This document shows, piece after piece, positions 1 to 64,000 of a stretch of 64,000 bases of DNA. Position 1 is the first letter of the stretch. Every line of letters begins with the position of its first letter. The position numbers and the translations under genes are program-made. Source of the DNA: a virus; the IMG/VR virus record IMGVR_UViG_3300025872_000051, positions 1 to 64,000 of that record; one strand, written 5' to 3'. Below the pieces are notes generated by a model. The model was not told the origin of the DNA. It made no database searches and saw nothing but the letters and a program-made list of their open reading frames with translations.

Positions 1-2
1 GT

Positions 3-257
3 ATGTGGAAAGATTTGATGACTGATAACTTTGAGGGTTATGCTCTACTAAAAGATGATGACCCATTCCAAGAATGTTATGATTGGTTCTGGTCAAGTAT
101 CAATATGGATGAAACATACCCAAAAGAGTTTCTAGAATATCTAATGCAAATGGTAGATGATATAGAAACTGGTAAAGAGAAAGTAGTTCCTATGGATGGA
201 GATCTTATTGAACGATTGAAAGACCTTGTTAAAGATGTGGAGTTAGATGATGAATGA
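3..257 (+). CDS. Acidic hypothetical phage protein, possibly 5'-truncated by the window edge
   Basis: ORF track; co-oriented with its neighbours. Confidence 0.6.
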   Translation: MWKDLMTDNFEGYALLKDDDPFQECYDWFWSSINMDETYPKEFLEYLMQMVDDIETGKEKVVPMDGDLIERLKDLVKDVELDDE

Positions 258-420
258 AGCGCACTATGGGTATGTAATCAATACATACTGGGACCATCTT
301 AATATGCTTTCAAAAATGAAGGATAAGAACCCTCAACGATTTGAAGCATTTGAGTATTCACAAACGCATATCTATGATATGATAGATATACTACAACATC
401 AGCAAAACTTACAGGATTAG
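247..420 (+). CDS. Small hypothetical protein (57 aa, MMNEAHYGYVIN...)
   Basis: Hand-translated ORF that overlaps the previous stop and fills the gap. Confidence 0.55.
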   Translation: MMNEAHYGYVINTYWDHLNMLSKMKDKNPQRFEAFEYSQTHIYDMIDILQHQQNLQD

Positions 421-511
421 TATAGTGGGGCAGCAAAGTCGGGTAGGGGTATTTGACTTGCGTAAGTCCCCATATTATAATATAAATAATGATACCCCTA
501 CTAAAAGAATA
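421..511 (+). promoter_or_regulatory. Leader of homing endonuclease 1: sigma70-like promoter, late promoter and inverted repeat
   Basis: TTGACT(453)-17 bp-TATAAT(476); TATAAATA at 481-488; GTAGGGGTAT (443-452) is the exact reverse complement of ATACCCCTAC (492-501). Confidence 0.7.
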
Positions 512-1111
512 ATGTATTATACTTACGCATATTTGCGTGAAGATGGAACTCCTTACTATATTGGAAAAGGTAAAGGTAAAAGAGTTTATAGCAATAACGG
601 AAAACCCTGTGTAGTTCCAAAAAATAAGAATCAAATAATATTTTTAAAACAAAATTTAACAGAAGAAGAGGCATATATTCACGAAATTTATATGATTAGT
701 ATACTTGGTAGAATTGATATAGGAACAGGTATTCTTCGTAATAAATCTAATGGCGGAGAAGGAAAAAGTGGTTATATACATACGCAAGAAACAAAAAATA
801 AAATAAGTCAAGCAGTAAAGGGTAAAAATCACCCTCTATATGGATGTTCTCCATCGTCAGAAACAAGAAGAAAAATGAGTGACTCTCTTAAAGGTAGAAT
901 AATAACTGACGAATGTAGAGCAAAAATGAGTGAGTCCCATAAAGGTAGACCACCAACTTATGGATTTAAAGGAAAAACTCATACAGAAGAAACACTACAA
1001 AATATGAGGAATAGAAAATGGTGGAATAATGGACAAATCAATAAAACTTCTGTAGAATGTCCTGGTGTCGGTTGGGTTCGTGGTATGCTTAAAGAGAGTA
1101 AAGGGAGGTGA
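512..1111 (+). CDS. Free-standing GIY-YIG-like homing endonuclease with NUMOD3-type repeats (HEG1)
   Basis: YTYAYLREDGTPYYIGKG...R, E..A..HE...I, GILRNKSNGGEG; repeats HTQETKNKIS, SSETRRKMS, HTEETLQNM. ATG 512 is preferred to the GTG at 425. Confidence 0.85.
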   Translation: MYYTYAYLREDGTPYYIGKGKGKRVYSNNGKPCVVPKNKNQIIFLKQNLTEEEAYIHEIYMISILGRIDIGTGILRNKSNGGEGKSGYIHTQETKNKISQAVKGKNHPLYGCSPSSETRRKMSDSLKGRIITDECRAKMSESHKGRPPTYGFKGKTHTEETLQNMRNRKWWNNGQINKTSVECPGVGWVRGMLKESKGR

Positions 1112-1117
1112 TTGAAA

Positions 1118-1513
1118 TTGGGAATGTTTGATTGGGTTCGCAGTAGTTATGACTTAGGCCCTCAATTTACGAATACAATTTTACAAACAAAAGACATAGA
1201 AGAAGGTTATAGTGGCACTATGACACACTTTTGGATTGACCCGAAAGGTGTTTTGTGGTGCCCTGATTATACCGGCACAAATACCTTTGAGATTATTGAA
1301 GAAGATGACCCACGATATAACCCTAAACATCTATTCTTGAACTATGAGTGGATACCTACAGGACAACGCGGAAGGTATCAAGTTCATCCAATCACAAAAT
1401 ATATTGAAGTATACCCAGAAAGATGGAAAGGTGAATGGGAAGATTGGCCCCGATTGAAACTACATTTTAAGAAAGGTGTTCTTCAAGATTATGAGGATGT
1501 GACTGGACGATGA
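1118..1513 (+). CDS. Conserved phage hypothetical protein (GMFD...QTKD family), TTG start
   Basis: GGAGGTGA (1104-1111) lies 6 nt before TTG GGA ATG TTT GAT. Confidence 0.7.
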   Translation: MGMFDWVRSSYDLGPQFTNTILQTKDIEEGYSGTMTHFWIDPKGVLWCPDYTGTNTFEIIEEDDPRYNPKHLFLNYEWIPTGQRGRYQVHPITKYIEVYPERWKGEWEDWPRLKLHFKKGVLQDYEDVTGR

Positions 1514-1830
1514 TTGATACCTCTTTGTTTCCTTATGAAAAGTTCCCTGTGCGATTGCAGTTTGGTGAAAAGAAAGAGATTTCAGTTTGTTGGTTTGAGT
1601 GTGATGAGCACTTGCAAAAATACCTGAATAGGTATAAACTGGACAAGAGAACTATTAAGATTGATTATCGTGATGGAGAACCCACTAAGCCTAGTAAAGC
1701 AAACAAGAACAGTGTGGAATCGGGAACTAGAAAGACCAGTAGTAGAAGTTCAAGTGGAAGTAAACGGAGCACCAAAAAGTTGGATTCCCCTGGAACTGTT
1801 AGTCGCACTCGCAAACCTAAATCAAAATGA
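1510..1830 (+). CDS. Hypothetical protein with basic Ser/Lys-rich tail
   Basis: ORF track; ATGA overlap with the previous gene. Confidence 0.6.
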   Translation: MIDTSLFPYEKFPVRLQFGEKKEISVCWFECDEHLQKYLNRYKLDKRTIKIDYRDGEPTKPSKANKNSVESGTRKTSSRSSSGSKRSTKKLDSPGTVSRTRKPKSK

Positions 1831-1968
1831 ACGAAGCAACGAAACTGTTGTTAGCACTACAACAGATTGATAATCTTACCAGTTTGTTAGAAGGTAACGA
1901 GTATCAAACATTTTTATATTCACATCTAAACTCATTAAACGTAGAACTCAAGAGGCAATTAAGTCATT

Positions 1969-2184
1969 ATGGAAAAACAACTGATTGATGATGCCTTCTA
2001 TGTTGAGGAAAAAAGTTGGGGAACTTGGCAATCTCATCATCCTGATGGAAAAGGTATCATCACCGCTCTTACAGAAGAGGAATGTATTAGAGCAACACGT
2101 TGGTATTTGAAAGCAAAACAAGAAGGTGAGTTTGACAAATCACCCGAAAAAACATATGATAGCACTATTGGAGGAAAACTATGA
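1969..2184 (+). CDS. Small cyanophage hypothetical protein
   Basis: ORF track. Confidence 0.6.
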   Translation: MEKQLIDDAFYVEEKSWGTWQSHHPDGKGIITALTEEECIRATRWYLKAKQEGEFDKSPEKTYDSTIGGKL

Positions 2185-2635
2185 CAACACGTACATTTGT
2201 AGACAAAAATGGTAATAGTTGGTTTTGGGAAGAAACTCCTGAGGTTCTAGAAGTTCTTAAGAACTTTCACGCAGGAAACTATGAAGGTCCATTGTATGCT
2301 CCTCATCCTGATTTGAATAATGAAACTCCGTCTAACACCTAAGCAACAATTGTGGGCAGATGTATTTTGTTGTGCTGTAGAAAGGTCAAATCTCTATTTT
2401 GCAGATAAAGACCTTGACCGACACGCAAGGGAGCATACTACAGTTGTTTTAGCACTACAGAAAGGCGATGAGTTCTGGAGAGAAATACTGTGAAATATCA
2501 CGTTTATGATGAAACAACTCCTTGGTATGATTTTCTTCAGTATTGTGAAATATGTTATCAGTTAAATGTACCAGGACAACCAAATCTCACTAGATTTATG
2601 AGATATAGGCAATATTTGAAAGAAGTTGGAGTTTT

Positions 2636-2863
2636 GTGATGTTTAAGTTTATCAAGTGGTTTATTTCACCCTCAAAACGACCTATTGTATGTGAAGATGT
2701 TGATGTTTATGAAAAATTGATTGAGTTGCAAAAAAGAATTGAAAAACTTGAAGAAGAAAATGTAGAGACAACAAACTGCATTTATGAGTTAGGAAACTCT
2801 GTTAATGCAGTAGATGCACGAATTGATATTATTCTAAATACTCCAAACATTACTGAATTTTAA
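2636..2863 (+). CDS. Small coiled-coil hypothetical protein
   Basis: ORF track; heptad pattern LIELQKRIEKLEEE. Confidence 0.6.
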   Translation: MMFKFIKWFISPSKRPIVCEDVDVYEKLIELQKRIEKLEEENVETTNCIYELGNSVNAVDARIDIILNTPNITEF

Positions 2864-2872
2864 TAAACTATT

Positions 2873-3163
2873 ATGACTTATTCTATTACTCTCCGTTCTG
2901 CTGATGGCACTGAAGAAGTAATCCAATGCGAAGAAGACCAATATATTCTTGATGCTGCTGAATATGCGGGTATTGACCTTCCTTCTAGTTGTCGTGCTGG
3001 TGCTTGCAGTGCTTGTGCTGGTAAAGTGATTGAGGGTGAGGTTGATAATGAGGATCAAACTTTCCTTGATGATGACCAAATGGAACAAGGATTTTCTCTG
3101 TTATGTGTAGCATATCCTAAGAGTGATTGTGTGATTCTCACTGAGCAAGAAGAGAACCTCTGA
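2873..3163 (+). CDS. petF: Plant-type [2Fe-2S] ferredoxin (auxiliary metabolic gene)
   Basis: [23 protein letters not shown]...DQTFLDDDQ...[11 protein letters not shown]. Confidence 0.95.
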
Positions 3164-3345
3164 TGTATGAAGATTTAAACAACTTTGAAAAAGCACTATC
3201 ACATTTTGGTACTAGAGTTGATATAATCTGTTCTTTGGAACTTGGAGGAAAGATTGATGCTGAGACAGCTTATCAGAACATTAAAGACGAACTTAAAGAC
3301 CTCAAAAAAGCACGAAAGCGACAGAGAAAAGACGAGGAGGTGTGA
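3163..3345 (+). CDS. Small conserved cyanophage protein
   Basis: ORF track; start overlaps the petF stop. Confidence 0.65.
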   Translation: MYEDLNNFEKALSHFGTRVDIICSLELGGKIDAETAYQNIKDELKDLKKARKRQRKDEEV

Positions 3346-3460
3346 TAAGTGTGGTGAAGAGAAACCTCTTGACGAAAACCACTATCAGGTGGTAAAGTAT
3401 TTTCGTCAGGGGTTCTCTTACTACTGCAACGACTGTAACAAACCAAAACCCAAAGATTGA
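3242..3460 (+). CDS. Possible small Zn-ribbon protein; start uncertain
   Basis: CDKC...YCNDC motif; overlaps the previous ORF. Confidence 0.4.
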   Translation: MEERLMLRQLIRTLKTNLKTSKKHESDREKTRRCDKCGEEKPLDENHYQVVKYFRQGFSYYCNDCNKPKPKD

Positions 3461-3981
3461 TTATGGACTTTGATTACAAAAAGTATTCGCTTGATAAGTT
3501 GAATGAATGGATGCACGATGCACTCTCCTGCAGTGAAGCAACACCGCAGGAGATTTATGATGTGATTAAAGATGTGGTGAGTGAGAACTATTACACTTAC
3601 AAGATTGAAACTGAAAAGTGTTATGAACTTCTTTGCCTACTGAATGGTAACGGTATCGGTCATATTCAAGCATATGATGATTATGTTACTGACCCCAAAG
3701 GTAATCAAGTGAAAGTTTGCAGTAAAGATGACCCATCACCTGAATGTCAAGGTGCTTGGAATGATTTTTGGGAAGAGAACTATTACCCAGAAGAATATAA
3801 AGAGGATAAAGTAGTTAAGTGGCAACTTCCTGTTGAAGTTGATGGATTAACTGGGGATTGTTTTGTTAACTTTCCTGATGATTTGTTGGAAGCAGCAAAT
3901 CTTAAAGAAGGAGATATGGTAGAGTGGGTAGATAATAATGATGGTAGTTTTACACTGAGGAAAGTTAATGGCACTAAGTAA
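3457..3981 (+). CDS. Protein with a C-terminal AbrB/SpoVT-like DNA-binding domain
   Basis: C-terminus FVNFPDDLLEAANLKEGDMVEWVDNNDGSFTLRK. Confidence 0.65.
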   Translation: MIMDFDYKKYSLDKLNEWMHDALSCSEATPQEIYDVIKDVVSENYYTYKIETEKCYELLCLLNGNGIGHIQAYDDYVTDPKGNQVKVCSKDDPSPECQGAWNDFWEENYYPEEYKEDKVVKWQLPVEVDGLTGDCFVNFPDDLLEAANLKEGDMVEWVDNNDGSFTLRKVNGTK

Positions 3982-4195
3982 ACAAACACTAGAACACCTA
4001 TTAGAGGCTGAAAGTCATCTGAGAGCAGCAATTAAATCTGCTGCCACAAATGAGAAACCACTTGTAGTTAAACAACTCTCACAACTTCTTCTTGATATTG
4101 AACAATGTAAGAAGTTTGAAGAGATTATGGATATGCTTGAAGACCGTAAACCTGGAAGCAAAGGTAACTTTGGTTCTTTCTTTGATAATAATTAA
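3968..4195 (+). CDS. Conserved cyanophage hypothetical protein
   Basis: ORF track. Confidence 0.65.
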   Translation: MALSKQTLEHLLEAESHLRAAIKSAATNEKPLVVKQLSQLLLDIEQCKKFEEIMDMLEDRKPGSKGNFGSFFDNN

Positions 4196-4448
4196 GTTTT
4201 GTAACGACACTCTAAAGACATCATTAAGGAATCGCACTTATCTCTTAAATAATGTTAGGATTTAAAGATATATGGGAGCAAAATGATGACTTATTCCAAG
4301 AAGAATACCAGTGAACTCACACAAACTGAATGGGATGAAATGGTTGCTCTTAAGAAAGCTATAAACTATGATATTACTCAAGTTCATCCAGAGAAGATGG
4401 AACAATTCACTGAGTATCTTGTTCGTAGTTTGAAGGAGAAGGGTGGTT

Positions 4449-4542
4449 GATAAATAATGATGCTTATTCGTGGTTGTTTAAGCAGAAAGGGGTCTTTGTG
4501 ACCCCTTTCTTATATAAATAGACATAACCACGGATAAAGCAG
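4449..4542 (+). promoter_or_regulatory. HEG2 leader unit: late promoter, stem-loop, terminator, second late promoter, complementary leader
   Basis: GATAAATA 4449; stem TGCTTA/TAAGCA; hairpin AGAAAGGGGTC/GACCCCTTTCT 4484-4510; TATAAATA 4513; TTATTCGTGGTT (4464-4475) pairs with AACCACGGATAA (4526-4537). Confidence 0.75.
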
Positions 4543-5235
4543 ATGGAATACTATACTTACGCTTATTTGCGTGAAGATGGCTCACCTTATTATATTGGTA
4601 AGGGGAAAGGTGATAGGGCATATAGAAAAAAAAGGAAGAATGGAAAACCTCCAATAGATAAATCTAGAATATTAATTTTAAAGCAAAATTTAACTGAAGA
4701 AGAAGCATTTAAGCACGAAATCTATATGATTGCAGTCTTTGGTAGAAAAGACTTGCGGACAGGTATTCTTCATAATAGAACTAATGGTGGTGATGGAACA
4801 AGCGGACATAAAATGAGTGAGATTGGTAGGCATAAATTAAGTAACCTAAAAAAAGGTGTAAAATTACCAGAAAGTCATATAAAAAATATTGCAAAATCAG
4901 TTAAAAAAAGATGGGAAGACCCAGAATATAAAGAAAAAATGTCACTTTTACAGAAAGGTAAAAAGAAAAGTGAGGAACATAAGAAAAAAATTGGAGAAGC
5001 AAATAGAGGAAAATCTGTTAATAAAGGGTTGTTTTCTAAAATATGGGAAATAACTTATGAAAATGGAAATGTTGAAATTGTTTATGATGGTCTTCCACTT
5101 TGGTGTGAAAAAAATGGTTATTTCTGGAGTAAAATAAGAGATTTATCAAGAGGAAGGGCAAAGAGGTCAAGTGGTCTTGTGTCAGTTAGGGAAGTGTCAC
5201 ATGGAAAGTGGCAAAGACGCTTGGATGCCCTATAA
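4543..5235 (+). CDS. Free-standing GIY-YIG-like homing endonuclease (HEG2)
   Basis: Same N-terminal domain as HEG1; NUMOD3-like KKSEEHKKKIG. Confidence 0.85.
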   Translation: MEYYTYAYLREDGSPYYIGKGKGDRAYRKKRKNGKPPIDKSRILILKQNLTEEEAFKHEIYMIAVFGRKDLRTGILHNRTNGGDGTSGHKMSEIGRHKLSNLKKGVKLPESHIKNIAKSVKKRWEDPEYKEKMSLLQKGKKKSEEHKKKIGEANRGKSVNKGLFSKIWEITYENGNVEIVYDGLPLWCEKNGYFWSKIRDLSRGRAKRSSGLVSVREVSHGKWQRRLDAL

Positions 5236-5236
5236 T
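5178..5236 (+). promoter_or_regulatory. Palindrome plus sigma70-like promoter inside the HEG2 3' end
   Basis: TGTGTCAGTT-N4-AAGTGTCACA, then GTGGCA(5208)-17 bp-TATAAT(5231). Confidence 0.65.
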
Positions 5237-5262
5237 ACAGTTGTTGATTTGAGGAACCTCCC

Positions 5263-5670
5263 ATAGCGACTCGTGGAAGAATTGGAATTGAATTGAAAGA
5301 TGGTTCGATATTGAGCATCTATTCACACTACGATAATTATCCCGAATACAACGGTAGGATTCTTCGCACTCACTACAATACCCGTGAAAAAGTTGCGGAA
5401 CTTGTAGATGGGGGGGATGTGAGTTGCCTTTGGACTGATGATCGCTGGGATAATAGTGGGGATGGTTCTTATGGACCTAACTATTACTCCTATCGTGGTG
5501 ATAATTGCCCTCCTCGCCTTGATGCAAACAAGTACGATTACCTTGCTGAAGGTGAAGAGTACGCTTATCTCTACACTCTGAAAGGTGAGTGGGTGTGCTA
5601 TAATCGTAATGAGTTTGGTAGTAAAATGCCTGAAATTTGTGAAATCCCCTCTGGAGCACTTGCTGTTTAA
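5263..5670 (+). CDS. Conserved cyanophage protein (ATRGRIGIEL... family), probable ATA start
   Basis: In-frame ATA GCG ACT CGT GGA AGA ATT GGA follows GAGGA; the track start at 5293 cuts off the TRGRIG N-terminus. Confidence 0.65.
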   Translation: MATRGRIGIELKDGSILSIYSHYDNYPEYNGRILRTHYNTREKVAELVDGGDVSCLWTDDRWDNSGDGSYGPNYYSYRGDNCPPRLDANKYDYLAEGEEYAYLYTLKGEWVCYNRNEFGSKMPEICEIPSGALAV

Positions 5671-5672
5671 TT

Positions 5673-5894
5673 ATGAAACCTAAGTATCTTGCTGCTGGAC
5701 TGATTGCTTTCTCTGCTGTGATTGGATGGAATGTATTCCTAGTGCAGCGTGATGATGCAATGTATAAAGAATACTATCGTCGTCAAGCAATAGAGAACCT
5801 CAAACGACCACCAAGCAAAGATATTGCATATTCTCCCAAAGAACAATTTTGTCAGTCTCAAGCGCACTGGCATCCTGATTGTGATGTAGAATGA
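5673..5894 (+). CDS. Small membrane-anchored protein
   Basis: N-terminal hydrophobic helix YLAAGLIAFSAVIGWNVFLV. Confidence 0.6.
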   Translation: MKPKYLAAGLIAFSAVIGWNVFLVQRDDAMYKEYYRRQAIENLKRPPSKDIAYSPKEQFCQSQAHWHPDCDVE

Positions 5895-6148
5895 GTTTAT
5901 CACTTGCAATCGCAATCTACTGTGCTATGATTGCTGTGGTCTCATCACTTCTCACTTATTATTTCAAGGTGATGAGACCTAGAGAAGAAGAACAACTTAA
6001 AGGAGGAAAAACTCTTGATTGATTATAACAAAGACCGCAAAGACCTTCAGATTGATAGGACTGCTGATGATTTCTGTATGTGGGCAGAAGAACAAGCAGC
6101 AAAGTTTGAAATCACGGTTGATTATTTCTTTGAGGAGTTTCTTCTGGA

Positions 6149-6177
6149 TTGACAATCAAACCAAAAAACATTAAACT
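6149..6177 (+). promoter_or_regulatory. Sigma70-like promoter
   Basis: TTGACA-17 bp-TAAACT upstream of ORF 6201. Confidence 0.65.
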
Positions 6178-6200
6178 AAAGGAGTAACTTACACAAACAA

Positions 6201-6434
6201 ATGAAGTATCTGTATATTGTTGATTTCTGGGTTCCTTTTCCTTCTTCGGAATATGGTGGACTAATCAATGTTATTGCTAAAGATGACATTGAATGTCACG
6301 ATATTCTGAGGGATAGTGAAATCTCTTATGATTCTTCCTATGACAATAAGATTATGGAGCGTGTAGTTGCTGCTCCACGTTTTGCTCTTGCTGAAGAAGA
6401 AGAGTCCCGCGTTGTTGAATCCTTTACGACCTGA
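6201..6434 (+). CDS. Conserved cyanophage small protein (YIVDFWVPFPSSEYGG)
   Basis: ORF track; promoter upstream. Confidence 0.7.
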   Translation: MKYLYIVDFWVPFPSSEYGGLINVIAKDDIECHDILRDSEISYDSSYDNKIMERVVAAPRFALAEEEESRVVESFTT

Positions 6435-6593
6435 TGAGTAATCCTGAAATGAATCGTCTTGCGTTTGATTTGAAACAACAATACCAAGACCGCATAGAAG
6501 ATTTGCAACAAAAGATTACAGAACAGCAGAAAGAAATCCTAAAACTCCAAGAACAGATTAAACTGCTATCATACGACAAATACTACGATTGTT

Positions 6594-6698
6594 GATAAAT
6601 ACTAATGCCTGAGTTGGGTGCAATCTTCACAGGTAGAGAGGGAGCAGAAATGCTCCTTTTCTTTTATAAATACTATTGCACCCAACTAAAGAGCAGTT
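6594..6698 (+). promoter_or_regulatory. HEG3 leader unit, same architecture as HEG2
   Basis: GATAAATA 6594; stem TGCCTG/CAGGTA; terminator GGAGCA-GAAA-TGCTCC-TTTT; TATAAATA 6665; AGTTGGGTGCAAT (6612-6624) is the exact reverse complement of ATTGCACCCAACT (6675-6687). Confidence 0.8.
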
Positions 6699-7313
6699 AT
6701 GGAAAATCCTAAGAGATTTTACACTTACGCATATTTGCGTGAAGATGGAACACCTTATTATGTTGGAAAAGGAAGTAAGTATAGAGCATATTATAAAAAA
6801 AGAAATGAAGTAAAACCGCCGAAAGACAAATCTAAAATTATATTTTTAAAGAAAAATTTAAGCGAAGAAGAAGCATTTAAACACGAAATTTATATGATTA
6901 ATGTGTTTGGTAGAAAAGATTTGGGAACGGGTATTTTGCGTAATAAAACTGATGGTGGCGATGGAATATTCAATTTGATAAGAACAAAAGAACATATGGA
7001 TGCTCTACGCAGAGGTAGATTAAGTTATTCTTTTACTGATAAAGTTAAAAATAAAATCAGTAATACCTTAAAGGAAAAAAATATTAAACCACCATCAAGA
7101 AAAGGTATAAAACACAAAGAAGAATATTTCAATAAAAGATGTAAAAAAACATATAAAATTATAAATCCAGATGGAAAAATCTTTATCACAAATAGATTAA
7201 AGAATTTCTGTAAGATCAATAATTTGACTTGTAGTTGTATGTGTGATGTTGCTAATGGAAAATACAAACAATATAAGGGGTGGACAGTTAAAATACTGGA
7301 ACAGAAACCTTGA
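6699..7313 (+). CDS. Free-standing GIY-YIG-like homing endonuclease (HEG3)
   Basis: YTYAYLREDGTPYYVGKG; C-terminal LKNFCKINNL...GKYKQYKGW DNA-binding module. Confidence 0.85.
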   Translation: MENPKRFYTYAYLREDGTPYYVGKGSKYRAYYKKRNEVKPPKDKSKIIFLKKNLSEEEAFKHEIYMINVFGRKDLGTGILRNKTDGGDGIFNLIRTKEHMDALRRGRLSYSFTDKVKNKISNTLKEKNIKPPSRKGIKHKEEYFNKRCKKTYKIINPDGKIFITNRLKNFCKINNLTCSCMCDVANGKYKQYKGWTVKILEQKP

Positions 7314-7338
7314 CTTTTGCTTGATTTTTTCTTATAGT
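7280..7338 (+). promoter_or_regulatory. Degenerate palindrome plus sigma70-like promoter at the HEG3 3' end
   Basis: GTGGACAGTT-N4-TACTGGAACA, then TTGACT(7310)-17 bp-TATAGT(7333); same spacing as the 5178 element. Confidence 0.65.
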
Positions 7339-7361
7339 GTCTTTGTTGAGTAAAACTTAGT

Positions 7362-7646
7362 TTGGAACTTCCACCTCTACCTTATTCTGCCCCCGATGGA
7401 TATTATTATGAATGTGAAGAATTCAAGAGGAATGTTGTTCGTATTTGGTTATGCAACACTCATAAGTTTGACTACAATAATGGTGCTCCAACGAAAACAA
7501 TTCATTCATTTTATAACACCAAAACCAGAGAATACTTTGCCCCAATCAATAGTAAGACCATCGGTGTTCGTGTAAATATTAAAGATACACGAAATTATAC
7601 AACGATGCCGATTAAACAATCTCCATTAGATAAGTTTTTCGTATGA
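7362..7646 (+). CDS. Conserved cyanophage protein (FKRNVVRIWL...APINSK), TTG start
   Basis: ORF track. Confidence 0.7.
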   Translation: MELPPLPYSAPDGYYYECEEFKRNVVRIWLCNTHKFDYNNGAPTKTIHSFYNTKTREYFAPINSKTIGVRVNIKDTRNYTTMPIKQSPLDKFFV

Positions 7647-7818
7647 TTTTCTCTGAAGGCACAGCAGTCATCTACAAAGAAATGTGTGGTGTGATTGATT
7701 TTGTATGTGACCACTATGTGGTTATACAACTTCCAGCACATCCTAATCGCAACTCTCCGAGATTGTTGGTATTCAGAGAATATTATAAGAATATTACAAT
7801 ACAAAAAGCATCAACTAA

Positions 7819-8034
7819 ATGAAACAAAAGAAAACTGTTTGGAGGTTAATAGCAAAATCTCTTGGGGAAAAATCAGGTAAAAATGATGCAGAGGCGGATA
7901 GGATTGCTCTTATCCGTCTTTTGATGTTTCTTTCTATTTTTATTACAAACGCATTTATTATCTTTAATGCTGTAAGAACTCATATCGTACCAGCAGAACC
8001 TAAACCAGTGAAGTGTATCATTCTAAATACATAA
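7819..8034 (+). CDS. Small membrane protein (WRLIAKSLGEKSG..D.EAD)
   Basis: One TM helix; motif typical of T4-like aquatic phages. Confidence 0.65.
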   Translation: MKQKKTVWRLIAKSLGEKSGKNDAEADRIALIRLLMFLSIFITNAFIIFNAVRTHIVPAEPKPVKCIILNT

Positions 8035-8048
8035 AATACGCTAGACAA

Positions 8049-8459
8049 ATGAGAACTTTTAGAGAGTTTATTCATATTTGCGAAGGAAAGAAAGCACCTC
8101 CTGGTGCAGTAAAGGGAACATATAAAGAGAAAGATGGTGTGAAAACTTATACTCTTGCTCCTTATGAAGGTCCATCGGGACCATTGGGAAGTGAGAAGAA
8201 AGTGATGAAAACTCTTGATAAGCAAGGTGGAATTGGTGGTGGTGCGATTAAGAAAGCAAAGAAGAAAGCGAAGAAAATTGAGAAGATTGAAGAGCAAGAT
8301 CCACATATGACTCCAACAACTTTCAATGTTGTAAAAGCAAGAGAGCAGGCAAAGGGTGGGATTCAACATAGAAAACACGTTCACGGAGAACTTGCAAGAG
8401 AAGCAGGGGCACAACAAGCAGCAAAACAAGCAAGAATTAAAGCTATTATGAGTCGCTAA
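8049..8459 (+). CDS. Basic late protein with capsid-targeting-like N-terminus (candidate internal head protein)
   Basis: TCTAAATA at 8022; N-terminus MRTFREFIHICE resembles T4 IPIII MKTYQEFIAE. Confidence 0.6.
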   Translation: MRTFREFIHICEGKKAPPGAVKGTYKEKDGVKTYTLAPYEGPSGPLGSEKKVMKTLDKQGGIGGGAIKKAKKKAKKIEKIEEQDPHMTPTTFNVVKAREQAKGGIQHRKHVHGELAREAGAQQAAKQARIKAIMSR

Positions 8460-8460
8460 T

Positions 8461-8495
8461 AAAATAGCTCACCTCCAAAGTGTCCTAATAATGTA
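8461..8495 (+). repeat. 32-bp cassette-boundary repeat, copy 1
   Basis: AAAATAGCTCACCTCCAAAGTGTCCTAATAAT-GTA. Confidence 0.95.
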
Positions 8496-8510
8496 AGCAA
8501 CCATTCTTAG

Positions 8511-8648
8511 ATGGATCCTTTCAACGACAACTATCAAATTGAAGAGGAAGGTTACTTCAACTTTGTTGATGAAGATGACATCTTTATTGATGAAGAGTTT
8601 GATGACCAATCCTTCAACGAATACCTCAACTCTACGCAAGATTTCTGA
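8511..8648 (+). CDS. Very acidic 45-aa peptide
   Basis: Hand-translated MDPFNDNYQIEEEGYF...; 16 D/E and no K/R. Confidence 0.55.
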   Translation: MDPFNDNYQIEEEGYFNFVDEDDIFIDEEFDDQSFNEYLNSTQDF

Positions 8649-8650
8649 TT

Positions 8651-8839
8651 ATGACGCCCGAAACTTATACTTTCAGTGGTGATGCTGTTACCTTCCTTGG
8701 TTTGGTTGGTGTTGCTTCAACGCTTCTTATTGTTGTTACTTCTTTCCGTAGGTTCTTCAATAGTCCTTACAATGTTCGTGTGACACCTAAACAAGTGACC
8801 ACCGAACCTACCACTGAAACCGAAACTCCTGTATCCTGA
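8651..8839 (+). CDS. Small single-TM protein
   Basis: FLGLVGVASTLLIVV followed by RRFFNSPYN. Confidence 0.65.
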   Translation: MTPETYTFSGDAVTFLGLVGVASTLLIVVTSFRRFFNSPYNVRVTPKQVTTEPTTETETPVS

Positions 8840-8843
8840 ACAA

Positions 8844-9056
8844 ATGACTGAAACTGTGAACGTGCTGCCTCATCTGAACGAACTCAAAGAGATTTGGCGC
8901 AAGCAAGATTTCACCTTTACTAAACAACAACAGGAGGAATACGACCTTTTGCTTGCTGCACGTCGTGAACGTGTGAAATACTTTTACGATAATGATATGG
9001 TGTGTAAGATTAGTAAATCTGCTCAAGATAAACTTCGTGATGCTGAAGATAACTAA
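8844..9056 (+). CDS. Small hypothetical protein
   Basis: ORF track. Confidence 0.65.
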   Translation: MTETVNVLPHLNELKEIWRKQDFTFTKQQQEEYDLLLAARRERVKYFYDNDMVCKISKSAQDKLRDAEDN

Positions 9057-9081
9057 ATACTAGAAAAGTGTTTAGATGACG

Positions 9082-9735
9082 ATGAAGACCTTTCAGGAGT
9101 TTATGTCTATTTGCGAAGCGTCTGATGCTGATGCTGCCAAGCAACTTGGTTGGGGTGGTGGCGCCTCAATTAAGAAAACTGGAGAAGGTGGAAGAATCGG
9201 AAGAGAGCGTAAAAAGACAACTCCCGAAAGGCGTCGTATGAGAGCAGTCGGTGGGGGTAAAATGGAACCCGTTGACTATAAACCACGCAAGGATATTGGT
9301 CAGCAAAGAACAGCATCTGAGCGCCAACAACAACCAGAACAAGAGCGTGGAAGTGCTGAAGTAAAGCAATCTTATGCTGAAAAGGTAAAAGCAGAACGTA
9401 GAGCAGCAGCGCAAGCAAGAATTGCTGCTAAGAAAGGTGGTGGAGAAGCACCATCAGCAGCAAAACCAAAGGCAAAGGAAGCATCAGCAACTGCAACAAA
9501 ACTTTTATCTAAAAAGAAAGAAGAAAAACCAGCGCATCCTGACTATAAACCTCAGCAAGCGTCTGGTATGACTAGAGCAGAAAGAGATAGAGCAAGAAAT
9601 AAGGCAAAAAGTGAAATGCTAAAGCAAAGAAAAGCAAAACTCTTCGCAGATTTTAAGGAAACTCACGGTCGTTCACCAACTGCAAAAGAAAGAACTAAGT
9701 TGCTTGGTTTAGCTCATCAATCAATGAAAGGTTGA
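9082..9735 (+). CDS. Basic Ala/Lys/Arg-rich late protein with capsid-targeting-like N-terminus
   Basis: ACTAAATA at 9052; MKTFQEFMSICE; alternative start at 9076. Confidence 0.65.
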   Translation: MKTFQEFMSICEASDADAAKQLGWGGGASIKKTGEGGRIGRERKKTTPERRRMRAVGGGKMEPVDYKPRKDIGQQRTASERQQQPEQERGSAEVKQSYAEKVKAERRAAAQARIAAKKGGGEAPSAAKPKAKEASATATKLLSKKKEEKPAHPDYKPQQASGMTRAERDRARNKAKSEMLKQRKAKLFADFKETHGRSPTAKERTKLLGLAHQSMKG

Positions 9736-9742
9736 TTGAATT

Positions 9743-9777
9743 AAAATATCTCACCTCCAAAGTGTCCCTATAGTATA
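9743..9777 (+). repeat. 32-bp repeat, copy 2
   Basis: AAAATATCTCACCTCCAAAGTGTCCCTATAGT-ATA. Confidence 0.95.
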
Positions 9778-9791
9778 GGCACAACCACATT

Positions 9792-9989
9792 ATGAACCGA
9801 ATTGAAATCCAAAGAGCACTTTATGATGCTCGCAATGAGTATCTGAAGGCAAAGAAATCTGTAGAGTTCTGGACTCGTGAGATTGCTTTCCTGAAAGAAT
9901 GTGAGGATAATCTGGACAAACCTGCTGATTGGTTGTATAATGAAATGTTTGGTGATACTCCTATCGCTGAAGAAGTTTACGGAGGTTGA
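9792..9989 (+). CDS. Small hypothetical protein
   Basis: ORF track; first gene after repeat copy 2. Confidence 0.6.
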   Translation: MNRIEIQRALYDARNEYLKAKKSVEFWTREIAFLKECEDNLDKPADWLYNEMFGDTPIAEEVYGG

Positions 9990-10306
9990 TGATGGCAACT
10001 TGGAGAGCAGAAGTATTTGTCAACTCACAAGTTGGCAGGATTACAACGGAAGTAGAGGCAGCAACTGCATCTGGAGCACAGCAACAGATTTATGCTAAGC
10101 ACGGAAATGTTCAGCAGATTGTTAATCTTCGCCAAGTAAGTTCTGGTGGTGGAGGTTCTTCATTCAGTTCTGGAGATACTGAAGGACTTGTGTGGTTGCT
10201 TGGAATTGGATTTGTACTCTATTTGCTTGTAACTTACTGGTATATTGCTATTCCTGTCGCAGTTGTTCTTGGTATTCTCCTTTTTATGGGAATGTCAGAG
10301 GATTAA
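9986..10306 (+). CDS. Small membrane protein with a C-terminal TM hairpin
   Basis: Hydrophobic C-terminus; its TAA stop overlaps the start of repeat copy 3. Confidence 0.65.
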   Translation: MMMATWRAEVFVNSQVGRITTEVEAATASGAQQQIYAKHGNVQQIVNLRQVSSGGGGSSFSSGDTEGLVWLLGIGFVLYLLVTYWYIAIPVAVVLGILLFMGMSED

Positions 10307-10339
10307 AATAGCTCACCTCCAAAGTGTCCTAATACTAGA
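10305..10339 (+). repeat. 32-bp repeat, copy 3
   Basis: AAAATAGCTCACCTCCAAAGTGTCCTAATACT-AGA. Confidence 0.95.
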
Positions 10340-10341
10340 TA

Positions 10342-11583
10342 ATGCAACTTATGAACATTCAACTCCGTCCCCATCAAGAACGTGGCGTTGCTGCTATGCA
10401 ACAGCATAACAAAGGTCAAATCATTGTTCCTACTGGTGGTGGAAAGACGCTCAAGATGATCTATGATGCTCTGCGCGAGTTTCAATCTGAAACTCCTCAG
10501 ACCATTGTTGTAGTCGCTCCGCGTATTCTTCTTGCTGAGCAACTCTCTGCTGAGTTTCTGGAGTTTATTACTAACGCTAAGGTTTTTCACGTTCACAGTG
10601 GTGAGACGCATCACGAAAGTTCTACTCGTCCCCGTGAGATTTACAACTGGGTTAATGCTAATGCCGACAATCACAAACTGATTGTAACCACCTACAACTC
10701 TCTGTCACGTCTTCAAGTGGCACAGATTGATGTGGATACCATCTACTTTGACGAAGCACATAACAGCGTTCAGCGTCACTTTTTCCCTGCGACTGAGCAC
10801 TTCTCTGCTAACGCACGACGCTGCTATTTCTTCACTGCTACCCCCAAACATTCTCTTGCTGTGGGTAAACCTGGAATGAATGATGTTGCTGTTTATGGTC
10901 AGGTCATCTGCAAAGTTCCTGCTCCTGAACTTGTTGAAGGTGGTTACATTGTGCCCCCTAAAGTTATCGTCAAGCAACTGCCGATGGTAACTGGAAAGCA
11001 GACCAACTATGACCGCGATGCAGAGAACCTGCTGGAAACGATTGATGAGAACAGCGTCGGTAAGATCCTGATCTGTGCTAAGGCAACCAAGCAAATCGTT
11101 TCGCTTGTGTCTGAAACTGATTTCTGCTCTGAACTAGAGGATCGCGGTTACTCTTGGATGTATATCACCTCCAAGACGGGTGCTATCATTGATGGTCAGA
11201 AAGTGAACCGCGAGGTATTCTTTGACACCCTATCTGCTTGGGGTAAGGATAACGACAAGAAGTTCGTTGTTCTACACCATAGCATCCTCGCTGAGGGTAT
11301 CAACGTCAGCGGTCTGGAAGCGGTACTCTTCCTTCGCAATATGGACTTCATTGGTATCTCTCAGACCATCGGACGTTGCATCCGTTTGCATCACGATGAT
11401 GCGAAAGGTATGCGCGATGGACGTATCCAACCTGGCAACCTTGCTCAGTATAGCAAATCGTTCGGTCTGGTTTGTGTACCTGTGTACTCTAAGGTTGGTA
11501 TCAGCACCGCCCGTGCAGTTCAGTCGGTTGTTGATACGATTTTCCAGAAGGGGGAACCTGCCGTGTCGGTGGTTCGCAGGTGA
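10342..11583 (+). CDS. Superfamily 2 (DEAH, ResIII-like) helicase
   Basis: LRPHQ, PTGGGKT, DEAH, TATP, LAEGIN, QTIGRCIR. Confidence 0.9.
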   Translation: MQLMNIQLRPHQERGVAAMQQHNKGQIIVPTGGGKTLKMIYDALREFQSETPQTIVVVAPRILLAEQLSAEFLEFITNAKVFHVHSGETHHESSTRPREIYNWVNANADNHKLIVTTYNSLSRLQVAQIDVDTIYFDEAHNSVQRHFFPATEHFSANARRCYFFTATPKHSLAVGKPGMNDVAVYGQVICKVPAPELVEGGYIVPPKVIVKQLPMVTGKQTNYDRDAENLLETIDENSVGKILICAKATKQIVSLVSETDFCSELEDRGYSWMYITSKTGAIIDGQKVNREVFFDTLSAWGKDNDKKFVVLHHSILAEGINVSGLEAVLFLRNMDFIGISQTIGRCIRLHHDDAKGMRDGRIQPGNLAQYSKSFGLVCVPVYSKVGISTARAVQSVVDTIFQKGEPAVSVVRR

Positions 11584-11587
11584 GACC

Positions 11588-11691
11588 CGCTGAGAACCCA
11601 GTCCCCATCAGGGTTCAAACCCTGATTTTTCTGTAATTTCACCACAACCGACCTAGAACCCATCCGCCGCAACCAAATCAACGATTTTTTC
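11588..11691 (+). repeat. 104-bp intergenic element, copy A
   Basis: Aligns without gaps to 19246-19349. Confidence 0.85.
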
Positions 11692-11700
11692 AAAAGTGTA

Positions 11701-12231
11701 ATGAACAACGAAACTTTTCTATGTCCTTGTTGTAGTTCTGAGAAAACATCAGACCATTTTGTGCTATCAGGCAGAAAGTTTCCTCTCATTTCAGTATGCA
11801 ATGAGTGTTCTGATGAGCACTTCGTTGAGAAGGTTGATTGCACTTGTTCCGTATGCAAAAGGAAACTACCTCACACCTATTTTCAACACTATCGCACAAG
11901 ATTCAAGAAGAATGGTATGCGATTGCGAGTAAATACAAATTGTAAGGATTGCTCACGGAAAGAAAGTTCTATCGTTTCTAAACTCAAGAGGGACAATCCT
12001 CCACCATCTTACTTGACTTCCTGCCCACAATGTAGTAAAGTTTGTTATGAAAAGGTAGAGGACATTCCTGAGGGTGTTGATGGTACAAATGGACCTTGGC
12101 AATGTGACCACGATCATAAAACAAAACAGTTTCGTGGATATTTGTGCAAGCGTTGCAATACAGGAACTGGACTAATCGGTGATAATGTAGAATACTTCCA
12201 AATTGCATTAGAGAATAAAAAAGAACGATGA
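11701..12231 (+). CDS. Endonuclease VII-like His-Me nuclease with N-terminal Zn fingers
   Basis: CPQC...CDHDHKTKQFRGYLCKRCNTGTG; several CxxC pairs. Confidence 0.8.
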   Translation: MNNETFLCPCCSSEKTSDHFVLSGRKFPLISVCNECSDEHFVEKVDCTCSVCKRKLPHTYFQHYRTRFKKNGMRLRVNTNCKDCSRKESSIVSKLKRDNPPPSYLTSCPQCSKVCYEKVEDIPEGVDGTNGPWQCDHDHKTKQFRGYLCKRCNTGTGLIGDNVEYFQIALENKKER

Positions 12232-13073
12232 ATCTCAATCAAATTATTACATCTGATAACGTTGAGTATCTAAAAACTCTTCCTGATGAATGTATTGATT
12301 TGATTGTAACTTCCCCTCCCTATGATGAACTCAGAGATTACAATGGATATACTCTAGACCTTCACAGTTTGGGTGAGCAACTTCTTCGCGTCTTGAAGGA
12401 TGGTGGAATCTGTGTGATGGTAATACAAGATTCTACGAAAGATTTTGCTAAATCTCTAACGTCATTTCGCACGATTGTTGATTGGTGCGATAACATTGGA
12501 TTTCGTTTGTTTGAGTGCAACATATATCACAGACAAGGAACTGAGGGTGCTTGGTGGACTAAAAGGTTTAGAGTGGATCATGAATATATGCCCATATTCT
12601 TGAAGGGTAGGAGACCACAATACTTTGACAAAGAGAATATCAAAATACCATCAAAGCACGCCAATAAGGTTATGACTGGTGCTAACATTCGCACTAAAAA
12701 TGGTAAAACTGGTTCTCGCAAAGTTAAAATCAATCCAACAAAATGCCCAGGAACTGTGATGACATTTGGTAATACTTGTGGTGGAGAAAGTAAGTTAAAA
12801 AGTCAGCATCCCGCAGTATTTCCCAATATGTTAGCGTATGATATGATAGAATGTTTCTGTCCACCAAACGGTGTGGTTCTTGATCCATTCAATGGAAGCG
12901 GCACTACAACTCTAGCAGCAAAGTGTCTAGGTAGAAACTATATTGGAATAGACATTTCTGAAGAGTATTGTAACATTGCTGTTCAGAGATTGCACACTGA
13001 AACGATAACCAGAAAAAAGGTAGAAACTACAAATCAACTTATAGGATTGGAGCAATTTATTAGTTATGATTGA
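12228..13073 (+). CDS. DNA methyltransferase, beta class (SPPY, probably N4-cytosine)
   Basis: IDLIVTSPPY...HPAVFP...VLDPFNGSGTT. Confidence 0.9.
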   Translation: MNLNQIITSDNVEYLKTLPDECIDLIVTSPPYDELRDYNGYTLDLHSLGEQLLRVLKDGGICVMVIQDSTKDFAKSLTSFRTIVDWCDNIGFRLFECNIYHRQGTEGAWWTKRFRVDHEYMPIFLKGRRPQYFDKENIKIPSKHANKVMTGANIRTKNGKTGSRKVKINPTKCPGTVMTFGNTCGGESKLKSQHPAVFPNMLAYDMIECFCPPNGVVLDPFNGSGTTTLAAKCLGRNYIGIDISEEYCNIAVQRLHTETITRKKVETTNQLIGLEQFISYD

Positions 13074-13242
13074 AGGATTCATTATTGGTAAAGGTGACTA
13101 TGCTGCCGTTCCTTTCGGTGAGCAACTGATGATAATCTATCAGGGTGAGCAACTCAAAGTATGCAAGACCGAAGCATCAGCACGAAAGTTTATTGTGGAT
13201 CATAAAAAGGGTAAATCCCAGGCACAACTTCCTATAGAATAA
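13066..13242 (+). CDS. Small hypothetical protein (58 aa)
   Basis: Hand-translated MIEGFIIGKGDYAAVPFG...; its stop overlaps repeat copy 4. Confidence 0.6.
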   Translation: MIEGFIIGKGDYAAVPFGEQLMIIYQGEQLKVCKTEASARKFIVDHKKGKSQAQLPIE

Positions 13243-13275
13243 AATAGCTCACCTCCAAAGTGTCCTAATAGTATG
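13241..13275 (+). repeat. 32-bp repeat, copy 4
   Basis: AAAATAGCTCACCTCCAAAGTGTCCTAATAGT-ATG. Confidence 0.95.
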
Positions 13276-14196
13276 ACGACCAAACAAATGCAGAACAAAC
13301 ATCTAGAGCACCCTGAAGATTGTATCCTGACTGGTGATCTGTCAGTTCTGGATTGGTTCTCTGAATCTGATAGTTCTATCAGCATCAAGATGGATGGTGC
13401 TCCTGCTATTGTGTGGGGAACAAATCCTCAGAATGGTAAGTTTTTTGTTTGTACAAAAGCAGCATTTAACAAGCAAAAGATTCGTCTTTGCTATAATGAG
13501 GATGACATCTTCACACATTTCGGTGGACAACCTCGCGTAACGCAAATCCTCATTTTCTGTCTGGATTTCCTTCCTCGCACTAATCAAGTGTTGCAAGGTG
13601 ATTGGATTGGTTTCGGCAGTGGGTTGGATACATTTACTCCGAACACGATTACCTACAAGTTTCCTGCACCAGTTCGTCAGGATATTATCATTGCACCTCA
13701 CACAATCTACAGCGGTGCTGATGATATTCGTGAGATGACTGCTGCTCCTTTGATGAGCAAACTCATCAGCACTAAGCATTGTCTTTTCGTGCAACCTCAG
13801 GTCTCTCTTAATCCTTTCCGTGAGGATTTGGAGGATGTGTGTAACTTTGCAAAGCAAATGTCTACGCTGTGTGAGTTTGTGAGCGACAAGAAAGCATCAC
13901 AAATTAAAAAAGAGATCAACGCTTGCATCCGTGAGCAAAAGGTCATTGATGAGGATGAAATTGCAGAAAAATGTGATTGTGATGTGAATGTCCTGCGTCT
14001 TTGGAAGTTGGTTAAATCTATCAAGGATGATTTGTTCCTGTTCATTCACGAAGAGGATGACATTGAGTGTTACATTCACGATGAGCAATCATTCCACGAA
14101 GGTTATGTGATTTCCAACAAGTATGGGACACTTAAAGTAGTGGACCGCGAAGTATTCTCTCACGCCAACTTCACCGTCAGCAAGAATTGGGGTTGA
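13273..14196 (+). CDS. DUF6267-like protein with a ligase/nucleotidyltransferase-like KxDG motif
   Basis: NKHLEHPED...IKMDGAPAIVWG...HEGYV...KVVDREVFS. Confidence 0.65.
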   Translation: MTTKQMQNKHLEHPEDCILTGDLSVLDWFSESDSSISIKMDGAPAIVWGTNPQNGKFFVCTKAAFNKQKIRLCYNEDDIFTHFGGQPRVTQILIFCLDFLPRTNQVLQGDWIGFGSGLDTFTPNTITYKFPAPVRQDIIIAPHTIYSGADDIREMTAAPLMSKLISTKHCLFVQPQVSLNPFREDLEDVCNFAKQMSTLCEFVSDKKASQIKKEINACIREQKVIDEDEIAEKCDCDVNVLRLWKLVKSIKDDLFLFIHEEDDIECYIHDEQSFHEGYVISNKYGTLKVVDREVFSHANFTVSKNWG

Positions 14197-14199
14197 GAT

Positions 14200-14234
14200 A
14201 AAATAGCTCACCTCTAAAGTGTCCTAGTAGTATG
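14200..14234 (+). repeat. 32-bp repeat, copy 5
   Basis: AAAATAGCTCACCTCTAAAGTGTCCTAGTAGT-ATG. Confidence 0.95.
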
Positions 14235-14393
14235 AGCACAACCAAAATGACTGAAACTGATCTCCTCACTCTCCGTGAGCAACTTCAGGAAGATTTGATG
14301 TCTTGGCGTGATGTAAATGATCTGCCCGAGTTTGTTGATGAAGAACTCTGCGACATCGTTGTTTATGCTTTCTCCAAGTTCCTGAATAAGTGA
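14232..14393 (+). CDS. Small acidic protein (53 aa)
   Basis: Hand-translated from the repeat ATG. Confidence 0.55.
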   Translation: MSTTKMTETDLLTLREQLQEDLMSWRDVNDLPEFVDEELCDIVVYAFSKFLNK

Positions 14394-14749
14394 TTATGAC
14401 TATCACTCTCGCTGAATACGCTGCACAGAAAGATGCAAGCAACACAATTTACCTTAACATCGTTAAGTATGGTTTGATGCTGTGTGATGCTCTCCAGCAA
14501 GATGCACCCGATGGTTACTTCTATGAACTGGATAGTTCTGGTCGCAAGTATCATAAAATCTGGATGCACATTGGAGACCGTCGTGATAGCATCCACGCCT
14601 TTATTGATAAGAAAACTGGTTCAGTATTGAAACCTGCAAGTGTAAAGGCACCTGCGAAGGGTGAGCGTTACAATCTGCTCTCTATTCCTTCCCGTGAGAA
14701 GTGTTTTGAGAACGCAACCTGGCACGGTTCTTATTTGTACGCTCGTTGA
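14390..14749 (+). CDS. Conserved phage protein (RKYHKI...HAFIDKKTG..KPAS.KAPAKG.RYNL)
   Basis: ORF track; motif widespread in phages. Confidence 0.7.
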   Translation: MIMTITLAEYAAQKDASNTIYLNIVKYGLMLCDALQQDAPDGYFYELDSSGRKYHKIWMHIGDRRDSIHAFIDKKTGSVLKPASVKAPAKGERYNLLSIPSREKCFENATWHGSYLYAR

Positions 14750-14751
14750 TT

Positions 14752-14786
14752 GAAAGGGGGGACGCTGAAAGTGTCCTAGTAGTATG
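14752..14786 (+). repeat. 32-bp repeat, copy 6 (chimeric, different left half)
   Basis: GAAAGGGGGGACGCTG-AAAGTGTCCTAGTAGT-ATG. Confidence 0.85.
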
Positions 14787-14903
14787 AACACTCCAAACTG
14801 GAAACACAACTCTGGTAAGCATAAACGAACCAAGGGTATGTGTAAGGGTAAAATCAAATCCCGCAAGCAATCTCTTCAATCACTCAAACTGAAACTGAAA
14901 TGA
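14784..14903 (+). CDS. Small basic peptide (39 aa, MNTPNWKHNSGK...)
   Basis: Hand-translated from the repeat ATG. Confidence 0.55.
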   Translation: MNTPNWKHNSGKHKRTKGMCKGKIKSRKQSLQSLKLKLK

Positions 14904-15065
14904 CCCTCACGCACATTAACGGCAAAAAACTCAAACAGTTTGCTATTACTGCCCCTGGATTTGAGTTTCCTGATTATGTTTATGCAGAAACAAGAGAGCA
15001 AGCAATTCTAGAGTGGGCAGATACTATTGTTTCTGTTGATGTAACTGAAATTGAAGAAGATTGAA

Positions 15066-15293
15066 ATGACTATTCCTAACTACAACGCCATTTCTTTTCA
15101 TTCTGAAGAAGAACATCAGGCAGCACTTTATGATGCTTGTTTGTTGATTGTCAATACCTACAACCAAACAGATATGCTGGATGGTTATTGTTTTGACCAC
15201 GGAAAAAATGAAACTATTACTTCATACGATTTTATGAAGTTTGCGCGTCGTATTATCAACAATTATGATTGCAACCCAAATGACTGTACCTAA
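15066..15293 (+). CDS. Small hypothetical protein
   Basis: ORF track 15051; ATG 15066 preferred. Confidence 0.55.
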   Translation: MTIPNYNAISFHSEEEHQAALYDACLLIVNTYNQTDMLDGYCFDHGKNETITSYDFMKFARRIINNYDCNPNDCT

Positions 15294-15425
15294 TCTCACA
15301 AGTCAGCACATAGATTTTAATGCTTGGTTGGAAGAATGTCCTGTTGAATGGTTCAAAAGTGCAAAACCAAGTGTAAATGGTTCTGCAACTTATGAGTTCT
15401 TTTTTGATGCTGTGACTGAGGAAGA

Positions 15426-15584
15426 ATGACCTACTCAAATTTCACACATAAAGAACTAAATGCTCTTTGTTCGGTATTTTTAGATCAAGTTGATTGGGGT
15501 GATAAGGAATTGACTGGTCTTGAAAGTGAAGAGTGTTTAGTTTTGTATCATAAACTTACTAAAATGCGAGAGGAACTTAAATGA
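15426..15584 (+). CDS. Small protein (52 aa) flanked by a 16-bp direct repeat
   Basis: AATGACCTACTCAAAT at 15425 and 15580. Confidence 0.55.
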   Translation: MTYSNFTHKELNALCSVFLDQVDWGDKELTGLESEECLVLYHKLTKMREELK

Positions 15585-15585
15585 C

Positions 15586-16083
15586 CTACTCAAATCTCTC
15601 CACCTTTACATAACCCTTATGCGACTTTCTATCACCTTTTGCTACATTGCATAGATGTGACTTTGAAAGATTATTCTCACGACAATACTTCGCAAGATTA
15701 GTAACTTCAATAACTTCTCCAGTTTCTTTAGTTAAAATCCAACTTTTTTCTGCGATTGTTCTACCTTCACTCTCAAACTTTTCTCTTTGAGATTTGTTGC
15801 CTTTCACTCCATTCTCTTTAACCTTATCTGGATTTTGTTCTCTCCACTTTCTTCCACCTTCTAGGATAACATTCATAAATGCTCTATTTCTTGCTTTTCT
15901 AAACTCTGGATTTTTTACATCACCTAAAATCATTTTGTAAGCACAAAAATCTTTATAATCTCCCCACAATCTCCACTCACAATAATGAAACATTGCGTGT
16001 TGAGTTGGTGTTACTTCAACAAGATTTGTTGGGTCGTCAGTTCCACCTCTGTGTTTGGGAATAATGTGGTGTTTGTGTTTCAT
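15586..16083 (-). CDS. HNH homing endonuclease
   Basis: HHIIPKHRGGTDDPTNLVEVTPTQHAMFH; C-terminal NLAKYCRENNL...HKGY; CTAAATA late promoter upstream on the minus strand. Confidence 0.88.
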   Translation of the reverse strand: MKHKHHIIPKHRGGTDDPTNLVEVTPTQHAMFHYCEWRLWGDYKDFCAYKMILGDVKNPEFRKARNRAFMNVILEGGRKWREQNPDKVKENGVKGNKSQREKFESEGRTIAEKSWILTKETGEVIEVTNLAKYCRENNLSKSHLCNVAKGDRKSHKGYVKVERFE

Positions 16084-16116
16084 CTTTAACCAAAGTTACC
16101 AGTATTATTTAGCGTA

Positions 16117-16380
16117 ATGACTAATGATTTTGCAACTTCCAATCTATCAAAAATCAAAACAAAGTTTAGGACTTCTGGTGCTATTTCACAACCACGAAGA
16201 AAGGCAGGTTCTACACTCAACGACATCGGAATGAGCACCAAAGAAACTATCAAATGTGCTACACAAGATGAGTATCTCAATCGTCTGTATTATGCTTTTG
16301 ACAATAGCACAGATGATAAACTGCGTCGGTTCATTTATGCTGAGATCCGCAAGATCCACATTCAGAGAGGCACTTGGTAA
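16117..16380 (+). CDS. Conserved cyanophage protein (SNLSKIK.K.RT...), N-terminus apparently rebuilt after the HNH insertion
   Basis: ORF track; stranded MTYSNLS start at 15581. Confidence 0.65.
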   Translation: MTNDFATSNLSKIKTKFRTSGAISQPRRKAGSTLNDIGMSTKETIKCATQDEYLNRLYYAFDNSTDDKLRRFIYAEIRKIHIQRGTW

Positions 16381-16389
16381 CTGAGAGAT

Positions 16390-16424
16390 AAAATAGCTCA
16401 CCTCCAAAGTGTCTCAATAATATA
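16390..16424 (+). repeat. 32-bp repeat, copy 7
   Basis: AAAATAGCTCACCTCCAAAGTGTCTCAATAAT-ATA. Confidence 0.95.
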
Positions 16425-16440
16425 AAGGCAACTATTCAAC

Positions 16441-16980
16441 GTGTTTGTTTCTATTTTTGAGGACGGATCTCTCCAAGATTACATCAATCAAAATGCACAA
16501 GATCCTTGGATTGGTACACCTTTCCAGGGTTATGTGTTTATGTCTCCCAAGCAAAAGGGGGAGTTTGGTGAGCGTTTCGTCTCTAAGTTCTTTGAGAATG
16601 TATTGTTGTGTGATGTAAAACGTGCCAAAACATCTACAGCAGGGCACGATCGTGTGATTGATAACATTCGCACAGAAATCAAGTTCTCTCTTGCTACCCG
16701 TGACAAAAAAGGTGGCACAAAGAAAGATCAATTTATCATCAATCACGTTTCTAAAGATAAAGATTGGGAACGTCTTGTGTTCTTTGGTATCAACCAAGAT
16801 GAGAAAGATTGTCGCCTGTTTTGGTTCAGTAAAGAGGATTTCCTGAATCATCTTGAGTCGGAAGATTGTCTGTTTGCACCACAACAAGGTGGAAAATCTA
16901 TCGGCAATGATGATTACATTTGCACAAAAGTTGATCGTCTGGTAGAATGTTCCTTTGTGAAGAGCATAACCGAATGGTGA
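16441..16980 (+). CDS. Putative PD-(D/E)xK restriction endonuclease
   Basis: KGEFGE...GHDRVID.IRTEIKFS; overlaps the downstream MTase gene. Confidence 0.6.
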   Translation: MFVSIFEDGSLQDYINQNAQDPWIGTPFQGYVFMSPKQKGEFGERFVSKFFENVLLCDVKRAKTSTAGHDRVIDNIRTEIKFSLATRDKKGGTKKDQFIINHVSKDKDWERLVFFGINQDEKDCRLFWFSKEDFLNHLESEDCLFAPQQGGKSIGNDDYICTKVDRLVECSFVKSITEW

Positions 16981-17702
16981 ATCTATTTCACGGCGATTGT
17001 TTAGACATTCTGCCAACACTTGCAGACAACTCTGTAGATCTGGTGTTGGTAGATTTGCCATACGGTACAACAGCGTGTAAATGGGATTCTATCATTCCTC
17101 TGGACAAATTGTGGGAGCAATATAACAGAATCTGTAAGGAAGATGGTGCAATGGTATTCACTGCAGCACAACCTTTCACCACTATACTTGCAGCATCAAA
17201 TCTTGAGAACCTTCGTTATGAATGGATTTGGGAAAAACCGCAAGGAACTAATCCTATGAACGCGAAAGTTATGCCTCTCAAGTCACACGAAAACATCCTG
17301 GTCTTTTATAGAAAGAAACCCACATACAATCCTCAGATGTGGTACTCTACACCTTACAGTGGTTTCTCATCAGAAACCAGTAAGATTGGTGAGGTTTATG
17401 GTAAAGCAAAGAGCAAGCATAGGGATAATCCTGATGGATCAAGATACCCTAAGACAGTATTGCGATTCAAGCAAGAAAAGGGTCTGCATCCTACACAAAA
17501 ACCTGTTGATTTGATGGAGTATCTAATCAAAACGTACACTAACGAAGGTGATACTGTGCTAGACAATACGATGGGATCAGGTACAACTGGTGTAGCATGT
17601 GTGAACACCAACAGAAACTTTGTGGGTATTGAGAGTGATGAGAAATACTACAAGATCGCTGAGGAAAGGATCAACAACCCACTCTTAAATGCTATGAATT
17701 AA
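16974..17702 (+). CDS. DNA methyltransferase, beta class (DLPY, probably N6-adenine)
   Basis: GDCL...DLVLVDLPY...HPTQKPV.L..YLI...VLDNTMGSGTT. Confidence 0.9.
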   Translation: MVNLFHGDCLDILPTLADNSVDLVLVDLPYGTTACKWDSIIPLDKLWEQYNRICKEDGAMVFTAAQPFTTILAASNLENLRYEWIWEKPQGTNPMNAKVMPLKSHENILVFYRKKPTYNPQMWYSTPYSGFSSETSKIGEVYGKAKSKHRDNPDGSRYPKTVLRFKQEKGLHPTQKPVDLMEYLIKTYTNEGDTVLDNTMGSGTTGVACVNTNRNFVGIESDEKYYKIAEERINNPLLNAMN

Positions 17703-17735
17703 AATAGCTCACCTCCAAAGTGTCCTAGTAGTATG
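17701..17735 (+). repeat. 32-bp repeat, copy 8
   Basis: AAAATAGCTCACCTCCAAAGTGTCCTAGTAGT-ATG. Confidence 0.95.
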
Positions 17736-17972
17736 AGCAACAACATCGTTTCCGAAATCTACTCCTACCACACAAACTGGAAGGAGGGTAAAGTCAACCA
17801 GATGTGGATTGAGCAATCTGGTGATGAGAACAAAGGTTATTCTTTCGTCGCTGTAGCACACAATCCCCGCAATGGTAAGACGATGGAAATGTCTAACCCT
17901 CGCACATCTTACCGTGAAACTCTAGAATGGGTTCGTGGTTGGTGTGGTACTTTTTGTGTTCTTCCTGTTTGA
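17733..17972 (+). CDS. Small hypothetical protein
   Basis: Starts at the repeat ATG. Confidence 0.65.
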   Translation: MSNNIVSEIYSYHTNWKEGKVNQMWIEQSGDENKGYSFVAVAHNPRNGKTMEMSNPRTSYRETLEWVRGWCGTFCVLPV

Positions 17973-18006
17973 TTTCTTACACTCAACTCAACAACTTTAA
18001 CTCTTT

Positions 18007-18210
18007 GTGACTGATAAAGAACAACAAATCCCTAAAGATGGCGAACGTTGCATTAACGTGCGTCGTCAAGATAATGGTTTGTGGGAGGTTCACATCCAAG
18101 TTTTCAAGTTCAACAAACTTCGAGGTGATTCTTATTGGAACACTTTGGCGTATAGGACATATCAAAAAAAATCTGATGCTGAACGTTATGCTGCAAGATT
18201 TGTGAACTGA
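18007..18210 (+). CDS. Small hypothetical protein
   Basis: ORF track. Confidence 0.5.
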   Translation: MTDKEQQIPKDGERCINVRRQDNGLWEVHIQVFKFNKLRGDSYWNTLAYRTYQKKSDAERYAARFVN

Positions 18211-18378
18211 TGAACAAAACCTTCGGTTCTTCTGCTATTCAAGTTTCCTGATTATGAAAACCAACTCTAACTCTTCTTGGATTGATGAACTGATTAAATG
18301 GGAAAATGCTCATCCTGAGTATCAACCATTTGAGGAGGATGAAAACTCTCAACGCCGACAAAACCAGAAAGAAGATTA

Positions 18379-18579
18379 TTGATTATGACTACTGATTTAC
18401 TCAAACTCTATAAACTTTGCATCCTTGATTTACTGATTGCGATTGATGAGGATGTAGTAGATTGGAGGAACTATCCTAAACTTTGGGAAGCAATCCGATT
18501 TGCTGATACTACTCTTGACCTCTGGGCAGGAGATAATCTCAAACAGATGAAAGAACAACTTTGGAATGAACTGAAATGA
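18379..18579 (+). CDS. Small hypothetical protein
   Basis: ORF track. Confidence 0.55.
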   Translation: MIMTTDLLKLYKLCILDLLIAIDEDVVDWRNYPKLWEAIRFADTTLDLWAGDNLKQMKEQLWNELK

Positions 18580-18733
18580 AAAACTATCGCGTGATGGTTG
18601 AAACTAAAGATGGATGTTGTACTATTTGGTATGAGAAATCCAACGCAAAGACCGCAGACAAACTTATCCTAAATCGCGTCTATAATCAACTCTGCGGTCT
18701 CAACATTAAAGAAATCTCTGTTATTCCTTCTGT

Positions 18734-19006
18734 TTGATTATGTACCGCACACTTTCTGAACTTCGCAACAGCATTAACAAACTGATTGAGCAACAAGGTG
18801 AAGACGCACCTTGCGCTGCATTTGTATTCACCAAAGAAGATGTTTTTGAGTTTGGTGAGAATGATGAGGAAAATCATTTTCCTATTGTTTTCACTCAAGA
18901 TGTTCTCTGTGATGTAGGAGGATGTTCCTACATTTACGAACAGGTTGGTGAAATGATTGACGATTCAATCCGCCTTCGTAAGAAACTCCCACTCTACGCT
19001 AACTGA
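18734..19006 (+). CDS. Hypothetical protein
   Basis: ORF track. Confidence 0.6.
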   Translation: MIMYRTLSELRNSINKLIEQQGEDAPCAAFVFTKEDVFEFGENDEENHFPIVFTQDVLCDVGGCSYIYEQVGEMIDDSIRLRKKLPLYAN

Positions 19007-19008
19007 TT

Positions 19009-19251
19009 ATGTCTGACCTGCAAGAGTTCTACGATTATGTTCTCTCTTTCTATGGTGCTGATGGATTGTATCCTATGGGTGCAACTCTGAGCGTCATCAA
19101 GCAAGCAACATCCACACACATTAAGATACTTAAACTGAAAGGAAATGAGTTCTGTGGTGATAGTATTGACCGCGAATGTGTGCGGGATTTGTTAATCTCA
19201 AAATATGGTCTGACCTTCCCAACTGCTCCCGTCTCACTTGCGTCTCGCTGA
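19009..19251 (+). CDS. Conserved cyanophage protein (FYDYVLSFYG...GDSIDRE)
   Basis: ORF track. Confidence 0.65.
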   Translation: MSDLQEFYDYVLSFYGADGLYPMGATLSVIKQATSTHIKILKLKGNEFCGDSIDRECVRDLLISKYGLTFPTAPVSLASR

Positions 19252-19349
19252 GAACCCTGTCCACCACTAGACCAAAAACCTGATTTTTCTGCAATTTCAC
19301 CTGACAGACCCCATAGGTCATCTGCTGCAGAGAAATTAACGATTTTTTC
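19246..19349 (+). repeat. 104-bp intergenic element, copy B
   Basis: Aligns without gaps to 11588-11691. Confidence 0.85.
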
Positions 19350-19513
19350 CAAACTCTAAACAATCCAATGAAATACATCGTTCAACTCTATCAAGGTGGC
19401 AAAGTGTTCACTGAGGAAGTGTATGCTAGCACACCCAAAGATGCCCGTGAAACTGCACTCATTCGCAACCCAACTTGTAAGGTAGTTGGAGTGAACGCAA
19501 AGTTCAACTGATT

Positions 19514-19548
19514 AAAATAGCTCACCTCTAAAGTGTCCTAGTAGTATG
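19514..19548 (+). repeat. 32-bp repeat, copy 9
   Basis: AAAATAGCTCACCTCTAAAGTGTCCTAGTAGT-ATG. Confidence 0.95.
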
Positions 19549-19716
19549 ACTGACACTTTCACCGTTCGTTTCTGGTCTGAATCTCTTGATTCTCCAGAAT
19601 ACATTGGACCTTTCTACTCTGAAGAAGATGCCCAAGATTATTGCGATGCCCGCAACGGTTCGCTATCTCTAAGCGGTATTCCTTCCTGGGTTGCAAACTA
19701 CTCTATCGTTGACTGA
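19546..19716 (+). CDS. Small acidic protein (56 aa)
   Basis: Hand-translated MTDTFTVRFW...YIGPF.SEEDAQ. Confidence 0.6.
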   Translation: MTDTFTVRFWSESLDSPEYIGPFYSEEDAQDYCDARNGSLSLSGIPSWVANYSIVD

Positions 19717-19718
19717 TT

Positions 19719-19922
19719 ATGCTCTTCCAAGTTACTGAAATTGAGTTTGATTTTGAGATGGAGGATGATGAATATCCTTCAGATGATTATCAACAAGCAC
19801 TCACAGAAGAAACAATCGGTCAAATCTGGGAAGCAGATGATGAGGATGATCTAGTTGAAGAGATTACCTGTGCGACAGGTTGGTGCATTAAATCCATTGA
19901 TTATCGTCACATTCTGAAATGA
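19719..19922 (+). CDS. Highly acidic small protein
   Basis: ORF track; EMEDDE...EADDEDDLVEE. Confidence 0.65.
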   Translation: MLFQVTEIEFDFEMEDDEYPSDDYQQALTEETIGQIWEADDEDDLVEEITCATGWCIKSIDYRHILK

Positions 19923-20055
19923 GAATTGTCCTTCTCTTCGCTACACTTTTCGTTGGTATTCAGTTCGGAGCAAATGCTATCGCAACCGTGAGTGAGTATC
20001 AAGAACAGCAAGCAGATCGCTTCTGTGAAATCAACCCCAACTACTGCAACGCAAA

Positions 20056-20274
20056 ATGAACATTACTCAAGAACAATACGATCTACTGGTTGCAAAATAC
20101 GCCAGCGACATTGTAGAAGGAATGGATATGGACAGTTTGATAGAGTTTGCGTGTGATACGATTGAAGAAAATCTCCGCAAGATGCACCCCAATTCTGATG
20201 AACTTCTCCAAGAGATTTCAGAGGTTTATGGTGAAGATTATGCGGAAGAGTTCGTGCAAAGTGTAATTGAATGA
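20056..20274 (+). CDS. Acidic small protein
   Basis: ORF track. Confidence 0.6.
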   Translation: MNITQEQYDLLVAKYASDIVEGMDMDSLIEFACDTIEENLRKMHPNSDELLQEISEVYGEDYAEEFVQSVIE

Positions 20275-20555
20275 CACGCAGAAGTTTAACACTCAAACCG
20301 CCTTGCAAAGTGAAAACAATTCTCCTGATTTTCACCGTTGCGTTTATACTCTCGCCAGGAGTTCGTAACGTTACCGCTAACACATTGCACACCGTCGCTG
20401 ATATTATTCAACCACAATGATTGAAACTGATTTCTTTATTCTCTCACAAGAACAGTATCAGCAAACTCTCCAAGATGCTGCCATTGAAGGTGTATCTGTT
20501 GACTACTATTTGCTGGAGTTTTGTACTGTTGAAGGTGAGTGGGTTACAGTGGAAT

Positions 20556-20590
20556 AAAATAGCTCACCTCTAAAGTGTCCCAATAGTATG
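20556..20590 (+). repeat. 32-bp repeat, copy 10
   Basis: AAAATAGCTCACCTCTAAAGTGTCCCAATAGT-ATG. Confidence 0.95.
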
Positions 20591-20836
20591 AACGACCAAA
20601 CCTCCTACACTTCTCCTCACACTGGTAACATTTATCAGTGTATTGTTGAGAAGAATTGGCGTCAATCTTGGGACGCAAATGGTAATGCTTTCAAGAAGTA
20701 TTACAACACTTATAGTTTCTTTCTGAATGGAGAGTTTATCACTAAAACTCTTCACAATGATGAAAAGACTCTAAGCACAACGTTTGGAGAGTTGGAGGGA
20801 GTTTATACTCCTTGGATGACATCTGCAAGGGATTAA
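20588..20836 (+). CDS. Hypothetical protein filling a single-gene cassette exactly
   Basis: ATG from repeat copy 10, TAA overlapping repeat copy 11. Confidence 0.65.
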   Translation: MNDQTSYTSPHTGNIYQCIVEKNWRQSWDANGNAFKKYYNTYSFFLNGEFITKTLHNDEKTLSTTFGELEGVYTPWMTSARD

Positions 20837-20869
20837 AATTACTCACCTCCAAAGCGTCCTAGTAGTATG
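20835..20869 (+). repeat. 32-bp repeat, copy 11
   Basis: AAAATTACTCACCTCCAAAGCGTCCTAGTAGT-ATG. Confidence 0.93.
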
Positions 20870-21154
20870 AACACAAACGATCTCCTAGACAGCATCAAAC
20901 TCTCTGAGCAACTGGCGCTGGAAAACTATCAACAACGCAACGGTGTTGTTGATTATCGCCTTGACGGAGTTTGCAATCATTACTTCGCAAAGTATGATTG
21001 GAATGGTAAGCGTGACGGTGAGATTTGTCTCACTTGTAAAGTTTCCAAAACCGTAAAAGGTTCGCTCCGTTACACTTTCCAGATTGACGGTAAGCGTATC
21101 GCATACAAAGAGATTTGGACTAAGTTTAACTCTCTTGGTGCATTTCGCATCTGA
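20867..21154 (+). CDS. Hypothetical protein
   Basis: Starts at the repeat ATG. Confidence 0.65.
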   Translation: MNTNDLLDSIKLSEQLALENYQQRNGVVDYRLDGVCNHYFAKYDWNGKRDGEICLTCKVSKTVKGSLRYTFQIDGKRIAYKEIWTKFNSLGAFRI

Positions 21155-21191
21155 TTTTTCTCACAAACTCATTCATTCTTAAGTAACACAA

Positions 21192-21458
21192 ATGACGATG
21201 ACTTCTCAAACGATTACTCTTGAACAGTTCCACGATTTGCTTTCTGATGCTTATGCTGTGAGTGTGAACGATACTCTATACTTTGTAGGGTATGATACAG
21301 ATGACAATCCTTACATTTCCGACAATGATGGGCAGGATTATGTTGACCTTTCTACTGTAGATGGTGATATTGAAGTTCACAAAAACTATGTGTTCTTTCA
21401 TGTGAACGGTGAACCTCTTCAGATGGTTTTTCTCAACATTAAACCGCTTAATTTCTGA
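21192..21458 (+). CDS. Acidic hypothetical protein
   Basis: ORF track. Confidence 0.6.
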   Translation: MTMTSQTITLEQFHDLLSDAYAVSVNDTLYFVGYDTDDNPYISDNDGQDYVDLSTVDGDIEVHKNYVFFHVNGEPLQMVFLNIKPLNF

Positions 21459-21659
21459 ACTGAAATGACTAGCACTTTTTATCTTGTTCGCGCTGAGAAT
21501 CGCCGTGAACCTGAATCATATGTTTGCGGTCTTTATGTAACAGAAACTGAAGCACAAGAGCGAGTTGATTCTCTAAAAGAAGAATACGATTTTGCCTGGT
21601 TTGATGACATTCAAGTCGGTGATCTAGATCTCTGTAATCGCTGAAATCTCCAAGCGATT

Positions 21660-21694
21660 AAAGTTACTCACCTCCAAAGTGTCCCAGTAGTATA
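21660..21694 (+). repeat. 32-bp repeat, copy 12
   Basis: AAAGTTACTCACCTCCAAAGTGTCCCAGTAGT-ATA. Confidence 0.93.
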
Positions 21695-21719
21695 ACCACC
21701 ACACTTTCCCAACCACAAA

Positions 21720-22031
21720 ATGCGTAAGATTGAAGCACAAATGAACCGCGCAATCTCCCAAGAGATTGATTGGCAAAAAGACAACACTCAAGTTATCAAC
21801 ATTGAAGGCGTAAGTTTCGTCTATCTGTATAGCAATCTGATTGCTATGGTTGGTGATACTTGGTTGGAACTGTTTGATGGCGGACATCAAACAAATACCA
21901 CCAAATCGCGTCTCAATGCTATTCTTGCAGAGCACGGAACTGGTGAGCGTGTTTATCAAAAAGATTTCACTTGGTTTGTATCAACATCCAACGGTGAAGT
22001 TCCTTTCAACAATGGTATCAAACTTTCCTGA
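21720..22031 (+). CDS. Conserved phage protein (MRKIE..MN.AI...TTKSRLNA)
   Basis: ORF track. Confidence 0.7.
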   Translation: MRKIEAQMNRAISQEIDWQKDNTQVINIEGVSFVYLYSNLIAMVGDTWLELFDGGHQTNTTKSRLNAILAEHGTGERVYQKDFTWFVSTSNGEVPFNNGIKLS

Positions 22032-22228
22032 TGACTGAATCTCAAATCCTTCAACTTCGTTTTCTTTGTAGTGATGTGATTTTCGATTTTGAGTTTACAC
22101 AATTCCTGATTGATAATCCACAAGACAAAGACAAAATCAAACAAAAAGCGCAACAATACTACAACAAACTTCAAGCAATTCTTGGTGATGCCTATGTCCC
22201 TGATTCTGAAATGTCTCTCCCGTGCTGA
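22031..22228 (+). CDS. Small hypothetical protein
   Basis: ORF track. Confidence 0.55.
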   Translation: MTESQILQLRFLCSDVIFDFEFTQFLIDNPQDKDKIKQKAQQYYNKLQAILGDAYVPDSEMSLPC

Positions 22229-22496
22229 GGAGTTAGCAAACGAAATCAATGGTGATTTGTTCTATGTACCTGAAGAAGATGTCCAACAACTTATCTCCAA
22301 ACTCACCGAAGATAATGTAGAAGAGATTGCATCAGAACTCGCAGATTTAGCATACTGGTTTAACTAAAATGTTCGTTATTCGTTACTTCCGTCCTTATAC
22401 TCAAGAATGGAATACTCAGTCATTCAGTACACTTGAAGAAGCACAATCTATGATTGACTTCTATCGTTCTTGCGGTTCCCCTGCTAATCTTATCAA

Positions 22497-22772
22497 ATGA
22501 AAGTCGCTCCAATTTCTTTCGCCAAAGCGTCCAATCGTTCCAACTATTATTGTACTTTAATCAACAATCTGTATAAGAAAGGTTATACGACTCAACAGAT
22601 TGCAGATGAGTTAGGTATGGGAAAGACATCAGTTCGTTATTACTATTATGGTCTACATAACTGTTCTGAAGCACAGTATCATTGGAAAAATGCTTTCAAT
22701 GCAAATAAAGAACTCGGATACATTCAGCACAGTTTAACACAAATTCGCGTCGGTACTTCTGTTCCTATTTGA
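22497..22772 (+). CDS. Helix-turn-helix DNA-binding protein
   Basis: KGYTTQQIADELGMGKTSVRYY. Confidence 0.7.
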   Translation: MKVAPISFAKASNRSNYYCTLINNLYKKGYTTQQIADELGMGKTSVRYYYYGLHNCSEAQYHWKNAFNANKELGYIQHSLTQIRVGTSVPI

Positions 22773-22919
22773 TGTTATGACAATCACAAGTTTCTATAAC
22801 GGAGAATCGTATTCTAAGTTTGATTCGTATTATGAACCAGAGCACGATGATGTAATGGATGCAGATGATTATGAACGTAGAGAGTATTATCGTAATGGAT
22901 GGAATGAAGAGCAATACGA

Positions 22920-23068
22920 TAGACAAAGGTTCTGAGTTATGATATAATGAAGAGGAAGGGAGTTTGCCTCTATTCAGTAAACAAAGTGACTTCCGTAGAG
23001 TATAGATAATTTCCAATAAAAGGTGGTTGGGTGTATAAGAGAGGGACTGGTAATCCCTCTCTTTTTTT
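22920..23068 (+). ncRNA. Candidate small structured RNA with its own promoter and terminator
   Basis: TAGACA-17 bp-TATAAT (22920-22948); no credible ORF; terminator at 23037-23068. Confidence 0.45.
23037..23068 (+). terminator. Intrinsic terminator between convergent units
   Basis: AAGAGAGGGA-ctggtaa-TCCCTCTCTT followed by a T run. Confidence 0.8.
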
Positions 23069-23570
23069 ATGTCAACAAACGACGTAATCCGTATTGCATA
23101 ATGTAACTGTCTAATGCACTTTCAATGATAGTATTGAAGAATGTATTGTTATCAGGAACTGGTAATCCTTTTCTTATAGAAGCAGAGTAAACGTTCTTTA
23201 TTTTTTCTGCTACAAAATCGTCAACAATATAACCATCAAACTGCTTTTGTTTCTTATCCTCTTTCCATTCAATGTTCTCTAATCTGTTATCACTTTTATC
23301 ACCATTCTTATGTTCAACATCGCGTGAAATGTTGTCAGTAGGAATGAAAGCAAGTGCCATCAATCTATGAACAGAAAAGTTCTTTAATCGTCCTGTATTA
23401 TCCGTTAATCTTACAAATCTATCTGCTGATGTTTTGCTCTTCCAACCAGGAGAAAGTTTCTTTGATTTGTTATTCTTAAAGGACCAAACATTACCCTCTG
23501 TGTCTATACCATAATCAGGGTAACATTTCAGTGCTTCAACATTAGAGAAGTGCTTGATTCTTGTCTCCAT
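23067..23570 (-). CDS. NUMOD4/HNH (I-HmuI-like) homing endonuclease or a derivative
   Basis: Y.I...GNVWS...VHRLMALAFIP...HKNGDKSDNRLENIEW. Confidence 0.8.
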   Translation of the reverse strand: METRIKHFSNVEALKCYPDYGIDTEGNVWSFKNNKSKKLSPGWKSKTSADRFVRLTDNTGRLKNFSVHRLMALAFIPTDNISRDVEHKNGDKSDNRLENIEWKEDKKQKQFDGYIVDDFVAEKIKNVYSASIRKGLPVPDNNTFFNTIIESALDSYIMQYGLRRLLT

Positions 23571-23739
23571 TTGTGTGTTTTTTCCTGTCTGATTTATGTA
23601 GGGAAAAAGAGATTTCCACTTGTGGAAAACGTGAAATGAGTTATAATGCGTGAAATAAAGGTGTTGTGAAAAGTGTATAGAATGTGAGGGTATTCTCTCT
23701 GTATTCTTATAAATGTGCTGAGACCTTGTTATCTAAGCG

Positions 23740-23870
23740 AGCATACACAAAGGAACGCGATTTGTCAACCCCCAAAGTCACAAAATCCTCACAAGACCCC
23801 CGCAAAATCCCCCGGAGCGCCCCTAAATACTCCTCAGGTACTTGACACTTACCCCAAGACATTATAGAAT
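23740..23870. promoter_or_regulatory. Divergent sigma70-like promoters plus a late promoter
   Basis: Minus strand TTGACA(23768-63)-17 bp-TATGCT; plus strand TTGACA(23842)-17 bp-TAGAAT; CCTAAATA at 23822. Confidence 0.65.
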
Positions 23871-23897
23871 GTTTCCATAGCACACAGGAGCGTACTT

Positions 23898-24071
23898 ATG
23901 TCAGTTGTGTATCACCAGGCACAGAAGCAGCGTTATAGGGTAACTCTAGAACTCAATGTCCTATCCGACTTCGATCCACACCAAATTGACTGGGAGAAAC
24001 TATTCAAATTGGAACCTGCAGAGAGGTGTGAAGCATACGTGGAGGATCTAGATTGCCCCTCTAAGTGGTAA
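23898..24071 (+). CDS. Conserved small cyanophage protein (57 aa, RVTLEL.V..DFDPHQIDW)
   Basis: Hand-translated; AGGAG Shine-Dalgarno site upstream. Confidence 0.7.
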   Translation: MSVVYHQAQKQRYRVTLELNVLSDFDPHQIDWEKLFKLEPAERCEAYVEDLDCPSKW

Positions 24072-24083
24072 AATAGGCACTTT

Positions 24084-24137
24084 TAGTTTTGATAGCATAA
24101 CCCCCCCTAAATACCCCTAGTTATGCTATCAAAACTA
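24084..24137 (+). promoter_or_regulatory. Perfect 18-bp inverted repeat with a late promoter in the loop
   Basis: TAGTTTTGATAGCATAAC / GTTATGCTATCAAAACTA with CTAAATA between; right arm ends at ATG 24137. Confidence 0.8.
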
Positions 24138-24316
24138 TGAGACCATTAAAGTATAAGAATTTGGGCAATGGAGTGATGATTCGCGTCCCTGAAATCGTCA
24201 CCACAATTCTACCACAACTGCAAGACGTTATGCAACAGTTAGAGGATAACGGTGAGGATAGTCGTGAGGTGATAATGCAGATTCTCAGTGATGTTGAGGA
24301 TCGCATCAATTCATAG
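24137..24316 (+). CDS. Small protein, possibly a ribbon-helix-helix regulator (59 aa)
   Basis: Hand-translated MRPLKYKNLGNGVMIRVPE... Confidence 0.5.
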   Translation: MRPLKYKNLGNGVMIRVPEIVTTILPQLQDVMQQLEDNGEDSREVIMQILSDVEDRINS

Positions 24317-24320
24317 TATT

Positions 24321-24355
24321 ATAATAGCTCACCTCTAAAGTGTCTCAGTAGTATA
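24321..24355 (+). repeat. 32-bp repeat, copy 13
   Basis: ATAATAGCTCACCTCTAAAGTGTCTCAGTAGT-ATA. Confidence 0.93.
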
Positions 24356-24411
24356 AGGGCGCCACACTCTACACGGCGTTCTTATCACAAACACTTTCAC
24401 TTTTCGTTGTT

Positions 24412-24756
24412 ATGAATTCCGCCCAAATCCTGACGTTCACTGAAGCATTTCCTCCCGCTCATAAGTTGACTGAAACTCTGATGAACATTGACTATAAAAA
24501 GCACCTGAACACCTATATGGATGGTGTTATGAATGTCTGTGCATTTATCGCTGTGATCGCTACTCTGATCGCCTCTAAGTGGCAGGAGAATGATGTTACT
24601 GAGCGTCTGCAAATCGCTGCTCTGAACGTTATCACCTGGACCCGCAACGTTGCAGTCCCCGCTGTGAAGAACGCAGCAACTGTAACTTATAACGCAGGTC
24701 AGAAAGTGCGTGAGGTTTATGATGTGATCTCTTCGCCTCTGTTCATTACTCTTTGA
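24412..24756 (+). CDS. Hypothetical membrane-associated protein in a single-gene cassette
   Basis: ORF track; hydrophobic VCAFIAVIATLIA. Confidence 0.65.
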   Translation: MNSAQILTFTEAFPPAHKLTETLMNIDYKKHLNTYMDGVMNVCAFIAVIATLIASKWQENDVTERLQIAALNVITWTRNVAVPAVKNAATVTYNAGQKVREVYDVISSPLFITL

Positions 24757-24768
24757 GTTGTAAGCATT

Positions 24769-24803
24769 ATAATATCTCACCTCTAAAGTGTCTCAGTAGT
24801 ATA
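24769..24803 (+). repeat. 32-bp repeat, copy 14
   Basis: ATAATATCTCACCTCTAAAGTGTCTCAGTAGT-ATA. Confidence 0.93.
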
Positions 24804-25060
24804 AGGGGCACACCCCAAACATCACAAACCAACCACAAATCTCCGACAAATGACTAACACTTTCCGCGTTGTAATCCCTACCGCTGATGGTATACAAGTC
24901 GCTGGAGAGTTTCCTACTTGGTTGAATGCATCTCTGTTCCAGCAAGTTATTCTCACTGACCGCAATCTTAAGTGTTCGGTTGAATCGTTCTGTAACGGGA
25001 TGTGGTTAAGCGAATGTGATTGATTCTCTCTATTCTCATTAACACTTTTCACCCTACACT

Positions 25061-25318
25061 TTGCACCAAATGACTATCGCTTTCCAACGCAATGCTCTTG
25101 ACGTTTCCTATAACGGTTGGGAGAATTATGAGACCTGGAATGTTGCACTCTGGATTAACAATGATGAGGGTTTGTATAACCTTGCCCGTGAGTGTGGTTC
25201 GTATCAGGATTTCGTTGAATATATCAGCGAGTTCATGACACAAACTCCTGATGGTGTTCGCTATGATGATCCTGCTGTAAATGCGATCCAAATCAATAGC
25301 GATGTGTTTGACTTCTAA
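25061..25318 (+). CDS. Conserved phage protein (YNGW.NYETWNVALWI.ND)
   Basis: ORF track. Confidence 0.7.
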   Translation: MHQMTIAFQRNALDVSYNGWENYETWNVALWINNDEGLYNLARECGSYQDFVEYISEFMTQTPDGVRYDDPAVNAIQINSDVFDF

Positions 25319-25431
25319 GTAACACAAAAGGGAATGAGATGCGCCCTAAAGACACTCACCAAACACGCCACAACGGGGGAGGTAGTGGCACCCCACCAAA
25401 CACACAGTTTCTTACACTTTTCTTCTTCATT

Positions 25432-25572
25432 ATGTCCAAGCAAGTGATGATTTCCATGCTCAAGCAAGGTAACACTGGCGCTGAGATTCTGTCCATTCTG
25501 GATGCACTCACCGCTGATAATGTTTCGGAGGTTTCTGATAACGAACCCACTGCAGATGTGATTGAGTTCTGA
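25432..25572 (+). CDS. Small protein (46 aa, MSKQVMISMLKQGNTG.EI)
   Basis: Internal ATG of the 25339 ORF. Confidence 0.55.
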   Translation: MSKQVMISMLKQGNTGAEILSILDALTADNVSEVSDNEPTADVIEF

Positions 25573-25944
25573 TAACACAGAGGGCACAGGGTTTGACACT
25601 CTGTGCCCTTGAATGTTATGATAGATTGGTGACACTGGCGGGCAGTTAAATGCGGTTGGTTTGTTATAGCGCGGCGCGGCGTTGTCCCGTATATAAAAAC
25701 TTCGGGTCCCAGTGACCTCCAGAGGTGACAAAACGCGAGAGAAATATCAATCTCATAAAAAAATCCCGGAAGTATAAGATGAGAAAAAAATCCCGCCCCT
25801 ATTGGAATTTCTGGAAGGTTGTCTTTGCGGGATGGATGATCCGATATCCTGGAAAGATGTTTAGAATTATCGGAGTTCCTCTTGGAATACTGATAGTGGT
25901 AATATATAATGCAGTGAAATAAAAAAATTCCGGAAAAAATTTTT

Positions 25945-26145
25945 ATGGAAAAATATGAAAAGGTATATCACATCTACGCAAAACGCGAGTGCATTTATCA
26001 CAGCCTTTCAGAGGAAAAATTCTCTGAAATCTGGGATATGTTACACAAGATGATTGAACTACTTGATAGTAATTTCTCAGAAGAAGATTTACAGTATGAA
26101 GAAGTAATTGTAAATAAACTAATCACACAAAACGCTTCATATTGA
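25945..26145 (+). CDS. Conserved small cyanophage protein
   Basis: ORF track. Confidence 0.65.
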   Translation: MEKYEKVYHIYAKRECIYHSLSEEKFSEIWDMLHKMIELLDSNFSEEDLQYEEVIVNKLITQNASY

Positions 26146-26170
26146 CAAACACTAAATAGAACGATAAAAT
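26142..26170 (+). promoter_or_regulatory. Nested sigma70-like and late promoter
   Basis: TTGACA-17 bp-TAAAAT with ACTAAATA in the spacer. Confidence 0.7.
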
Positions 26171-26194
26171 TGAGTTTGAAGGTTTATTCAACTT

Positions 26195-26962
26195 ATGGCA
26201 AAAGGATTCACTGTAAAAGCAGCAGCACCAAAGAAATCCACTGAAGATTGGGATTATGATGCGATTAAAGAAAGAATGCGTGGAAAATCAATTGTATTCT
26301 GTCTTCCAGGTCGCGGGTGCTCGTTTATTTTTCTAAAGGCATTTGTACAACTTTGTTTTGACATTGTACAAAATGGAATGAGTATTCAAATCTCTCAAGA
26401 TTACTCATCAATGGTAAATTTTGCACGTTGTAAGTGTCTTGGTGCAAATGTACTTCGTGGTCCCAAGCAAGTTCCTTGGGACGGAAAACTAGAATATGAT
26501 TATCAACTTTGGATTGATAGTGATATTGTTTTTGATTCTAACAAATTCTGGCAACTCTGTGATCTTGCTTTTCCTGCTGAAGGAGAAGAACGTGAGGTTG
26601 CAGCAGGATGGTATGCTACAGAAGATGGTCACACAACCTCTGTCGCACACTGGTTAGAAGAAGATGATTTCCGTAAGAATGGTGGTGTGATGAATCACGA
26701 AACTGTGGAGAGCATCTCAAAGCGTCGTAAACCATTCACAGTTGACTACACTGGTTTTGGTTGGGTTCTTATTAAGAAAGGTGTCTTTGAGAATCTTGAG
26801 TATCCTTGGTTTGCTCCAAAGATGCAAGTTTTTGAATCCGGAGCTGTTCAGGATATGTGCGGTGAAGATGTTTCATTCTGTCTTGATGCAAAAGAAGCAG
26901 GATTTGAAATCTGGTGCGATCCTCGTATTAGAGTGGGTCATGAGAAAACTCGTATTATCTGA
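26195..26962 (+). CDS. Glycosyltransferase-like (GT-A) conserved cyanomyovirus protein
   Basis: LWIDSDIVF DxD motif; TGFGWVLIKKGVFE; GEDVSFC; VGHEK. Confidence 0.75.
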   Translation: MAKGFTVKAAAPKKSTEDWDYDAIKERMRGKSIVFCLPGRGCSFIFLKAFVQLCFDIVQNGMSIQISQDYSSMVNFARCKCLGANVLRGPKQVPWDGKLEYDYQLWIDSDIVFDSNKFWQLCDLAFPAEGEEREVAAGWYATEDGHTTSVAHWLEEDDFRKNGGVMNHETVESISKRRKPFTVDYTGFGWVLIKKGVFENLEYPWFAPKMQVFESGAVQDMCGEDVSFCLDAKEAGFEIWCDPRIRVGHEKTRII

Positions 26963-27114
26963 TGGAAAGAACTTACAATCTTTTATATAAAGGTCGTAAA
27001 ATTTATACAAATCTCACTACAGAAGAGTGTAGTGAGATTCTTCAAGATTTCTCTGAGCGTTATTTCTCGGGAGAAGACATTGATCCTAATTTAATTGAAC
27101 TGGAGGAAATTTAA
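26962..27114 (+). CDS. Small conserved protein (50 aa)
   Basis: Hand-translated MERTYNLLYKGRKIY... Confidence 0.6.
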   Translation: MERTYNLLYKGRKIYTNLTTEECSEILQDFSERYFSGEDIDPNLIELEEI

Positions 27115-27115
27115 A

Positions 27116-27256
27116 ATGGCTAAAGGTGGTAACAACAAGACTCTTTTTGAACCTGGAGCACCAAAGAAAACCCGTCAAGGACGTTCTGCTCGCACACTAC
27201 TAAGTGCAACCTCTCGTAATGGACGTAAAAAGAAGTACAGGGGACAAGGTAAGTAA
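27116..27256 (+). CDS. Small basic protein (46 aa, ...KKTRQG...KKYRGQGK)
   Basis: Hand-translated; GGAGG Shine-Dalgarno site upstream. Confidence 0.7.
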   Translation: MAKGGNNKTLFEPGAPKKTRQGRSARTLLSATSRNGRKKKYRGQGK

Positions 27257-27858
27257 TGTCTTATTTCCTAGATGTCAACGAAGAATGGAATCAAATCAAT
27301 CCTAAAGACATCTGGGCATACAATAAATTATCACTAAGTCGGATTTTGGAGTATAATTGTGGTCCTGCAGGAACCACAGTTCCAAAATCCGACTTTTATA
27401 TTGTTCGTCCATGCATCAATTTAATGGGGATGGGACGTTTTGCTCGCAAAGAATGGATAGAAGACAAAACAGAACACTTTCATCCATCAGAATTTTGGTG
27501 CGAAATCTTTCAAGGACCTCATTTGAGTGTTGATTATCACGAAAAGAAGTCAAATTTGGTCGTTTTAGGTGAAAAGAACGCAGATGACCCCTACTACAAG
27601 TGGAGAAAATGGTCAAAAATTGAAGTTGAAGTTGATTTCCCTTCAATTTTGAATGATTTAGTTGGTAATTATGAGTGGATTAACTGTGAATTTATAGGAA
27701 ATAAGTTAATAGAAGTTCAATTTCGCCAAAATCCAGATTTTCGTTATAATAATAGTGTTGCTATTCCAGTTTGGGATGAAAAAATAAATAAAAATATAAA
27801 AGATTATCGTTATATAGAAGATTTTGATTACTTAAGAAAAGGATTTTATGTTGATTAA
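27256..27858 (+). CDS. Conserved phage protein, possibly ATP-grasp-like
   Basis: YIVRP..NL.GMG...HLSVDY...INCEFIG..LIEVQFR.NPDF. Confidence 0.6.
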   Translation: MSYFLDVNEEWNQINPKDIWAYNKLSLSRILEYNCGPAGTTVPKSDFYIVRPCINLMGMGRFARKEWIEDKTEHFHPSEFWCEIFQGPHLSVDYHEKKSNLVVLGEKNADDPYYKWRKWSKIEVEVDFPSILNDLVGNYEWINCEFIGNKLIEVQFRQNPDFRYNNSVAIPVWDEKINKNIKDYRYIEDFDYLRKGFYVD

Positions 27859-27908
27859 GGGATAGTAACCCCTTAAAAAGTTCTGATTTTATCAATCAGG
27901 AGTTAAAA

Positions 27909-28070
27909 ATGGAGCAAAAAATGCTTAGAGAGATCTTCAATGATGATCTAACACCAAAAAAGCATAATTTTCAAGTTCAAAATGAAATTCATGAGTTAAT
28001 TCGTAATGATGATGACTATGATGATTGGGAATACGGTACAGAACCACTCTATGAATCAAAAAATCCCTAA
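27909..28070 (+). CDS. Small hypothetical protein (53 aa)
   Basis: Hand-translated; AGGAG upstream. Confidence 0.55.
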   Translation: MEQKMLREIFNDDLTPKKHNFQVQNEIHELIRNDDDYDDWEYGTEPLYESKNP

Positions 28071-28096
28071 TAAATAAGATAGAATTATATAAGTAA

Positions 28097-28498
28097 ATGC
28101 CTTTAGAAAGGGTAAGTAAAGGTTTTAAAGATATTAGTATGACCTTTCAGAGTAATCCTCTGAATGATGACTTGATTGCATTGAAAGATGCCTCTGCAAT
28201 TGCAAGATCAGTGCGTAATATTGTCTTTACTTTGCCTGGAGAAAAGTTTTTTAATCCAACTTTTGGGTCAAAAGTCAGTAAATCATTATTTGAGAACATT
28301 GATGGAATTGCGGCATCTATATTAAATGATGAAATTCGTAATTCCATCATAAATTATGAACCAAGAGTGTCTTTAATTGATGTGCAAACTGTTCCCGATT
28401 TTGACAATAATGCTTTTAATGTTACTATAATTTACAGAATAATAGGTATTGATGTTTCAGCACAACAATTACAGTTCGTTTTGCAGTCAGTAAGATAA
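28097..28498 (+). CDS. gp25: Baseplate wedge subunit gp25
   Basis: FKDISMTF..NP...AI.RSVRNIV.T.PGE.FF.P.FGS...YEPRV; late promoter AATAAATA upstream. Confidence 0.92.
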   Translation: MPLERVSKGFKDISMTFQSNPLNDDLIALKDASAIARSVRNIVFTLPGEKFFNPTFGSKVSKSLFENIDGIAASILNDEIRNSIINYEPRVSLIDVQTVPDFDNNAFNVTIIYRIIGIDVSAQQLQFVLQSVR

Positions 28499-30427
28499 AT
28501 GCCATTAGCAAACTTCTCAAATCTGGACTTTGACCAGATTAAAACATCTCTAAAAGATTACTTAAGATCCAACTCAAACTTCACTGATTATGACTTTGAG
28601 GGATCTAATCTTTCAACAATTCTTGATATTTTGGCATATAATACTTACATCACTTCATATAATGCAAATATGGTTGCAAATGAAGTGTTTATTGACAGTG
28701 CAACATTAAGAGAAAATGTGGTTGCTCTCGCAAGAAACATAGGATATATACCAAAATCAAGAAAAGCAGCGATCGCAACTGTAACATTTTTTGTAAATAC
28801 AAGCAATTTCCCACAAACTCCATCTTCATTAACTCTAAAAAAAGGAGTAGTTGCAAGTTCATCCGGAAGTTTTGCCAATCAATCATTCATATTCTCAATT
28901 TTAGAGGATATTACAGTACCAGTAGTTAATAATATAGCTTCTTTTAATGATGTCAAGATCTATGAGGGTGTTCTTTTAACATCTAACTTCACAGTTAATA
29001 CAAATAATCCAAACCAAAGATTTATTTTGCCTAATCCCGGAGTTGATACATCTTTAATATCTGTAAGAGTGAGAGATATTCAAGGAGACACATCTTCAGT
29101 AAAGTATTCCCTTCAAGATAGTGTTTTTGGCGTAAATAAAGAATCTAAAGTTTATTATATACAAGAAATAGAAGATGAAAGATATGAATTGATATTTGGT
29201 GACGGAGTTCTTTTTGGTAAAAAATTAGAAAATAATAATTATATTGAAGTTGATTATATTATATCAAATGGTAGTAGTGGAAATGGTATAAGTCAATTTA
29301 ATTTCTCTGGTAGATTAACTTATACAAAAAATGGTATAGAAAGTACAGTAACTTCTGGAATATCACTACTAACCACTGGCGTTTCATCTCAAGGTGGAGA
29401 AAACATAGAAACTGTAGAATCTATTAAGAGATATGCTCCAAGAATTTACGCTTCCCAAAACAGGGCTCTGAGTGCAAATGATTATGAAACACTGATACCA
29501 AGTAAAATATACCCAGAAACAGAGTCAATATCAGTTTTTGGTGGAGAAGAATTGATTCCTCCACAATATGGAAAAGTTTTTATTAGTATAAAACCAAGAA
29601 CTGGCGATTTTATTCCAAATTTAATAAAGCAAGACATTAAAAGGGAACTAAAAAAATACTCTGTTGCAGGAATTATTCCAGAAATTTTAGATCTAAAATA
29701 TCTTTACATTGAAGTAGATTCAAAAATTTATTATAATACAAATCTGACTACAAGTTCTGCTTATGTTTCAAGTATTATTCAGGGAAATGCAAATAAATAT
29801 GCAGAATCCTCAGATTTAAATAAGTATGGAGCAAGATTTAAATATAGTAAATTTCTTAAAACTATAGATGATAGTCACGAATCAGTAACTTCAAATATTA
29901 CAAAAATACAAATAAGAAGAGATCTTAGAGTTACATTAAATACATTTGCAGAATATCAGATTGGATTTGGAAATGCATTCTATATTAAGAGTATGAGTGG
30001 ATTCAATATCAAATCTTCTGGATTTAAAACTTCAGAATTTCAACAAACAGTATATCTTTCAGATATACCAGATAGTAATAGAATAACTGGATCAATATTT
30101 TTATTTTCAATTGAAAATGAGAATTCTACAGATTCCACAATCTTAAAGAGAAATGTTGGTAAAATTGACTATGAAAATGGAATAATTACTTTAAATCCGA
30201 TTAATATAATCTCAGGAAAAGTAAAAAATGGACAATCAATCATTGAAATTTCCGCAATTCCAAAATCAAATGATGTTATTGGATTACAGGATTTATATTT
30301 GCAACTAGATATTAATAACAGTTCGTTTGAAATGATCCCAGATTCCATAGCATCTGGGGCAGATCCTTCACCATCTAATTACACTATAACTTCAAGTTAC
30401 AGCAACGGAAACCTAGTAAGATCGTAA
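28499..30427 (+). CDS. gp6: Baseplate wedge subunit gp6
   Basis: LDFDQIK..LK.YL...FTDYDFEGSNLS..LD.LAYNT; QNRA....DY. Confidence 0.95.
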   Translation: MPLANFSNLDFDQIKTSLKDYLRSNSNFTDYDFEGSNLSTILDILAYNTYITSYNANMVANEVFIDSATLRENVVALARNIGYIPKSRKAAIATVTFFVNTSNFPQTPSSLTLKKGVVASSSGSFANQSFIFSILEDITVPVVNNIASFNDVKIYEGVLLTSNFTVNTNNPNQRFILPNPGVDTSLISVRVRDIQGDTSSVKYSLQDSVFGVNKESKVYYIQEIEDERYELIFGDGVLFGKKLENNNYIEVDYIISNGSSGNGISQFNFSGRLTYTKNGIESTVTSGISLLTTGVSSQGGENIETVESIKRYAPRIYASQNRALSANDYETLIPSKIYPETESISVFGGEELIPPQYGKVFISIKPRTGDFIPNLIKQDIKRELKKYSVAGIIPEILDLKYLYIEVDSKIYYNTNLTTSSAYVSSIIQGNANKYAESSDLNKYGARFKYSKFLKTIDDSHESVTSNITKIQIRRDLRVTLNTFAEYQIGFGNAFYIKSMSGFNIKSSGFKTSEFQQTVYLSDIPDSNRITGSIFLFSIENENSTDSTILKRNVGKIDYENGIITLNPINIISGKVKNGQSIIEISAIPKSNDVIGLQDLYLQLDINNSSFEMIPDSIASGADPSPSNYTITSSYSNGNLVRS

Positions 30428-30428
30428 A

Positions 30429-33400
30429 ATGACAGAAAATAGAATCAAATTTAATAATATACTGCAAAATCAACTTCCTCAGTATGTTAGAGAAGAGTTT
30501 CCATTAGTTGCTGAATTTTTAAAGCAGTATTATGTTTCCAAGGAGTTTCAGAGTGCTCCTGATGATATTATTCAGAATATAGATCGTTATATTAAATTAG
30601 ATACAATAAAATCAAATCAAGATTCAACAGAACTAACTCAAGATGTTTCATTCTTAGATGAAACTATATTTGTATCCTCAACAATCGGATTTCCAGATTC
30701 TTATGGTTTGATTCAAATTGATGATGAAATTATCACATATACAGGAAAAACAAATACATCTTTTACTGGATGTATACGGGGATTTAGTGGTGTTACTTCT
30801 TATGATAATCCGAATCAACAGGATGAATTAACATTTAATTCATCGGAATCATCCGATCACAGTGAAAATACTTTAGTAATTAATTTAAGTTCTCTTTTCC
30901 TTAAAGAATTTTTTGATAAAATTAAATATCAGTTATCTCCAGGTTTTGAGAATAGGGAATTTTATAGTGGTCTTGACAAATATTTGTTTATTAAACAATC
31001 AAAGGATTTTTACTCAACAAGAGGAACAGATCTCTCATTTAAAATTTTATTTAAAGCCTTATACGGAGAAGATGTTAAGGTTATAAAACCCCAAGATTAC
31101 TTAATTAAACCTTCAGATGCTGAATATCAGATTACCAATGATTTAGTTGTTCTTCCCGTATCTGGAGATCCTTATGATTTAGTTAGATCAACTCTTAGAC
31201 AAGATGAGTATAATAATATTCCGACTGGATATGCTCCAATTTCAAAGGTCCAACAAATAACATCAAAATCTAACAAATCATATTATAAAATAAGTTTTGA
31301 TGCTGGTTATAATAAAGATATTGGATTTGATGGATCTCTTTACGGGAATTTTTCAGTTCATCCTAAAACTAGAAATATAGGAGAAATATCTTCTGGTGCA
31401 GATACTATTGATGTAGATTCAACAGTTGGATTTCCTTCTGAAGGTGAATTATCAGTAACTTATGCCGATGGTACTGAAGGTATTATAACATACACCTCAA
31501 AGAATTTGAATCAATTTTTTGGATGTAGTAATATTTCAAATACAATATTAGATGCATCTGATATATGGTTAAATGTTTTTGCATATGGAATATCTAATAA
31601 AAATTCAAACGAAACAATAAAAGTTAGAATTACTGCCGTCCTTAGAGACACAAATATTATAGGTGATACTTATTACCAAGGAGTCGGTGATAATGGAATA
31701 GTAAAAACACTTGGAGTAAATGATGAAAGTGTTGTTTATGATAATTGGTTCTATAATGTATCAACAATTATTGATATTGATTCTGTAGAACTTGTTGATT
31801 CTTCAAACTTTACCTATTCATTAACTTCAAAAATAAATCATAATTTTAAGTTGGGAGATACATTAGAAATAACTTCAAGTGATTCTACAAAAATACTATC
31901 CACAGTAACAAGAATTAATTCTGATACAAATTTTGAAATAAGTGATCAGGGAACTCTTGGTGATGTGGAAGTTTTATATTACTCTGTTAGGAGAATACTG
32001 TCAAAAGCAACTTCTTCAAGTTATTCCACAATATCGAATCAGATTTCTAATGTTCAAAGTGTTTATAAAGACGGTCAAAAAACTTTAATAGCAGCATCTT
32101 CTTTACCTTATTATTATGAAACCCCATTAAATCCTTCAAACCGATCAGTAACATTTAATGTTGGTGTGGGAATTACTGATACATTTTTAATTCAGAATCA
32201 CGGATTTTATACCGGAGATTCTGTTTACTATACCTCAAGTGAAAATATAGATGACGGTTCTTTATTTAATAATGGAGTTTATTTTGTATACAGAGTAACT
32301 AAAGACAAATTAAAATTTTCGCAAAGTAGATCAAATTTATATAATTCAATTTTTATAGAAGTAGAAAATATTTTAGAAGTAAAAAATAATAAAATACAGG
32401 ATGTCAATTTACATTCAAAAAATTTAAGTTCACAAAATATTTTAAGAGAAATTTCTCCAACAATAAATGATGGAAATGAATATGTTACAAATTCTGGTCA
32501 TGTTGGATTATTAATTAATGGTGTTGAAATTTTAAATTATAAATCATCAGATAAAATTTATTATGGTCCAATTGAAAGTATTGATATAGTTTCCGGTGGA
32601 GTAAATTATGATGTTATTAATCCGCCAGAATTAGTCATTTCAGATTCTGTTGGAACTGGAGCTACTGGATATTGTTCTGTACTTGGATCTTTGCAAGAGA
32701 TTAAAATAATAGATCCGGGTTTTGATTACCTAGAAACTCCAACGATAAAGATCAGTGGTGGAAATGGAGAAGGAGCTAAAGCAAGTGCTTCATTAAAGTT
32801 AATTGATCATCAAGTTACGTTTAGTTCAGAATCTAAATCAAATCTAGTAAATATATCTAATGATAGTATAGGATTTTCAACATATCATAAGTTTAGAAAT
32901 GCTGAAAAAATAATTTATAAAACAAATGGGCAGCAGGCGATAGGAGGAATAGTAACTAATTCTTCTTACTACGTATCAATACCAGATTTGTATACAGTAA
33001 AATTACATAACACTTATGATGATGCCCTATCGGGAATTAATACCGTTTCTTTAACGTCATATGGTAAAGGAAATCATGTTATTGAGGCATATATTAAAAA
33101 ATCAGTAATATCTCAAATTAATGTAGAAGATTCTGGATCTGGTTATGAGAATAAAAGAAGAACTACTGATACTACTGGGATAAGCACATCACTATGTCAA
33201 GTCAATATAAAAGACCATGACTTTAAATCAGGAGAGATTATTACATATTCAACTACTGGAAGTGCAATAGGAGGACTTCAAAATAACAAAAATTACTACA
33301 TTACAAAAGTTGATAATGACAATTTTAAATTATCAACTGTTGGTATAAGTACTGGCAATGAAGATTTTTATTATAAAACTAAACAATATATACAATTTAG

Positions 33401-36400
33401 CTCTTTTGGAACAGGAACTCATACTTTCAATTATCCAAACATTTCAGTAGAAGTTATTGGTAAAGTTGGAACTTATTCCACAAATGACTTATTATTTAAA
33501 GCACAAATACAACCAATTTTTAGAGGAGAGATAACTTCTATACACTTAAAATCTGGTGGTATTGGTTATGGTTCTTCGGAAGTTATTAATTTTAATAGGG
33601 AACCTTCTATAGATTTAAGTAGTGGATCAAATGCTCAGTTAATACCGATAATTAATAATGGAAAAATTGAAGAAGTATTTGTAAATAATCCCGGTCAAGA
33701 TTATAATTCTCCACCAAGATTAAGAATTTTAACCGCAGGAAATGGTTCTGGGGCTATTTTAACACCAATAATAGAGGATGGAGAAATTAAATCGGTTAAA
33801 ATTGTAGAAAGTGGTGTTAGTTATGATAAAAATAATACTTCTATTGAGGTAACTTCTGCTGGCAATGGAGTAAAGTTTAGTACAAAATTAAAAACTTGGA
33901 CTATTAATTTATTTGAAAGATATAAAAATAATTTCTTAAATGGATTAGATGATGGATTTATTTACAATAATCCAAGATCAAAATATGGTCTACAATATAG
34001 TCATTTATATGCACCAAGAAAATTAAGAGAATCTGTATATGGAAAGGATTCTTTAGGAAAAACATTTTACGAATTTTCAGATCTAAAGAAAGTTAATGGT
34101 AGTGAGGTAAATTCAGATAAACATTCACCTATTATTGGATGGGCTTATGATGGGAATCCAATATATGGCCCATATGGATATGAGAAAAAAGATGGAACTG
34201 GAAATATAGTACAATTAAAATCCGGGTATTCCACTAAGACGGGAACAAATCTATTAAAAAATAGACCACCATTGAATATTTTTCCCTCAGGATTTTTTAT
34301 AGAGGATTATGAATTTAAAAATAAAGATAGTGAAAATATTTTAGATGAGTATAATGGAAGATTTTGCATAACTCCAGAATTCCCAAATGGAACTTATGCA
34401 TATTTCTCAACTTTTGAAGAAACCTCTTCAAATAATTTTTCAAAATATAAACTACCCAAATTTCCGTATATTATAGGAAATAAATTTAGATCAAAACCAA
34501 ATGATTTTAATTATAAGAGATCATCAAATCAAAATGATATTGATTTAAATAATACAAATTGGATAAGAAATACTAAACCATATAATTTACTTGAGAAGTA
34601 TTCATCTTATTCATATCTATCTCTGCCCAATTCATTAAATCAAACTATTGATATTAAATCAATTTCTCCTGGTTATGTAGAAACTATTGAAATAATATCT
34701 GGGGGAAATAATTATAAAGTAAATGACAATATTATTTTTGATAATGAGGGGACTGGTGGTTTTGGATTATTTTCAAAAGTATCAAGAATAGCAGGTAAAA
34801 CTATTAACACTATAAGTGTTGCAAGTAGTAGTATTTTTAATACAGAAATTTATAAAAATGGATTTGAAACTATAGTCCAATCTTCTTCTCCACATAATTT
34901 ATTGAATCAAGACATTGTTTCTATATCTGGATTAAATACAACTTCTTCTCTTTTAAATGGATTTTATAATATTAATGTAAGGTCAAATACTCTTGCAATT
35001 TCAAGTCCATCTGGAATTAGCAGCTCTTTAACTACTGGAATAGTAACTTTTATTTCTGTTTTCGGAAATATATCAGCAGTATCTGTAAATGATATCTATA
35101 AAGTTGGAGATGAAAAAGTTAAGGTACTCAATATTGATAAAGATTCTTCTAGAATTAGAGTTTTAAGAGGTATTGACAATACTGTAGGTACATCTCACAG
35201 TTATACGGATATTTTATATGAGATTCCAAGAAGGTTTTCTATTAATTCTACGATTGATTTACCGCATCCATCCAATAAACAAATATATTTTATCCCCAAC
35301 GAATCTCTTGGAATTGGAACTGTTTCTGGGGTAGGAATAGGAACTACTATTAAATTTTCAAATCCCGGAGTTGGAATAACTCAAATTTTTATTCCGACAA
35401 GATCAATATATTTACCAAATCATAATTTAAATACTGGAGATGAAATAATATATTCATCTAATGGAGGAACTGAAATTTCAATTTCAATTGATGGAATTAC
35501 TTCATTATCTTTACAGAATGATGAAAGATTGTATGCGGCAAAAATTTCAAACGATTTAATAGGAATATCAACAGTAAAAGTTGGTATTGGTACAACAGGA
35601 TCTTTCGTTGGAATTGGAAGTACTTTAAGTTCATCAAGATTATTATATTTAACTGGTATAGGAACAGGACTATATCATTCATTTACTACTAACTATCAAA
35701 CTTTATCCGGAAAAGTTTTAAAAAATATAGTAACAGTTTCAACCGCAGAAACTCATGGATTGACAAATAATGATGTTGTTTATATGAATGTCAATCCTGG
35801 TATTTCTACAACATATGTAATTAAATATAACGATTACAACAGAAAATTATTGGTAAATCCAAGAGAATTTGAGTCAACACAAGTTAATATTGATACTGAT
35901 TTAGTTAATATTCCAAATCATAATTTTAAAAATGGTCAAAAGGTTGTTTATACTCAAACATCATCATTTAATGGTTTAACGAATAATAAAATTTATTATG
36001 TTGTTGTATATGATGAGAATAATATCAGATTATCTTCTTCATATTATTCCTCAAAATCTCTATATCCAGAAATTGTAGGTATAACTTCTACTCATGGGGG
36101 AATATTATCTCCAATAAATCCTCAAATTAAAGCTTATAAAGATTCAACTATAGTTTTTGATGTTTCAGATCCTACACTTTCATACGTCACAAATTCTGAA
36201 ATTTATTCAGCATTTAAACTTGATTTTTATCAAGATTCTAACTTTACACAAATTTTCGAGAGTACCAAAAAAGATGATACTTTTGAAGTTAGAAGAGAAG
36301 GAATTGTTGGAACATCAAATGCAAAAGTTTATTTAACTATTAATCAAGATATTCCCGAAAAACTATATTATAAATTAAATCCCATTTACAACAGCACTTT

Positions 36401-39400
36401 ACCTAAGGTAAAGCAAGAAATAAATGTAGATAATGAAATAGAATTTAATAATCAAATTGAAGTTGTTTCAAGTAAATATAATGGAAAGCATACTATTGTT
36501 AGCATTTCATCCTCTTCATTTACTTACAGTTTACCAGACATTCCTGAAAAAAATTCATATGATTCATCTTCTAGTTTAAGTTATGAAACAACATCTTTGA
36601 GTGCTTTTGGACCTATTTCCAAAATTGACATTTCATCAAAAGGTCAAAATTATAAAAATCAACCAAAATTTTTAAATATTTTATCCGAAAGTGGAAGTAA
36701 TGCTATTTTAGAGTCATTTGGAAAATCAATAGGAAAAATAAAGAAAACGGAAATTAATGATATTGGTTTTGATTTTTCTTCAGATTTTACAGTTAAGCCA
36801 TCACTTTCTTTACCACAGATTTTAAAAATTGAACCCCTTAATTCCATAGAATCAATAAGAATAGAATTTAATGGTAGAGGTTATTTAGTTCCACCAAAAC
36901 TGATAGTAATTGATGGATTTACGGAAGATGTTTTATCTGAAGTTGATCTAAAATATTCTCTTGGTGATAATTATGTTACGATATTAAACAATACTTATCG
37001 TCTTAATGACGTAGAACCAACCATACTACCATTACAAAATTCAAATGGTGTTCCAATTGATACTATTGAATATGACTCAATTACCAAAGATGTTATAGTA
37101 ACATTAGCAGTTGGATTTAGTACAGGTAATACATTCCCATTTGTTATTGGTGATGAAGTATTGATTGAAAGCGTAAGTATAGGTGCTGGTTCAACCGGTA
37201 AAGGATATAACTCAGAAAATTATAACTATAAGTTATTTACAGTTACTTCAACTGATGAAAATATTGGAGGAATTGGGTCTGTAACTTATAATATGTCAGA
37301 ATTTTTAGGTGGTGGGGAAGAACCTGGAATTTTTGATGCCTCCAATTCTTCCGCAGCAAGAATTATTCCCAAAAAATATTTCCCAACATTTAAAACCACA
37401 TTATCTCCAAATAATTTCTTAGAAAAAGAATCTGTTAAGTATGTCGGAGAATCAGATATATTAGGTTTAGTTGAAAATTGGGACGAAAAAACAAAATATT
37501 TGAGAGTTTCTTCTAGAAAAACTTTGAAAGAAGGTAAAACAATACAAGGAGTATCTTCAAAGACTCAAGGTATAATAAATTCTTCTTATTCCACGGAAGC
37601 ATTCTTTGATGTTGGAAGTTATTCAAAAGTTGAAAGTGGGTGGATTACAGATACTGGCATATTAAATACCGAATTGCAAAGAATTCAGGATAGTTTTTAT
37701 TACCAAAACTTCTCATATTCATTAAGTTCAAGAGTTCCTTACGATACTTGGGATAATGCTGTAGGGTCTTTAAATCACACTGCAGGATTTAAAAAATTTA
37801 GTGATTATCAACTAGAATCTTCAAGTTATGCTGGTATAAAAACCGACACGACTAGAAATGTAGATGTGACTGTTGATATTGATGGATTTGGAAGTTTAAA
37901 TTGCACATATGATTTTGATTTGGCAAGTGAAAACGCTTTATTTGTTGGTCAAAATGTTATATCCGATGAAATAACATTTTCTAGCAGGATACTTACCGAT
38001 TATTATGAATCAGTAAGTAATAGAGTTTTAACAATTGATGACATTAGCGGACAGTTTAATAGCAATCCAAGGTCAACTCGTTACTCAATTGTCCATAGAT
38101 TTCCTTTAACTGATGCGAGGGCTCAAAAATATGTTTCTTATGTAAATGATAGGAGATTTACAAAGCAAAGACAAGTGATGATCTTTACTTTACTCCATGA
38201 TAATGTTGATGGATATCTAAATCAGTATGGAAGAGTAGAAACTGTAAACGAATTGGGTACATTTGATTTTACAATTGAAGGTAATGAAGGATTAATATTA
38301 TTCTATCCACAAAAATATAGAGTAAATGATTATAATATAACCACACTTTCTTATAACATAAAAGATGATTTTACTGGAATTGGAAGCACTAATCTTGGTG
38401 GAATTATTGATTTATATACAAAAACAACTTCATCTTCTTCGTCACAAACAAATATAGTTTCAATAGGAAAAACGTATACTTCTGCAAAAGTATTGCTAGA
38501 AATTTCATCAGATGATAATCAGTATCAATTTGACGAATTAAATATTGTCCATGATAATACAAATATAGAATTCATTTCCTATGGACAACTAACAAACCAT
38601 TCTGTGGATTCTTTTTCAAGTTCTGGATTGGGTACATATTATCCATATTTTTCTGGAGATACTTTAAATATTGATTTTATTCCTAATCCAGGAATTGCTG
38701 CTTCTGTAAGTACTATACAGGTAGCAATTTCAGATAATTCTAGAACAGGTATTGGAACTTTTGATTTGAAATATGTTAGGTTGGAAGCAAGAACTACATC
38801 AATAGGATCTTCAACTTCTCCAGTATCAACACAAGTTGGAAAGTATCTTAATAGTTATTATGGTTCATATTTTATAGTTCAAATTTCAGATTTAACTAAT
38901 AACAGATATCAATTATCAGAAGTTGTTGTTGTTGATGATGGTACTAATGCATATTTTACAGAATATGCCAATATAGAAACTTATTCAACACTTGGAGAAA
39001 TAGGGGCAGCAAAAACCACGGGATATACTGAATTAACTTTTACACCATTACCAAATATTGATGTTGAAGTAAAAGTTCTGTCTCATACATTAACTTCATA
39101 TGATTCATCAAATTTGCCTACTCAGTATAATAATAACACTTTAACATCTGACTATGGAATTTATTATGGAACAGAAAGAGATGTTAGAAGATCATTTGAA
39201 CTTAAACATAAAGGGGATCCAATATTCCAGAAATACTTTGATGCTTCCGATTCTAACATAGTAAGTATCGGATCAAGCACTATAAAAATAAAAAATCATT
39301 TCCTGACAACTGGAGAAAAAGTTATTTACACACCAGGAGACATCTCTGGAATTTCTTCTGCTATTGGTATTGGAAGTACTTATTTTGGAGTTGGAATAGG

Positions 39401-42400
39401 GACCACTAATAAATTACCATCTGAGGTATATGTAATTAAAATTGACGAGAATACTATTAAATTGGCAAGAAATGCCGAAGATGCTCTTAGATTAATACCA
39501 AAAGCATTAGAAATTACTTCAGTTGGAATTGGTTCTAGTCATTTATTAACCTCAATTAAACAAAATGCAAAATCTTTAATTGCAATAGATAATGTAATTC
39601 AATCTCCGGTTGTTGGAACTTCAATTACCTCAAAATTAGTTTCTAATTTAACAATTGAAGAAGATCTTTTATATTCAAGCTCAGTAAATGAATTCTTTAT
39701 TAACGATTTAATTAAAATTGATGATGAAATAATGAGAGTTGAATCCGTTGGTATTGGAAGTACTAACGCAGTTAGAGTGGTCAGACCTTGGGTTGGAACT
39801 GCTCTAAGTGACCATTCATCAAATTCAGTTATTACTAAACTGTATGGAAATTATAATATAGTTGACAATATTTTGAATTTTGTTGATGCTCCATATGGAA
39901 ATATTCCATTAGGAACATCAACAAATCCCCCAGATGAGCGAGATTGGACTGGTATTTCTACCAGTTCATCATTCCACGGAAGAACATTTATGAGATCTGG
40001 TGTTGAAGATTCGTCTAATGAGGCATATTATAAAAATTATATTTTTGACGATATTTCGCATCAATTTACCACGGGAATTGGAAAAACATTCACAATAACA
40101 AGTGAAGGATCAAATATTGAAGATATTTCTTCCGAAAATGCAGTAGTATTAATTAATGAAATATTCCAGGAACCGGGACTGAATAATAATTATTCTCTAT
40201 CAGAGTCCGGTGGAATTATTTCTATTTCTTTTGTGGGATCCGGAACTTCTTTATCTACTGATATTAATACATCGGATTTTCCATCAGGTGGTATTATTGT
40301 TTCGGTAGGTTCCACCGAAGGATTTGGATATCAACCTTTAGTATCTGCTGGAGGAACTGCTACTGTATCAATAGCAGGAACTATATCTGCGATTAGTATT
40401 GGAAATAGTGGTTCTGGATATAGAACAGCAATCCAAACTCCATCAGGAATAACTCCAGTTACAGTTAGAGTTGGTGTTGCATCAACTACAGTAGGAGTTC
40501 CTTCAATTGAATTTATTGGAACCGCATCTGTCAATAATGGAAATATTGTAAGTATTGCCATTACAAATCCAGGAACCGGATACACTTCAACAAATCCTCC
40601 TTATGTAGTTATTGATCAACCTCTATCATATTCAGATATTCCATTGATTTATAGTTCTTCGTCTATTGCAGGAATTGGAACTAAAGCAACGGTTGATATA
40701 GTAGTAAGTCAAGATTCAAGTGTTATTGACTTTGAAATAAAAAATCTTGGTTATGGGTATAAAGTTGGAGATATTCTTACAGTTCCATTATCTGGAATTG
40801 CAGGAATACCCACAGTTTTCAATTCTACTTTAAGTGAGTTTCAAATTACAGTACAAAGTATATTTAATGATAAGTTTTCTGGATGGTCATTAGGAGAATT
40901 ACAAGTATTAGATAGTATAGAAAATCTATTTGATGGTAGAAGATCTGTTTTTACTTTGAAAAATTCTACGGGTCAAATAGTTTCAATATACGCTAAGAAA
41001 GGTTCTCCAATTACTATCCAAGATACTCTTCTTGTATTTGTAAATGATATACTTCAAATTCCGGGAGAAGGATACATTTTCAACGGAGGAAGTAAAATTC
41101 AGTTTACAGAGCCCCTTAAGCAGGGAGATACTTGCAAAATATTATTCTATAAAGGAAGTGGAGAGGGAGTTGACGTAATATTCAGAGATGTAATAGAAAC
41201 TGTAAAACCGGGAGATGATTTGACTCTAGGTTATGACTCTTATATTGGACAACCTTCTTACTTATTAGAAGATCCAAGAGTAGTTACTGATATACTCTCA
41301 ATAGATACTGTTGAAACTACTCCATACTTTGGTCCCGGAAATACTCCAGATGAAAATCTGAAGAGACCTGTAGTTTGGTGCCGTCAAACTGAAGATACTT
41401 TTATAAATGAACTTGATGTCACTAAAGATAGAATGTTATATGAACCACAAATATACCCATCAACTTATCTTATAAAATCTGTTGGTATAGGTTCTTCTGT
41501 AATTTTTGTAGAGAGTATAAGACCTTTCTTCAACCCACTAAATGAAAACTATAGTTCTTTAGATTTCCAAAATAAAGTTACTTTTATTTCACAAAATGAA
41601 AGAGTATCTGCAAGTGCAACAGCAGTAGTATCTGCTGCAGGAACTATAAGTTCAATTGTAATTTCTGATGGTGGTAGTGGTTATTTGACAGCACCAAAAG
41701 TATCAATTCAAAATCCAGTCGGTGTTGGTACAACAAATACTACGGCGGTTTCTTTCATAACTTCCGGAATAGTTACATCAATAGTAATCACTGGTGTAAC
41801 GACTGGATATTCTTCAGAAAACCCACCAATGGTATTAGTAGAACCTCCTTCATTTGAAATTGAGCAAACCAATGTTAGAACTTATTCTGGGGATTTTGGT
41901 ATTATTAGTGGAATTAAAACTACTTCTGTAGGAGTTGCTTCAACTGGAATAATATTTGAATTTGCAATTCCAAATGATTCTTATTTGAGGAATAGTTTAG
42001 TATCTTCTTTTACAAATGTAAGTGGAATTCAAACTGGTTATTATTTCACTATTTCTAATTCTAATGTTGGAAATGGTGTTACTTCCCTGGATTCTTCTGG
42101 AAATATTGTTGGAACCTCAAAGAGTTTCCTTGATGGGGTTTATCAAGTTGCTGCAGTTTCTATTGCACAAACATCCGTGATTGGACTTGGTATTACTGAT
42201 GTTGCTAGAGTTACTGTTAGCGTATCTGGATACAATGGTTTATCTGGAATTGGTTATAGTTCTTATTATGGAAACTACAGTTGGGGTAGAATTGTTCTCA
42301 AATCAAGATCTAAGCAAATAGAATATGATGCTTATACTAATGATGGATACGTTGGAATTTCTACAGGAACAATCTTAAACAGAAGCGTTCCTCTCAAATA

Positions 42401-42419
42401 CTTAAATTACAGTTCATAA
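30429..42419 (+). CDS. gp7: Giant baseplate wedge initiator (gp7-like, 3996 aa)
   Basis: Lies between gp6 and gp8; QLP.YVRE..P....FLKQYY, KDFY..RGT, QDSFYYQNFSY...H.AG; YHYH-like segment. Confidence 0.8.
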   Translation: MTENRIKFNNILQNQLPQYVREEFPLVAEFLKQYYVSKEFQSAPDDIIQNIDRYIKLDTIKSNQDSTELTQDVSFLDETIFVSSTIGFPDSYGLIQIDDEIITYTGKTNTSFTGCIRGFSGVTSYDNPNQQDELTFNSSESSDHSENTLVINLSSLFLKEFFDKIKYQLSPGFENREFYSGLDKYLFIKQSKDFYSTRGTDLSFKILFKALYGEDVKVIKPQDYLIKPSDAEYQITNDLVVLPVSGDPYDLVRSTLRQDEYNNIPTGYAPISKVQQITSKSNKSYYKISFDAGYNKDIGFDGSLYGNFSVHPKTRNIGEISSGADTIDVDSTVGFPSEGELSVTYADGTEGIITYTSKNLNQFFGCSNISNTILDASDIWLNVFAYGISNKNSNETIKVRITAVLRDTNIIGDTYYQGVGDNGIVKTLGVNDESVVYDNWFYNVSTIIDIDSVELVDSSNFTYSLTSKINHNFKLGDTLEITSSDSTKILSTVTRINSDTNFEISDQGTLGDVEVLYYSVRRILSKATSSSYSTISNQISNVQSVYKDGQKTLIAASSLPYYYETPLNPSNRSVTFNVGVGITDTFLIQNHGFYTGDSVYYTSSENIDDGSLFNNGVYFVYRVTKDKLKFSQSRSNLYNSIFIEVENILEVKNNKIQDVNLHSKNLSSQNILREISPTINDGNEYVTNSGHVGLLINGVEILNYKSSDKIYYGPIESIDIVSGGVNYDVINPPELVISDSVGTGATGYCSVLGSLQEIKIIDPGFDYLETPTIKISGGNGEGAKASASLKLIDHQVTFSSESKSNLVNISNDSIGFSTYHKFRNAEKIIYKTNGQQAIGGIVTNSSYYVSIPDLYTVKLHNTYDDALSGINTVSLTSYGKGNHVIEAYIKKSVISQINVEDSGSGYENKRRTTDTTGISTSLCQVNIKDHDFKSGEIITYSTTGSAIGGLQNNKNYYITKVDNDNFKLSTVGISTGNEDFYYKTKQYIQFSSFGTGTHTFNYPNISVEVIGKVGTYSTNDLLFKAQIQPIFRGEITSIHLKSGGIGYGSSEVINFNREPSIDLSSGSNAQLIPIINNGKIEEVFVNNPGQDYNSPPRLRILTAGNGSGAILTPIIEDGEIKSVKIVESGVSYDKNNTSIEVTSAGNGVKFSTKLKTWTINLFERYKNNFLNGLDDGFIYNNPRSKYGLQYSHLYAPRKLRESVYGKDSLGKTFYEFSDLKKVNGSEVNSDKHSPIIGWAYDGNPIYGPYGYEKKDGTGNIVQLKSGYSTKTGTNLLKNRPPLNIFPSGFFIEDYEFKNKDSENILDEYNGRFCITPEFPNGTYAYFSTFEETSSNNFSKYKLPKFPYIIGNKFRSKPNDFNYKRSSNQNDIDLNNTNWIRNTKPYNLLEKYSSYSYLSLPNSLNQTIDIKSISPGYVETIEIISGGNNYKVNDNIIFDNEGTGGFGLFSKVSRIAGKTINTISVASSSIFNTEIYKNGFETIVQSSSPHNLLNQDIVSISGLNTTSSLLNGFYNINVRSNTLAISSPSGISSSLTTGIVTFISVFGNISAVSVNDIYKVGDEKVKVLNIDKDSSRIRVLRGIDNTVGTSHSYTDILYEIPRRFSINSTIDLPHPSNKQIYFIPNESLGIGTVSGVGIGTTIKFSNPGVGITQIFIPTRSIYLPNHNLNTGDEIIYSSNGGTEISISIDGITSLSLQNDERLYAAKISNDLIGISTVKVGIGTTGSFVGIGSTLSSSRLLYLTGIGTGLYHSFTTNYQTLSGKVLKNIVTVSTAETHGLTNNDVVYMNVNPGISTTYVIKYNDYNRKLLVNPREFESTQVNIDTDLVNIPNHNFKNGQKVVYTQTSSFNGLTNNKIYYVVVYDENNIRLSSSYYSSKSLYPEIVGITSTHGGILSPINPQIKAYKDSTIVFDVSDPTLSYVTNSEIYSAFKLDFYQDSNFTQIFESTKKDDTFEVRREGIVGTSNAKVYLTINQDIPEKLYYKLNPIYNSTLPKVKQEINVDNEIEFNNQIEVVSSKYNGKHTIVSISSSSFTYSLPDIPEKNSYDSSSSLSYETTSLSAFGPISKIDISSKGQNYKNQPKFLNILSESGSNAILESFGKSIGKIKKTEINDIGFDFSSDFTVKPSLSLPQILKIEPLNSIESIRIEFNGRGYLVPPKLIVIDGFTEDVLSEVDLKYSLGDNYVTILNNTYRLNDVEPTILPLQNSNGVPIDTIEYDSITKDVIVTLAVGFSTGNTFPFVIGDEVLIESVSIGAGSTGKGYNSENYNYKLFTVTSTDENIGGIGSVTYNMSEFLGGGEEPGIFDASNSSAARIIPKKYFPTFKTTLSPNNFLEKESVKYVGESDILGLVENWDEKTKYLRVSSRKTLKEGKTIQGVSSKTQGIINSSYSTEAFFDVGSYSKVESGWITDTGILNTELQRIQDSFYYQNFSYSLSSRVPYDTWDNAVGSLNHTAGFKKFSDYQLESSSYAGIKTDTTRNVDVTVDIDGFGSLNCTYDFDLASENALFVGQNVISDEITFSSRILTDYYESVSNRVLTIDDISGQFNSNPRSTRYSIVHRFPLTDARAQKYVSYVNDRRFTKQRQVMIFTLLHDNVDGYLNQYGRVETVNELGTFDFTIEGNEGLILFYPQKYRVNDYNITTLSYNIKDDFTGIGSTNLGGIIDLYTKTTSSSSSQTNIVSIGKTYTSAKVLLEISSDDNQYQFDELNIVHDNTNIEFISYGQLTNHSVDSFSSSGLGTYYPYFSGDTLNIDFIPNPGIAASVSTIQVAISDNSRTGIGTFDLKYVRLEARTTSIGSSTSPVSTQVGKYLNSYYGSYFIVQISDLTNNRYQLSEVVVVDDGTNAYFTEYANIETYSTLGEIGAAKTTGYTELTFTPLPNIDVEVKVLSHTLTSYDSSNLPTQYNNNTLTSDYGIYYGTERDVRRSFELKHKGDPIFQKYFDASDSNIVSIGSSTIKIKNHFLTTGEKVIYTPGDISGISSAIGIGSTYFGVGIGTTNKLPSEVYVIKIDENTIKLARNAEDALRLIPKALEITSVGIGSSHLLTSIKQNAKSLIAIDNVIQSPVVGTSITSKLVSNLTIEEDLLYSSSVNEFFINDLIKIDDEIMRVESVGIGSTNAVRVVRPWVGTALSDHSSNSVITKLYGNYNIVDNILNFVDAPYGNIPLGTSTNPPDERDWTGISTSSSFHGRTFMRSGVEDSSNEAYYKNYIFDDISHQFTTGIGKTFTITSEGSNIEDISSENAVVLINEIFQEPGLNNNYSLSESGGIISISFVGSGTSLSTDINTSDFPSGGIIVSVGSTEGFGYQPLVSAGGTATVSIAGTISAISIGNSGSGYRTAIQTPSGITPVTVRVGVASTTVGVPSIEFIGTASVNNGNIVSIAITNPGTGYTSTNPPYVVIDQPLSYSDIPLIYSSSSIAGIGTKATVDIVVSQDSSVIDFEIKNLGYGYKVGDILTVPLSGIAGIPTVFNSTLSEFQITVQSIFNDKFSGWSLGELQVLDSIENLFDGRRSVFTLKNSTGQIVSIYAKKGSPITIQDTLLVFVNDILQIPGEGYIFNGGSKIQFTEPLKQGDTCKILFYKGSGEGVDVIFRDVIETVKPGDDLTLGYDSYIGQPSYLLEDPRVVTDILSIDTVETTPYFGPGNTPDENLKRPVVWCRQTEDTFINELDVTKDRMLYEPQIYPSTYLIKSVGIGSSVIFVESIRPFFNPLNENYSSLDFQNKVTFISQNERVSASATAVVSAAGTISSIVISDGGSGYLTAPKVSIQNPVGVGTTNTTAVSFITSGIVTSIVITGVTTGYSSENPPMVLVEPPSFEIEQTNVRTYSGDFGIISGIKTTSVGVASTGIIFEFAIPNDSYLRNSLVSSFTNVSGIQTGYYFTISNSNVGNGVTSLDSSGNIVGTSKSFLDGVYQVAAVSIAQTSVIGLGITDVARVTVSVSGYNGLSGIGYSSYYGNYSWGRIVLKSRSKQIEYDAYTNDGYVGISTGTILNRSVPLKYLNYSS

Positions 42420-42439
42420 ATAAATAAAAAACTTAGAAA

Positions 42440-43987
42440 ATGTCAGCAATTATAACTGATCAAATTAGAATTTTAAACGCCAAAAATTTTATTTCTGGCG
42501 TTACAACTTCTTCAAATTCGTATTATGTATTTGTAGGATTACCTAACTCTAATGAGGTTAGTGAAGATTGGGATACTTCTCCTCCTTCTCCAAGAGATAG
42601 TTTTGACGAGGAGAATGGTTATTGGGATACTATGATTGCTTTAAAAAAAATTAAGTCATCTGATGTTTGTCAGGTAGTTCCAAAGAGAATTTGGGAGTCC
42701 GGCAATAAGTATGATTATTATCGCCATGATTATAGCAGATCAAATCTAGCAGGAATTTCAAGCGCAACTAGCTTGTATTCGTCAACATATTATGTAATGA
42801 ATAGTGATTATAGAGTTTATATTTGCCTCCAAAATGGTACTGATCCGGATAACCAATCCGGCAAACCTTCTTTGGATGAACCAACTTTTGTTGATTTAGA
42901 ACCAAGAGCTGCTGGAACAAGTGGAGATGGATATATATGGAAATATCTTTACACTATTAAACCAAGTGATGTTGTTAAATTTGAATCAACTGATTTTATG
43001 CCAGTTCCTTTAAATTGGGAAACTAGCGTTGAGCACTCTGCAATAAGAAATAATGCAGTTGATGGTTCGATTAAAACAATAATTATTAAAAATAGAGGTG
43101 TTGGCGTAGGAGATGCAAATAAAACTTATACAAGGATACCAATCAAAGGAGATGGTACTGGTGCGGAATGTACAATAGTAATAAACAATGATCAACAAGT
43201 AGAATCTATTACAGTATCTAATCAAGGTTCTGGATACACTTATGGTAGTGTTGATCTATCTGCGATACCAACAGGATCAACTCAACCATCATTTGATGTA
43301 ATAATTTCACCTAAAGGTGGACACGGATATGACATTTATAGAGAACTTGGTGCATATCACGTATTACTTTATTCTAGGTTAGAAAATGACGTAGAAAATC
43401 CAGATTTTATAACGGGAAATCAAATTTCCAGAATAGGAATAGTAGAAAATCCAAAGGCATACGAATCTTCGCAGATACTGAATATTGATAAGGCAAGTGC
43501 TGCATATGCAATAAGATTAACAGGAGCAGGATATAGTTCTGCATCTTTTTCTCCCGATTCTCTGATTACGCAAACAATAGGAACAGGAATAACCGCTTCC
43601 GGTAAAGTAATTAGTTATGATTCAAATACTGGAGTTTTAAAATATTGGCAGGATAGATCTTTGGCAGGATTTAACACAGTAGGAGTTGCAATAACTAATC
43701 CTCAATTTGGATATGATTTGATAGAATTTACTTCAACCCCGTCTACTGGTGGTAGTTTAGTAATTACAGGGAATACCGGTGCAACATTATCAATAAGTAC
43801 TTCATTTTCAGGTATATCCACAGTAATAAATAATAGAACATACTACCTTGGACAATCATTTTCAAGCGGACTATCAAATCCAGAAGTTAAAAAGTATTCT
43901 GGAAATATAATTTATGTTGATAATAGACCCGCAATAACAAGATCAATTAACCAAAAAGAAGATATTAAAGTCATTTTGCAGTTTTAA
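42440..43987 (+). CDS. gp8: Baseplate wedge subunit gp8
   Basis: MSAIITDQIRILNAKNF; VYICL.N; DGYIWKYLYTI; SG.IIYVDNR. Confidence 0.93.
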   Translation: MSAIITDQIRILNAKNFISGVTTSSNSYYVFVGLPNSNEVSEDWDTSPPSPRDSFDEENGYWDTMIALKKIKSSDVCQVVPKRIWESGNKYDYYRHDYSRSNLAGISSATSLYSSTYYVMNSDYRVYICLQNGTDPDNQSGKPSLDEPTFVDLEPRAAGTSGDGYIWKYLYTIKPSDVVKFESTDFMPVPLNWETSVEHSAIRNNAVDGSIKTIIIKNRGVGVGDANKTYTRIPIKGDGTGAECTIVINNDQQVESITVSNQGSGYTYGSVDLSAIPTGSTQPSFDVIISPKGGHGYDIYRELGAYHVLLYSRLENDVENPDFITGNQISRIGIVENPKAYESSQILNIDKASAAYAIRLTGAGYSSASFSPDSLITQTIGTGITASGKVISYDSNTGVLKYWQDRSLAGFNTVGVAITNPQFGYDLIEFTSTPSTGGSLVITGNTGATLSISTSFSGISTVINNRTYYLGQSFSSGLSNPEVKKYSGNIIYVDNRPAITRSINQKEDIKVILQF

Positions 43988-43993
43988 AGAATT

Positions 43994-46900
43994 ATGTCCC
44001 AAGTCACCAATCTCAACGTATCGCCATATTTTGACGATTTTGATGCAAACAATGACTATTATAAAGTACTTTTTAAACCTGGATATCCTGTTCAAGCAAG
44101 AGAATTAACAACCCTTCAATCAATTCTACAAAACCAAATTGAAAAATTTGGACAAAATATATTTAAAGAGGGTGCAAAAGTTATTCCCGGAAATACAACA
44201 TATAACCAATTATATTATGCAGTTGAATTAAATAATACTTACTTGGGCGTTCCTATAGATGCTTACGTTGATCAACTTGTTGGTTCAAAAGTCACTGGTC
44301 AAACATCTGGGGTTAGTGCAGTCGTAAATAGCGTTTTATTGTCCGGAGATTCTGAGAGAGAAAATGTAACTTTATATGTGAGTTATTTAAATTCTAGCAC
44401 ATTAAATAATTCAACCTCTCAATTTCTAGACGGAGAAAATTTATATTCTGATGTAAATATTTCATCTGGATTACTTGGAAATAATCTAATTGCTGCAGGA
44501 TCACCATTTGCAATTACGATATCATCTAATTGCAATTCAACAGGATCTTCATTCTCTATTTCAAGTGGAGTATATTTTATACGAGGTTATTTTGTAAATG
44601 TAAACTCGGAGACTTTAATTCTCGATCAGTACTCAAATAGACCCAATTATAGAGTTGGTCTATACATTAATGAGGAAATAATAAATTCAGATATTGATGA
44701 AGCACTAACAGATAATTCTCAAGGATTTAATAATTATGCAGCACCTGGAGCAGATAGATTAAAAATTTCAACATCTTTATTTAAAAAAAGTTTAGATGAT
44801 TTTAATGATAATAATTTCGTGGAACTAGCAGTAATTAGAGATGGGGTTCTACAATCAATAAACTCTAATACTGAATATAATTTAATTAGAGATGAACTTG
44901 CAAGGAGAACTTACGCGGAATCTGGAGATTATTGCGTAACTCCGTTTGATGTAAGTGTTAAAGAATCTTTAAATGATGGATTAGGAAATAGAGGAATATT
45001 TAATTCAAATCAATTTACTTATGGAGGTTCCATACCTTCAGACGATTTAGCAATTTATCAAATATCTCCAGGTAAAGCATTTGTAAGAGGATATGAAATA
45101 GAAACTATTTCGCCGGTATTTTTAGATGTTAGAAAACCAAGAACAACTACGAGACTTGAAAATATTGCGGTTAATTATAATACAGGATCCACTTTTAAAT
45201 TAAATACCGTTTATGGTTCTCCAGTAATTGGTATTGGAAATACATATGTATTGAGTTTAAGGGATCAAAGAGTTGGAGTTTCATCGTCAACTGCTGCAGG
45301 TAAAGAAATAGGAGTCGCTAGAGTTTACGATTTTAGATTAGAATCTGGTTCATATGATTCGGATAATCCCAAATTAAATAGGTGGGATATATCACTCTAC
45401 GATATACAAACGACAACTGAAATAACTTTAAATGAACCAATAACTTTATCAACACCAAAATTTATTAAAGGAAAAAATAGCGGAGCAACAGCATTTCTTA
45501 AGGATTCAGTATCTAATAGTAATACAATCACTGTTTATCAAAAAAATGGAGATTTTGTTCCTTTTGAATCATTTATAATTGATGGTATTGATAATACTAG
45601 AGTTGCAGTTGCAGTTACTTCTTATTCAGTTTCTGATGTAAAATCTGTTTATGGAATTGTAGGTACTTCTAAAACTTTTTCTGCCAATACTATTCAAACC
45701 GATTCACTTTTTGTTGGAATAGCATCTATTAGTGGATCAAGTTCAGGTATTAGTACAGTAGTTAGTACTAATCTTTATTTTTCGGAAAAAGTAGTTAAAG
45801 TTGGAAATATTGTAAAATATAGTAATGACTTAGGATCTGATCCAGTGTATGCAAGAGTTGAAAGTGTTAATGAAGATTCTATAACAATTTCTGGAGTAAC
45901 TACAGTTTCGGGTATAAACCAAGGAGGACTTTCCACAAGTGTAACTAGAGTAACAGACCTTACTATTTTAGATACTACTCTTTCCCCATCAACTGATGAT
46001 ACTTTATACACTGCTTTACCAAAACCTTTTGTAGAATCTTTAGATTTAACTGATGCCTCTTTAACTATTAGAAAGACCTATGATGTAGTTATTAGTGGAA
46101 ATCAATTAAATACTGCCGTTTCTGCAGGTTCCAATGAAACATTTTTACCATTTGACGAAGAAAGATATACTTTAATTAATTCCAATGGAACTACAGAAAT
46201 TTTAACAGAAGATAAGTTTGATTTTATTGATGGTGGAAAACAACTTCAAATTTACAATCTCCAATCAAGTGGAAATGCAACCTTAGTAACTACATTAAAA
46301 AAATTAAAACCAAAATCAAAAATTAAATTACTTAATAAAGTTTCATCAATTGTAATTGATAAATCAAAAAATTCTGCATCGGGTGTAGGTGGAACAACTT
46401 TAAATGATGGATTAGCATTTGGAAATTATGCTTATGGAACAAGAGTTCAAGATGAAAATATATCCATTAATGTTCCGGATATAATTAAAATTCTAGCAGT
46501 TTATGAATCTAAGGACACTTCAACTCCATCTGCTCCAACTTTAATATTATCATCAATAAATGGACCAACAACAAAAACTGGTGATTTATTAATTGGAGAA
46601 AAATTTATAGGTCAACTAAGTGGAGCAATAGGATTATATGCAGAAAGAATAACGGATTCTCAAGTATCATATATTCCATTAAACGATGTTTCATTAAAAG
46701 AAGGCGAAACGATTACATTTTATGATTCAAAAATTCAGGCAGTAATTACCACCATAAACTCCCCAAGTTTTAACGTTTCTCAAAACTTTACTTTTAATAA
46801 TGGACAAAAAGGATCTTTTTATGATTATGGAGTTTTAAATAGAAAATCTTCTATAGCAGAACCAACAAGAAAGTTAAAAATATATTATTCTAGTGCATAT

Positions 46901-49900
46901 TACCAAAGTTCTGATGATGGAGATATCACAACTATTCAATCTTATCAAGGATTTGATTACAAAGATGACATTCAATCAATAGGTTCTTTTAGAAATTCTG
47001 ATATAATTGATATTAGACCAAGAGTTTCAAACTATACGGTTTTGCCAAATTTAAGATCTCCTCTTGAATTTTATGGTAGAACATTTGATTCATCTGGCAA
47101 TTCATCTGCTAATATTTTAGCATCAGATGAGTCAATAATTACATCTTTTAATTATTATCTCGGAAGGATTGATAGTGTTTTTCTACGTAAAGATGGCACG
47201 TTCCAAGTTCAATATGGATCTCCATCAGAAAAACCAGAAAAACCCGTTGTATTAGATGATTCTCTAGAAATATCCACAATAACTCTTCCACCATATCTTT
47301 TTGATACATCTCAAGCGTCTATTAAGTTTTTAGACCATAAGAGATATAGAATGTCTGATATTAAACAGCTTGAAGATCGCATTAAAAATCTAGAATATTA
47401 CACTTCCCTGTCTTTATTAGAATCAAATACTGCCAATTTATTTGTTTCAGATTCTAATGGTTTGAATAGATTTAAATCGGGTTTTTTTGTTGATAATTTT
47501 ACAACATTTAATTCTCAAGAGACATTCATTCCCATAGAAAATAGTATAGATGTCTTGAATAAAGAACTAAGACCAAAACATTATACTACATCAATAGATT
47601 TAATTCCCGGTCCAGTTGAAGGAGTTAGTTCACAAACTGATACTTTATTCCAAGTTCCCGAAGGAATTAATATAAGAAAAACCGGAGATATTATCACCCT
47701 TGATTACTCTGAAACAGAGTTTATAAAACAATCTACTGCAACTAGAACTGAAAATGTCACTCCCTTTGTGATTAATTTTTGGGCAGGAAAACTTGAATTA
47801 ACACCTTCATCCGATACTTGGGTCGATACGGTTCGTATAGATCCAAAAATTACAACTACTGAAGGAGATTATTCCTCAGTAATGGCAATAGCATCTCAAT
47901 ATTTTAATGTTGATCCACAGATAGGTTATGCACCAACCGTTTGGGGTTCTTGGGAAACTAATTGGACTGGTAGAGATGTTATAGAAACTACAAAACTGCG
48001 AACGGATAAAAAAGAATTTAGTTATAATTATGGTTGGTTTGGATATCATTGGACTGATGGTATTTGGGGAAGACGTTATTCGGGAACTAATACAACTACT
48101 ACTACTGGTGTCTTTGAAGATCTTTATAGGGAAACTATATTAACAGGAACAGCGACCAGAACAGGAACTACAACTTTAGTTTCTGAACAATTTAATAATA
48201 CTTCACTTGGCGATAAAGTAATTAATAGAGATTTAGTTCAGTATGTAAGATCAAGAAATGTTCAATTCATAGGTAAAAACATAAAACCACTCACTCAGGT
48301 TTATGCTTTCTTTGATGGAGTAGATGTAACAAAATATTGTGTTCCAAAACTTTTAGAAATCAGTATGATTTCTGGAGTTTTTGAGGTTGGAGAAACTGTT
48401 ATAGGTTCTCCACTCACAAGAACTGCAGGATCACCGTCAATAACATTTAGAGTTGCTCAGTCAAATCATAAAGAAGGTCCATATAATAATCCAACATCAA
48501 CTTATTCATTAAATCCTTATACTAACCAATCAATTTCTTCTGCTTATTCTTCCGCAAGTAATCATTTAAATATAGATACTTTTTCACTATCCTCACAATA
48601 TCAAGGTGAGTATAGTGGGTGGGTTGAATCTGGAATGAACCTTGTAGGACAAACAAGTGGTGCTACAGCAACAATTACTAGCGTTAGATTAATTACTGAT
48701 AATCAATTGTTTGTGGCTGGATCTTTTTATATTCCAGACCCAAATATAATAACAAATCCAAAATTTGAAACTGGTACAAAGACATTTTCACTGATAAACA
48801 ATTCGATTAATAATAGAAATCTTGCATCAACTATATCAGATACAAATTATGAGGCAAGTGGATTAATAGAAACAGTACAGGAAGAAATTATTTCCACAAG
48901 AAATGCAACTATAGAGGCAAGGGAAGAAGTTCAAACAGAAAATGTTTCTCAGTCTCAGGGAAATGTTCTAGTAAGTAGTACACTAATATCAGAGACTAGT
49001 GTAAGTAGAAACAACTCTCGTCCATATGGTTGCTTTGGATATACTGATCCTTTAGCACAATCATTCCTAGTTCAAAATTCTCTTCAAGATGTAAATAGAT
49101 TGAGTGGGGTATTTATTACTAGATGTGATTTATTCTTTAAAACTAAAGATGAAAACGGAGTACCTGCTTGGGTTCAGATAAGAACTATGCAAAATGGATA
49201 TCCATCCCAAACTATAGTTCCATTTTCAGAAGTTATTTTATCTCCAGAATCTATTAATCTATCCAATGATGGTTCAGTTTCTACTCCTGTTGTATTTAAT
49301 TCCCCAGTTTACTTGGAAGGAGGAAAAGAATATGCGATTGTTGTAGGTTCTAATTCAAGCAATTATAATGTGTTTATATCAAGGGTTGGAGAAAATGATT
49401 TATTAACACAATCTTATATCTCAAACCAACCATATCTTGGATCACTATTTAAGTCCCAAAACGCTTCTACTTGGGAAGCAAGTCAGTTTGAAGATCTTAA
49501 GTTCACTCTTTATAGAGCAAACTTTGTTTCATCTGGAACTGTTGAATTCTATAATCCAGAATTAACTCCCGGAAATTCCCAAGTTGCAACTTTAATGCCA
49601 AATTCTTTGAAATTGAATTCAAGAAAAATTAGAGTAGGAATAACAACATATTTAAATGACTCTTCCTTGAAGTTAGGAAATACAATTTTACTGCAGGGAA
49701 CTAACGGAACAGGTAACTATGTAGGAAATGCAGGAATCGCAACTGGTTCTTTGCAAGTAATAAATCCGGGAATTGGATATACGCCTTCACTGGGTAGTTA
49801 TACATTCAATAACGTTCAATTGGTTCCAGTAACTGGAAATGGAAGAGATGCTACAGCAAATGTTACTATTTCAAATGGGGTTGCTATAGCTGCTACAATT

Positions 49901-51529
49901 GTAAATTCTGGAAATGGATATCAAGTTGGTGATGTTTTAGGAATTACAACTATAGGAGCAACTTCAGTTGGTAGAAATGCATTATTCTCATTAGTTTCTA
50001 TTGCAAGCACAAATGAACTTATTATTGATAATGTTCAAGGAGAATTTTTAACAGGAGTTGGATACACTGTACAATATGTTAATAATTTAGGAATTACAAC
50101 ATCCCTCAATTCTTCATATGGAGGAAATGTAACTATTTCTGAAATTAATATTGATAGTGATGGACTTCATATTCTTGTAAATCATAAGAATCATGGAATG
50201 TATTTTGAAGATAACTTTGTAAGAATTTCCGGAGTAGAATCAGATGTTACTCCAACAAGATTAACATCTTCATATTCTTCAAATTCAACATCTTCCATCT
50301 TAGTTGATGATTCTTCTAATTTTGCTACTTTTGAAAATGTTGCTGTGGGAGCAACAAATCCTGGATATGCACTAATAGGTAGTGAATTATTTCAATACGA
50401 ATCGGTTACTTCAGGTTCATTAAATAATATTACTAGAATCGGAATTATAGATCCAGTATATTTTAATAATATATCACAATCAATTACACATCTTTCCGGT
50501 GCTCCAGTTTATAAGTATGAACTTGGTGGAGTTTCTCTACAGAGAATTAATACAACTCATAATTTGCAAGATGTTACTATTTCTGATCCTATAGGTCTTG
50601 ATTCTTATTACATTAAGATTCAAACTAATGTAAATGGAACAAATAGATCTACTAGTGGAGGTTTCCCTAAACTGTATTTAAGTGAAACTAAGAGCTGTGG
50701 AGGTTTTAATATAAAAGCAACTCAAAATATACCATTTGAAGTTATTGAACCTTTGATCCAAAATACTACAGTTCAAGGGACTTCTATTAGTTCCGAAATA
50801 AGAACTGTCAGTAGTTCTAGTATTAGTGGAAATGAAATTCCATATGTGGATAAGGGATATGAAACTATAACATTGAATAAACCTAATTATTTTGATAGTC
50901 CAAGAATGATTGCATCTAAAATAAATGAAGATAGTAATCTTGACTTTTTACGTGGAAATAAATCCATGAATTTGAGAGTTTTCTTAAATTCAACAGATTC
51001 TAGAGTAAGTCCAGTAATTGATACTCAAAGAGTGAGTGCTATATTAACATCTAATAGAATTAATGATGTTATTGATAATTTTGCAACAGACAACAGAGTA
51101 AATACTATAGGAACAGATCCATCCGCATTCCAGTACATTTCTAAAGAAATAGGTTTAGAAAATCCAGCAACTTCAATTAAAATAATATTAGATGCTTATA
51201 GTAATGAGTACTCGGATATAAGAGCATTTTATTATATTTCAGAAACTCCAAACTCTGCTCCTATTTTTACTCCATTCCCCGGATATAATAATTTAGATGA
51301 AAGAGGACAAATTATAAATTTTGAAAATAGTGATGGACTTTCAGATTCTTTTGTTCAACCATCCCCTTCTTTTGGATTTAATTCCACATCTATTCAATTT
51401 AAAGAATATACGTTTACGGCCGACTTATTGCCATCATTTAGATATTATAGAATTAAGTTAGTCCTAACATCAACTAATCAAGTATATGTTCCCCGTGTTA
51501 AGAATTTGAGAGCAATTGCACTAGCGTAA
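43994..51529 (+). CDS. Large virion structural protein (VrlC/DUF4815-like, 2511 aa)
   Basis: NLNVSPYFDDFD...VLFKPG.PVQARELT.LQS; APGADRLKI; DPLAQSF. Confidence 0.85.
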   Translation: MSQVTNLNVSPYFDDFDANNDYYKVLFKPGYPVQARELTTLQSILQNQIEKFGQNIFKEGAKVIPGNTTYNQLYYAVELNNTYLGVPIDAYVDQLVGSKVTGQTSGVSAVVNSVLLSGDSERENVTLYVSYLNSSTLNNSTSQFLDGENLYSDVNISSGLLGNNLIAAGSPFAITISSNCNSTGSSFSISSGVYFIRGYFVNVNSETLILDQYSNRPNYRVGLYINEEIINSDIDEALTDNSQGFNNYAAPGADRLKISTSLFKKSLDDFNDNNFVELAVIRDGVLQSINSNTEYNLIRDELARRTYAESGDYCVTPFDVSVKESLNDGLGNRGIFNSNQFTYGGSIPSDDLAIYQISPGKAFVRGYEIETISPVFLDVRKPRTTTRLENIAVNYNTGSTFKLNTVYGSPVIGIGNTYVLSLRDQRVGVSSSTAAGKEIGVARVYDFRLESGSYDSDNPKLNRWDISLYDIQTTTEITLNEPITLSTPKFIKGKNSGATAFLKDSVSNSNTITVYQKNGDFVPFESFIIDGIDNTRVAVAVTSYSVSDVKSVYGIVGTSKTFSANTIQTDSLFVGIASISGSSSGISTVVSTNLYFSEKVVKVGNIVKYSNDLGSDPVYARVESVNEDSITISGVTTVSGINQGGLSTSVTRVTDLTILDTTLSPSTDDTLYTALPKPFVESLDLTDASLTIRKTYDVVISGNQLNTAVSAGSNETFLPFDEERYTLINSNGTTEILTEDKFDFIDGGKQLQIYNLQSSGNATLVTTLKKLKPKSKIKLLNKVSSIVIDKSKNSASGVGGTTLNDGLAFGNYAYGTRVQDENISINVPDIIKILAVYESKDTSTPSAPTLILSSINGPTTKTGDLLIGEKFIGQLSGAIGLYAERITDSQVSYIPLNDVSLKEGETITFYDSKIQAVITTINSPSFNVSQNFTFNNGQKGSFYDYGVLNRKSSIAEPTRKLKIYYSSAYYQSSDDGDITTIQSYQGFDYKDDIQSIGSFRNSDIIDIRPRVSNYTVLPNLRSPLEFYGRTFDSSGNSSANILASDESIITSFNYYLGRIDSVFLRKDGTFQVQYGSPSEKPEKPVVLDDSLEISTITLPPYLFDTSQASIKFLDHKRYRMSDIKQLEDRIKNLEYYTSLSLLESNTANLFVSDSNGLNRFKSGFFVDNFTTFNSQETFIPIENSIDVLNKELRPKHYTTSIDLIPGPVEGVSSQTDTLFQVPEGINIRKTGDIITLDYSETEFIKQSTATRTENVTPFVINFWAGKLELTPSSDTWVDTVRIDPKITTTEGDYSSVMAIASQYFNVDPQIGYAPTVWGSWETNWTGRDVIETTKLRTDKKEFSYNYGWFGYHWTDGIWGRRYSGTNTTTTTGVFEDLYRETILTGTATRTGTTTLVSEQFNNTSLGDKVINRDLVQYVRSRNVQFIGKNIKPLTQVYAFFDGVDVTKYCVPKLLEISMISGVFEVGETVIGSPLTRTAGSPSITFRVAQSNHKEGPYNNPTSTYSLNPYTNQSISSAYSSASNHLNIDTFSLSSQYQGEYSGWVESGMNLVGQTSGATATITSVRLITDNQLFVAGSFYIPDPNIITNPKFETGTKTFSLINNSINNRNLASTISDTNYEASGLIETVQEEIISTRNATIEAREEVQTENVSQSQGNVLVSSTLISETSVSRNNSRPYGCFGYTDPLAQSFLVQNSLQDVNRLSGVFITRCDLFFKTKDENGVPAWVQIRTMQNGYPSQTIVPFSEVILSPESINLSNDGSVSTPVVFNSPVYLEGGKEYAIVVGSNSSNYNVFISRVGENDLLTQSYISNQPYLGSLFKSQNASTWEASQFEDLKFTLYRANFVSSGTVEFYNPELTPGNSQVATLMPNSLKLNSRKIRVGITTYLNDSSLKLGNTILLQGTNGTGNYVGNAGIATGSLQVINPGIGYTPSLGSYTFNNVQLVPVTGNGRDATANVTISNGVAIAATIVNSGNGYQVGDVLGITTIGATSVGRNALFSLVSIASTNELIIDNVQGEFLTGVGYTVQYVNNLGITTSLNSSYGGNVTISEINIDSDGLHILVNHKNHGMYFEDNFVRISGVESDVTPTRLTSSYSSNSTSSILVDDSSNFATFENVAVGATNPGYALIGSELFQYESVTSGSLNNITRIGIIDPVYFNNISQSITHLSGAPVYKYELGGVSLQRINTTHNLQDVTISDPIGLDSYYIKIQTNVNGTNRSTSGGFPKLYLSETKSCGGFNIKATQNIPFEVIEPLIQNTTVQGTSISSEIRTVSSSSISGNEIPYVDKGYETITLNKPNYFDSPRMIASKINEDSNLDFLRGNKSMNLRVFLNSTDSRVSPVIDTQRVSAILTSNRINDVIDNFATDNRVNTIGTDPSAFQYISKEIGLENPATSIKIILDAYSNEYSDIRAFYYISETPNSAPIFTPFPGYNNLDERGQIINFENSDGLSDSFVQPSPSFGFNSTSIQFKEYTFTADLLPSFRYYRIKLVLTSTNQVYVPRVKNLRAIALA

Positions 51530-51534
51530 TTTAA

Positions 51535-51762
51535 ATGAAATATTTAAAAGTTGAGGGTCACAACAATCTCGTAAGAGATCCAAAAACAAATTCAATAATT
51601 AATAATAGTATGTCTGATTATCAGCAATATTTAAAAAGAAAAGATATTGCATCAAAAGAGAATGAAAAAATACAATCTTTTGAAGAGGATCTTGCTAATA
51701 TGAAGTCTGACTTAGATGAAATTAAATTTTTACTTAGGAGTTTGATTAATGAACCCAGATAA
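51535..51762 (+). CDS. Conserved small coiled-coil protein
   Basis: KVEGH.NLVRD..T.SIIN. Confidence 0.75.
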   Translation: MKYLKVEGHNNLVRDPKTNSIINNSMSDYQQYLKRKDIASKENEKIQSFEEDLANMKSDLDEIKFLLRSLINEPR

Positions 51763-51928
51763 AATAGAGCTAGAAAATTTGAGTAAAAGTTTTGAGTACT
51801 TTAAACTCTGTGCGGAGATTGATGGTATTGACAATATAGAAGATTTAAAAAATATTGCTAAGTGTTATTTTAAATTGTACTTAAAACAGCAAGAAGTAGT
51901 TTCTCAGTTGATGAAAATTAATTCCTAA
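51749..51928 (+). CDS. Small helical protein (59 aa), possibly NblA-like
   Basis: Hand-translated MNPDKIELENLSKSFEYFKLCAEIDGIDNIEDLKNIAKCYFKLYLKQQEVV...; AGGAG upstream. Confidence 0.5.
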   Translation: MNPDKIELENLSKSFEYFKLCAEIDGIDNIEDLKNIAKCYFKLYLKQQEVVSQLMKINS

Positions 51929-51952
51929 ATATTGATAGGAGATTATAGATAA

Positions 51953-52807
51953 ATGGCGCAACCATCTACTAGGCAAGAACTAATTGATTATTGCAAAAGA
52001 AAACTGGGAGCGCCAGTTTTAGAAATTAATGTTGCAGATGAGCAAATAGAAGATTTAGTTGATGATGCTATACAGTTTTTTCAAGAGAGACATTTTGACG
52101 GAGTATACCCAACTTTTTATAAGTATAAAGTAACTAAGGACGATATTAACAGAGGAAGAGCAGGATTTGGGGGAAATGCAACAAGTTCTGTTGGAATAGC
52201 AAGTACTTCGGCAACTGCCAATATTGTTGGAACCGCAACTACATTTACTTTTTACGAAAACAGTAATTATCTTCAGGTTCCACCAAATATTATAGGGGTA
52301 AATAAAATCTTTACCTTTGATGGTGCTAATACTATTACCCACAATATGTTTAGTGTCAAATATCAGTTGTTTTTAAATGATATCTATTACTGGGGAACAA
52401 CTGAACTTTTAAGTTATGCTATGGTTAAAACTTATCTTGAAGATTTGGATTTCTTACTGAATACTCAAAAACAAATTCGTTTTAATAAGAGGCAGGATAG
52501 GTTATATTTGGACATTGATTGGGGTTCTGTTACAGATACTCAATATTTTATAATTGACTGCTATTCTACTCTTGATCCAAATGATTATTCAAGAGTTTGG
52601 AATGATTCATTCTTAAAACCATATTTAACTTCCCTAATTAAAAGGCAGTGGGGACAAAATATGATGAAATTTACAGGTGTTAAGTTACCTGGAGGAGTAG
52701 AATTAAATGGTAGACAAATGTATGATGATGCCCAAAGAGAAATAGATTTATTAATGGAAAAAATGTCAAGTACTTACGAACTTCCTCCACTGGATATGAT
52801 AGGATAA
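51953..52807 (+). CDS. gp13: Neck protein gp13
   Basis: LIDYCKRKLGAPVLEINVA..Q; K.QWGQN..KF.GV.LPGGV.LNG. Confidence 0.95.
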   Translation: MAQPSTRQELIDYCKRKLGAPVLEINVADEQIEDLVDDAIQFFQERHFDGVYPTFYKYKVTKDDINRGRAGFGGNATSSVGIASTSATANIVGTATTFTFYENSNYLQVPPNIIGVNKIFTFDGANTITHNMFSVKYQLFLNDIYYWGTTELLSYAMVKTYLEDLDFLLNTQKQIRFNKRQDRLYLDIDWGSVTDTQYFIIDCYSTLDPNDYSRVWNDSFLKPYLTSLIKRQWGQNMMKFTGVKLPGGVELNGRQMYDDAQREIDLLMEKMSSTYELPPLDMIG

Positions 52808-52810
52808 TCT

Positions 52811-54217
52811 ATGCTAAATCCATTTTTCTTACAAGGTTCAAAAACAGAGCAAAGCCTCATTCAGGATTTGATTAATGAGCAGTTAAGAATGTATGGTGTT
52901 GAGGTATACTATCTACCAAGAAAATATATTACAGAAAAAAAAGTTATTAAAGAAGTTATAGAATCTGTATTTACTAATGCGTATCCAATAGAAGCATATG
53001 TAAATACTTATGAAGGATATAATGATAATCCAACAATTTTATCAAAATTTGGCATTCAAGCACTTAATGAATTAACTGTTACTATTTCAAGAGAAAGATT
53101 TAAAACATATATATCCCCACTTATAGTCAATCAACCAAATATTAAGTTATCATCAAGACCAAAAGAAGGTGATTTAATTTATTTCCCTTTAGGAGATCGT
53201 TTGTTTGAAATTAAGTATGTAGAGCACGAAAAACCATTCTATCAACTTCAGGGATTATATACTTATGAATTAAGATGTGAGTTATTTAGATATGAGGATG
53301 AGATTATTGATACTGGAGTTGAAGATATTGACGATAATATAAGTGGTAGTCAAGGAACAGATTCTGTTCCAGTAGGAAATGTACAAAAACTTTTAATGGT
53401 TGGGGTTGGTGTTACTGCAACTGCAATTACTGGAATTGTAAATGGTGGTATTAGATTTATAACAGTAACAAATAGAGGTGGAGGTTATACAAGTACTCCT
53501 ACAGTTGGCATTTCTTCAGCACCAAGTGGAGGTCAAACTGCAACGGCAATCGCAAAGATGATAGGTGGTATTGTTGTATGTAATGACAATACAAATCCAG
53601 CAGCAAAATCTGTTCAAAGTGTTGAAATTATAAATGCCGGTTATGGATATACTACAACCCCAGGCGTAAGATTTATTGGTGGAGGAGGAAAGGGTGCAAC
53701 TGCAACCGCTACTTTGGGTGACGGTATAGTTGGAATTATTACAGTAACTAATTCTGGGTCTGGATATGTTGACCCACCAACCATAACATTTAGTGGAATT
53801 TCTTCAGTATCGGCTGCAGCTACTGCTGTTGTTTCTGCAGCGGGTACTATTACTCAAATCAGAATAACAAATGCTGGTTTAGGATATACTTTGGCACCAA
53901 CAATTACAATTGGAAATCCAGCACTAAATTCTTTTGGAAACTTTGTCTTTAATGAAGTTGTAGTTGGATCTCAAAGTGGAGTAACCGCAAGAGTAAGATC
54001 TTGGAATTCTGTAAGTAATGTTTTAGAAGTATCTCAAGTAAACGGAGAATTTATTTCTGGGGAAAATATTGTAGGAACAGCATCAAGTGCATCTCATTAC
54101 CTTAGAAAAGTTGAAGTTTTTCCTGTCAGGGATGGATTTGCAAATAATGAAGAGATTGAAGTGGAAGCTGACAAGATTATTGATTTTAGTGAAAATAATC
54201 CATTCGGAATGCCATAA
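52811..54217 (+). CDS. gp14: Neck protein gp14 with an inserted repeat region
   Basis: LNPFF.QG...EQ.L.QDLINEQLRMYG.EVYYLPR; ends DFSE.NPFG. Confidence 0.93.
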   Translation: MLNPFFLQGSKTEQSLIQDLINEQLRMYGVEVYYLPRKYITEKKVIKEVIESVFTNAYPIEAYVNTYEGYNDNPTILSKFGIQALNELTVTISRERFKTYISPLIVNQPNIKLSSRPKEGDLIYFPLGDRLFEIKYVEHEKPFYQLQGLYTYELRCELFRYEDEIIDTGVEDIDDNISGSQGTDSVPVGNVQKLLMVGVGVTATAITGIVNGGIRFITVTNRGGGYTSTPTVGISSAPSGGQTATAIAKMIGGIVVCNDNTNPAAKSVQSVEIINAGYGYTTTPGVRFIGGGGKGATATATLGDGIVGIITVTNSGSGYVDPPTITFSGISSVSAAATAVVSAAGTITQIRITNAGLGYTLAPTITIGNPALNSFGNFVFNEVVVGSQSGVTARVRSWNSVSNVLEVSQVNGEFISGENIVGTASSASHYLRKVEVFPVRDGFANNEEIEVEADKIIDFSENNPFGMP

Positions 54218-54257
54218 ATAGAATTTATTATATACAATATATAAAAGGTCCAAAAGT

Positions 54258-55259
54258 ATGTTTGAATATTTTTATCACGAAATTTTAAAAAGAACTATTG
54301 TTGCTTTTGGTTCTTTATTTAATGAAATTAAAATCAAACATACTGATAATAATGGTAATGTAAAAAGTATATTAAAGGTCCCTCTTGCATATGGACCAAC
54401 TCAGAAATTTCTTGCAAGATTAGAGCAATCTCCAGATCTTAATAAGCCAGTTCAAATAACATTACCAAGAATGTCTTTTGAGTTTACTGGGTTAACTTAT
54501 GACCCATCAAGAAAGGCAACAACAACTCAAACATTCACGGCAAAATCAACAGTTGATGGTACTGAAACTAAAAAATCTTATCTACCAGTTCCATACAATA
54601 TGCAATTTGAGTTGAGTATTATGTCCAAACTCAATGATGATGCTCTTCAAATTGTAGAACAAATTCTACCATATTTTCAACCAGCATACACAATGACTGT
54701 TGAACTTGTTGATATTATCAACGAAAAGAGGGATATTCCCGTAGTTCTTGAAAATATTACTATGCAAGATGATTATGAAGGAAACTTTACAACTAGAAGA
54801 GTTCTGATATATACGTTGAGATTTACTGCTAAGACATATCTCTTTGGTCCAACATCTACCGCAACGAAGGATATTATCAAGAAGGCTTCTATTGGTTTTA
54901 TTGCCGGAGATACTACAAATACTCCAACAAGAGAAGTTGTATATTCAGCACAACCAAGAGCAATTCAAAATTATACTGGAAATATACTAACCAATTTATC
55001 CAAAGATATCAACACCGAAGATATTTTAATTAGTGTAAATGATGCTTCTGGAATAGTTGCAAATTCTTACCTTGATATTGAGGGTGAAGAAGTTTATGTA
55101 AGATTGGTTTCTGGTAATATTCTTACTGTTGATAGAGGAAGAGATAATACAACAATAACATCTCATTTGACTGGAGCAGAGGTAAAATCAATAACCGCTG
55201 CTGATAATCTTCTTATTGAAGATGGTGATGATTTTGGATTTAGTGGTTTAAGTGTATGA
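54258..55259 (+). CDS. gp15: Tail sheath stabiliser/terminator gp15
   Basis: YFYHEI...I.AFG.LFN; VPLAYGP..KFLARL; LPRMSFE; QI.EQILPYFQP. Confidence 0.95.
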   Translation: MFEYFYHEILKRTIVAFGSLFNEIKIKHTDNNGNVKSILKVPLAYGPTQKFLARLEQSPDLNKPVQITLPRMSFEFTGLTYDPSRKATTTQTFTAKSTVDGTETKKSYLPVPYNMQFELSIMSKLNDDALQIVEQILPYFQPAYTMTVELVDIINEKRDIPVVLENITMQDDYEGNFTTRRVLIYTLRFTAKTYLFGPTSTATKDIIKKASIGFIAGDTTNTPTREVVYSAQPRAIQNYTGNILTNLSKDINTEDILISVNDASGIVANSYLDIEGEEVYVRLVSGNILTVDRGRDNTTITSHLTGAEVKSITAADNLLIEDGDDFGFSGLSV

Positions 55260-55687
55260 AAATGAGTAAAAAATTTGATAAACTTAATGAGACCTTTTCT
55301 GTAGATACCGAAATAGTTTCCTCAGAGAAGGAAGATATTGCTGAAAAAATAGAAAAAGTATCTGCCAATGTTGATGATATTCAAAAAGATTATGATTATA
55401 CACGGGGAAATTTATATTCCCTAATAGAAAAGGGGCAAGAAGCTATTAATGGAATTCTTGAACTAGCTCAAGAGAGTGAGATGCCAAGAGCATATGAAGT
55501 TGCTGGACAATTGATAAAGAATGTTGCAGATGCAACAGATAAATTAATGGATCTACAAAAGAAGTTAAAAGATATTGAGGAAGAAAAGGTTAAAGGTCCG
55601 ACTACGGTTAATAATGCTCTTTTTGTTGGTTCAACTGCAGAATTGGCAAAACTTCTAAAGCAACAAAAGATAGATGAAAACATTTAA
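55256..55687 (+). CDS. gp16: Terminase small subunit gp16
   Basis: DYDYTRGNLY.LIEKGQEA...PRAYEV; NNALFVGSTAEL. Confidence 0.93.
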   Translation: MKMSKKFDKLNETFSVDTEIVSSEKEDIAEKIEKVSANVDDIQKDYDYTRGNLYSLIEKGQEAINGILELAQESEMPRAYEVAGQLIKNVADATDKLMDLQKKLKDIEEEKVKGPTTVNNALFVGSTAELAKLLKQQKIDENI

Positions 55688-55829
55688 ACAGTTTCAAGAG
55701 GAGTGGACTAATAAATATAAAAAGAGTATTGATTGCTCAAATCCAAAAGGATTTTCTCAACGTGCCCACTGTGCAGGAAGAAGAAAAAGAGCAAGAGGTG
55801 AAGAAACTAAATCAAAATCAGTTGAATAA
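55674..55829 (+). CDS. Small basic protein with capsid-targeting-like N-terminus (51 aa)
   Basis: Hand-translated MKTFKQFQEEWTNKYKKSIDCSNPKGFSQRAHC... Confidence 0.65.
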   Translation: MKTFKQFQEEWTNKYKKSIDCSNPKGFSQRAHCAGRRKRARGEETKSKSVE

Positions 55830-57733
55830 TGTCCCAATTCAAGACACATAAAACGGTTGAGCAAATTGCAAGGAAGCATCGTCTTGATGTTTCTTTTATA
55901 CAAAAGCAACTTGATATGGGGGAACCTATTGAGCACGAGCATACTAGAGATCATGATCTTGCCAGAGATATTGCTCTTCAACATCTTGATGAGATTCCAG
56001 ATTATTATACTCGTTTGAAAAAAATGGAATCTGATGCTAAAAAGCATCATAAAAAGTTTAAAGATGTAAAAGAAAACACGAATACTAATCTTGCTTATGA
56101 GTGGGATTATCCAATACATCCAGAAAATACTAGATATTGCACAAAGTGCAAAAGAAATGAAACAAAAGAAGAATGCAAATACGGTGAAAGATATTGGATG
56201 TTATTTTCATTGCCAACAAAATTAAAAGAAGAAACCAAATCTGGTGACGAAGGACTCCACGACTGGTTTAATAAATCAAAATCATCTGATGGTAAAAAAG
56301 GATGGGTTCAGTTGGGTGGAAAGTGGGCAGGTAAACCTTGTGCCCGTCAACCAGGACAAACATCAACTCCCAAATGCGGAAGTTCTAAGATGTCGGCAAA
56401 TTTATCCGATAATGAAGAAGAGACCGCAAGACGTAGAAAAAATAGATTAGATCCAAATCAACCACAAAAAAGTGGTGGAGCAAAACCAACTAACGTAAGA
56501 ACTGAAGAGATGGATTTACAGGAAGTAAAGGACAAACCAGGCAAAGGTAGTGGCAAAAAAGATGCCTGCTATCATAAGGTAAAGTCGCGTTATAGTGTTT
56601 GGCCAAGTGCATATGCATCTGGAGCACTGGTCAAATGCCGTAAGGTTGGTGCGGATAACTGGGGAACTAAATCGGAGGCAACTATGCACGAAGAAGAAAG
56701 ATATTGCCCATTATGCGATAAGAGAGAAACAAGATCTCAATGCTCTTATGGAGAAAAGGCATGGGATAAAGTTTCCGTAAAGGATGAAGAGTATTCTATG
56801 GTTCGTTCAGAACTTCAAACTCTTATGAAGGCAGCAAAAATTCTCAATAATAAAGTTGGAAAGGGTGAAGGAAATCTTGAAGCTTGGGTTCAATCTAAAA
56901 TTACTAAAGCAGCAGATTATCTTGATACCGCAGCAGATTATGTTACAAGTGGAGAAATGGAAGAAGAAAAAATTGTAGATAGAATTAAAAATGATGTACT
57001 AGATGAAAATTGCTGGCCAGGTTATAAAAGAAAAAAAGGAACCAAAAAGTTTGCTCCCGGTTCTTGCGTAAAGGCAGAGAATGTAACTATTGAAGATGCT
57101 GACGGAAATACTTTTGCAGAGGTAGTTGATATTATCAAACCAGAACCAATCAAAGGGTTCAAATCACAAGTAGATGAGGCAACAAGAATGCAAGCACAAA
57201 CGGGAAATGTTATTATGGTTACTTTAATGTGGAGAGGAAAATATTACTCTATGAAGATGTTCTTCCCACAAATCAAATTACCAACACGTAAAGAAATTAA
57301 TGATGAACTTCAGAAAGTTTATCCTGGCAGCAATGTAATTTATCATTCCGTTTCAGAACTTCAACCTGGACAACCATTAATCCAAGCGTTTGGTCCTCAA
57401 GGTGGCAGTGCAGCAAAACCAGGACCTAATAGGAACTATGTAAAACCAATGGGCGAGGAAGTAGAAGTTGATGAAGATTGGCAAAAGGTTAATCACCAAG
57501 ACAAAACCGATGGTCTCAGCCAAAAAGCAGTAAATGCATACCGTAGAGAAAATCCTGGTTCAAAACTTCAAACAGCAGTAACTGAAAAAAATCCTTCAGG
57601 AAAAAGAGCACAGCGTAGAAAAAACTTTTGTAGTAGGATGAGTGGCATGAAGAAAAGATTGACTTCGGCAGAAACTGCAAGAGATCCAGATTCACGAATT
57701 AACAAAGCACTTCGTCGTTGGAATTGTAACTAA
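55829..57733 (+). CDS. Modular basic protein between the terminase genes (polyprotein-like)
   Basis: Distinct short modules separated by Glu-rich linkers. Confidence 0.75.
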   Translation: MSQFKTHKTVEQIARKHRLDVSFIQKQLDMGEPIEHEHTRDHDLARDIALQHLDEIPDYYTRLKKMESDAKKHHKKFKDVKENTNTNLAYEWDYPIHPENTRYCTKCKRNETKEECKYGERYWMLFSLPTKLKEETKSGDEGLHDWFNKSKSSDGKKGWVQLGGKWAGKPCARQPGQTSTPKCGSSKMSANLSDNEEETARRRKNRLDPNQPQKSGGAKPTNVRTEEMDLQEVKDKPGKGSGKKDACYHKVKSRYSVWPSAYASGALVKCRKVGADNWGTKSEATMHEEERYCPLCDKRETRSQCSYGEKAWDKVSVKDEEYSMVRSELQTLMKAAKILNNKVGKGEGNLEAWVQSKITKAADYLDTAADYVTSGEMEEEKIVDRIKNDVLDENCWPGYKRKKGTKKFAPGSCVKAENVTIEDADGNTFAEVVDIIKPEPIKGFKSQVDEATRMQAQTGNVIMVTLMWRGKYYSMKMFFPQIKLPTRKEINDELQKVYPGSNVIYHSVSELQPGQPLIQAFGPQGGSAAKPGPNRNYVKPMGEEVEVDEDWQKVNHQDKTDGLSQKAVNAYRRENPGSKLQTAVTEKNPSGKRAQRRKNFCSRMSGMKKRLTSAETARDPDSRINKALRRWNCN

Positions 57734-57749
57734 TAGGTAGGTTTTTGTT

Positions 57750-59402
57750 ATGTCAAATAATGATGTATATCTTGGTAATCCTCTATTAAAAAAGGCAAAT
57801 ACAACTCACGAATTCACAGAAGAACAGGTTCTTGAGATTGTAAAGTGCATGAATGATCCTGTTTATTTTGCCAATAACTATGTAAAAATTGTTACTCTTG
57901 ACCATGGATTACAGACATTTAAACCTTATCATTTCCAAGAAAAATTAATTAATAACTTTCATAAGTATAGATTTAATATTTGCAAGATGCCTCGTCAGAC
58001 AGGTAAGTCAACGACTGTAGTATCTTTTCTTTTACATTATGCGGTTTTTAATGATAATGTAAATATTGGTATTCTTGCAAATAAAGCAGCAACAGCCAGG
58101 GAGCTCCTGGATAGATTACAAACTGCTTATGAAAATCTTCCAAAGTGGATGCAACAGGGTATTATATCATGGAACAAAGGTTCTCTTGAACTTGAAAATG
58201 GTTCTAAAATTTTAGCAGCATCAACATCTGCATCCGCTGTCCGAGGAATGTCATTCAACATTTTATTCTTGGACGAATTTGCGTTCGTTCCAAATCATAT
58301 TGCGGATTCGTTCTTCGCGTCAGTTTATCCTACGATTACTTCAGGTAAACAAACTAAGGTTATTATAGTTTCTACACCACATGGTATGAATCACTTCTAC
58401 CGAATGTGGCACGATGCTGAAAAGGGTAAAAATGAATATGTATTTACGGATGTTCATTGGTCAGAAGTTCCTGGTCGTGATGAGGAATGGAAAAAGCAAA
58501 CAATTGCAAATACTTCGGAAAACCAATTCAAAGTTGAGTTTGAATGTGAATTCTTAGGATCTGTTGACACGTTAATTGCACCGTCAAAACTTAGAGCACT
58601 TGTATATGATAGTCCTTTAAAAAGTAGCGGTGGATTAGATGTATATCAGGAGCCAGTAGATAATCATGATTACTTAATTTCTGTTGACGTTGCAAGAGGA
58701 GTTGGCAATGATTATTCAGCATTTACTGTTGTGGATATTACTACATTCCCTCACCAAGTGGTAGCAAAATATAGAAATAATGAAATTAAACCAATGCTTT
58801 TTCCAAGTATTATTGTTGATGTTGCAAAAAATTATAATAACTCTTATATTTTATGTGAAGTTAATGATGTGGGCGATCAAGTAGCTTCTATTATTCACTA
58901 TGACTTGGAATATAATAATCTTCTAATGTGCTCAATGAGAGGTAGAGCGGGACAGATTGTTGGACAAGGTTTTTCTGGTAAGAAAACTCAACTTGGTGTA
59001 AAGATGTCCAAAACTGTAAAGAAAGTTGGATGCCTCAATTTAAAGACAATGATTGAAGAGAATAAACTTCTCTTTAATGACTATGATATCATGAGTGAAT
59101 TGACTACATTTATACAAAAACACAATTCGTTTGAAGCAGAAGAAGGATGCAATGATGACCTTGCAATGTGTTTGGTAATATATGCATGGTTAGTTGCACA
59201 GGATTATTTTAAAGAACTTACAGATCAAGATGTTAGGAAAAGATTATATGAGGAACAAAAAAATCAGATAGAGCAAGATATGGCTCCCTTTGGATTCATT
59301 GTTGATGGAACAGATTCCACTAGTTTTATAGATCAAGAAGGGGATAGATGGTTTGTTGATGAATATGGAGATATGGCATATATGTGGGACTATATGCAAT
59401 AA
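57750..59402 (+). CDS. gp17: Terminase large subunit gp17
   Basis: YLGNPLLK; PRQTGKST; LDEFAF; VSTP.G.NHFY; DVARGVG.DYS; DDLAM. Confidence 0.97.
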   Translation: MSNNDVYLGNPLLKKANTTHEFTEEQVLEIVKCMNDPVYFANNYVKIVTLDHGLQTFKPYHFQEKLINNFHKYRFNICKMPRQTGKSTTVVSFLLHYAVFNDNVNIGILANKAATARELLDRLQTAYENLPKWMQQGIISWNKGSLELENGSKILAASTSASAVRGMSFNILFLDEFAFVPNHIADSFFASVYPTITSGKQTKVIIVSTPHGMNHFYRMWHDAEKGKNEYVFTDVHWSEVPGRDEEWKKQTIANTSENQFKVEFECEFLGSVDTLIAPSKLRALVYDSPLKSSGGLDVYQEPVDNHDYLISVDVARGVGNDYSAFTVVDITTFPHQVVAKYRNNEIKPMLFPSIIVDVAKNYNNSYILCEVNDVGDQVASIIHYDLEYNNLLMCSMRGRAGQIVGQGFSGKKTQLGVKMSKTVKKVGCLNLKTMIEENKLLFNDYDIMSELTTFIQKHNSFEAEEGCNDDLAMCLVIYAWLVAQDYFKELTDQDVRKRLYEEQKNQIEQDMAPFGFIVDGTDSTSFIDQEGDRWFVDEYGDMAYMWDYMQ

Positions 59403-59638
59403 TGGACTTAGATATAGATAAGCAAATAAATCTTGGACATTTATTACTTGTTGATAGGAAATGTAGAGTTTGTGGTGAGGTGAAAAATTTAATTGATGGA
59501 TTTTATAGAACTCGTAAAGATAGAGGACCTGTCGCATCATCATATTCATATGAATGTAAAGAATGCACTGTAAATCGTATAACAAGTTCAAAAAAGAGAA
59601 ATTTGAAGGGTATTAGTTGGGAATATCCTGATTGGTAA
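59402..59638 (+). CDS. Small Zn-binding conserved protein
   Basis: CRVC...FYRTRK...YSYECKEC...YPDW. Confidence 0.7.
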   Translation: MDLDIDKQINLGHLLLVDRKCRVCGEVKNLIDGFYRTRKDRGPVASSYSYECKECTVNRITSSKKRNLKGISWEYPDW

Positions 59639-59720
59639 ACATTCACGTCACATTTCCCCTGTGTAAAGTGTGGTTTTAATAAATATTTTTTAGATAAACT
59701 GAGATTTTACGGAGAAAAAC

Positions 59721-61943
59721 ATGGCGACTCCTCAATTATCTCCCGGCGTACTCGTCAGAGAGGTTGACTTAACGGTAGGAAGAGCTGATAATGTTTTAGA
59801 TAATATTGGTGCGATTGCTGGACCTTTTCCGATTGGACCCGTTAATTACCCAATTGATATTGCAACAGAACAAGATTTAATTAACGTATTCGGAAAACCA
59901 CAATCTACCGATTCTCAATATGAGTATTGGATGAGTGCATCCTCATATCTTTCTTATGGAGGTGTTCTTAAAGTTGTAAGAACAGGAAGCACAAATTCGA
60001 GTGTTCTTATAAATGCAAACGCTGGTGTTGGTCAGTCAATAGATTCAACTCTAAGAATTGAAAATTATGACGATTATTTAGATAATCATGCGGACCTAGA
60101 AGGAAATAATTATACATTTGCCGCAAAGAATCCAGGTTCTTGGGCAAATAATATGAAGGTCTGCTTTATTGATGCTTATGCAGACCAAATAATTGGTATT
60201 AACACAACTAATCTTGCTGGACTTGGAGTTACTGTTGGATATGCAGTTACAACTTCATTAAATGGAGTTACTATTGCTGGTTCAGGTTCAACATCAACCT
60301 TTACTGGTTATTTAAAAGGAATTATTACTGGGGTTAGAACTGATTCTACAAATGGAAACAGTTCTATAGATGTAAAAATAGTTTCAAGAGTTTCTTCTGG
60401 CGGAACAGAAACTATAATGGATTATGCTGAAAATTCAAATTATGCAGCATTTGAATTGAATGATACAGTAAGCATTACCAATTCTTCTGGTACAGCAGTT
60501 TCTTCTGTTACAGTAGCATCCGTTCAAGATTGGTATGACAATCAAACATTAGGATTGACTAATACTACTATTTTTTGGAAATCCATTGCACCTAAACCAA
60601 AATCTACAAGATATGCTTTAGATAGAAATGGTAGAAATGATGAACTTCATATTGTTGTGGTAGATGATCTTGGAACTATTACAGGTAATCAAGGAACTTT
60701 ACTTGAAAAGCATACTGGTCTTTCAAAAGCGATTGACGCAGTTTCTGCGGTAAATTCTCCACAGAAAATTTGGTATGAAAGATATATTGCGGATTTTTCA
60801 TCTCAAATTTATGCTGGTTCAGATCCATCTTCTGCTACAGATTCTTATTGGGGAACAACTCCAAGAAAAACCGGATTTATTGGAACAGGTGCAACAGCAT
60901 TTGCTCCAATTGGTACAGGTGATGATCTATGGGGAACAGAAGCACAAGACACATCATTTAGTGTAATAGGAAATAAAACTTACACTCTAACTGGTGGAAT
61001 TGATTATTCTGCCTCAGGTGGAATGACCGCTACATTAGCAGATCTTCAAACTGGTTATAATTTATTCTCAAATAAAGATGAAGTTCAGGTTGATTATCTA
61101 ATCATGGGTCCTGGCCTTGGTGGCAGTGCAAGTGAACCATACGAATCTCAGGCAAAAGCAAGTTTCCTAATTTCTCTTGCAGAGCAAAGAAAGGATTGTG
61201 TGGCATGTATTGGTCCTCACAAAAATAGTTTAATTGGAATAACAAATACCACAACACAAACTACAAATCTCATTAAGTACTTCAGTTCACTTCCTTCTTC
61301 ATCATATGCAGTATTTGATAGTGGATATAAGTATACTTATGATAGATTCAATAACAAGTTTGTATATATTCCTTGTAATGCTGACGTTGCTGGTCTAATG
61401 TGCCGCACTAATATTATTGCATATCCTTGGTTCTCTCCTGCAGGTCAGCAAAGGGGCATTTTGAATAATGCCATTAAACTCGCATACAATCCAAATAAGG
61501 CACAAAGAGATCAACTTTATCCACAAAGGGTCAATGCGATTGTGACCCAACCTGGAATTGGAACTCTTCTCTTCGGAGATAAAACCGCTCTTGGTTATGC
61601 ATCAGCATTTGATAGAATCAACGTTCGTCGCTTGTTCTTAACTGTTGAGCAAGCCCTTGCAAGATCGGCACAAGCACAACTCTTTGAACTCAACGATGAA
61701 CTGACGAGAGCAAACTTTAAGAACATTGTTGAACCATATCTACGCGATGTTCAGGCAAAGAGAGGTCTTTATGGATTCCTAGTTGTTTGCGATAGTTCAA
61801 ACAATACCCCAGATGTTATTGACAATAATGAATTTAGAGCAGACATTTATCTGAAACCAGCCAAATCTATTAACTATGTTACTCTTACATTCGTTGCAAC
61901 TCGCACCGGAGTAAGTTTTGAAGAAGTTGCAGGTACTGTTTGA
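59721..61943 (+). CDS. gp18: Tail sheath protein gp18
   Basis: SPGVLVREVDLT; PWFSPAG..RG; FDRINVRRLF; KPAKSIN. Confidence 0.97.
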   Translation: MATPQLSPGVLVREVDLTVGRADNVLDNIGAIAGPFPIGPVNYPIDIATEQDLINVFGKPQSTDSQYEYWMSASSYLSYGGVLKVVRTGSTNSSVLINANAGVGQSIDSTLRIENYDDYLDNHADLEGNNYTFAAKNPGSWANNMKVCFIDAYADQIIGINTTNLAGLGVTVGYAVTTSLNGVTIAGSGSTSTFTGYLKGIITGVRTDSTNGNSSIDVKIVSRVSSGGTETIMDYAENSNYAAFELNDTVSITNSSGTAVSSVTVASVQDWYDNQTLGLTNTTIFWKSIAPKPKSTRYALDRNGRNDELHIVVVDDLGTITGNQGTLLEKHTGLSKAIDAVSAVNSPQKIWYERYIADFSSQIYAGSDPSSATDSYWGTTPRKTGFIGTGATAFAPIGTGDDLWGTEAQDTSFSVIGNKTYTLTGGIDYSASGGMTATLADLQTGYNLFSNKDEVQVDYLIMGPGLGGSASEPYESQAKASFLISLAEQRKDCVACIGPHKNSLIGITNTTTQTTNLIKYFSSLPSSSYAVFDSGYKYTYDRFNNKFVYIPCNADVAGLMCRTNIIAYPWFSPAGQQRGILNNAIKLAYNPNKAQRDQLYPQRVNAIVTQPGIGTLLFGDKTALGYASAFDRINVRRLFLTVEQALARSAQAQLFELNDELTRANFKNIVEPYLRDVQAKRGLYGFLVVCDSSNNTPDVIDNNEFRADIYLKPAKSINYVTLTFVATRTGVSFEEVAGTV

Positions 61944-61976
61944 TTTTTATTTTAAACAAAAAAGGAGGACCTAAAA

Positions 61977-62585
61977 ATGGCAGAATCAACGATCTCAAAA
62001 TTTAAATCTACTCTTGTTGGTGGTGGTGCGAGACCCAATTTATTTGAAGTAACAATTCCGGGGGATATTCCCGGAGGTGGATCTTTAGGAGAATCATTCA
62101 CTATTCTATGTAAAGCTGCTCAGTTACCTGCATCAAATGTTGCTTCCATTGACATTCCCTTTAGAGGAAGAACCTTCAAAGTAGCTGGAGAGCGTACTTT
62201 TGATCCTTGGACCATAACTGTTATTAACGATGAGAATTTTGCTATTAGAAGAGTTATGGAAGATTGGATGAATTACATTGCACAATATGCTGACGGTAGT
62301 GGTGCTACCACACCAACAGATTATATGGTCGATGCTTATGTGACTCAATTGAGAAGAACCGCATCATCCATTAGAGCTGCATCTGGAGAGGGTGGTGGAT
62401 TAAGTACGACTGGACAAGATGCTGGAAGTAGTAATGAGGTTATTTACAAATTCAATTCTATTTTCCCAACATCTATTTCTGCAATTGATCTTTCATATGA
62501 CTCAGCAGATACAATTGAAGAATTTACTGTTGAATTCCAAGTTCAATACTGGACCCCAGCATCTTCTTCTGACTTAGGAAAATAA
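61977..62585 (+). CDS. gp19: Tail tube protein gp19
   Basis: GGARPNLFEV; FRGR..KVAGERTF..WTITV.ND; IEEFTVEFQ. Confidence 0.96.
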   Translation: MAESTISKFKSTLVGGGARPNLFEVTIPGDIPGGGSLGESFTILCKAAQLPASNVASIDIPFRGRTFKVAGERTFDPWTITVINDENFAIRRVMEDWMNYIAQYADGSGATTPTDYMVDAYVTQLRRTASSIRAASGEGGGLSTTGQDAGSSNEVIYKFNSIFPTSISAIDLSYDSADTIEEFTVEFQVQYWTPASSSDLGK

Positions 62586-62623
62586 TATAGGATAAATAGG
62601 GTAAAGACAAACTAAAATAAATT

Positions 62624-64000
62624 ATGGCAAGATTGTTTGGATTCTCTATTGATGATAACGAACCATTATCTCCAAGTACGGTCAGTCCTGTTCCTCCAAA
62701 TAATGAGGACGGTACTGACCACTACTTGAGTAGTGGTTTTTTTGGTTCTTACGTAGATATTGAGGGAGTTTATAGAACAGAATTTGACTTAATTAAAAGA
62801 TACCGCGAAATGGCACTTCATCCAGAGTGTGATAGTGCAATTGAAGATATTGTAAATGAAGCTATTGTATCGGATACAAATGACAGTCCTATAGAAATTG
62901 AACTGTCTAATTTAAATGCAAGTGATGGTATTAAGAAAAAAATTAGGCAAGAGTTTAGGTATATTCTTTCACTTTTAGATTTTGATAAAAAATCTCATGA
63001 AATTTATAGAAACTGGTACGTTGATGGTAGGCTTTATTATCATAAAGTAATTGATTTAAAGAATCCCCACGAAGGAATTCAAGAACTGCGTTACATAGAT
63101 CCAATGAAGATGAGATATGTGAGGCAGCAAAAAAAGTCGGAAAAAGACAAATACAGGTTATCAAATATCAATACAGACAATCCAATGGATTTTGAATTTC
63201 CTCAAATTGAGGAATATTTCATATACAATCCAAAAATGACATATCCAACAAATAATCCATCCTCTTTGGGTGGAACTGCTGGAATTAAAATGTCAAAGGA
63301 TTCCATCACATATTGCACATCAGGACTTGTAGATAGAAATAAAGGATCAACTCTTTCTTATCTTCACAAAGCAATTAAATCGCTCAATCAACTTAGAATG
63401 ATTGAGGATTCTCTTGTTATTTACAGATTGTCTCGTGCTCCAGAAAGAAGAATTTTCTATATTGATGTTGGTAATCTACCCAAGGTCAAGGCAGAGCAAT
63501 ATCTCCGCGATGTTATGATGCGTTATCGCAATAAACTTGTTTACGATGCCTCTACTGGAGAAATTCGTGACGATAAGAAATTTATGGCAATGCTTGAGGA
63601 CTTCTGGCTTCCAAGAAGAGAAGGTGGTAGAGGTACAGAAATCTCCACTCTTCCTGGCGGACAAAATCTTGGAGAAATTACTGATATTGAGTATTTTAAG
63701 AAAAAACTCTATCGTTCTCTAAATGTTCCCCCTTCAAGAATGGACGGAGAAGGTGGATTTAATCTTGGACGTTCTTCTGAAATTCTTCGTGATGAGGTTA
63801 AGTTTAGCAAATTTGTTGCTCGTCTGAGAAAGAGATTCTCTTATATGTTCCACGATATGTTAAAAACCCAATTGATCCTTAAAAATATTATTACTCCAGA
63901 AGATTGGAGCATAATGGAAGAACATATTCAATATGATTTCCTTTATGATAATCATTTTGCCGAACTTAAGGACGCAGAACTACTCAATGAAAGATTGGGT
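62624..64000 (+). CDS. gp20: Portal vertex protein gp20, truncated by the window end
   Basis: Hand-translated MARLFGFSI...YREMALHPECDSAIEDIVNEA...RAPERRIFYIDVGNLPK...LEDFWLPRREGGRGTEI; GATAAATA upstream at 62591. Confidence 0.96.
   Translation, partial: MARLFGFSIDDNEPLSPSTVSPVPPNNEDGTDHYLSSGFFGSYVDIEGVYRTEFDLIKRYREMALHPECDSAIEDIVNEAIVSDTNDSPIEIELSNLNASDGIKKKIRQEFRYILSLLDFDKKSHEIYRNWYVDGRLYYHKVIDLKNPHEGIQELRYIDPMKMRYVRQQKKSEKDKYRLSNINTDNPMDFEFPQIEEYFIYNPKMTYPTNNPSSLGGTAGIKMSKDSITYCTSGLVDRNKGSTLSYLHKAIKSLNQLRMIEDSLVIYRLSRAPERRIFYIDVGNLPKVKAEQYLRDVMMRYRNKLVYDASTGEIRDDKKFMAMLEDFWLPRREGGRGTEISTLPGGQNLGEITDIEYFKKKLYRSLNVPPSRMDGEGGFNLGRSSEILRDEVKFSKFVARLRKRFSYMFHDMLKTQLILKNIITPEDWSIMEEHIQYDFLYDNHFAELKDAELLNERLG

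Follow-up and report, generated by a model that had tools for sequence, protein, structure and literature searches.

A putative RNA-level control cassette upstream of GIY-YIG-like endonuclease genes in a phage genome, with a predicted short RNA in one of its two designs

Control of phage genes by RNA structure of the T4 type has been reviewed for I-TevI, I-TevII, I-TevIII, segB and Aeh1 mobE, and also for e and soc (PMC2988022, PMC3014915). In these systems, transcripts arriving from upstream have their RBS masked by an RNA helix, while a late promoter, TATAAATA, lies within the structure and yields late transcripts that are free of the 5' arm and can be translated. The modules described here share this arrangement and likewise precede selfish endonuclease genes; their cis part, in which the RBS is masked and a late promoter sits in the loop, is the known mechanism of I-TevI, segB and mobE. 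They differ in having an intrinsic terminator in the loop, a 5' arm that is itself closed as a local hairpin and, in one class, a late-type promoter in fixed register directly 5' of that arm, whereas the T4 5' arm comes only from distant early or middle promoters. The present module is, moreover, a mobile unit common to many nuclease families. The main text of Dassa et al. (2009; PMC2677866) describes "fractured gene" loci with free-standing endonuclease genes in ocean metagenomes, where 15 of the 16 endonuclease 5' UTRs have a hairpin, together with TATAAATA in ten cases. As in our loci, the stem brings together two conserved motifs and the context is cyanophage-like, and these hairpins are probably the same element or a sister of it. 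That main text reads them as a cis translational hairpin only, and describes no upstream promoter, internal terminator, local hairpin or covariation.

Other described systems share parts of the module. The composite terminator/early-promoter PeSL cassettes of T4-like phages (PMC2839356, PMC4122927) are also portable short stem-loop and promoter units located at gene joints in plastic T4-like regions, and one of our hairpins, that of HEG1 followed by TTGACT-17-TATAAT, resembles one. However, PeSLs have early promoters and no complementarity to the downstream leader, whereas the class A module described below has two late-type promoters and an anti-leader. The CfrI antisense RNA of cyanophage S-PM2, of about 225 nt (Millard et al. 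2010, as cited in PMC2984593), is also associated, in a T4-like cyanophage, with a homing endonuclease gene; as that source describes it, CfrI is an opposite-strand transcript across F-CphI and psbA, whereas our element lies upstream on the same strand, and the module was absent from S-PM2. Phages P1 and P7 have an antisense RNA, c4 (Citron and Schuster 1990, summarised in PMC12197685), that resembles our element: it is short and structured, it is encoded ahead of its target on the same strand, its loops are complementary to the region around the RBS of that downstream gene, and its specificity differs among relatives by matched loop and target changes. c4 acts in temperate phages, where it controls an antirepressor and immunity, and its activity is proven; here, the activity is only predicted and the target is a nuclease in a lytic phage.

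The window, the whole 64 kb stretch of cyanophage DNA analysed, contains three GIY-YIG-like endonuclease genes with such modules, HEG1 to HEG3, all on the plus strand. It holds three copies of TATAAATA, and each of them precedes one of these genes. Every element that the initial annotation had named in the three layouts was recovered where it had been placed. HEG2 and HEG3 (class A) share one order: an upstream, late-type promoter P1, a 5' hairpin whose loop bears the anti-leader, an intrinsic terminator, the promoter P2 (TATAAATA), the complementary leader with its SD, and the ATG. At HEG2, the late-type P1 motif GATAAATA (4449..4456) overlaps the TGA of the ORF at 4283-4450, and the predicted P1 RNA of about 50 nt (4462..4511, with ends that are predicted and unmapped) folds and matches models R1 and R2. 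It comprises the 5' hairpin (4462-4483; stem 4462-4466/4479-4483), with the anti-leader (4464-4477) in and around the loop, and the terminator hairpin (4484-4510) followed by a U run. The canonical P2 (4513..4520) lies within the loop of a long-range helix, in which the leader or 3' arm (4524..4541) pairs with 4461-4477 through 17 bp with one bulge and two wobbles. The complementarity of 12/12 with one G-U proposed earlier is present, but it is only a subset of 14 contiguous pairs (4464-4477:4524-4537, containing both wobbles), to which three more are added past the one-base bulge, reaching -2 of the ATG. The gene itself (4543..5235, 230 aa) has invariant catalytic-motif columns, and GIY-YIG domains were the top structural matches, though weak, of its AF2 model.

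At HEG3, P1 (GATAAATA, 6594..6601) overlaps the TGA of the ORF at 6434-6595, and the predicted P1 RNA, of about 58 nt (6607..6664; it folds and matches the same two models, with predicted, unmapped ends), has a 5' stem at 6607-6611/6630-6634, a loop bearing the anti-leader (6612-6624) and a terminator (6635-6662) followed by a U run. P2 is a match to the canonical motif TATAAATA (6665..6672). Within the leader (6675..6695), the 13/13 complementarity noted earlier (6612-6624:6675-6687) was confirmed, and the pairing proved longer than claimed: TGCCT at 6606-6610 pairs with AG-A-GCA in the SD region at 6690-6695, giving a helix of 18 bp between 6606-6624 and the leader. HEG3 (6699..7313) encodes 204 aa, again with invariant catalytic-motif columns. 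The leader folds of HEG2 and HEG3 had z-scores of -6.4 and -5.6, and none of 200 shuffles was equally stable. Promoter scoring identified sigma70-like promoters at the 3' ends of both genes, GTGGCA-17-TATAAT at 5208..5236, likely a restart promoter for the genes downstream of HEG2, and TTGACT-17-TATAGT at 7310..7338. Across the related loci, scores of at least 10/12 occurred near the HEG stop codon in 24 of 56, against 5% of control windows.

HEG1 has a second design (class B), in which the anti-leader lies within a terminator-like hairpin, the promoters are 3' of the hairpin and P1 is missing, TAAATA being absent upstream of the gene. The predicted hairpin (425..473; outer stem 425-430/468-473, anti-leader 443-452) owes its terminator-like look to an A/U-rich run on its 3' side. 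Both promoters (453..488) lie 3' of the 5' arm: a sigma70-like TTGACT-17-TATAAT (453-481), which scores 11/12, and a late-type TATAAATA (481-488). The leader segment (492..501) is complementary to 443-452 at 10/10 positions without a first promoter, as the initial annotation had it, with a duplex energy of -21.4 kcal/mol. Taken on its own, the HEG1 leader fold was not significant against shuffles (z -0.87). The design GGGCAGCAA-variable segment-TTGCGTAAGTCCC is kept in 47 distinct related viral loci, where cognate loop:leader duplexes average -24.9 kcal/mol, compared with -16.2 for non-cognate ones, and TATAAT or TATAAATA stands at the position equivalent to the HEG1 promoters. HEG1 (512..1111, 199 aa) is a free-standing GIY-YIG-like endonuclease gene with a NUMOD3 domain (E 1e-26), a match to PHROG 314 (homing endonuclease) and invariant catalytic-motif columns.

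The three arms are mutually unrelated, as had been stated: cross-duplexes among them reach -6 to -10 kcal/mol, compared with -19 and -23 for cognate pairs. Among the relatives, cognate arm:leader duplexes averaged -22.1 kcal/mol against -9.1 for non-cognate ones, and the cognate leader was the best partner in 45 of 62 cases. The loop/leader covariation check proposed earlier was run and was positive across more than 60 homologous loci, with an RNA-like pattern. In a model-fitted alignment of 60 loci, 90.1% of the cells were paired (controls: 69.1% when shuffled, 36-49% when slid) and the covariation score was 0.584 versus 0.208 (0/500 shuffles), figures in which shuffle counts are not probabilities because such alignments are biased toward structure and many of the sequences are akin. 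Double changes were found at 16 of the 18 long-range pairs in the same alignment. The local stem of class A was 100% paired, with compensatory changes in three of its four modelled pairs. G-U accounted for 39 of 1038 arm:leader pairs, while A-C was not seen among the eight 1x1 mismatches of these helices, and the plus strand folded more stably than the minus strand (MFE -35.8 vs -29.7) in 57 of 59 loci. As wobbles are present, A-C is absent and the plus strand folds better, the selection points to plus-strand RNA, and the anti-leader helix is almost certainly maintained at the RNA level. An alternative at the level of DNA would take the inverted repeats around P2 as operators, for example for a DNA-binding domain of the nuclease, or as a cruciform controlling P2. 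I-TevI does repress its own late promoter through a homing-site-like operator (PMC2988022), and the repeats here bracket a late promoter. This reading is nevertheless already disfavoured and very improbable, given that the mismatches and the strand bias follow the rules of RNA and that the arms evolve by compensation instead of tracking protein domains; the distribution of the module, presented next, also speaks against it.

Related viral loci with the module number more than 60 and represent about 45 genomic contexts; their flanks fall into 45 clusters upstream and 47 downstream. The module is also present in cultured phages, namely S-B68 and S-SRM01, the latter with six copies. It is far more general than could be seen from this one sequence. 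In metagenome contigs, homology ends exactly at the start of HEG3 P1 (joint 6596 to 7642). One module type precedes GIY-YIG, HNH, EndoVII-type, DUF7487 and TnpB genes, and because unrelated nucleases stand behind the same module, comparison of the loci indicates that it is a regulatory cassette and not a nuclease cofactor. A second copy of the arms was found neither in the flanking DNA nor in the 64 kb window, the variable segment matching its own leader only. Operators would be expected neither to lack such copies in the flanks nor to serve nucleases with differing DNA-binding domains. The same observations weigh against the suggestion of the initial annotation that the nuclease binds the short RNA as a specificity RNA, which would direct or modulate cleavage. 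The gene-specific variable segment would suit such a guide, and TnpB is RNA-guided in other settings; however, GIY-YIG, HNH and EndoVII-type enzymes recognise DNA via protein domains, and with a single RNA architecture preceding all these families the proposal is not supported and is extremely improbable.

The conserved two-promoter architecture proposed for HEG2 and HEG3 held throughout class A, as N[A/C]TAAATA occurred in 59 of 59 loci at a constant spacing of five bases from the first stem base; these five bases are semi-conserved and the stem begins immediately after them. P1 and P2 have a common consensus, ATAAATA-N-TA-W-TGC. In the phage itself, [AC]TAAATA lies 20-40 nt 5' of many ORFs, and ATAAATA is found 15 times on the plus strand (29 expected) and once on the minus strand (20 expected); this skew, together with the placement upstream of ORFs, is compatible with a functional promoter word. 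P1 is therefore likely, judging from its conservation, to be an active promoter. The predicted P1 RNA adopted the two-hairpin fold in 60 of 60 relatives, and its first paired base was +1 in 54 of 60. With the two-promoter layout conserved and the register of P1 fixed, a discrete two-hairpin RNA of 47-62 nt is a reasonable prediction, and we consider its production from P1 roughly an even bet. This sequence was absent from every RNA run searched, and none of the model cyanophages whose transcriptomes have been published carries the module. What may be new is the invariant P1, held in fixed register, together with the RNA that it predicts.

Repression in trans by this RNA is a more tentative proposal. 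The term "antitoxin-like" used earlier holds as an analogy only. In type I toxin-antitoxin pairs whose small-RNA antitoxin is encoded nearby, such as tisB/istR-1 and zor/orz, a short RNA likewise lies beside a harmful gene and is complementary to about 15-20 nt of that gene's 5' UTR; the toxins of these pairs are small membrane peptides and the RNAs usually divergent, whereas here the product is a nuclease of 200-230 aa and the RNA lies in tandem. The c4 RNA is processed out of an operon transcript, in contrast to the separate promoter and terminator predicted here. A real, though lesser, chance is that the module acts in cis alone, as a T4-type fail-safe of terminator, RBS-masking helix and internal late promoter, with the short RNA an inert by-product. 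P1 might then be a late promoter whose read-through is silenced, a supplier of the stop codon for the upstream gene, or a recombination joint. Such an arrangement is documented for I-TevI, I-TevII, I-TevIII, segB and Aeh1 mobE (PMC2988022) and, in the main text of Dassa et al. (PMC2677866), for metagenomic endonuclease genes. In class B modules, including that of HEG1, loop and leader remain complementary although a canonical P1 is missing, and the lock therefore evidently works without a dedicated small RNA. The stop codon of the upstream gene overlaps the P1 word in 31 of 51 loci, and the conservation of P1 could thus be partly due to coding constraints. In some class A loci the terminator stem directly abuts TTATAAATA nearly without a U tract, and termination there may be leaky. 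However, a purely cis device needs neither a promoter word held in register with the stem nor a covarying local stem that places the anti-leader in a loop, and supplying a stop codon accounts neither for TAAATA being invariant at all six bases nor for the downstream consensus common to P2. If P1 and P2 fire together, the short RNA would moreover coexist with a perfect target.

The upstream stop, at about 10 nt or less from P1 in most loci and 5-15 nt from the first stem base, could also point to translational coupling. Ribosomes ending there would open the helix at its base (TGCCT:AGAGCA) and expose the nuclease SD, tying nuclease translation on polycistronic read-through RNA to that of the upstream gene. 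The opening of long-range helices by upstream ribosomes is an established coupling device in MS2 and in ribosomal protein operons. We regard this as improbable here: little read-through RNA should get past the intrinsic terminator that lies between the arms, the stop ranges from -56 to +15 relative to P1 whereas the register of P1 and stem is fixed, and TAAATA is left unexplained.

The favoured reading is a cis lock, to which class A adds an RNA acting in trans. The 5' arm is complementary to the entire leader; the complementarity begins at about the P2 start, takes in the SD-like purines and stops 2-5 nt short of the ATG. The intrinsic terminator and P2 lie between the two arms. The terminator would halt transcription arriving from upstream, and read-through transcripts, carrying both arms, would form a helix of 17-20 bp and be translationally silent. 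The mRNA started at P2, inside the loop, would lack the 5' arm and be the sole translatable form. This lock with escape through P2 is, from the conserved arrangement, very probable; the SD-like elements are weak (AAGAG, AAAG), and SD masking as the control point is an assumption. At the gene's 3' end, the sigma70-like promoter would often restart transcription of the downstream phage genes. In class A, P1, which lies 5 nt before the 5' stem begins, would in addition launch the 47-62 nt RNA, with the 5' hairpin displaying the anti-leader in its loop and the terminator hairpin behind it. Most likely, this RNA would pair in trans with the P2 mRNA, at its 5' end and SD, damping nuclease translation or setting a threshold for it, as c4 does for ant in phages P1 and P7. 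HEG1 would have the lock without P1. As a whole, we give a probability of about 0.5 to a portable 5' RNA-level control cassette attached to each endonuclease gene and extended in class A by the trans-annealing RNA. With only the P2 mRNA translatable, synthesis of the nuclease would consequently be limited to late infection.

The window covers the first 64 kb of an IMG/VR virus record that is 76 kb long. Its nearest named relative is the freshwater Synechococcus myovirus S-SRM01, which was the sole match in a near-identity nucleotide search (80% identity over 250 bp). Three paralogous genes on the + strand, HEG1 (512-1111), HEG2 (4543-5235) and HEG3 (6699-7313), encode products of 199-230 aa. 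Their common N-terminal domain holds an invariant YTY...YYIGKG, Arg, His-Glu and Asn, and the GIY-YIG motif and catalytic residues were invariant in 34 sequences (Y4/Y6 in YTY, Y16-Y17-x-G19 in YYIG, R25, H58-E59 and N78). All three matched PHROG 314, 'homing endonuclease' (E 1e-10 to 1e-17). In the Pfam profile search, NUMOD3 repeats were strong in HEG1 (E 1e-26), weak and below the cut-off in HEG2 (E 0.0015) and absent from HEG3; the Pfam GIY-YIG profile was not reached, the sole related profile being LEM-3_GIY-YIG (E 0.009, below its cut-off). A PDB profile search returned a weak match to a GIY-YIG protein (E 0.006), and the top ten Foldseek matches of an AF2 model were all GIY-YIG domains, yet weak (E 0.26 or worse). 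Given the N-terminal motifs, the NUMOD3 repeats of HEG1, PHROG 314 and the weak PDB-profile and structural matches, 'GIY-YIG-like free-standing endonuclease' is a fair name for these products. The window also holds a plant-type ferredoxin-like ORF (2873-3163), preceded by CTAAATA at 2834, in whose translation a Cys-rich 2Fe-2S motif was seen by eye; auxiliary metabolic genes of this sort are typical of cyanophages.

The initial annotation had placed a late-type promoter (P1), a stem-loop, an intrinsic terminator, a second late promoter (P2) and a leader complementary to the loop before HEG2 and HEG3, and a similar pairing without P1 before HEG1. Each of these elements was found at the position assigned to it. 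The loop/leader pairing of HEG3 and HEG2, described as 12-13 nt, proved longer, at 18 and 17 bp. At its base, TGCYT pairs with AG(A)GCA just 5' of the ATG, and the helix continues through the variable segment and encloses both the terminator and the P2 motif TATAAATA, which lies between the arms on the + strand at 4513-4520 (HEG2), 6665-6672 (HEG3) and 481-488 (HEG1). The pairing reaches position -2 (HEG2) and -4 (HEG3) from the ATG, AAAG and AGAG included, and the Shine-Dalgarno (SD)/start region was likewise paired in 60 loci. The leader folds were far more stable than their shuffles (z -5.6 for HEG3 and -6.4 for HEG2). For HEG1, the 10/10 loop/leader match and the lack of an upstream TAAATA were as claimed; its arm stops 10 nt 5' of the ATG, and a sigma70-like TTGACT-17-TATAAT (11/12) adjoins its TATAAATA.

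A degenerate-pattern search yielded 80 related loci of at least 560, and the comparison of 59 non-redundant loci of the HEG2/HEG3 type (class A) revealed an identical layout. The 5' part consists of N[A/C]TAAATA, five semi-conserved bases, G/A-C-C/T-T, a variable arm and a short U-rich spacer; a partner segment closing a local stem follows, then a GC-rich hairpin and U run, and finally T-ATAAATA, the complementary arm, AAGAGCAG-like purines and the ATG. The ATAAATA of P2 was preceded by T in 55/59 of these relatives. In an alignment-independent comparison, the arm:leader duplex averaged -22.1 kcal/mol for cognate and -9.1 for non-cognate pairs. RNAalifold on a plain MAFFT alignment recovered six conserved base pairs and no more, because the variable arms were misaligned, and it was replaced by covariance-model alignments. 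In the alignment of 60 copies to a model of the long-range helix and terminator, 90.1% of the cells were paired (69.1% when shuffled, 36-49% when slid), the covariation score was 0.584 vs 0.208 (0/500 shuffles) and changes on both sides occurred in 16/18 long-range pairs; since the model imposes the structure on this alignment and the sequences share ancestry, these figures indicate strongly but should not be read as probabilities. The loop/leader covariation that had been proposed as a check was therefore found, and the segment complementary to the RBS region of the target sits in a loop and covaries among relatives. Within one genome, cognate pairs reached -18 to -24 kcal/mol and cross-pairs were no stronger than -14.4, so that modules of the same genome are mutually orthogonal, in line with the gene-specific pairing of unrelated segments that had been noted. 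An Rfam scan of window positions 300-7500 gave no family and just two chance-level hits (E up to 1). As far as comparison of sequences goes, a helix of the upstream segment with the leader, with a terminator-like hairpin and TATAAATA between its arms, is clearly under selection.

Such complementarity could also be conserved at the level of DNA, as operators or cruciforms. Of the 1038 arm pairs, 39 were G-U; eight single mismatches occurred and A-C was not among them, an absence that is telling because A-C is how a wobble on the opposite strand would appear. In 57/59 loci the + strand was more stable than its complement (-35.8 vs -29.7 kcal/mol). The occurrence of G-U without A-C, together with the better folding of the + strand, indicates that selection acts on RNA with the sense of the nuclease gene and argues against operators or cruciforms. 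A DNA operator or homing-site mimic was rejected on this wobble asymmetry, the lack of a further arm copy and the fact that the module is not tied to one nuclease family. Autorepression through an operator of the I-TevI type found no counterpart in a partial test, with no similar arm copy in the flanks and with mismatches following RNA wobble rules. YUNR loop motifs, sought by eye, were too degenerate to inform and were dropped.

In a second design (class B), of which HEG1 is a member, GGGCAGCAA-[variable]-TTGCGTAAGTCCC is followed by an A/U run and then by TATAAT and/or TATAAATA; this design was found at 47 distinct loci. The anti-leader here sits within the terminator-like hairpin, and the mean loop/leader duplex was -24.9 kcal/mol for cognate vs -16.2 for non-cognate pairs. 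A TAAAT[AC] word lay upstream in only 17/47 of these loci, mostly as GTAAATA, which displayed no sign of promoter-word behaviour in the window.

P1 was present in all class A loci in a single register, and its downstream consensus beyond the motif is that of P2. Its form, [AC]TAAATA with any base before it, also occurs 20-40 nt 5' of many of the phage's own ORFs, for example at 2834, 8023, 9053, 24107, 42420, 51925, 59679 and 62592. ATAAATA was seen 15 times on the + strand of the window (29 expected) and once on the - strand (20 expected), a skew that fits a working promoter word. TATAAATA has just three copies in the window, always on the + strand and always as the P2 of a nuclease gene. Sigma70-like promoters were located at or just past the 3' ends of HEG1 (1030-1058), HEG2 (5208-5236) and HEG3 (7310-7338), and a score of at least 10/12 near the stop codon was found in 24/56 related loci vs 5% of control windows. 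The position of these promoters suggests that the cassette may also restart transcription for the genes downstream.

Masking of the RBS by a hairpin, with an internal late promoter, is an established cis principle in T4 (PMC2988022). Following that paradigm, RNA arriving from upstream would mostly terminate, read-through RNA would be silent because leader and SD are paired, and RNA started at P2, which lacks the 5' arm, would permit late translation (PMC2988022). We consider a cis lock of this kind, in which the 5' arm masks the RBS, to be probable. The likeness to the T4-type cases lies in the SD/start region held in a helix and the late-promoter motif between the arms; the difference is the intrinsic terminator that stands between the arms here. 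Similar hairpins carrying TATAAATA have been noted upstream of endonuclease genes from metagenomes (PMC2677866).

What sets the present element apart from this known kind is P1. In T4, about five bases separate the late motif from the start site. Under this borrowed spacing, which may differ in cyanophages, the predicted start of the P1 transcript coincides with the first stem base in 54/60 loci. The predicted P1 RNA is 47-62 nt long and comprises a 5' hairpin and a terminator hairpin in 60/60 loci, 0-4 nt apart. The local stem is fully paired, with compensatory changes, and its variants, collected by eye, include GCCTG/CAGGT, GCTTA/TAAGC, CCTTAA/TTAAGG, CTCTAA/TTAGAG and ATCTGT/ACAGAT. Given the fact that the 5' half of the local stem also pairs with the SD region, two mutually exclusive helices are both conserved. 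P1 and the local stem are needless for a purely cis lock. They are what would be expected of an antisense RNA presenting its recognition sequence in a loop. The small-RNA reading is weakened by class B, which works without P1, by the missing U tract of some terminators and by the stop codons that overlap P1 in many loci (the stop codon of the upstream gene lies inside P1 in 31/51 loci and no more than about 10 nt away in most others). On balance, we lean towards the existence of a discrete P1 RNA, and we advance only tentatively that it would repress in trans. The initial annotation had also suggested that this RNA could act as an antitoxin-like repressor; in the sense of a type I toxin-antitoxin system this does not fit, as the products are nucleases of 199-230 aa and not a small hydrophobic peptide.

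The module is spread over unrelated genes. Clustering by flank similarity gave 45 upstream and 47 downstream clusters, and a looser scan that required P1, GCCT, AGGT and TATAAATA and nothing else returned more than 76 further distinct copies. An ORF lay behind 72 of them, and in 71 of these 72 it was a nuclease-type or mobile-element-type gene. Pfam assigned the proteins behind ten representatives to GIY-YIG, NUMOD3, Endonuclease_7, DUF7487 and TnpB (OrfB_IS605), one without a Pfam match carrying an HNH-like motif; the other module-borne genes were classed by their N-terminal motifs. Six copies occur in S-SRM01, where the genes behind them fall into five N-terminal types; S-B68 (host Synechococcus WH7803) has a single copy, flanked by uvsX and the DNA polymerase gene. 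The covariance-model search that returned these copies gave no match in Syn9, S-PM2, P-SSM2, P-HM2 and S-RSM4, so that the element falls outside the published cyanophage transcriptomes. The spread over unrelated nuclease families excludes the module as a cofactor specific to one type of enzyme. The idea of a specificity RNA bound by the nuclease was accordingly not borne out, as one module precedes many nuclease types and the flanks hold no further arm copy; a guide RNA was rejected on the same two grounds and on the wobble asymmetry.

Several individual loci deserve mention. On two IMG/VR contigs (L135:3847-5151 and L147), the complete P1-hairpin-terminator-P2-leader module precedes a TnpB-like gene whose 398 aa product carries HTH_OrfB_IS605, OrfB_IS605 and Cas12f1-like TNB; a cyanophage RNA-guided (TnpB-like) nuclease gene would thus be under the same predicted control as homing endonucleases. 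Two other contigs carry second modules (L083:374-472 and L045:3130-3249), which stand before another endonuclease family with the N-terminus ...PRIY-x-YKITFEEVPYYYYG, and at least two modules with unrelated arms were present on several contigs. L151:3179-3272 (- strand) retains an intact P1 and local hairpin next to a degenerate terminator and 3' arm (duplex -3.6 kcal/mol), and is followed by an ORF that is not nuclease-like; this is a probable module remnant and may mark a lost endonuclease gene. In S-SRM01 (L084:326-1027; MW015081.1 51291-51992), the annotated start of a 'nuclease associated modular domain 3 protein' falls inside the module, 5' of P2, and the conserved ATG lies 56 nt 3' of that start, so that the CDS as deposited probably begins too far upstream.

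All 24 runs holding the sequence of window positions 400-7400 were DNA metagenomes. A contig joint from 6596 to 7642 in three freshwater runs skips HEG3, its module and the next ORF (7362-7646), and in one further contig the similarity ends immediately 5' of 4448; the two observations come from matches at 85% likeness in which the sequence in between is unspecified. The left breaks at 6596 and 4448 are the first bases of two P1 motifs, which is only a hint at the left boundary of the cassette. The remaining joints were cross-mapping between the HEG paralogues and not HEG-less alleles.

PeSLs are terminator and promoter cassettes at mobile joints (PMC2839356, PMC4122927). HEG1, with a hairpin followed by TTGACT-17-TATAAT (11/12), may be of this kind; HEG2 and HEG3 carry late-type motifs instead. 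CfrI is an unrelated opposite-strand RNA beside a cyanophage endonuclease gene (PMC2984593). The c4 RNA of phages P1 and P7 is a same-strand antisense RNA with its recognition sequence in a loop (PMC12197685); the present element likewise has its RBS-region complementarity in a loop and on the same strand, as predicted from sequence. The P1-hairpin-terminator-P2 arrangement, its covariation and its occurrence with several nuclease families were not found described in the papers covered, and the element is absent from Rfam. The element is real and widespread, a variant of a known regulatory kind with possibly a new small-RNA layer. At a probability of roughly 0.38, we propose a P1-driven family of antisense RNAs of about 55 nt with two hairpins, each matched to the adjacent nuclease leader and orthogonal within a genome, which, combined with the terminator and P2, would make up a portable and self-limiting expression cassette acquired repeatedly by unrelated selfish nucleases (GIY-YIG, HNH, EndoVII-type and TnpB) in cyanomyoviruses. 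If true, this would give lytic phages an equivalent of the c4 system and supply a naturally occurring collection of orthogonal riboregulators.

Even if regulation is cis-only, the module is a marker for mobile nuclease genes, mis-annotated ones included, and for the presumed left edge of the mobile cassette, and it supports [AC]TAAATA as the phage's working late-promoter word, given the strong avoidance on the antisense strand. Should the short RNA exist, it would represent the first class of small-RNA regulator linked to homing endonucleases of lytic T4-like phages and would offer dozens of naturally orthogonal antisense/leader pairs; the cultured carriers S-SRM01, with its six copies, and S-B68 make the question directly testable. 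Homing endonucleases and other selfish nucleases need enough expression to spread and not so much as to harm the carrier phage, and freshwater and marine T4-like cyanophages appear to meet this need with one compact, apparently mobile RNA control module, present at hundreds of loci and common to unrelated nuclease families.

Follow-up and report, generated by a model that had tools for sequence, protein, structure and literature searches.

Does a homing endonuclease gene change the gene beside which it settles, and if so, how much of it? The question is raised by a fragment of a T4-like cyanomyovirus in which three paralogous free-standing GIY-YIG/NUMOD homing endonuclease genes (HEG1 to HEG3) are each followed by a gene (G1 to G3) with a non-ATG codon where its start is expected. 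The window is the whole stretch of 64,000 nucleotides that was analysed (IMG/VR record IMGVR_UViG_3300025872_000051, positions 1-64,000); the region under study covers positions 512-7,646 (Table 1). A preliminary description proposed that the three genes downstream may each be a recoded allele resistant to cleavage, and that each nuclease leader may be a copy of the homing site, acting either as an operator, as in I-TevI, or as a guide. The explanation that we consider probable, taken as a whole, is that three Seg-like cassettes were inserted exactly at gene boundaries in a plastic early region of a T4-like cyanophage; that their leaders would be late-expression switches of a known kind rather than target copies; that the starts of the following genes were displaced or altered; and that only G2, of the three neighbours, would carry a nuclease-linked rewritten stretch (about 180 bp).

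Table 1. Features of the region under study, in window coordinates. Promoter calls are consensus matches only (25 found against 26.6 expected).
Feature	Position	Strand	Detail	Basis
HEG1 leader (second leader type)	421-511	+	arms 442-452 and 492-502 flank TATAAATA (481-488) and a sigma70-like site	
Sigma70-like TTGACT-17-TATAAT in HEG1 leader	453-481	+		consensus match
HEG1	512-1111	+	199 aa; GIY-YIG-type nuclease; NUMOD3 repeats; C-terminal module type A (KKWWNNGQ...ECPG.GW)	Pfam, PHROG, conserved columns, fold matches
G1 (phrog_1615)	1118-1513	+	start TTG 1118 or ATG 1124; GYSGT at 1204-1218; ordinary allele	
HEG2 leader	4451-4542	+	5' arm 4461-4480; GC hairpin 4484-4510, then T-run; TATAAATA 4513-4520; 3' arm 4519-4540	
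HEG2	4543-5235	+	230 aa; GIY-YIG-type nuclease; C-terminal module type B	Pfam, PHROG, homologue alignment
G2 promoter-like site and leader	5208-5262	+	GTGGCA-17-TATAAT (5208-5236); GAGG (5251-5254)	consensus match; leader kept in other contigs
G2 (phrog_1987, T4-GC 66)	5263-5670	+	ATA start; SHYDNYPEYNG at 5323-5355	homologue alignment
HEG3 leader	6596-6698	+	5' arm 6606-6624; GC hairpin 6635-6662, then T-run; TATAAATA 6665-6672; 3' arm 6675-6695	
HEG3	6699-7313	+	204 aa; GIY-YIG-type nuclease; C-terminal module type C	PHROG, homologue alignment
G3 promoter-like site and short leader (part of cassette right flank)	7310-7361	+	TTGACT-17-TATAGT (7310-7338)	consensus match
G3 (phrog_573)	7362-7646	+	TTG start; TIHSFY at 7497-7514	homologue alignment

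The nucleases are matched by PHROG 'homing endonuclease' families at 1e-10 to 1e-17. Their N-terminal domain of about 90 aa carries the GIY...YIG motif pair and the conserved Arg, Glu and Asn; in an alignment of 18 homologues, Y3, Y5, Y7, Y16, G18, E58 and N77 are invariant and R24 nearly so. The C-terminal modules of the family are of three interchangeable types. NUMOD3 is clear in HEG1 (Pfam, E=1e-26), weak and under the cut-off in HEG2 (E=0.0015), and not detected by Pfam in HEG3. Pfam GIY-YIG models stay below threshold, the only hit being PF22945 (LEM-3 GIY-YIG; E=0.0088, 16.5 bits against a cut-off of 27), and a PDB profile search retrieved a GIY-YIG protein at a weak E=0.03. The AlphaFold model of the N-terminal domain (pLDDT 72-88) has the order beta-beta-alpha-beta-alpha. 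Its best Foldseek matches are UvrC GIY-YIG domains (weak, E 0.4-1), and a VIA fold search gave GIY-YIG domains for all of its top nine matches (Z 4.2-5.2, rmsd 3.2-4.3 over 64-70 aligned residues).

In several respects the cassettes resemble known free-standing GIY-YIG nucleases (PMC2988022). Firstly, each is a free-standing gene that lies between conserved genes and is read in the same direction. Secondly, a GIY-YIG N-terminal domain is joined to a modular C-terminal DNA-binding part. Thirdly, relatives either have or lack the gene at identical sites, and flanking sequence moves with it. Fourthly, the promoter of the next gene is embedded in, or abuts, the 3' end of the nuclease gene. They differ from these nucleases in being known from sequence alone, with weak similarity to solved or curated GIY-YIG models, in the altered start (AUA/AUC or UUG) of the next gene, and in the short (~180 bp), one-sided tract inferred here. 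The pointers to homing behaviour are indirect, and consist of presence or absence at identical sites among syntenic contigs, deletion scars and the linked flank. At the G3 site, for example, HEG3 copies that are 73-75% identical are found in four contigs (L135, L137, L138 and L148).

The leaders are distinctive. The 64 kb contain just three copies of TATAAATA, one in each nuclease leader. In all of the approximately 22 homologues checked, a helix of 15-26 bp bridges the late promoter; ATAAATA lies between the arms at -29 to -36 from the ATG, the sole exception being L120 (-10, a mis-picked ATG), and in most of these leaders the 3' arm stops 0-3 nt before the ATG or overlaps it (2 nt before ATG 4543 in HEG2). 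The predicted folds of the HEG2 and HEG3 leaders (-38.7 and -44.1 kcal/mol) are far more stable than those of shuffled sequences (z -6.7 and -6.3), while the single HEG1 copy folds no better than its shuffles (z -0.43) and has 9 nt between the 3' arm and the ATG. The HEG1 architecture recurs, with different but complementary arms, in L003, L008 and L010. The arms covary among homologues, with weaker helix support for HEG1. Cognate arms form duplexes of -20 to -26 kcal/mol, against an average of -7.9 +/- 3.6 for non-cognate pairs; the values are -21.7 for HEG2 and -26.4 for HEG3, each against a non-cognate mean of -8.6.

In such a leader, a terminator-like GC hairpin and the late promoter would be nested within a long-range helix whose 3' arm would mask the translation start of the nuclease. 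Because this arm would cover the start, read-through transcripts would be silent, and translation would take place only from transcripts begun at the internal late promoter. We infer late timing and silencing of nuclease expression. This design has already been described for T4 and Aeh1 nucleases and for cyanophage-like ones from metagenomes (PMC2988022, PMC2677866). In I-TevI, I-TevII, I-TevIII, T4 segB and Aeh1 mobE, a stable helix lies over the translation start with TATAAATA inside it, so that late transcripts lack the 5' arm (PMC2988022). The window leaders share the start-covering helix with its internal promoter, but differ in nesting a terminator-like GC hairpin as well, in bearing at their 5' edge a conserved TAAATA..TGC box, right where the upstream gene stops, and in being of two types. 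In cyanophage-like 'fractured gene' loci, hairpins are reported in 15 of 16 5' UTRs of free-standing endonucleases; 10 of these include TATAAATA, and the stem is formed by the pairing of two motifs (Dassa et al. 2009, PMC2677866). These leaders are of the same kind, and from the same kind of phage, as those of the window. The nucleases of Dassa et al., however, split genes between split-intein halves, whereas those of the window sit between intact small genes.

The proposal that the leader copies the homing site has a precedent in I-TevI, likewise a GIY-YIG nuclease closely preceded by a late promoter, whose operator matches its homing site at 15 of 20 positions (PMC2988022). Best local alignments were compared with those of shuffled leaders, taking as target either the region from -80 to +120 around the start of the neighbour or the DNA of the supposedly lost motifs. 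The three cognate pairs scored 12, 20 and 15 against 14.6, 15.9 and 15.8 for shuffles, and in a second comparison 21, 24 and 21 against 21.5, 22.4 and 23.1. Cognate pairs scored no higher than non-cognate ones. Unlike I-TevI, the leaders thus have no above-chance likeness to either target, and no homing-site-like operator over the promoter was found within -80 to +120. The short words that had been singled out (GGTATT, TTATCC, GTGGTT, TTGGG and CAATCT) do occur in the leaders. They are pieces of the covarying hairpin arms, and near-identical arms are carried by nucleases at different sites: those of HEG2 closely match those of the L148 nuclease at the G3 site. An attractive but wrong reading of the leaders as operators or guides is hereby replaced by that of a known kind of late-expression switch.

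The non-ATG starts were correctly noted. Each of the three codons aligns with the starts of homologues, and neighbouring genes mostly begin with ATG, about one in eight having a non-ATG codon at the homologue-aligned start. G2 and G3 have no usable start other than ATA 5263 and TTG 7362, respectively, while the start of G1 is ambiguous because ATG 1124 comes two codons after TTG 1118. In alignments the TTG of G1 takes the place of the first ATG in the ATG-GGN-ATG with which homologues usually begin; it is also found in nuclease-free L103 and L108, and ATC in L083, L099 and L111. Judged from these alleles, it is an ordinary polymorphism. In G3, TTG is the sole start between an in-frame TGA (7347-7349) and the conserved N-terminus, and is present in all five nuclease-bearing alleles and in the scar allele L136, which lacks the nuclease but retains the promoter-like site and leader. 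At about 50 nuclease-free loci, G3 begins with an ATG that overlaps the stop codon of the gene before it (ATGACTGTTGA). The insertion displaced this ATG, hence the TTG; a promoter and TTG start would have replaced the native ATG. More generally, the right end of each cassette would abut or overlap the expression signals of the next gene. The last ~20 codons of HEG2 traverse the palindromic element at 5179-5200 and then the G2 promoter-like site, and the stop codon of HEG3 falls within the -35 element of the next such site.

The motifs named as usual for the three neighbours, GIGGT, HWDGYPEWLG and TIWGFY, all exist in relatives, but only HWDGYPEWLG deserves to be called usual. G1 and G3 of the window have GYSGT and TIHSFY, which are the commonest forms among sampled nuclease-free G1 and G3 alleles with a native, uninterrupted junction, and neither gene has excess divergence near the nuclease or a gradient. 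Recoding downstream of the nucleases is supported in part for G2 (tract, start and motif cluster) and is not supported for G1 and G3. Two observations speak for immunity of all three genes: non-ATG codons at three of three aligned starts, and the strongest local divergence from a close relative. Protein identity to the nuclease-free 3300047564_002805 is 93-98% in the upstream genes, 79, 70 and 54% in the genes after each nuclease, and 88-96% in the next genes. Of 24 further genes in the comparison, about 7 have similarly low identity, which gives three of three post-nuclease genes a p of only about 0.04. Together with the chance-level leaders, these results leave the idea of three immunised genes with homing-site leaders largely refuted in silico, and we regard it as highly improbable.

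In G2, ATA aligns exactly with the ATG of S-PM2 p016 and of about 80 further alleles. The reading frame is closed by a TGA 18 nt upstream, no canonical start falls between the two, and GAGG stands 8 nt upstream of the start in all copies. The leader is kept in 11 stretches of viral-contig DNA, on at least seven distinct contigs, and is always followed by ATA or ATC, never by ATG; the same holds in the further metagenome contigs L170, L171, L190, L194 and L231. Twelve DNA stretches elsewhere, from at least nine distinct contigs, have an AUA/AUC start in common. The promoter and leader on the cassette side would terminate in this codon. Model bacteria initiate very poorly at ATA and ATC, and an in-frame TTG at codon 11 (5293 in the window) is present in the window, L003 and L026; G2 might be N-terminally truncated or decaying. 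The next canonical start, however, is codon 53 in L062/L166 and L161/L169 and codon 30 in L151/L163, and the codons ahead of it differ synonymously while still specifying the conserved N-terminus and motif, codons 2-52 of the first two pairs being conserved at the protein level. Given also the constant GAGG and the leader never followed by ATG, truncation or decay seems improbable, and G2 provides a clean comparative case for AUA/AUC initiation in a phage gene.

G2 is also a mosaic. Its codons 1-60 (5263-5442) form a nuclease-linked divergent tract, and codons 61-135 are ordinary. Identity to L026 is 88% in codons 2-60 and 66% in codons 61-135, with the reverse pattern against canonical alleles; the breakpoint near codon 61 is well marked (informative sites 57:10 versus 14:55, Fisher p=8e-15). 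Measured against the spread of canonical alleles, nuclease-linked alleles fall to z -5 to -17 in codons 2-31 and to about -2 to -7 in codons 32-60; in codons 61-135 most values stay within +/-1, with L231, L190 and L241 reaching as low as -3.0. Of nine conserved-column changes, five are concentrated in the 11-column motif, the most conserved one of the family (p=0.003). The preliminary description would formally be refuted by nuclease-free homologues that share both residues and start codon, and such homologues do exist (L003, L171, L190 and L231). They are not decisive because L003, L171 and L231 carry nuclease scars and L190 has an upstream methyltransferase-like gene. Scars of a deleted or degenerate nuclease gene are seen in L003, L171, L231 and also L181, which has an ATG start.

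Flank ancestry common to nuclease-bearing genomes, with the remainder following the local background, is found at G2 only. The first ~60 codons form a distinct haplotype, altered motif included, which other nuclease-bearing contigs also have; the mosaicism indicates that it probably moves with the nuclease, by co-conversion or hitch-hiking. Alternatively, the tract may be an old allelic lineage unrelated to the nuclease, shuffled by the promoter-bounded cassette recombination typical of T4-type hyperplastic regions; the nuclease would then simply prefer this lineage or persist in it. Variant alleles also follow genes other than a nuclease (one for a methyltransferase in L164 and L190, one for a secreted protein in L189), repeated promoter-like joints abound in the region, mosaicism is frequent along the window, and L233 combines an intact nuclease with a fully canonical G2 5' region, which also speaks against cleavage resistance. 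Yet 13 of 14 nuclease- or scar-bearing alleles deviate by at least two motif residues, compared with about one in five others; the separate nuclease-bearing lineages L017, L210 and L161 diverge only in the nuclease-proximal part; and divergence peaks where nuclease-free alleles are most conserved in DNA (90% mean identity). We therefore consider the old-lineage origin unlikely. The nuclease-linked haplotype fits co-conversion and possibly target immunity, and the tract may plausibly hold the cleavage site and confer resistance. Natural variation alone shows how free-standing homing endonucleases remodel their cyanophage neighbours, by displacing starts, supplying promoters and dragging along a short flank.

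With its many natural alleles (nuclease-bearing, scarred and nuclease-free), the G2 locus lends itself to mapping a GIY-YIG target and its escape variants. A specific joint proposal can be made here, tentatively and with the balance somewhat against it. The 33 nt encoding HHWDGYPEWLG, the most DNA-conserved stretch of G2 in nuclease-free phages, may be, or lie within, the putative recognition or cleavage site of the upstream type-B nucleases; YDNYPEYN, WDNFPEHN, WNNSPEHN, YDNYPEWA and WDGFPEYT may be repeated escapes at the near-invariant Trp, Gly and Leu; and AUA/AUC may be the genuine, conserved initiation codon of that haplotype.

The genome from which the window was taken is a 76-kb IMG/VR record, about 35% complete, of a T4-like cyanomyovirus, and the genes of the window match those of S-PM2-type cyanophages. 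Three paralogous ORFs (HEG1 to HEG3, listed in the table) have in common a conserved N-terminal domain (about 90 amino acids) whose Tyr/Tyr/Gly, Arg, Glu and Asn columns are those of GIY-YIG nucleases, followed by variable C-terminal parts. All three match PHROG homing-endonuclease families, and HEG1 has strong NUMOD3 repeats (E=1e-26). The AlphaFold model of HEG1 has a confident N-terminus (beta-beta-alpha-beta-alpha), and its best structural matches are GIY-YIG domains only, at middling scores (Foldseek E 0.4-1, with nothing at E<=0.001; VIA Z 4.2-5.2). The ORFs stay below threshold in the curated Pfam GIY-YIG models, single-sequence and profile searches of the PDB gave marginal GIY-YIG matches only, and isolate phages gave a sole megablast match to the region, the conserved nuclease N-terminal DNA in S-SRM01. 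On the motifs, the context and the weak fold match, we call the three putative free-standing homing endonuclease genes of GIY-YIG type. A group I intron setting was considered and rejected. The nuclease family is modular, with a single conserved catalytic domain joined to one of three types of C-terminal module; nucleases before G2 (site 2) are of type B throughout and those before G3 (site 3) of type C throughout, type B being found at further sites too.

Coordinates of the features discussed (window positions unless a locus is named) and motifs of the nuclease modules
Feature	Position	Strand	Detail
HEG1	512-1111	+	
HEG2	4543-5235	+	
HEG3	6699-7313	+	
G1, gene directly downstream of HEG1	1118..1513	+	TTG at 1118; ATG at 1124
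G2, gene directly downstream of HEG2	5263..5670	+	ATA start
G3, gene directly downstream of HEG3	7362..7646	+	TTG start
Leader boxes	481, 4513, 6665		TATAAATA
Shorter boxes	8023, 9053		CTAAATA
Basic-protein genes	8040, 9076		
Dyad	5179-5200		GTGnCAnTT-N4-AAnTGnCAC
32-nt repeated joints	8461-24800		core AAAGTGTCC..TAGTA(A/G)T
150-aa ORF of the close relative	rel 2520-2975		between homologues of window 247-420 and G1
Leader and nuclease remnant	L003:2802-2960		
G3 junction without nuclease	L136:2940-3003		
Module type A			C-terminal end WW.NG...ECPG.GW
Module type B			W.ITF.DG...HKDIVAVE
Module type C			Y.I..PDG...NGKYKQ.KGW

A close relative (contig 3300047564_002805, loci L085 and L012) is collinear with the window over 10 kb and lacks all three nucleases. 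In the nuclease-free state of site 3, found in about 50 syntenic contigs, the upstream gene overlaps G3 directly (ATGACTGTTGA); in the window, L135, L137 and L138 the two are separated by a block of 760-770 nt. At site 2, the gap between the upstream gene and G2 is 54-97 nt in many contigs, compared with 816 nt in the window. On the left, the insertion begins immediately behind the stop codon of the upstream gene, where a conserved TAAATA..TGC box stands, and the 3' end of each nuclease ORF extends into the signals of the next gene. In the relative, an unrelated ORF replaces HEG1; site 1 is therefore a swap point for different cargo as well.

The leaders just 5' of the nucleases have a common architecture. 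All of about 22 homologous nuclease genes on viral contigs are preceded by a long-range helix of 15-26 bp whose 3' arm reaches or covers the ATG. Between the arms lie a GC hairpin followed by a T-run and then, at -29 to -36, an ATAAATA/TATAAATA box; L120, with its box at -10, is an exception in appearance only, its ATG having been mis-picked. In the window, the folding energy is -38.7 kcal/mol (z -6.7) for the HEG2 leader and -44.1 kcal/mol (z -6.3) for that of HEG3. The arms vary by cassette (leader, nuclease gene and right flank) while their complementarity is kept, cognate duplexes reaching -20 to -26 kcal/mol against a non-cognate mean of -7.9 +/- 3.6. Because indels misalign the arms, MAFFT and RNAalifold on 15 leaders recovered the inner GC hairpin only, and structure was judged instead by per-sequence folds and the comparison of cognate with non-cognate duplexes. 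The TATAAATA box is depleted in the 64 kb (3 copies, 7.6 expected) and all its copies lie in nuclease leaders; a shorter form stands ahead of two basic-protein genes. Rfam searches of the leaders at permissive thresholds gave no matching family. The same arrangement is found at I-TevI, I-TevII, I-TevIII, segB and mobE (PMC2988022), and free-standing endonucleases in cyanophage-like metagenome loci are also reported to have it (PMC2677866). In L124, which has a 545-nt insert before G2, 13 nt about 52-65 nt upstream of the G2 start are identical to 5'-arm sequence of the window's HEG3 leader (AGTTGGGTGCAAT) and are possibly another leader remnant.

The preliminary description had suggested that the leaders may be copies of the homing site that act as operator or guide. 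This was judged wrong, since they resemble their targets no more than shuffled sequences do, whether compared with the DNA of the supposedly lost motifs or with -80 to +120 around the neighbour's start in nuclease-free alleles. An HEG2-G2 junction similarity of 35 versus 21.8 was false: the slice held 20 nt of the upstream gene, and the signal was gone under strict boundaries. The short words TTATCC, GTGGTT, TTGGG, CAATCT and GGTATT do occur in the leaders, as pieces of hairpin arms. Window HEG2 and the nuclease of L148, at a different site, have near-identical arms; the arms thus track the cassette and not the target.

Protein identity to the close relative is 93-98% for the gene preceding each nuclease, 79, 70 and 54% for the gene after it, and 88-96% for the genes following G1-G3. 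This drop fits nucleases lying at exchange boundaries (PMC2988022, PMC10448857). Comparably low values occur elsewhere in the region, so that finding them in three of three post-nuclease genes gives only p ~0.04. For G1 and G3, the suggestion of alleles immunised against cleavage is unsupported: GYSGT (G1) and TIHSFY (G3) are the most frequent forms among sampled nuclease-free alleles, no conserved column of either motif is changed in the window, and the identity profiles show no excess divergence near the nuclease.

The non-ATG starts noted for the downstream genes hold for G2 and G3 and only partly for G1. In G3, a promoter-like TTGACT-17-TAT(A/T)(G/A)T and a short leader precede the TTG in all nuclease-bearing alleles; the start in the nuclease-free majority is an ATG within the last codons of the upstream gene, and the insertion parted G3 from this ATG. 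The nuclease-less L136 has the same promoter-like site, short leader and TTG. Its upstream stop, TGTTGA, runs straight into CTTTTG, which looks like a cassette deletion between two TTGA words. In G1, TTG takes the position of the first ATG in ATG-GGN-ATG and the second is retained; nuclease-free alleles also have TTG or ATC there. The ATC alleles are L083, L099 and L111; their ATC lies 8 nt downstream of GGAGGA and two codons ahead of an ATG, and G1 may be a second gene family with an ATC start.

The ATA of G2 aligns with the family ATG. A pattern search for the G2 leader TTGATTTGAGG..C.T..C found it followed by ATC or ATA in 11 of 11 viral-contig DNA stretches and by ATG in none, and metagenome contigs add more copies with ATA/ATC (L170, L171, L190, L194, L231). 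Every allele with this leader has cargo upstream: a nuclease, a scar of a lost nuclease or another gene. An in-frame TGA lies 18 nt upstream of the ATA. No canonical start follows before codon 53 in L062/L166 and L161/L169, although their codons 2-52 encode the conserved N-terminus. Taken together, ATA/ATC after every leader copy, these conserved codons and the upstream TGA make initiation at AUA or AUC the best reading of the comparison. Homologues begin exactly at the ATA position; a G2 split into pieces by the nuclease was rejected on this ground, as was in-frame read-through from HEG2, which would also meet two intervening stops.

Of 73 G2 columns conserved in at least 80% of other alleles, nine are changed in the window, five of them inside an 11-column motif (p=0.003) whose DNA is the most conserved stretch of the gene (90% mean identity in 86 canonical alleles). 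The window G2 is a mosaic, to which a quick tree with many unresolved forks served only as a pointer. The allele shares 88% identity with the nuclease-bearing L026 over codons 2-60, and 60-62% with canonical alleles; over codons 61-135 the values are 66% and 80-84%, respectively. A breakpoint fits best close to codon 61 (p=8e-15). Measured against the canonical spread, nuclease-linked alleles are lower by 5-17 SD in codons 2-31 and by about 2-7 SD in codons 32-60, whereas over codons 61-135 they stay mostly within about 1 SD, a few reaching -3. The same one-sided divergence is seen in the separate nuclease-bearing lineages L017, L210 and L161; it is absent from L233, where an intact nuclease adjoins a canonical G2. 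Several variant-motif alleles that appeared nuclease-free are scars: L181 retains the nuclease C-terminal domain alone, and L171 and L231 retain half of the 3' palindrome. In L003, a complete leader with its TAAATA box, the two arms, the GC hairpin and TATAAATA is followed by ATG GAA TAG and the final ~12 codons of a type-B nuclease, immediately 5' of a G2 93% identical to that of the window. The leader and the nuclease 3' end mark L003 as a deletion scar, so that its ATA and motif, which are those of the window, do not count as an independent nuclease-free case. The allele comparison shows for G2 a nuclease-linked, apparently co-converted 5' tract with a predicted AUA/AUC start and a rewritten conserved motif. 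That this allele is immunised against the nuclease is plausible but unproven.

The gap ahead of G2 is a hot spot for insertions (L164, L190, L166, L168, L151/L163, L189). Besides nucleases, its cargo includes a Dam-like (DPPY) methyltransferase, a two-gene block (209 and 218 aa), a 187-aa protein that may have a GIY-YIG/T5orf172-like motif, and a secreted protein of 135-157 aa. A dyad 25-30 nt upstream of the G2 -10 box, also present in L004, L160, L161, L166 and L164, encodes the conserved C-terminal IVAVE(K/E)(V/L)(A/S)Q in type-B nucleases, and also closes the unrelated 218-aa ORF in L166. In nuclease-free alleles the dyad lies outside coding sequence. It may serve as a regulator site or mark a recombination joint. 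The core of the 32-nt repeated joints is shared with the sequence just upstream of nuclease-free G2, for example that of the relative, and the ATG/ATA after these joints looks like part of a -10 region and not a start codon.

Follow-up and report, generated by a model that had tools for sequence, protein, structure and literature searches.

A repeated element of T4-like cyanomyoviruses that may act both as a gene-start module and as a joint for cassette exchange

Why does one short sequence recur, always in the same orientation, between unrelated genes over some 16 kb of a viral genome, and does it serve to express these genes, to exchange them, or both? The question is raised by the 64,000-nucleotide stretch analysed here (the window; positions 1–64,000 of IMG/VR record IMGVR_UViG_3300025872_000051), whose record is a 76,161-bp fragment of an uncultured T4-like cyanomyovirus (Kyanoviridae) with a gp6 that is 72% identical to those of S-SM2 and Bellamy. 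The array of repeats is placed in a variable region upstream of gp25/gp6/gp7 and is followed by baseplate genes of gp25/gp6/gp7/gp8 type. Its G+C content is 40.5%, against 33% in the structural region, and the structural genes of the window are preceded by ATAAATA-type late-promoter-like sequences instead of the element. Genes of the array are tightly coupled through TGA-N2-3-ATG junctions, and Shine-Dalgarno-like sequences stand before only 4 of its 45 genes, in line with the proposal of an earlier sequence-only reading that the repeat-borne starts lack such sites. At least six homing-endonuclease-like genes are found within the 25 kb.

That reading had described 13 full copies and one chimera on the + strand, free of indels and 279–2936 bp apart, and our scan reproduced every part of the description. 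The core CTCACCTCYAAAGYGTC is present in 13 exact copies, all on the + strand between 8468 and 24792, with identical internal length and a spacing of 279 to 2936 bp, whereas shuffled sequence is expected to give 0.36 matches and none of 100 shuffles reached 14. A scan of the whole 76,161-bp record yielded no core copies beyond the same 13, as had been proposed for the surroundings of the array. In five copies (10305, 13241, 17701, 20556 and 20835) the TAA at element positions 3–5 ends the upstream ORF in frame, and in six full copies (53–307 codons) and the chimera (39 codons) an ORF begins at the fixed-site ATG; both counts agree with the earlier ones. The copies are as follows.

8458..8495, + strand, element copy 1: GTA class, without built-in ATG; first of the array, right after the stop of ORF 8049-8459
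9740..9777, + strand, element copy 2: ATA class; gene start 17 nt on, at 9792
10302..10339, + strand, element copy 3: diverged 3' end; TAA closes ORF 9989-10306; heads the helicase cassette
13238..13275, + strand, element copy 4: built-in ATG at 13273; heads the DUF6267 gene; insertion hot spot
14197..14234, + strand, element copy 5: built-in ATG at 14232
14749..14786, + strand, chimeric copy: 5' box GGGGGGACGCTG of S-SM2 type, followed by the shared 3' half AAAGTGTCCTAGTAGTATG; ATG at 14784, 39 codons
16387..16424, + strand, element copy 6: ATA class; left border of the methyltransferase cassette
17698..17735, + strand, element copy 7: built-in ATG at 17733; TAA closes the methyltransferase gene; right border of the methyltransferase cassette
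19511..19548, + strand, element copy 8: built-in ATG at 19546
20553..20590, + strand, element copy 9: built-in ATG at 20588; left border of the one-gene cassette
20832..20869, + strand, element copy 10: built-in ATG at 20867; TAA closes ORF 20588-20836
21657..21694, + strand, element copy 11: ATA class; gene start at 21720
24318..24355, + strand, element copy 12: ATA class; 5' part ATTATAAT
24766..24803, + strand, element copy 13: ATA class; last of the array; gene start at 24850

Other phages have the element too. Its core was found in more than 114 IMG/VR stretches, amounting to about 400 distinct copies, and the cultured phage SynMITS9220M01 carries 11 copies with the same box in 18.7 kb, while S-SM2 carries a sister form that shares the 3' half and has a different 5' box. 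SynMITS9220M01 and S-SM2 have complete genomes, where every true copy is confined to a single 14–16-kb region and to one strand; S-B05 is a further cultured carrier. The element was not found in Syn9, S-PM2, P-SSM2 or Bellamy, and the 74 core matches in 596 Gb of cellular genomes are all single, never clustered and at or below chance level (estimate about 280). We take it as a probable gene-start module of one T4-like cyanomyovirus clade; no published description of it was found in the literature.

In its general anatomy, the element is about 40 bases long, occupies the whole gap between genes and consists of a TAnnnT hexamer (positions 3–8), a CTCACCTCY box, the stretch AAAGYGTCC and a TAnTRT motif, with ATG following at positions 36–38 in half of the copies. 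TAnnnT is present in 305 of 408 copies against a background of 2%, T8 being invariant in ATG-type copies and A4 and A5 carrying 1.7–1.9 bits; T32, A33 and T37 are strongly conserved in every class. Positions 36–38 hold either a start codon (ATG in 128 copies, GTG in 5) or GTA/ATA. The frame set by ATG36 is open for at least 40 codons in 120 of the 126 judgeable copies (128 distinct copies bear the ATG), and the other frames only in 2–4. Many DUF6267 homologues start with MKNTH(L/I)(E/Q)HPED, with no alternative start possible. These frames indicate that in half of the roughly 400 copies the ATG at 36–38 is the real start of the gene; in copies that lack it, the real starts cluster 15–21 nt downstream. 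The box is lineage-specific yet far better conserved than the flanking genes (65–85% nucleotide identity), and the stretch common to all box types is the part just before the AUG. The sharing of this putative leader part by all types hints at a function at the RNA level. Most copies show no inverted repeat, hairpin or attC-type structure; among the window copies the chimera alone folds into a hairpin, and the S-SM2-type element can form a short one.

Comparison with relatives revealed what happens to the intervals between copies. The genes concerned are listed below.

10342..11583, + strand, superfamily-2 helicase (ResIII/DEAD/Helicase_C)
11701-12231, + strand, Endonuclease VII-like gene, part of block 11701..13073
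12228-13073, + strand, N6/N4 DNA methyltransferase, part of block 11701..13073
13273..14196, + strand, DUF6267 protein (phrog_455), backbone gene with the element's ATG as its start
15586..16083, - strand, HNH/NUMOD homing-endonuclease-like gene within the array
16441..17702, + strand, two-gene cassette: phrog_6927 protein (16441-16980) and N6/N4 DNA methyltransferase (16947-17702)
20588..20836, + strand, one-gene cassette of 82 aa that fills one repeat-to-repeat interval
23067..23570, - strand, HNH endonuclease gene within the array

Two element copies border the two-gene cassette exactly; L028, L045, L053, L059 and other relatives lack it and have retained one copy. It had been read as a restriction-modification pair, of which the methyltransferase stands, while the partner has no match in Pfam, NCBIfam or PDB and matches phrog_6927 only, a family without assigned function. 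The one-gene cassette, which had rightly been said to fill its interval exactly, is missing from L011, L064 and L111. Of the 23 unique precise absences, 7 span the interval between two motifs, with a single copy remaining (expected 2.2, P=0.005), and of the 20 unique extra cassettes of relatives, 15 are inserted at a motif with a copy on either side (expected 6.2, P=7e-5), 14 of them at one site, 13238; neither set of events is phylogenetically independent. The expectation for indels with motif ends is the gene-junction expectation. The extra cassettes that relatives have at copy 4 come in 14 different sizes. Exactly one copy remains at an empty site, and the flanking alignments overlap within it by 25–60 bp, the signature of exchange within the repeat. 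New adjacencies joined at the motif are seen in L013 and L080, and the 389 first genes behind the motif belong to 89 unrelated families. A crossover between two box types within their shared half would produce a copy like the chimera. Invariant cassette content and order, with breakpoints that avoid the repeat, is thus not what the relatives present, and these polymorphisms support a recombination joint as the sequence-only reading had suggested. However, not all cassettes are mobile cargo. The helicase is common to S-SM2, SynMITS9220M01 and Bellamy (60–63% amino-acid identity), and this cassette and that of DUF6267 are conserved backbone; about half of the precise indels have no motif end. 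Nor is a cargo of host-takeover or anti-defence genes supported.

Most likely, the element initiates both transcription and translation of each small group of genes and is also a seam at which cassettes are gained, lost and reshuffled. We regard it as moderately probable that each copy is a compact gene-start module and that the copies jointly act as homologous-recombination joints. Host RNA polymerase with its primary sigma factor would read TAAAGT/TAAAAT (positions 3–8) as a -10 element without a -35. Transcription would then start about 6–8 nt downstream of the hexamer, inside the CTCACC box near A14–C16, and AAAGYGTCC followed by TAGTAGT would form a leader of about 22 nt that sets the ribosome on the AUG at 36–38 without a Shine-Dalgarno site, or, in the other half of the copies, on an AUG 15–21 nt further on. 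Because some copies directly follow an intrinsic terminator, we infer a promoter whose start lies inside the box and then such a leader. Terminators end 4–15 nt (in one case 35 nt) before the element in 8 of 356 copies, 7 of the 8 being of ATG type. In L082 and L106 the copy so preceded heads a DUF6267 frame whose sole start is ATG36, so the transcript must start downstream of the terminator and upstream of position 36. In L044 the extra cassette has the order motif-gene-terminator-motif. Together with the filled gap, the -10-like hexamer and the start codon built into half of the copies, these terminators point to the expression signal that had been predicted. A sigma-70 consensus scan did not detect the element, in which no -35 is present. 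TAnnnT is missing upstream of the box in the sister element of S-SM2 type, so the -10 model leaves part of the family unexplained; nor does the promoter model explain the lineage-specific, highly conserved box. For exchange, we infer that copies in one genome, or in the genomes of relatives that infect the same cell, are recombined by the phage's own homologous system. Whole expression-ready cassettes would thereby be deleted, inserted or re-ordered, because identical modules of about 40 bp in the same orientation front many unrelated genes.

Expression could also be organized without a promoter in each copy. Upstream genes end inside the element or at most 12 nt from it in about 75% of copies, which leaves no room for a terminator, and since most copies abut an upstream stop and terminators are few, read-through could also supply mRNA. 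The repeat might then be an intercistronic signal on long messages from ordinary upstream promoters, either a standard translation-initiation region or a site for binding or cleavage by a phage protein, or both; in T4, RegA and RegB act on early mRNAs. The tight coupling of the array genes without Shine-Dalgarno sites, the shared pre-AUG stretch and the S-SM2 type, with its short hairpin and no -10-like hexamer, are in keeping with this, and the element is certainly transcribed from position 36 at least because its ATG is used. We nevertheless consider it somewhat unlikely. Copies right after strong intrinsic terminators head a conserved gene with the element's ATG as its sole start, the motif-gene-terminator-motif cassette exists, and the information content of the 5' hexamer is distributed as in a -10 element (its last T is invariant, its second-position A strong, and 75% of copies have TAnnnT). 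Moreover, the CTCACC type has no conserved RNA fold (z near 0), an Rfam search gave no family match for the element, and positions 20–28 are complementary to the first codons in only 12% of copies. Considerably less probable is an activator-dependent promoter of the T4 middle type, in which TAnTRT at 32–37 would be the -10, transcription would start near position 44, and the lineage-specific box (11–19, about -33 to -25) would be the site of a phage activator replacing the -35 contact. T4 middle promoters combine a MotA box at -30 with a -10 element, sigma appropriation being carried out by AsiA/MotA. The conservation of T32, A33 and T37 fits such an arrangement, and the box ends 12 nt before hexamer 32–37, which is the spacing of the MotA box from its -10 in T4. 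The starts of non-ATG copies would have leaders of 7–13 nt, and a lineage-specific box would suit a co-evolving activator. However, half of the copies, some of them right after terminators, have their sole start codon at 36–38, upstream of a start at position 44. A search for MotA homologues in the record, S-SM2 and SynMITS9220M01, made without positive control, gave none, and T4-like cyanophages are stated to lack motA/asiA, as cited in PMC5780444.

The coincidence of breakpoints with the repeat has likewise been weighed against other origins. The repeat could be an expression signal only, which marks transcription-unit borders and is itself conserved, with genes exchanged by homing endonucleases and illegitimate recombination. 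In 11 of the 23 precise absences neither end is in the motif, the Endonuclease VII-like and methyltransferase block (1.36 kb) is a clean indel, missing in 10 relatives with breakpoints not within the element, homing-endonuclease-like genes are present as noted above, and 14 of the 15 motif insertions are at one site. We still find this account doubtful, given the single copies left at empty sites with their overlaps inside the motif, the significant excess of motif ends over the gene-junction expectation, the chimera that joins two box types inside the shared half, and the experimental support for the same mechanism in PeSLs (PMC2839356). A true integron-like array, with the repeat as an attC-type site for a dedicated site-specific recombinase whose gene lies in the remaining, unsampled 65% of the genome, would account for the common orientation, the confinement to one genome region and the single-gene cassettes that fill repeat-to-repeat intervals. 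This reading is highly improbable and close to refuted. No integrase or tyrosine recombinase was detected in the fragment or in the complete S-SM2 and SynMITS9220M01 genomes, while all control genomes gave matches; the repeat is without inverted-repeat or hairpin structure and holds the gene's start codon and a promoter-like hexamer; and T4-like phages recombine efficiently by a homologous system of their own.

Among known systems, the promoter-early stem-loop (PeSL) cassettes of the T4-type phages RB49/phi1, T4/PST and KVP40/nt-1 (Arbiol et al. 2010, PMC2839356; Comeau et al. 2014, PMC4122927) had been named as an analogy, and it is an apt one. Both are repeated regulatory motifs of one orientation in hyperplastic regions of T4-like genomes, both flank small genes mostly of unknown function, and in both the ends of indels or replacements between relatives fall in the motif, with homologous recombination between copies proposed and no dedicated recombinase. 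However, PeSLs have a full sigma-70 consensus (-35 and -10) and an adjacent stem-loop, while the present element lacks the -35 and mostly the stem-loop, has a lineage-specific box, a conserved leader without Shine-Dalgarno site and often the start codon, and is confined to one region in complete genomes. Most likely it is much like PeSL cassettes but built differently. PeSLs have been looked for in cyanophage, in the study of the S-PM2 'ORFanage', and were judged unlikely there (PMC4503421).

T4 middle promoters resemble the element in that a phage-specific conserved box stands upstream of TAnnnT without a -35 and heads early/middle-type genes. They differ in that the only MotA-spaced hexamer here (32–37) overlaps the start codon and therefore cannot serve ATG-type copies, that the spacer is invariant in this element and not conserved in T4, and that the carriers yielded no MotA homologue. 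The description as integron-like and integrase-free holds for the missing integrase and is otherwise a loose fit. Integrons (intI, attI, attC, Pc) likewise line up short, unrelated cassettes in one direction between copies of a repeated site, where individual cassettes are present or absent, but here the direct repeat is without attC imperfect inverted repeats, the cassettes seem to bring their own promoter and start codon instead of sharing one Pc, and conserved backbone genes are interleaved with them. Promoters of single-subunit phage RNA polymerases (T7, T3, SP6) are likewise long and near-invariant, with a shared and a lineage-specific 'specificity' part, and transcription would start inside the conserved sequence, giving short leaders. 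T4-like cyanophages use the host polymerase, and a search without positive control found no single-subunit RNA polymerase gene in the fragment and the two complete carrier genomes. Finally, PMC8707807 describes classes of near-identical intergenic repeats with demonstrated promoter activity in another tailed virus, the halovirus HF2, which differs in being an archaeal virus with TATA-type promoters.

The core of the gene-start repeat, CTCACCTCYAAAGYGTC, is present in 13 copies between positions 8468 and 24792 of the window, all on the + strand (0.36 matches in shuffled sequence), and a count over the whole virus record of 76,161 bp returns the same 13 and no others. Including its flanks, the element is a unit of approximately 38–42 bp with a length fixed in every copy. 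Its parts, numbered from the first A of ATTAAA, are as follows.

Parts of the element
Positions 1–10: A/T-rich, ATTAAAATAG in the window and ATTAAAGTTA in most relatives
Positions 11–19: box, CTCACCTCY
Positions 20–28: AAAGYGTCC
Positions 32–37: TAnTRT
Positions 36–38: ATG in 6 copies; GTA, ATA or AGA in the other 7

A fourteenth copy (14749–14786) is a chimera, in which the 3′ half is the same as in the rest and the 5′ half is GGGGGGACGCTG. Recounting agrees with the sequence-only reading that 5 copies supply the TAA stop codon of the upstream gene and that 7 carry a built-in ATG, the chimera among them; the spacing extremes of 279 and 2936 bp and the ORF at 20588–20836 occupying one repeat-to-repeat interval are also borne out. 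Folding of the 13 CTCACC-type copies, those with the box of the window, is not better than that of shuffles (z between -1.65 and +0.9), the chimeric copy alone reaching z=-2.05. The copies are direct repeats with no internal symmetry or attC-like inverted repeat. Rfam 15 gave nothing at gathering score across the window and, at permissive thresholds, no family match for the repeat; the two matches within 8000–25500 are at chance level (E 0.2–0.6) and neither is on the repeat.

The exact core was found in more than 114 IMG/VR stretches, mostly in several copies per stretch, and a looser anchor collected 408 distinct copies. The cultured phage SynMITS9220M01 contains the same element in 11 copies over 18.7 kb. 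With a single 35-nt copy as query, BLAST matched no cultured phage, and a longer SynMITS9220M01 query matched S-B05, S-B43, RN05-S and RB11-B. S-SM2 has a sister element in about 11 copies, whose 3′ half is the same and whose box is GGGGGGTCGCC; a few IMG/VR copies have the box TGGGCCCCTG or other boxes. The element is absent from the scanned genomes of Syn9, S-PM2, P-SSM2 and Bellamy. SynMITS9220M01 and S-SM2, whose genomes are complete, each have every true copy in one 14–16-kb stretch on a single strand, which indicates that the array character is real and not an artefact of working with a fragment. A host origin of the element was rejected, as 185,579 cellular genomes gave scattered single matches at or below chance level and without clusters. 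At the corresponding junctions Bellamy has ordinary hairpins with TGTATATTA-type promoters and Shine-Dalgarno leaders. This close relative without the element has a repeated unit of its own, consisting of a hairpin followed by TGTAT(A/T)TTA, AAAGAGTCAAAGGAAC and ACCAC-ATG, which is more classically built in the manner of the promoter-early stem-loop (PeSL) cassettes of T4-type phages.

Examples of the Bellamy unit (coordinates of L129, the Bellamy locus 48000–77000)
12480–12523: hairpin-led repeated unit
21690–21732: hairpin-led repeated unit
22700–22745: hairpin-led repeated unit

The source record covers part of the genome of a T4-like cyanomyovirus, with completeness estimated by CheckV at 35%. 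The ORF at 28499–30427 is gp6, 72% identical to those of S-SM2 and Bellamy, and the 3996-aa ORF that follows (30429–42419) is the giant gp7 of the group, after which gp8-like and DUF4815 proteins come next. The gp7-like protein has a YHYH domain at residues 1138–1332 and no Pfam match over most of its length; in S-SM2 the gp7 span codes, according to its annotation, for about 4150 aa. The array fills the variable stretch of small genes that precedes gp25/gp6, which is syntenic with S-SM2 42–61 kb. A collinear backbone shared by S-SM2, SynMITS9220M01 and Bellamy runs through it (genes at 8844, 9076, helicase 10342, DUF6267 13273, 14396, 19368, 21720, 23898 and 26195), and the other array genes are mostly missing from these three phages. 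Recognised cargo comprises a superfamily-2 helicase, an endonuclease VII-like protein, DUF6267 and two N6/N4 DNA methyltransferases. The restriction-modification pair proposed from the sequence alone is half sustained: the methyltransferase is there, but its partner (16441–16980) belongs to no recognisable nuclease family, which leaves the pair unverified. At least six homing-endonuclease-like genes are present within 24 kb of the window.

Homing-endonuclease-like and HNH genes
425–1111: NUMOD3/phrog_314 homing-endonuclease-like paralogue
4543–5235: NUMOD3/phrog_314 homing-endonuclease-like paralogue
6699–7313: NUMOD3/phrog_314 homing-endonuclease-like paralogue
11701–12231: endonuclease VII-like, homing-endonuclease-like
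15586–16083, - strand: HNH endonuclease within the array, opposite to its direction
23067–23570, - strand: HNH endonuclease within the array, opposite to its direction

The G+C content is 40.5% in the array (8400–24900), 33% in the structural region (28400–64000) and 36% in the first 8.4 kb, as if the array had been exchanged with higher-GC cyanophages. The same value as in the array is found in S-SM2, SynMITS9220M01 and Bellamy (40–42%). A 174-aa protein encoded at 3457–3981, in the run of small genes before the array, has a C-terminus that matches a MazE/AbrB-type DNA-binding domain (E=3e-5, slightly short of the Pfam cut-off) and is a possible regulator. At 2873–3163 there is a plant-type 2Fe-2S ferredoxin gene, a petF-like auxiliary metabolic gene.

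Comparison of window positions 7001–26500 with IMG/VR loci by BLASTN reveals that homology blocks start and stop at copies of the element. Relatives show 23 unique precise absences, and in seven of these the missing segment extends from copy to copy, with one copy left and the flanking alignments overlapping inside it, against 2.2 expected for breakpoints at random gene junctions (P=0.005). Unique extra cassettes number 20, of which 15 are located at a copy, with two copies flanking (P=7e-5); the events underlying both statistics are not phylogenetically independent, and one site dominates the insertions, 14 of the 15 copy-sited ones being at the copy that heads DUF6267, with sizes that differ (291–3276 bp).

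Copy-to-copy absences in relatives
16387–17698: methyltransferase cassette, absent from the relatives' loci L028, L045, L053, L059 and others
14197–16387: absent copy to copy
14197–17698: absent copy to copy
10302–17698: absent copy to copy
20553–20832: one-gene cassette
20553–21657: absent in two versions

Novel adjacencies joined at a copy were also found in two relatives (L013 and L080), and the genes headed by the motif belong to 89 families. The chimeric copy is what a crossover in the shared 3′ half between two box types would give. Neither end is at a copy in 11 of the 23 precise absences. Among these is a 1.36-kb block of endonuclease VII and methyltransferase genes (11701–13063; the genes run to 13073). 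It shows clean presence or absence, being missing in 10 relatives, has ends outside the motif and looks like a homing-type insertion. The element is probably one recombination joint among several, not the sole one.

The start codon is often built into the element. ATG occupies positions 36–38 in 128 distinct copies. Of these, 126 could be judged, and in 120 the ATG frame stays open for 40 codons or more, against only 2–4 copies for the other two frames. Homologues of DUF6267 read MKNTH(L/I)(E/Q)HPED from ATG36, and many genes have no alternative start. Positions 36 and 38 co-vary, giving either a start codon (ATG 128, GTG 5) or else GTA/ATA, and in copies without ATG the true start lies 15–21 nt farther downstream. 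A second in-frame ATG is present in 45% of ATG copies, most commonly five codons downstream, so the ATG and non-ATG forms of the element interconvert. The use of ATG36 as a start means that the mRNA includes at least position 36 onward. The first codons (A..AACAC) are conserved as nucleotides across unrelated proteins. At two places in the window (19530–19575 and 21676–21715), AAAGUGU from the shared half can pair with ACACUUU, which lies a few codons inside the gene; the resulting hairpin would hold the AUG in its loop. Such complementarity is approximately threefold enriched over control windows, but an AUG-enclosing hairpin between positions 20–28 and the first codons was rejected as a general feature, since it is present in only about 12% of related copies and its covariation is weak.

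For roughly three in four copies the upstream gene ends within the element or no more than 12 nt from it, and 29% of copies supply its stop codon as the TAA at positions 3–5, so read-through transcription is possible. Under such transcription the element could function at the RNA level only, without promoter activity of its own. No -35 is conserved, the sequence 5′ of the element being that of the previous gene and without information content, and a sigma-70 consensus scan does not flag the copies. On the other side, TAnnnT is present at positions 3–8 in 305 of 408 copies (75%) against 2% in the background, and the conservation profile of this hexamer is -10-like, T8 being invariant in ATG-type copies (those with the start codon at 36–38) and A4/A5 very strong. 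Furthermore, an intrinsic terminator is located just upstream in 8 of 356 related copies, ending 4–15 nt away (35 nt in one), and seven of these eight copies are ATG-type. In two relatives (L082 and L106) ATG36 is the sole possible start of the DUF6267 frame behind the terminator, and the transcript must therefore start between the terminator and position 36; the only TAnnnT between those terminators and position 36 is the hexamer at 3–8. An extra cassette in another relative (L044) is built as motif, gene, terminator and motif. The profile, the terminator-adjacent copies and this cassette together point to a -10 at 3–8, which would suit a sigma-70-type promoter of the cyanobacterial style, with a -10 only. 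A promoter role of the element is probable on this sequence evidence, and a purely RNA-level function appears unlikely.

Other placements of the start site fit less well. A -10 at 32–37 in ATG-type copies would leave the start codon outside the transcript, one at 19–24 (YAAAGY) is unlikely because many S-SM2 copies, and some of the CTCACC type (e.g. 20832), have C as the final base, and a leaderless mRNA from A36 has no TAnnnT at the correct distance. With the -10 at 3–8, transcription would start some 6–8 nt downstream, near A14–C16, inside the box, and a leader of approximately 22 nt without a Shine-Dalgarno site would precede AUG36. This preferred model would need no box-reading protein. 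A more elaborate reading, which we consider doubtful, is a two-part code. A conserved partner would recognise the half shared across a clade of cyanomyoviruses (AAAGYGTCC-N3-TAGTAT with the built-in AUG), and a lineage-specific phage factor would recognise the private box, CTCACCTCY in the window, GGGGGGTCGCC in S-SM2 and TGGGCCCCTG in others. The putative box reader might activate transcription, act as a shut-off repressor where transcription starts, or bind the first mRNA bases. If true, the code would be a cyanophage counterpart of sigma appropriation, in which cassettes could be exchanged and would be expressed only in phages with the matching reader, and the array would be a private plug-and-play expression platform at one genome locus. 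The lineage-specific box is the part likeliest to conceal new biology. At positions 11–18 the mRNA strand reads CUCACCUCC in all copies, which we take to equal eight bases of the 16S rRNA 3′ end (UCACCUCC, the anti-Shine-Dalgarno region). Since the CCUCC core is broken in the variants CTCACCTTC/TTG, this likeness may be a coincidence. If transcription starts where proposed, the 16S-like bases would open the mRNA.

T4-like cyanophages are among the commonest marine viruses, and their small accessory genes set host range and counter-defence; how such genes are acquired and how early genes are regulated is poorly understood. A portable, fixed gene-start module would explain both the immediate expression of a foreign gene once it is recombined in and the accumulation of accessory genes at a single locus. 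Uncultured relatives with the module number in the hundreds, and cultured carriers exist in at least three lineages (SynMITS9220M01; S-B05 with relatives; S-SM2, which has the sister form), so questions of expression and exchange are open to bench work. For marine Synechococcus, and for the engineering of its phages, the element would also provide a very short expression part of natural origin.

Among known systems the PeSL cassettes, to which the sequence-only reading had likened the array, are the closest (PMC2839356, PMC4122927), being the same in location, orientation, cargo and breakpoint behaviour. Like them, the element is situated in a hyperplastic region with variable small genes, here upstream of gp25/gp6, and has breakpoints in the motif, though not exclusively (11 of 23 absences are elsewhere). 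However, the PeSL early promoter matches the host sigma-70 consensus at both -35 and -10 whereas the element has a -10-like hexamer only, and the terminator-like stem-loop adjacent in the PeSL unit has no regular equivalent here (terminators at 8 of 356 copies). A lineage-specific box, a conserved leader, a start codon often inside and confinement to a single locus further distinguish the element from PeSLs. We class it as a differently built variant of the PeSL type. A cyanophage study seeking PeSLs judged them unlikely in S-PM2 (PMC4503421), and the absence of the element from S-PM2 agrees with that verdict.

An integron was rejected, since the 76-kb record and the complete S-SM2 and SynMITS9220M01 genomes all lack the tyrosine-recombinase integrase PF00589 (positive in 14 of 14 control genomes) and the copies have no attC-like symmetry or hairpin. 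Gene content also speaks against a MotA-type middle promoter and a T7-type promoter, as neither MotA (PF09114) nor T7-like RNA polymerase (PF00940) was found in the record, S-SM2 or SynMITS9220M01 by searches run without a positive control; a passage of PMC5780444 cites T4-like cyanophages as lacking motA/asiA. An RNA polymerase hidden in the two giant ORFs is contradicted by the lack of a DxDxD motif and by Pfam matches to gp7-like (YHYH, baseplate wedge) and DUF4815 proteins. A literature search for the sequence strings of the element and for cyanophage early promoters, with the Syn9 dRNA-seq study (Doron et al. 2016) outside its coverage, found no description. The element is widespread and real, and no published description of it appears to exist.

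A further repeat family, approximately 125 nt long and with two copies, is present at 11581–11700 (copy A) and 19231–19367 (81% identity), standing before the endonuclease VII gene and ORF 19368. In copy A a T-run comes after a T-arm-like hairpin, GGGTTCAAACCC; ARAGORN found no tRNA. Both copies terminate in GATTTTTTC, copy A continuing with AAAAGTGTAATG, and related sequences with a long terminator hairpin are present in two relatives (L070 and L111).
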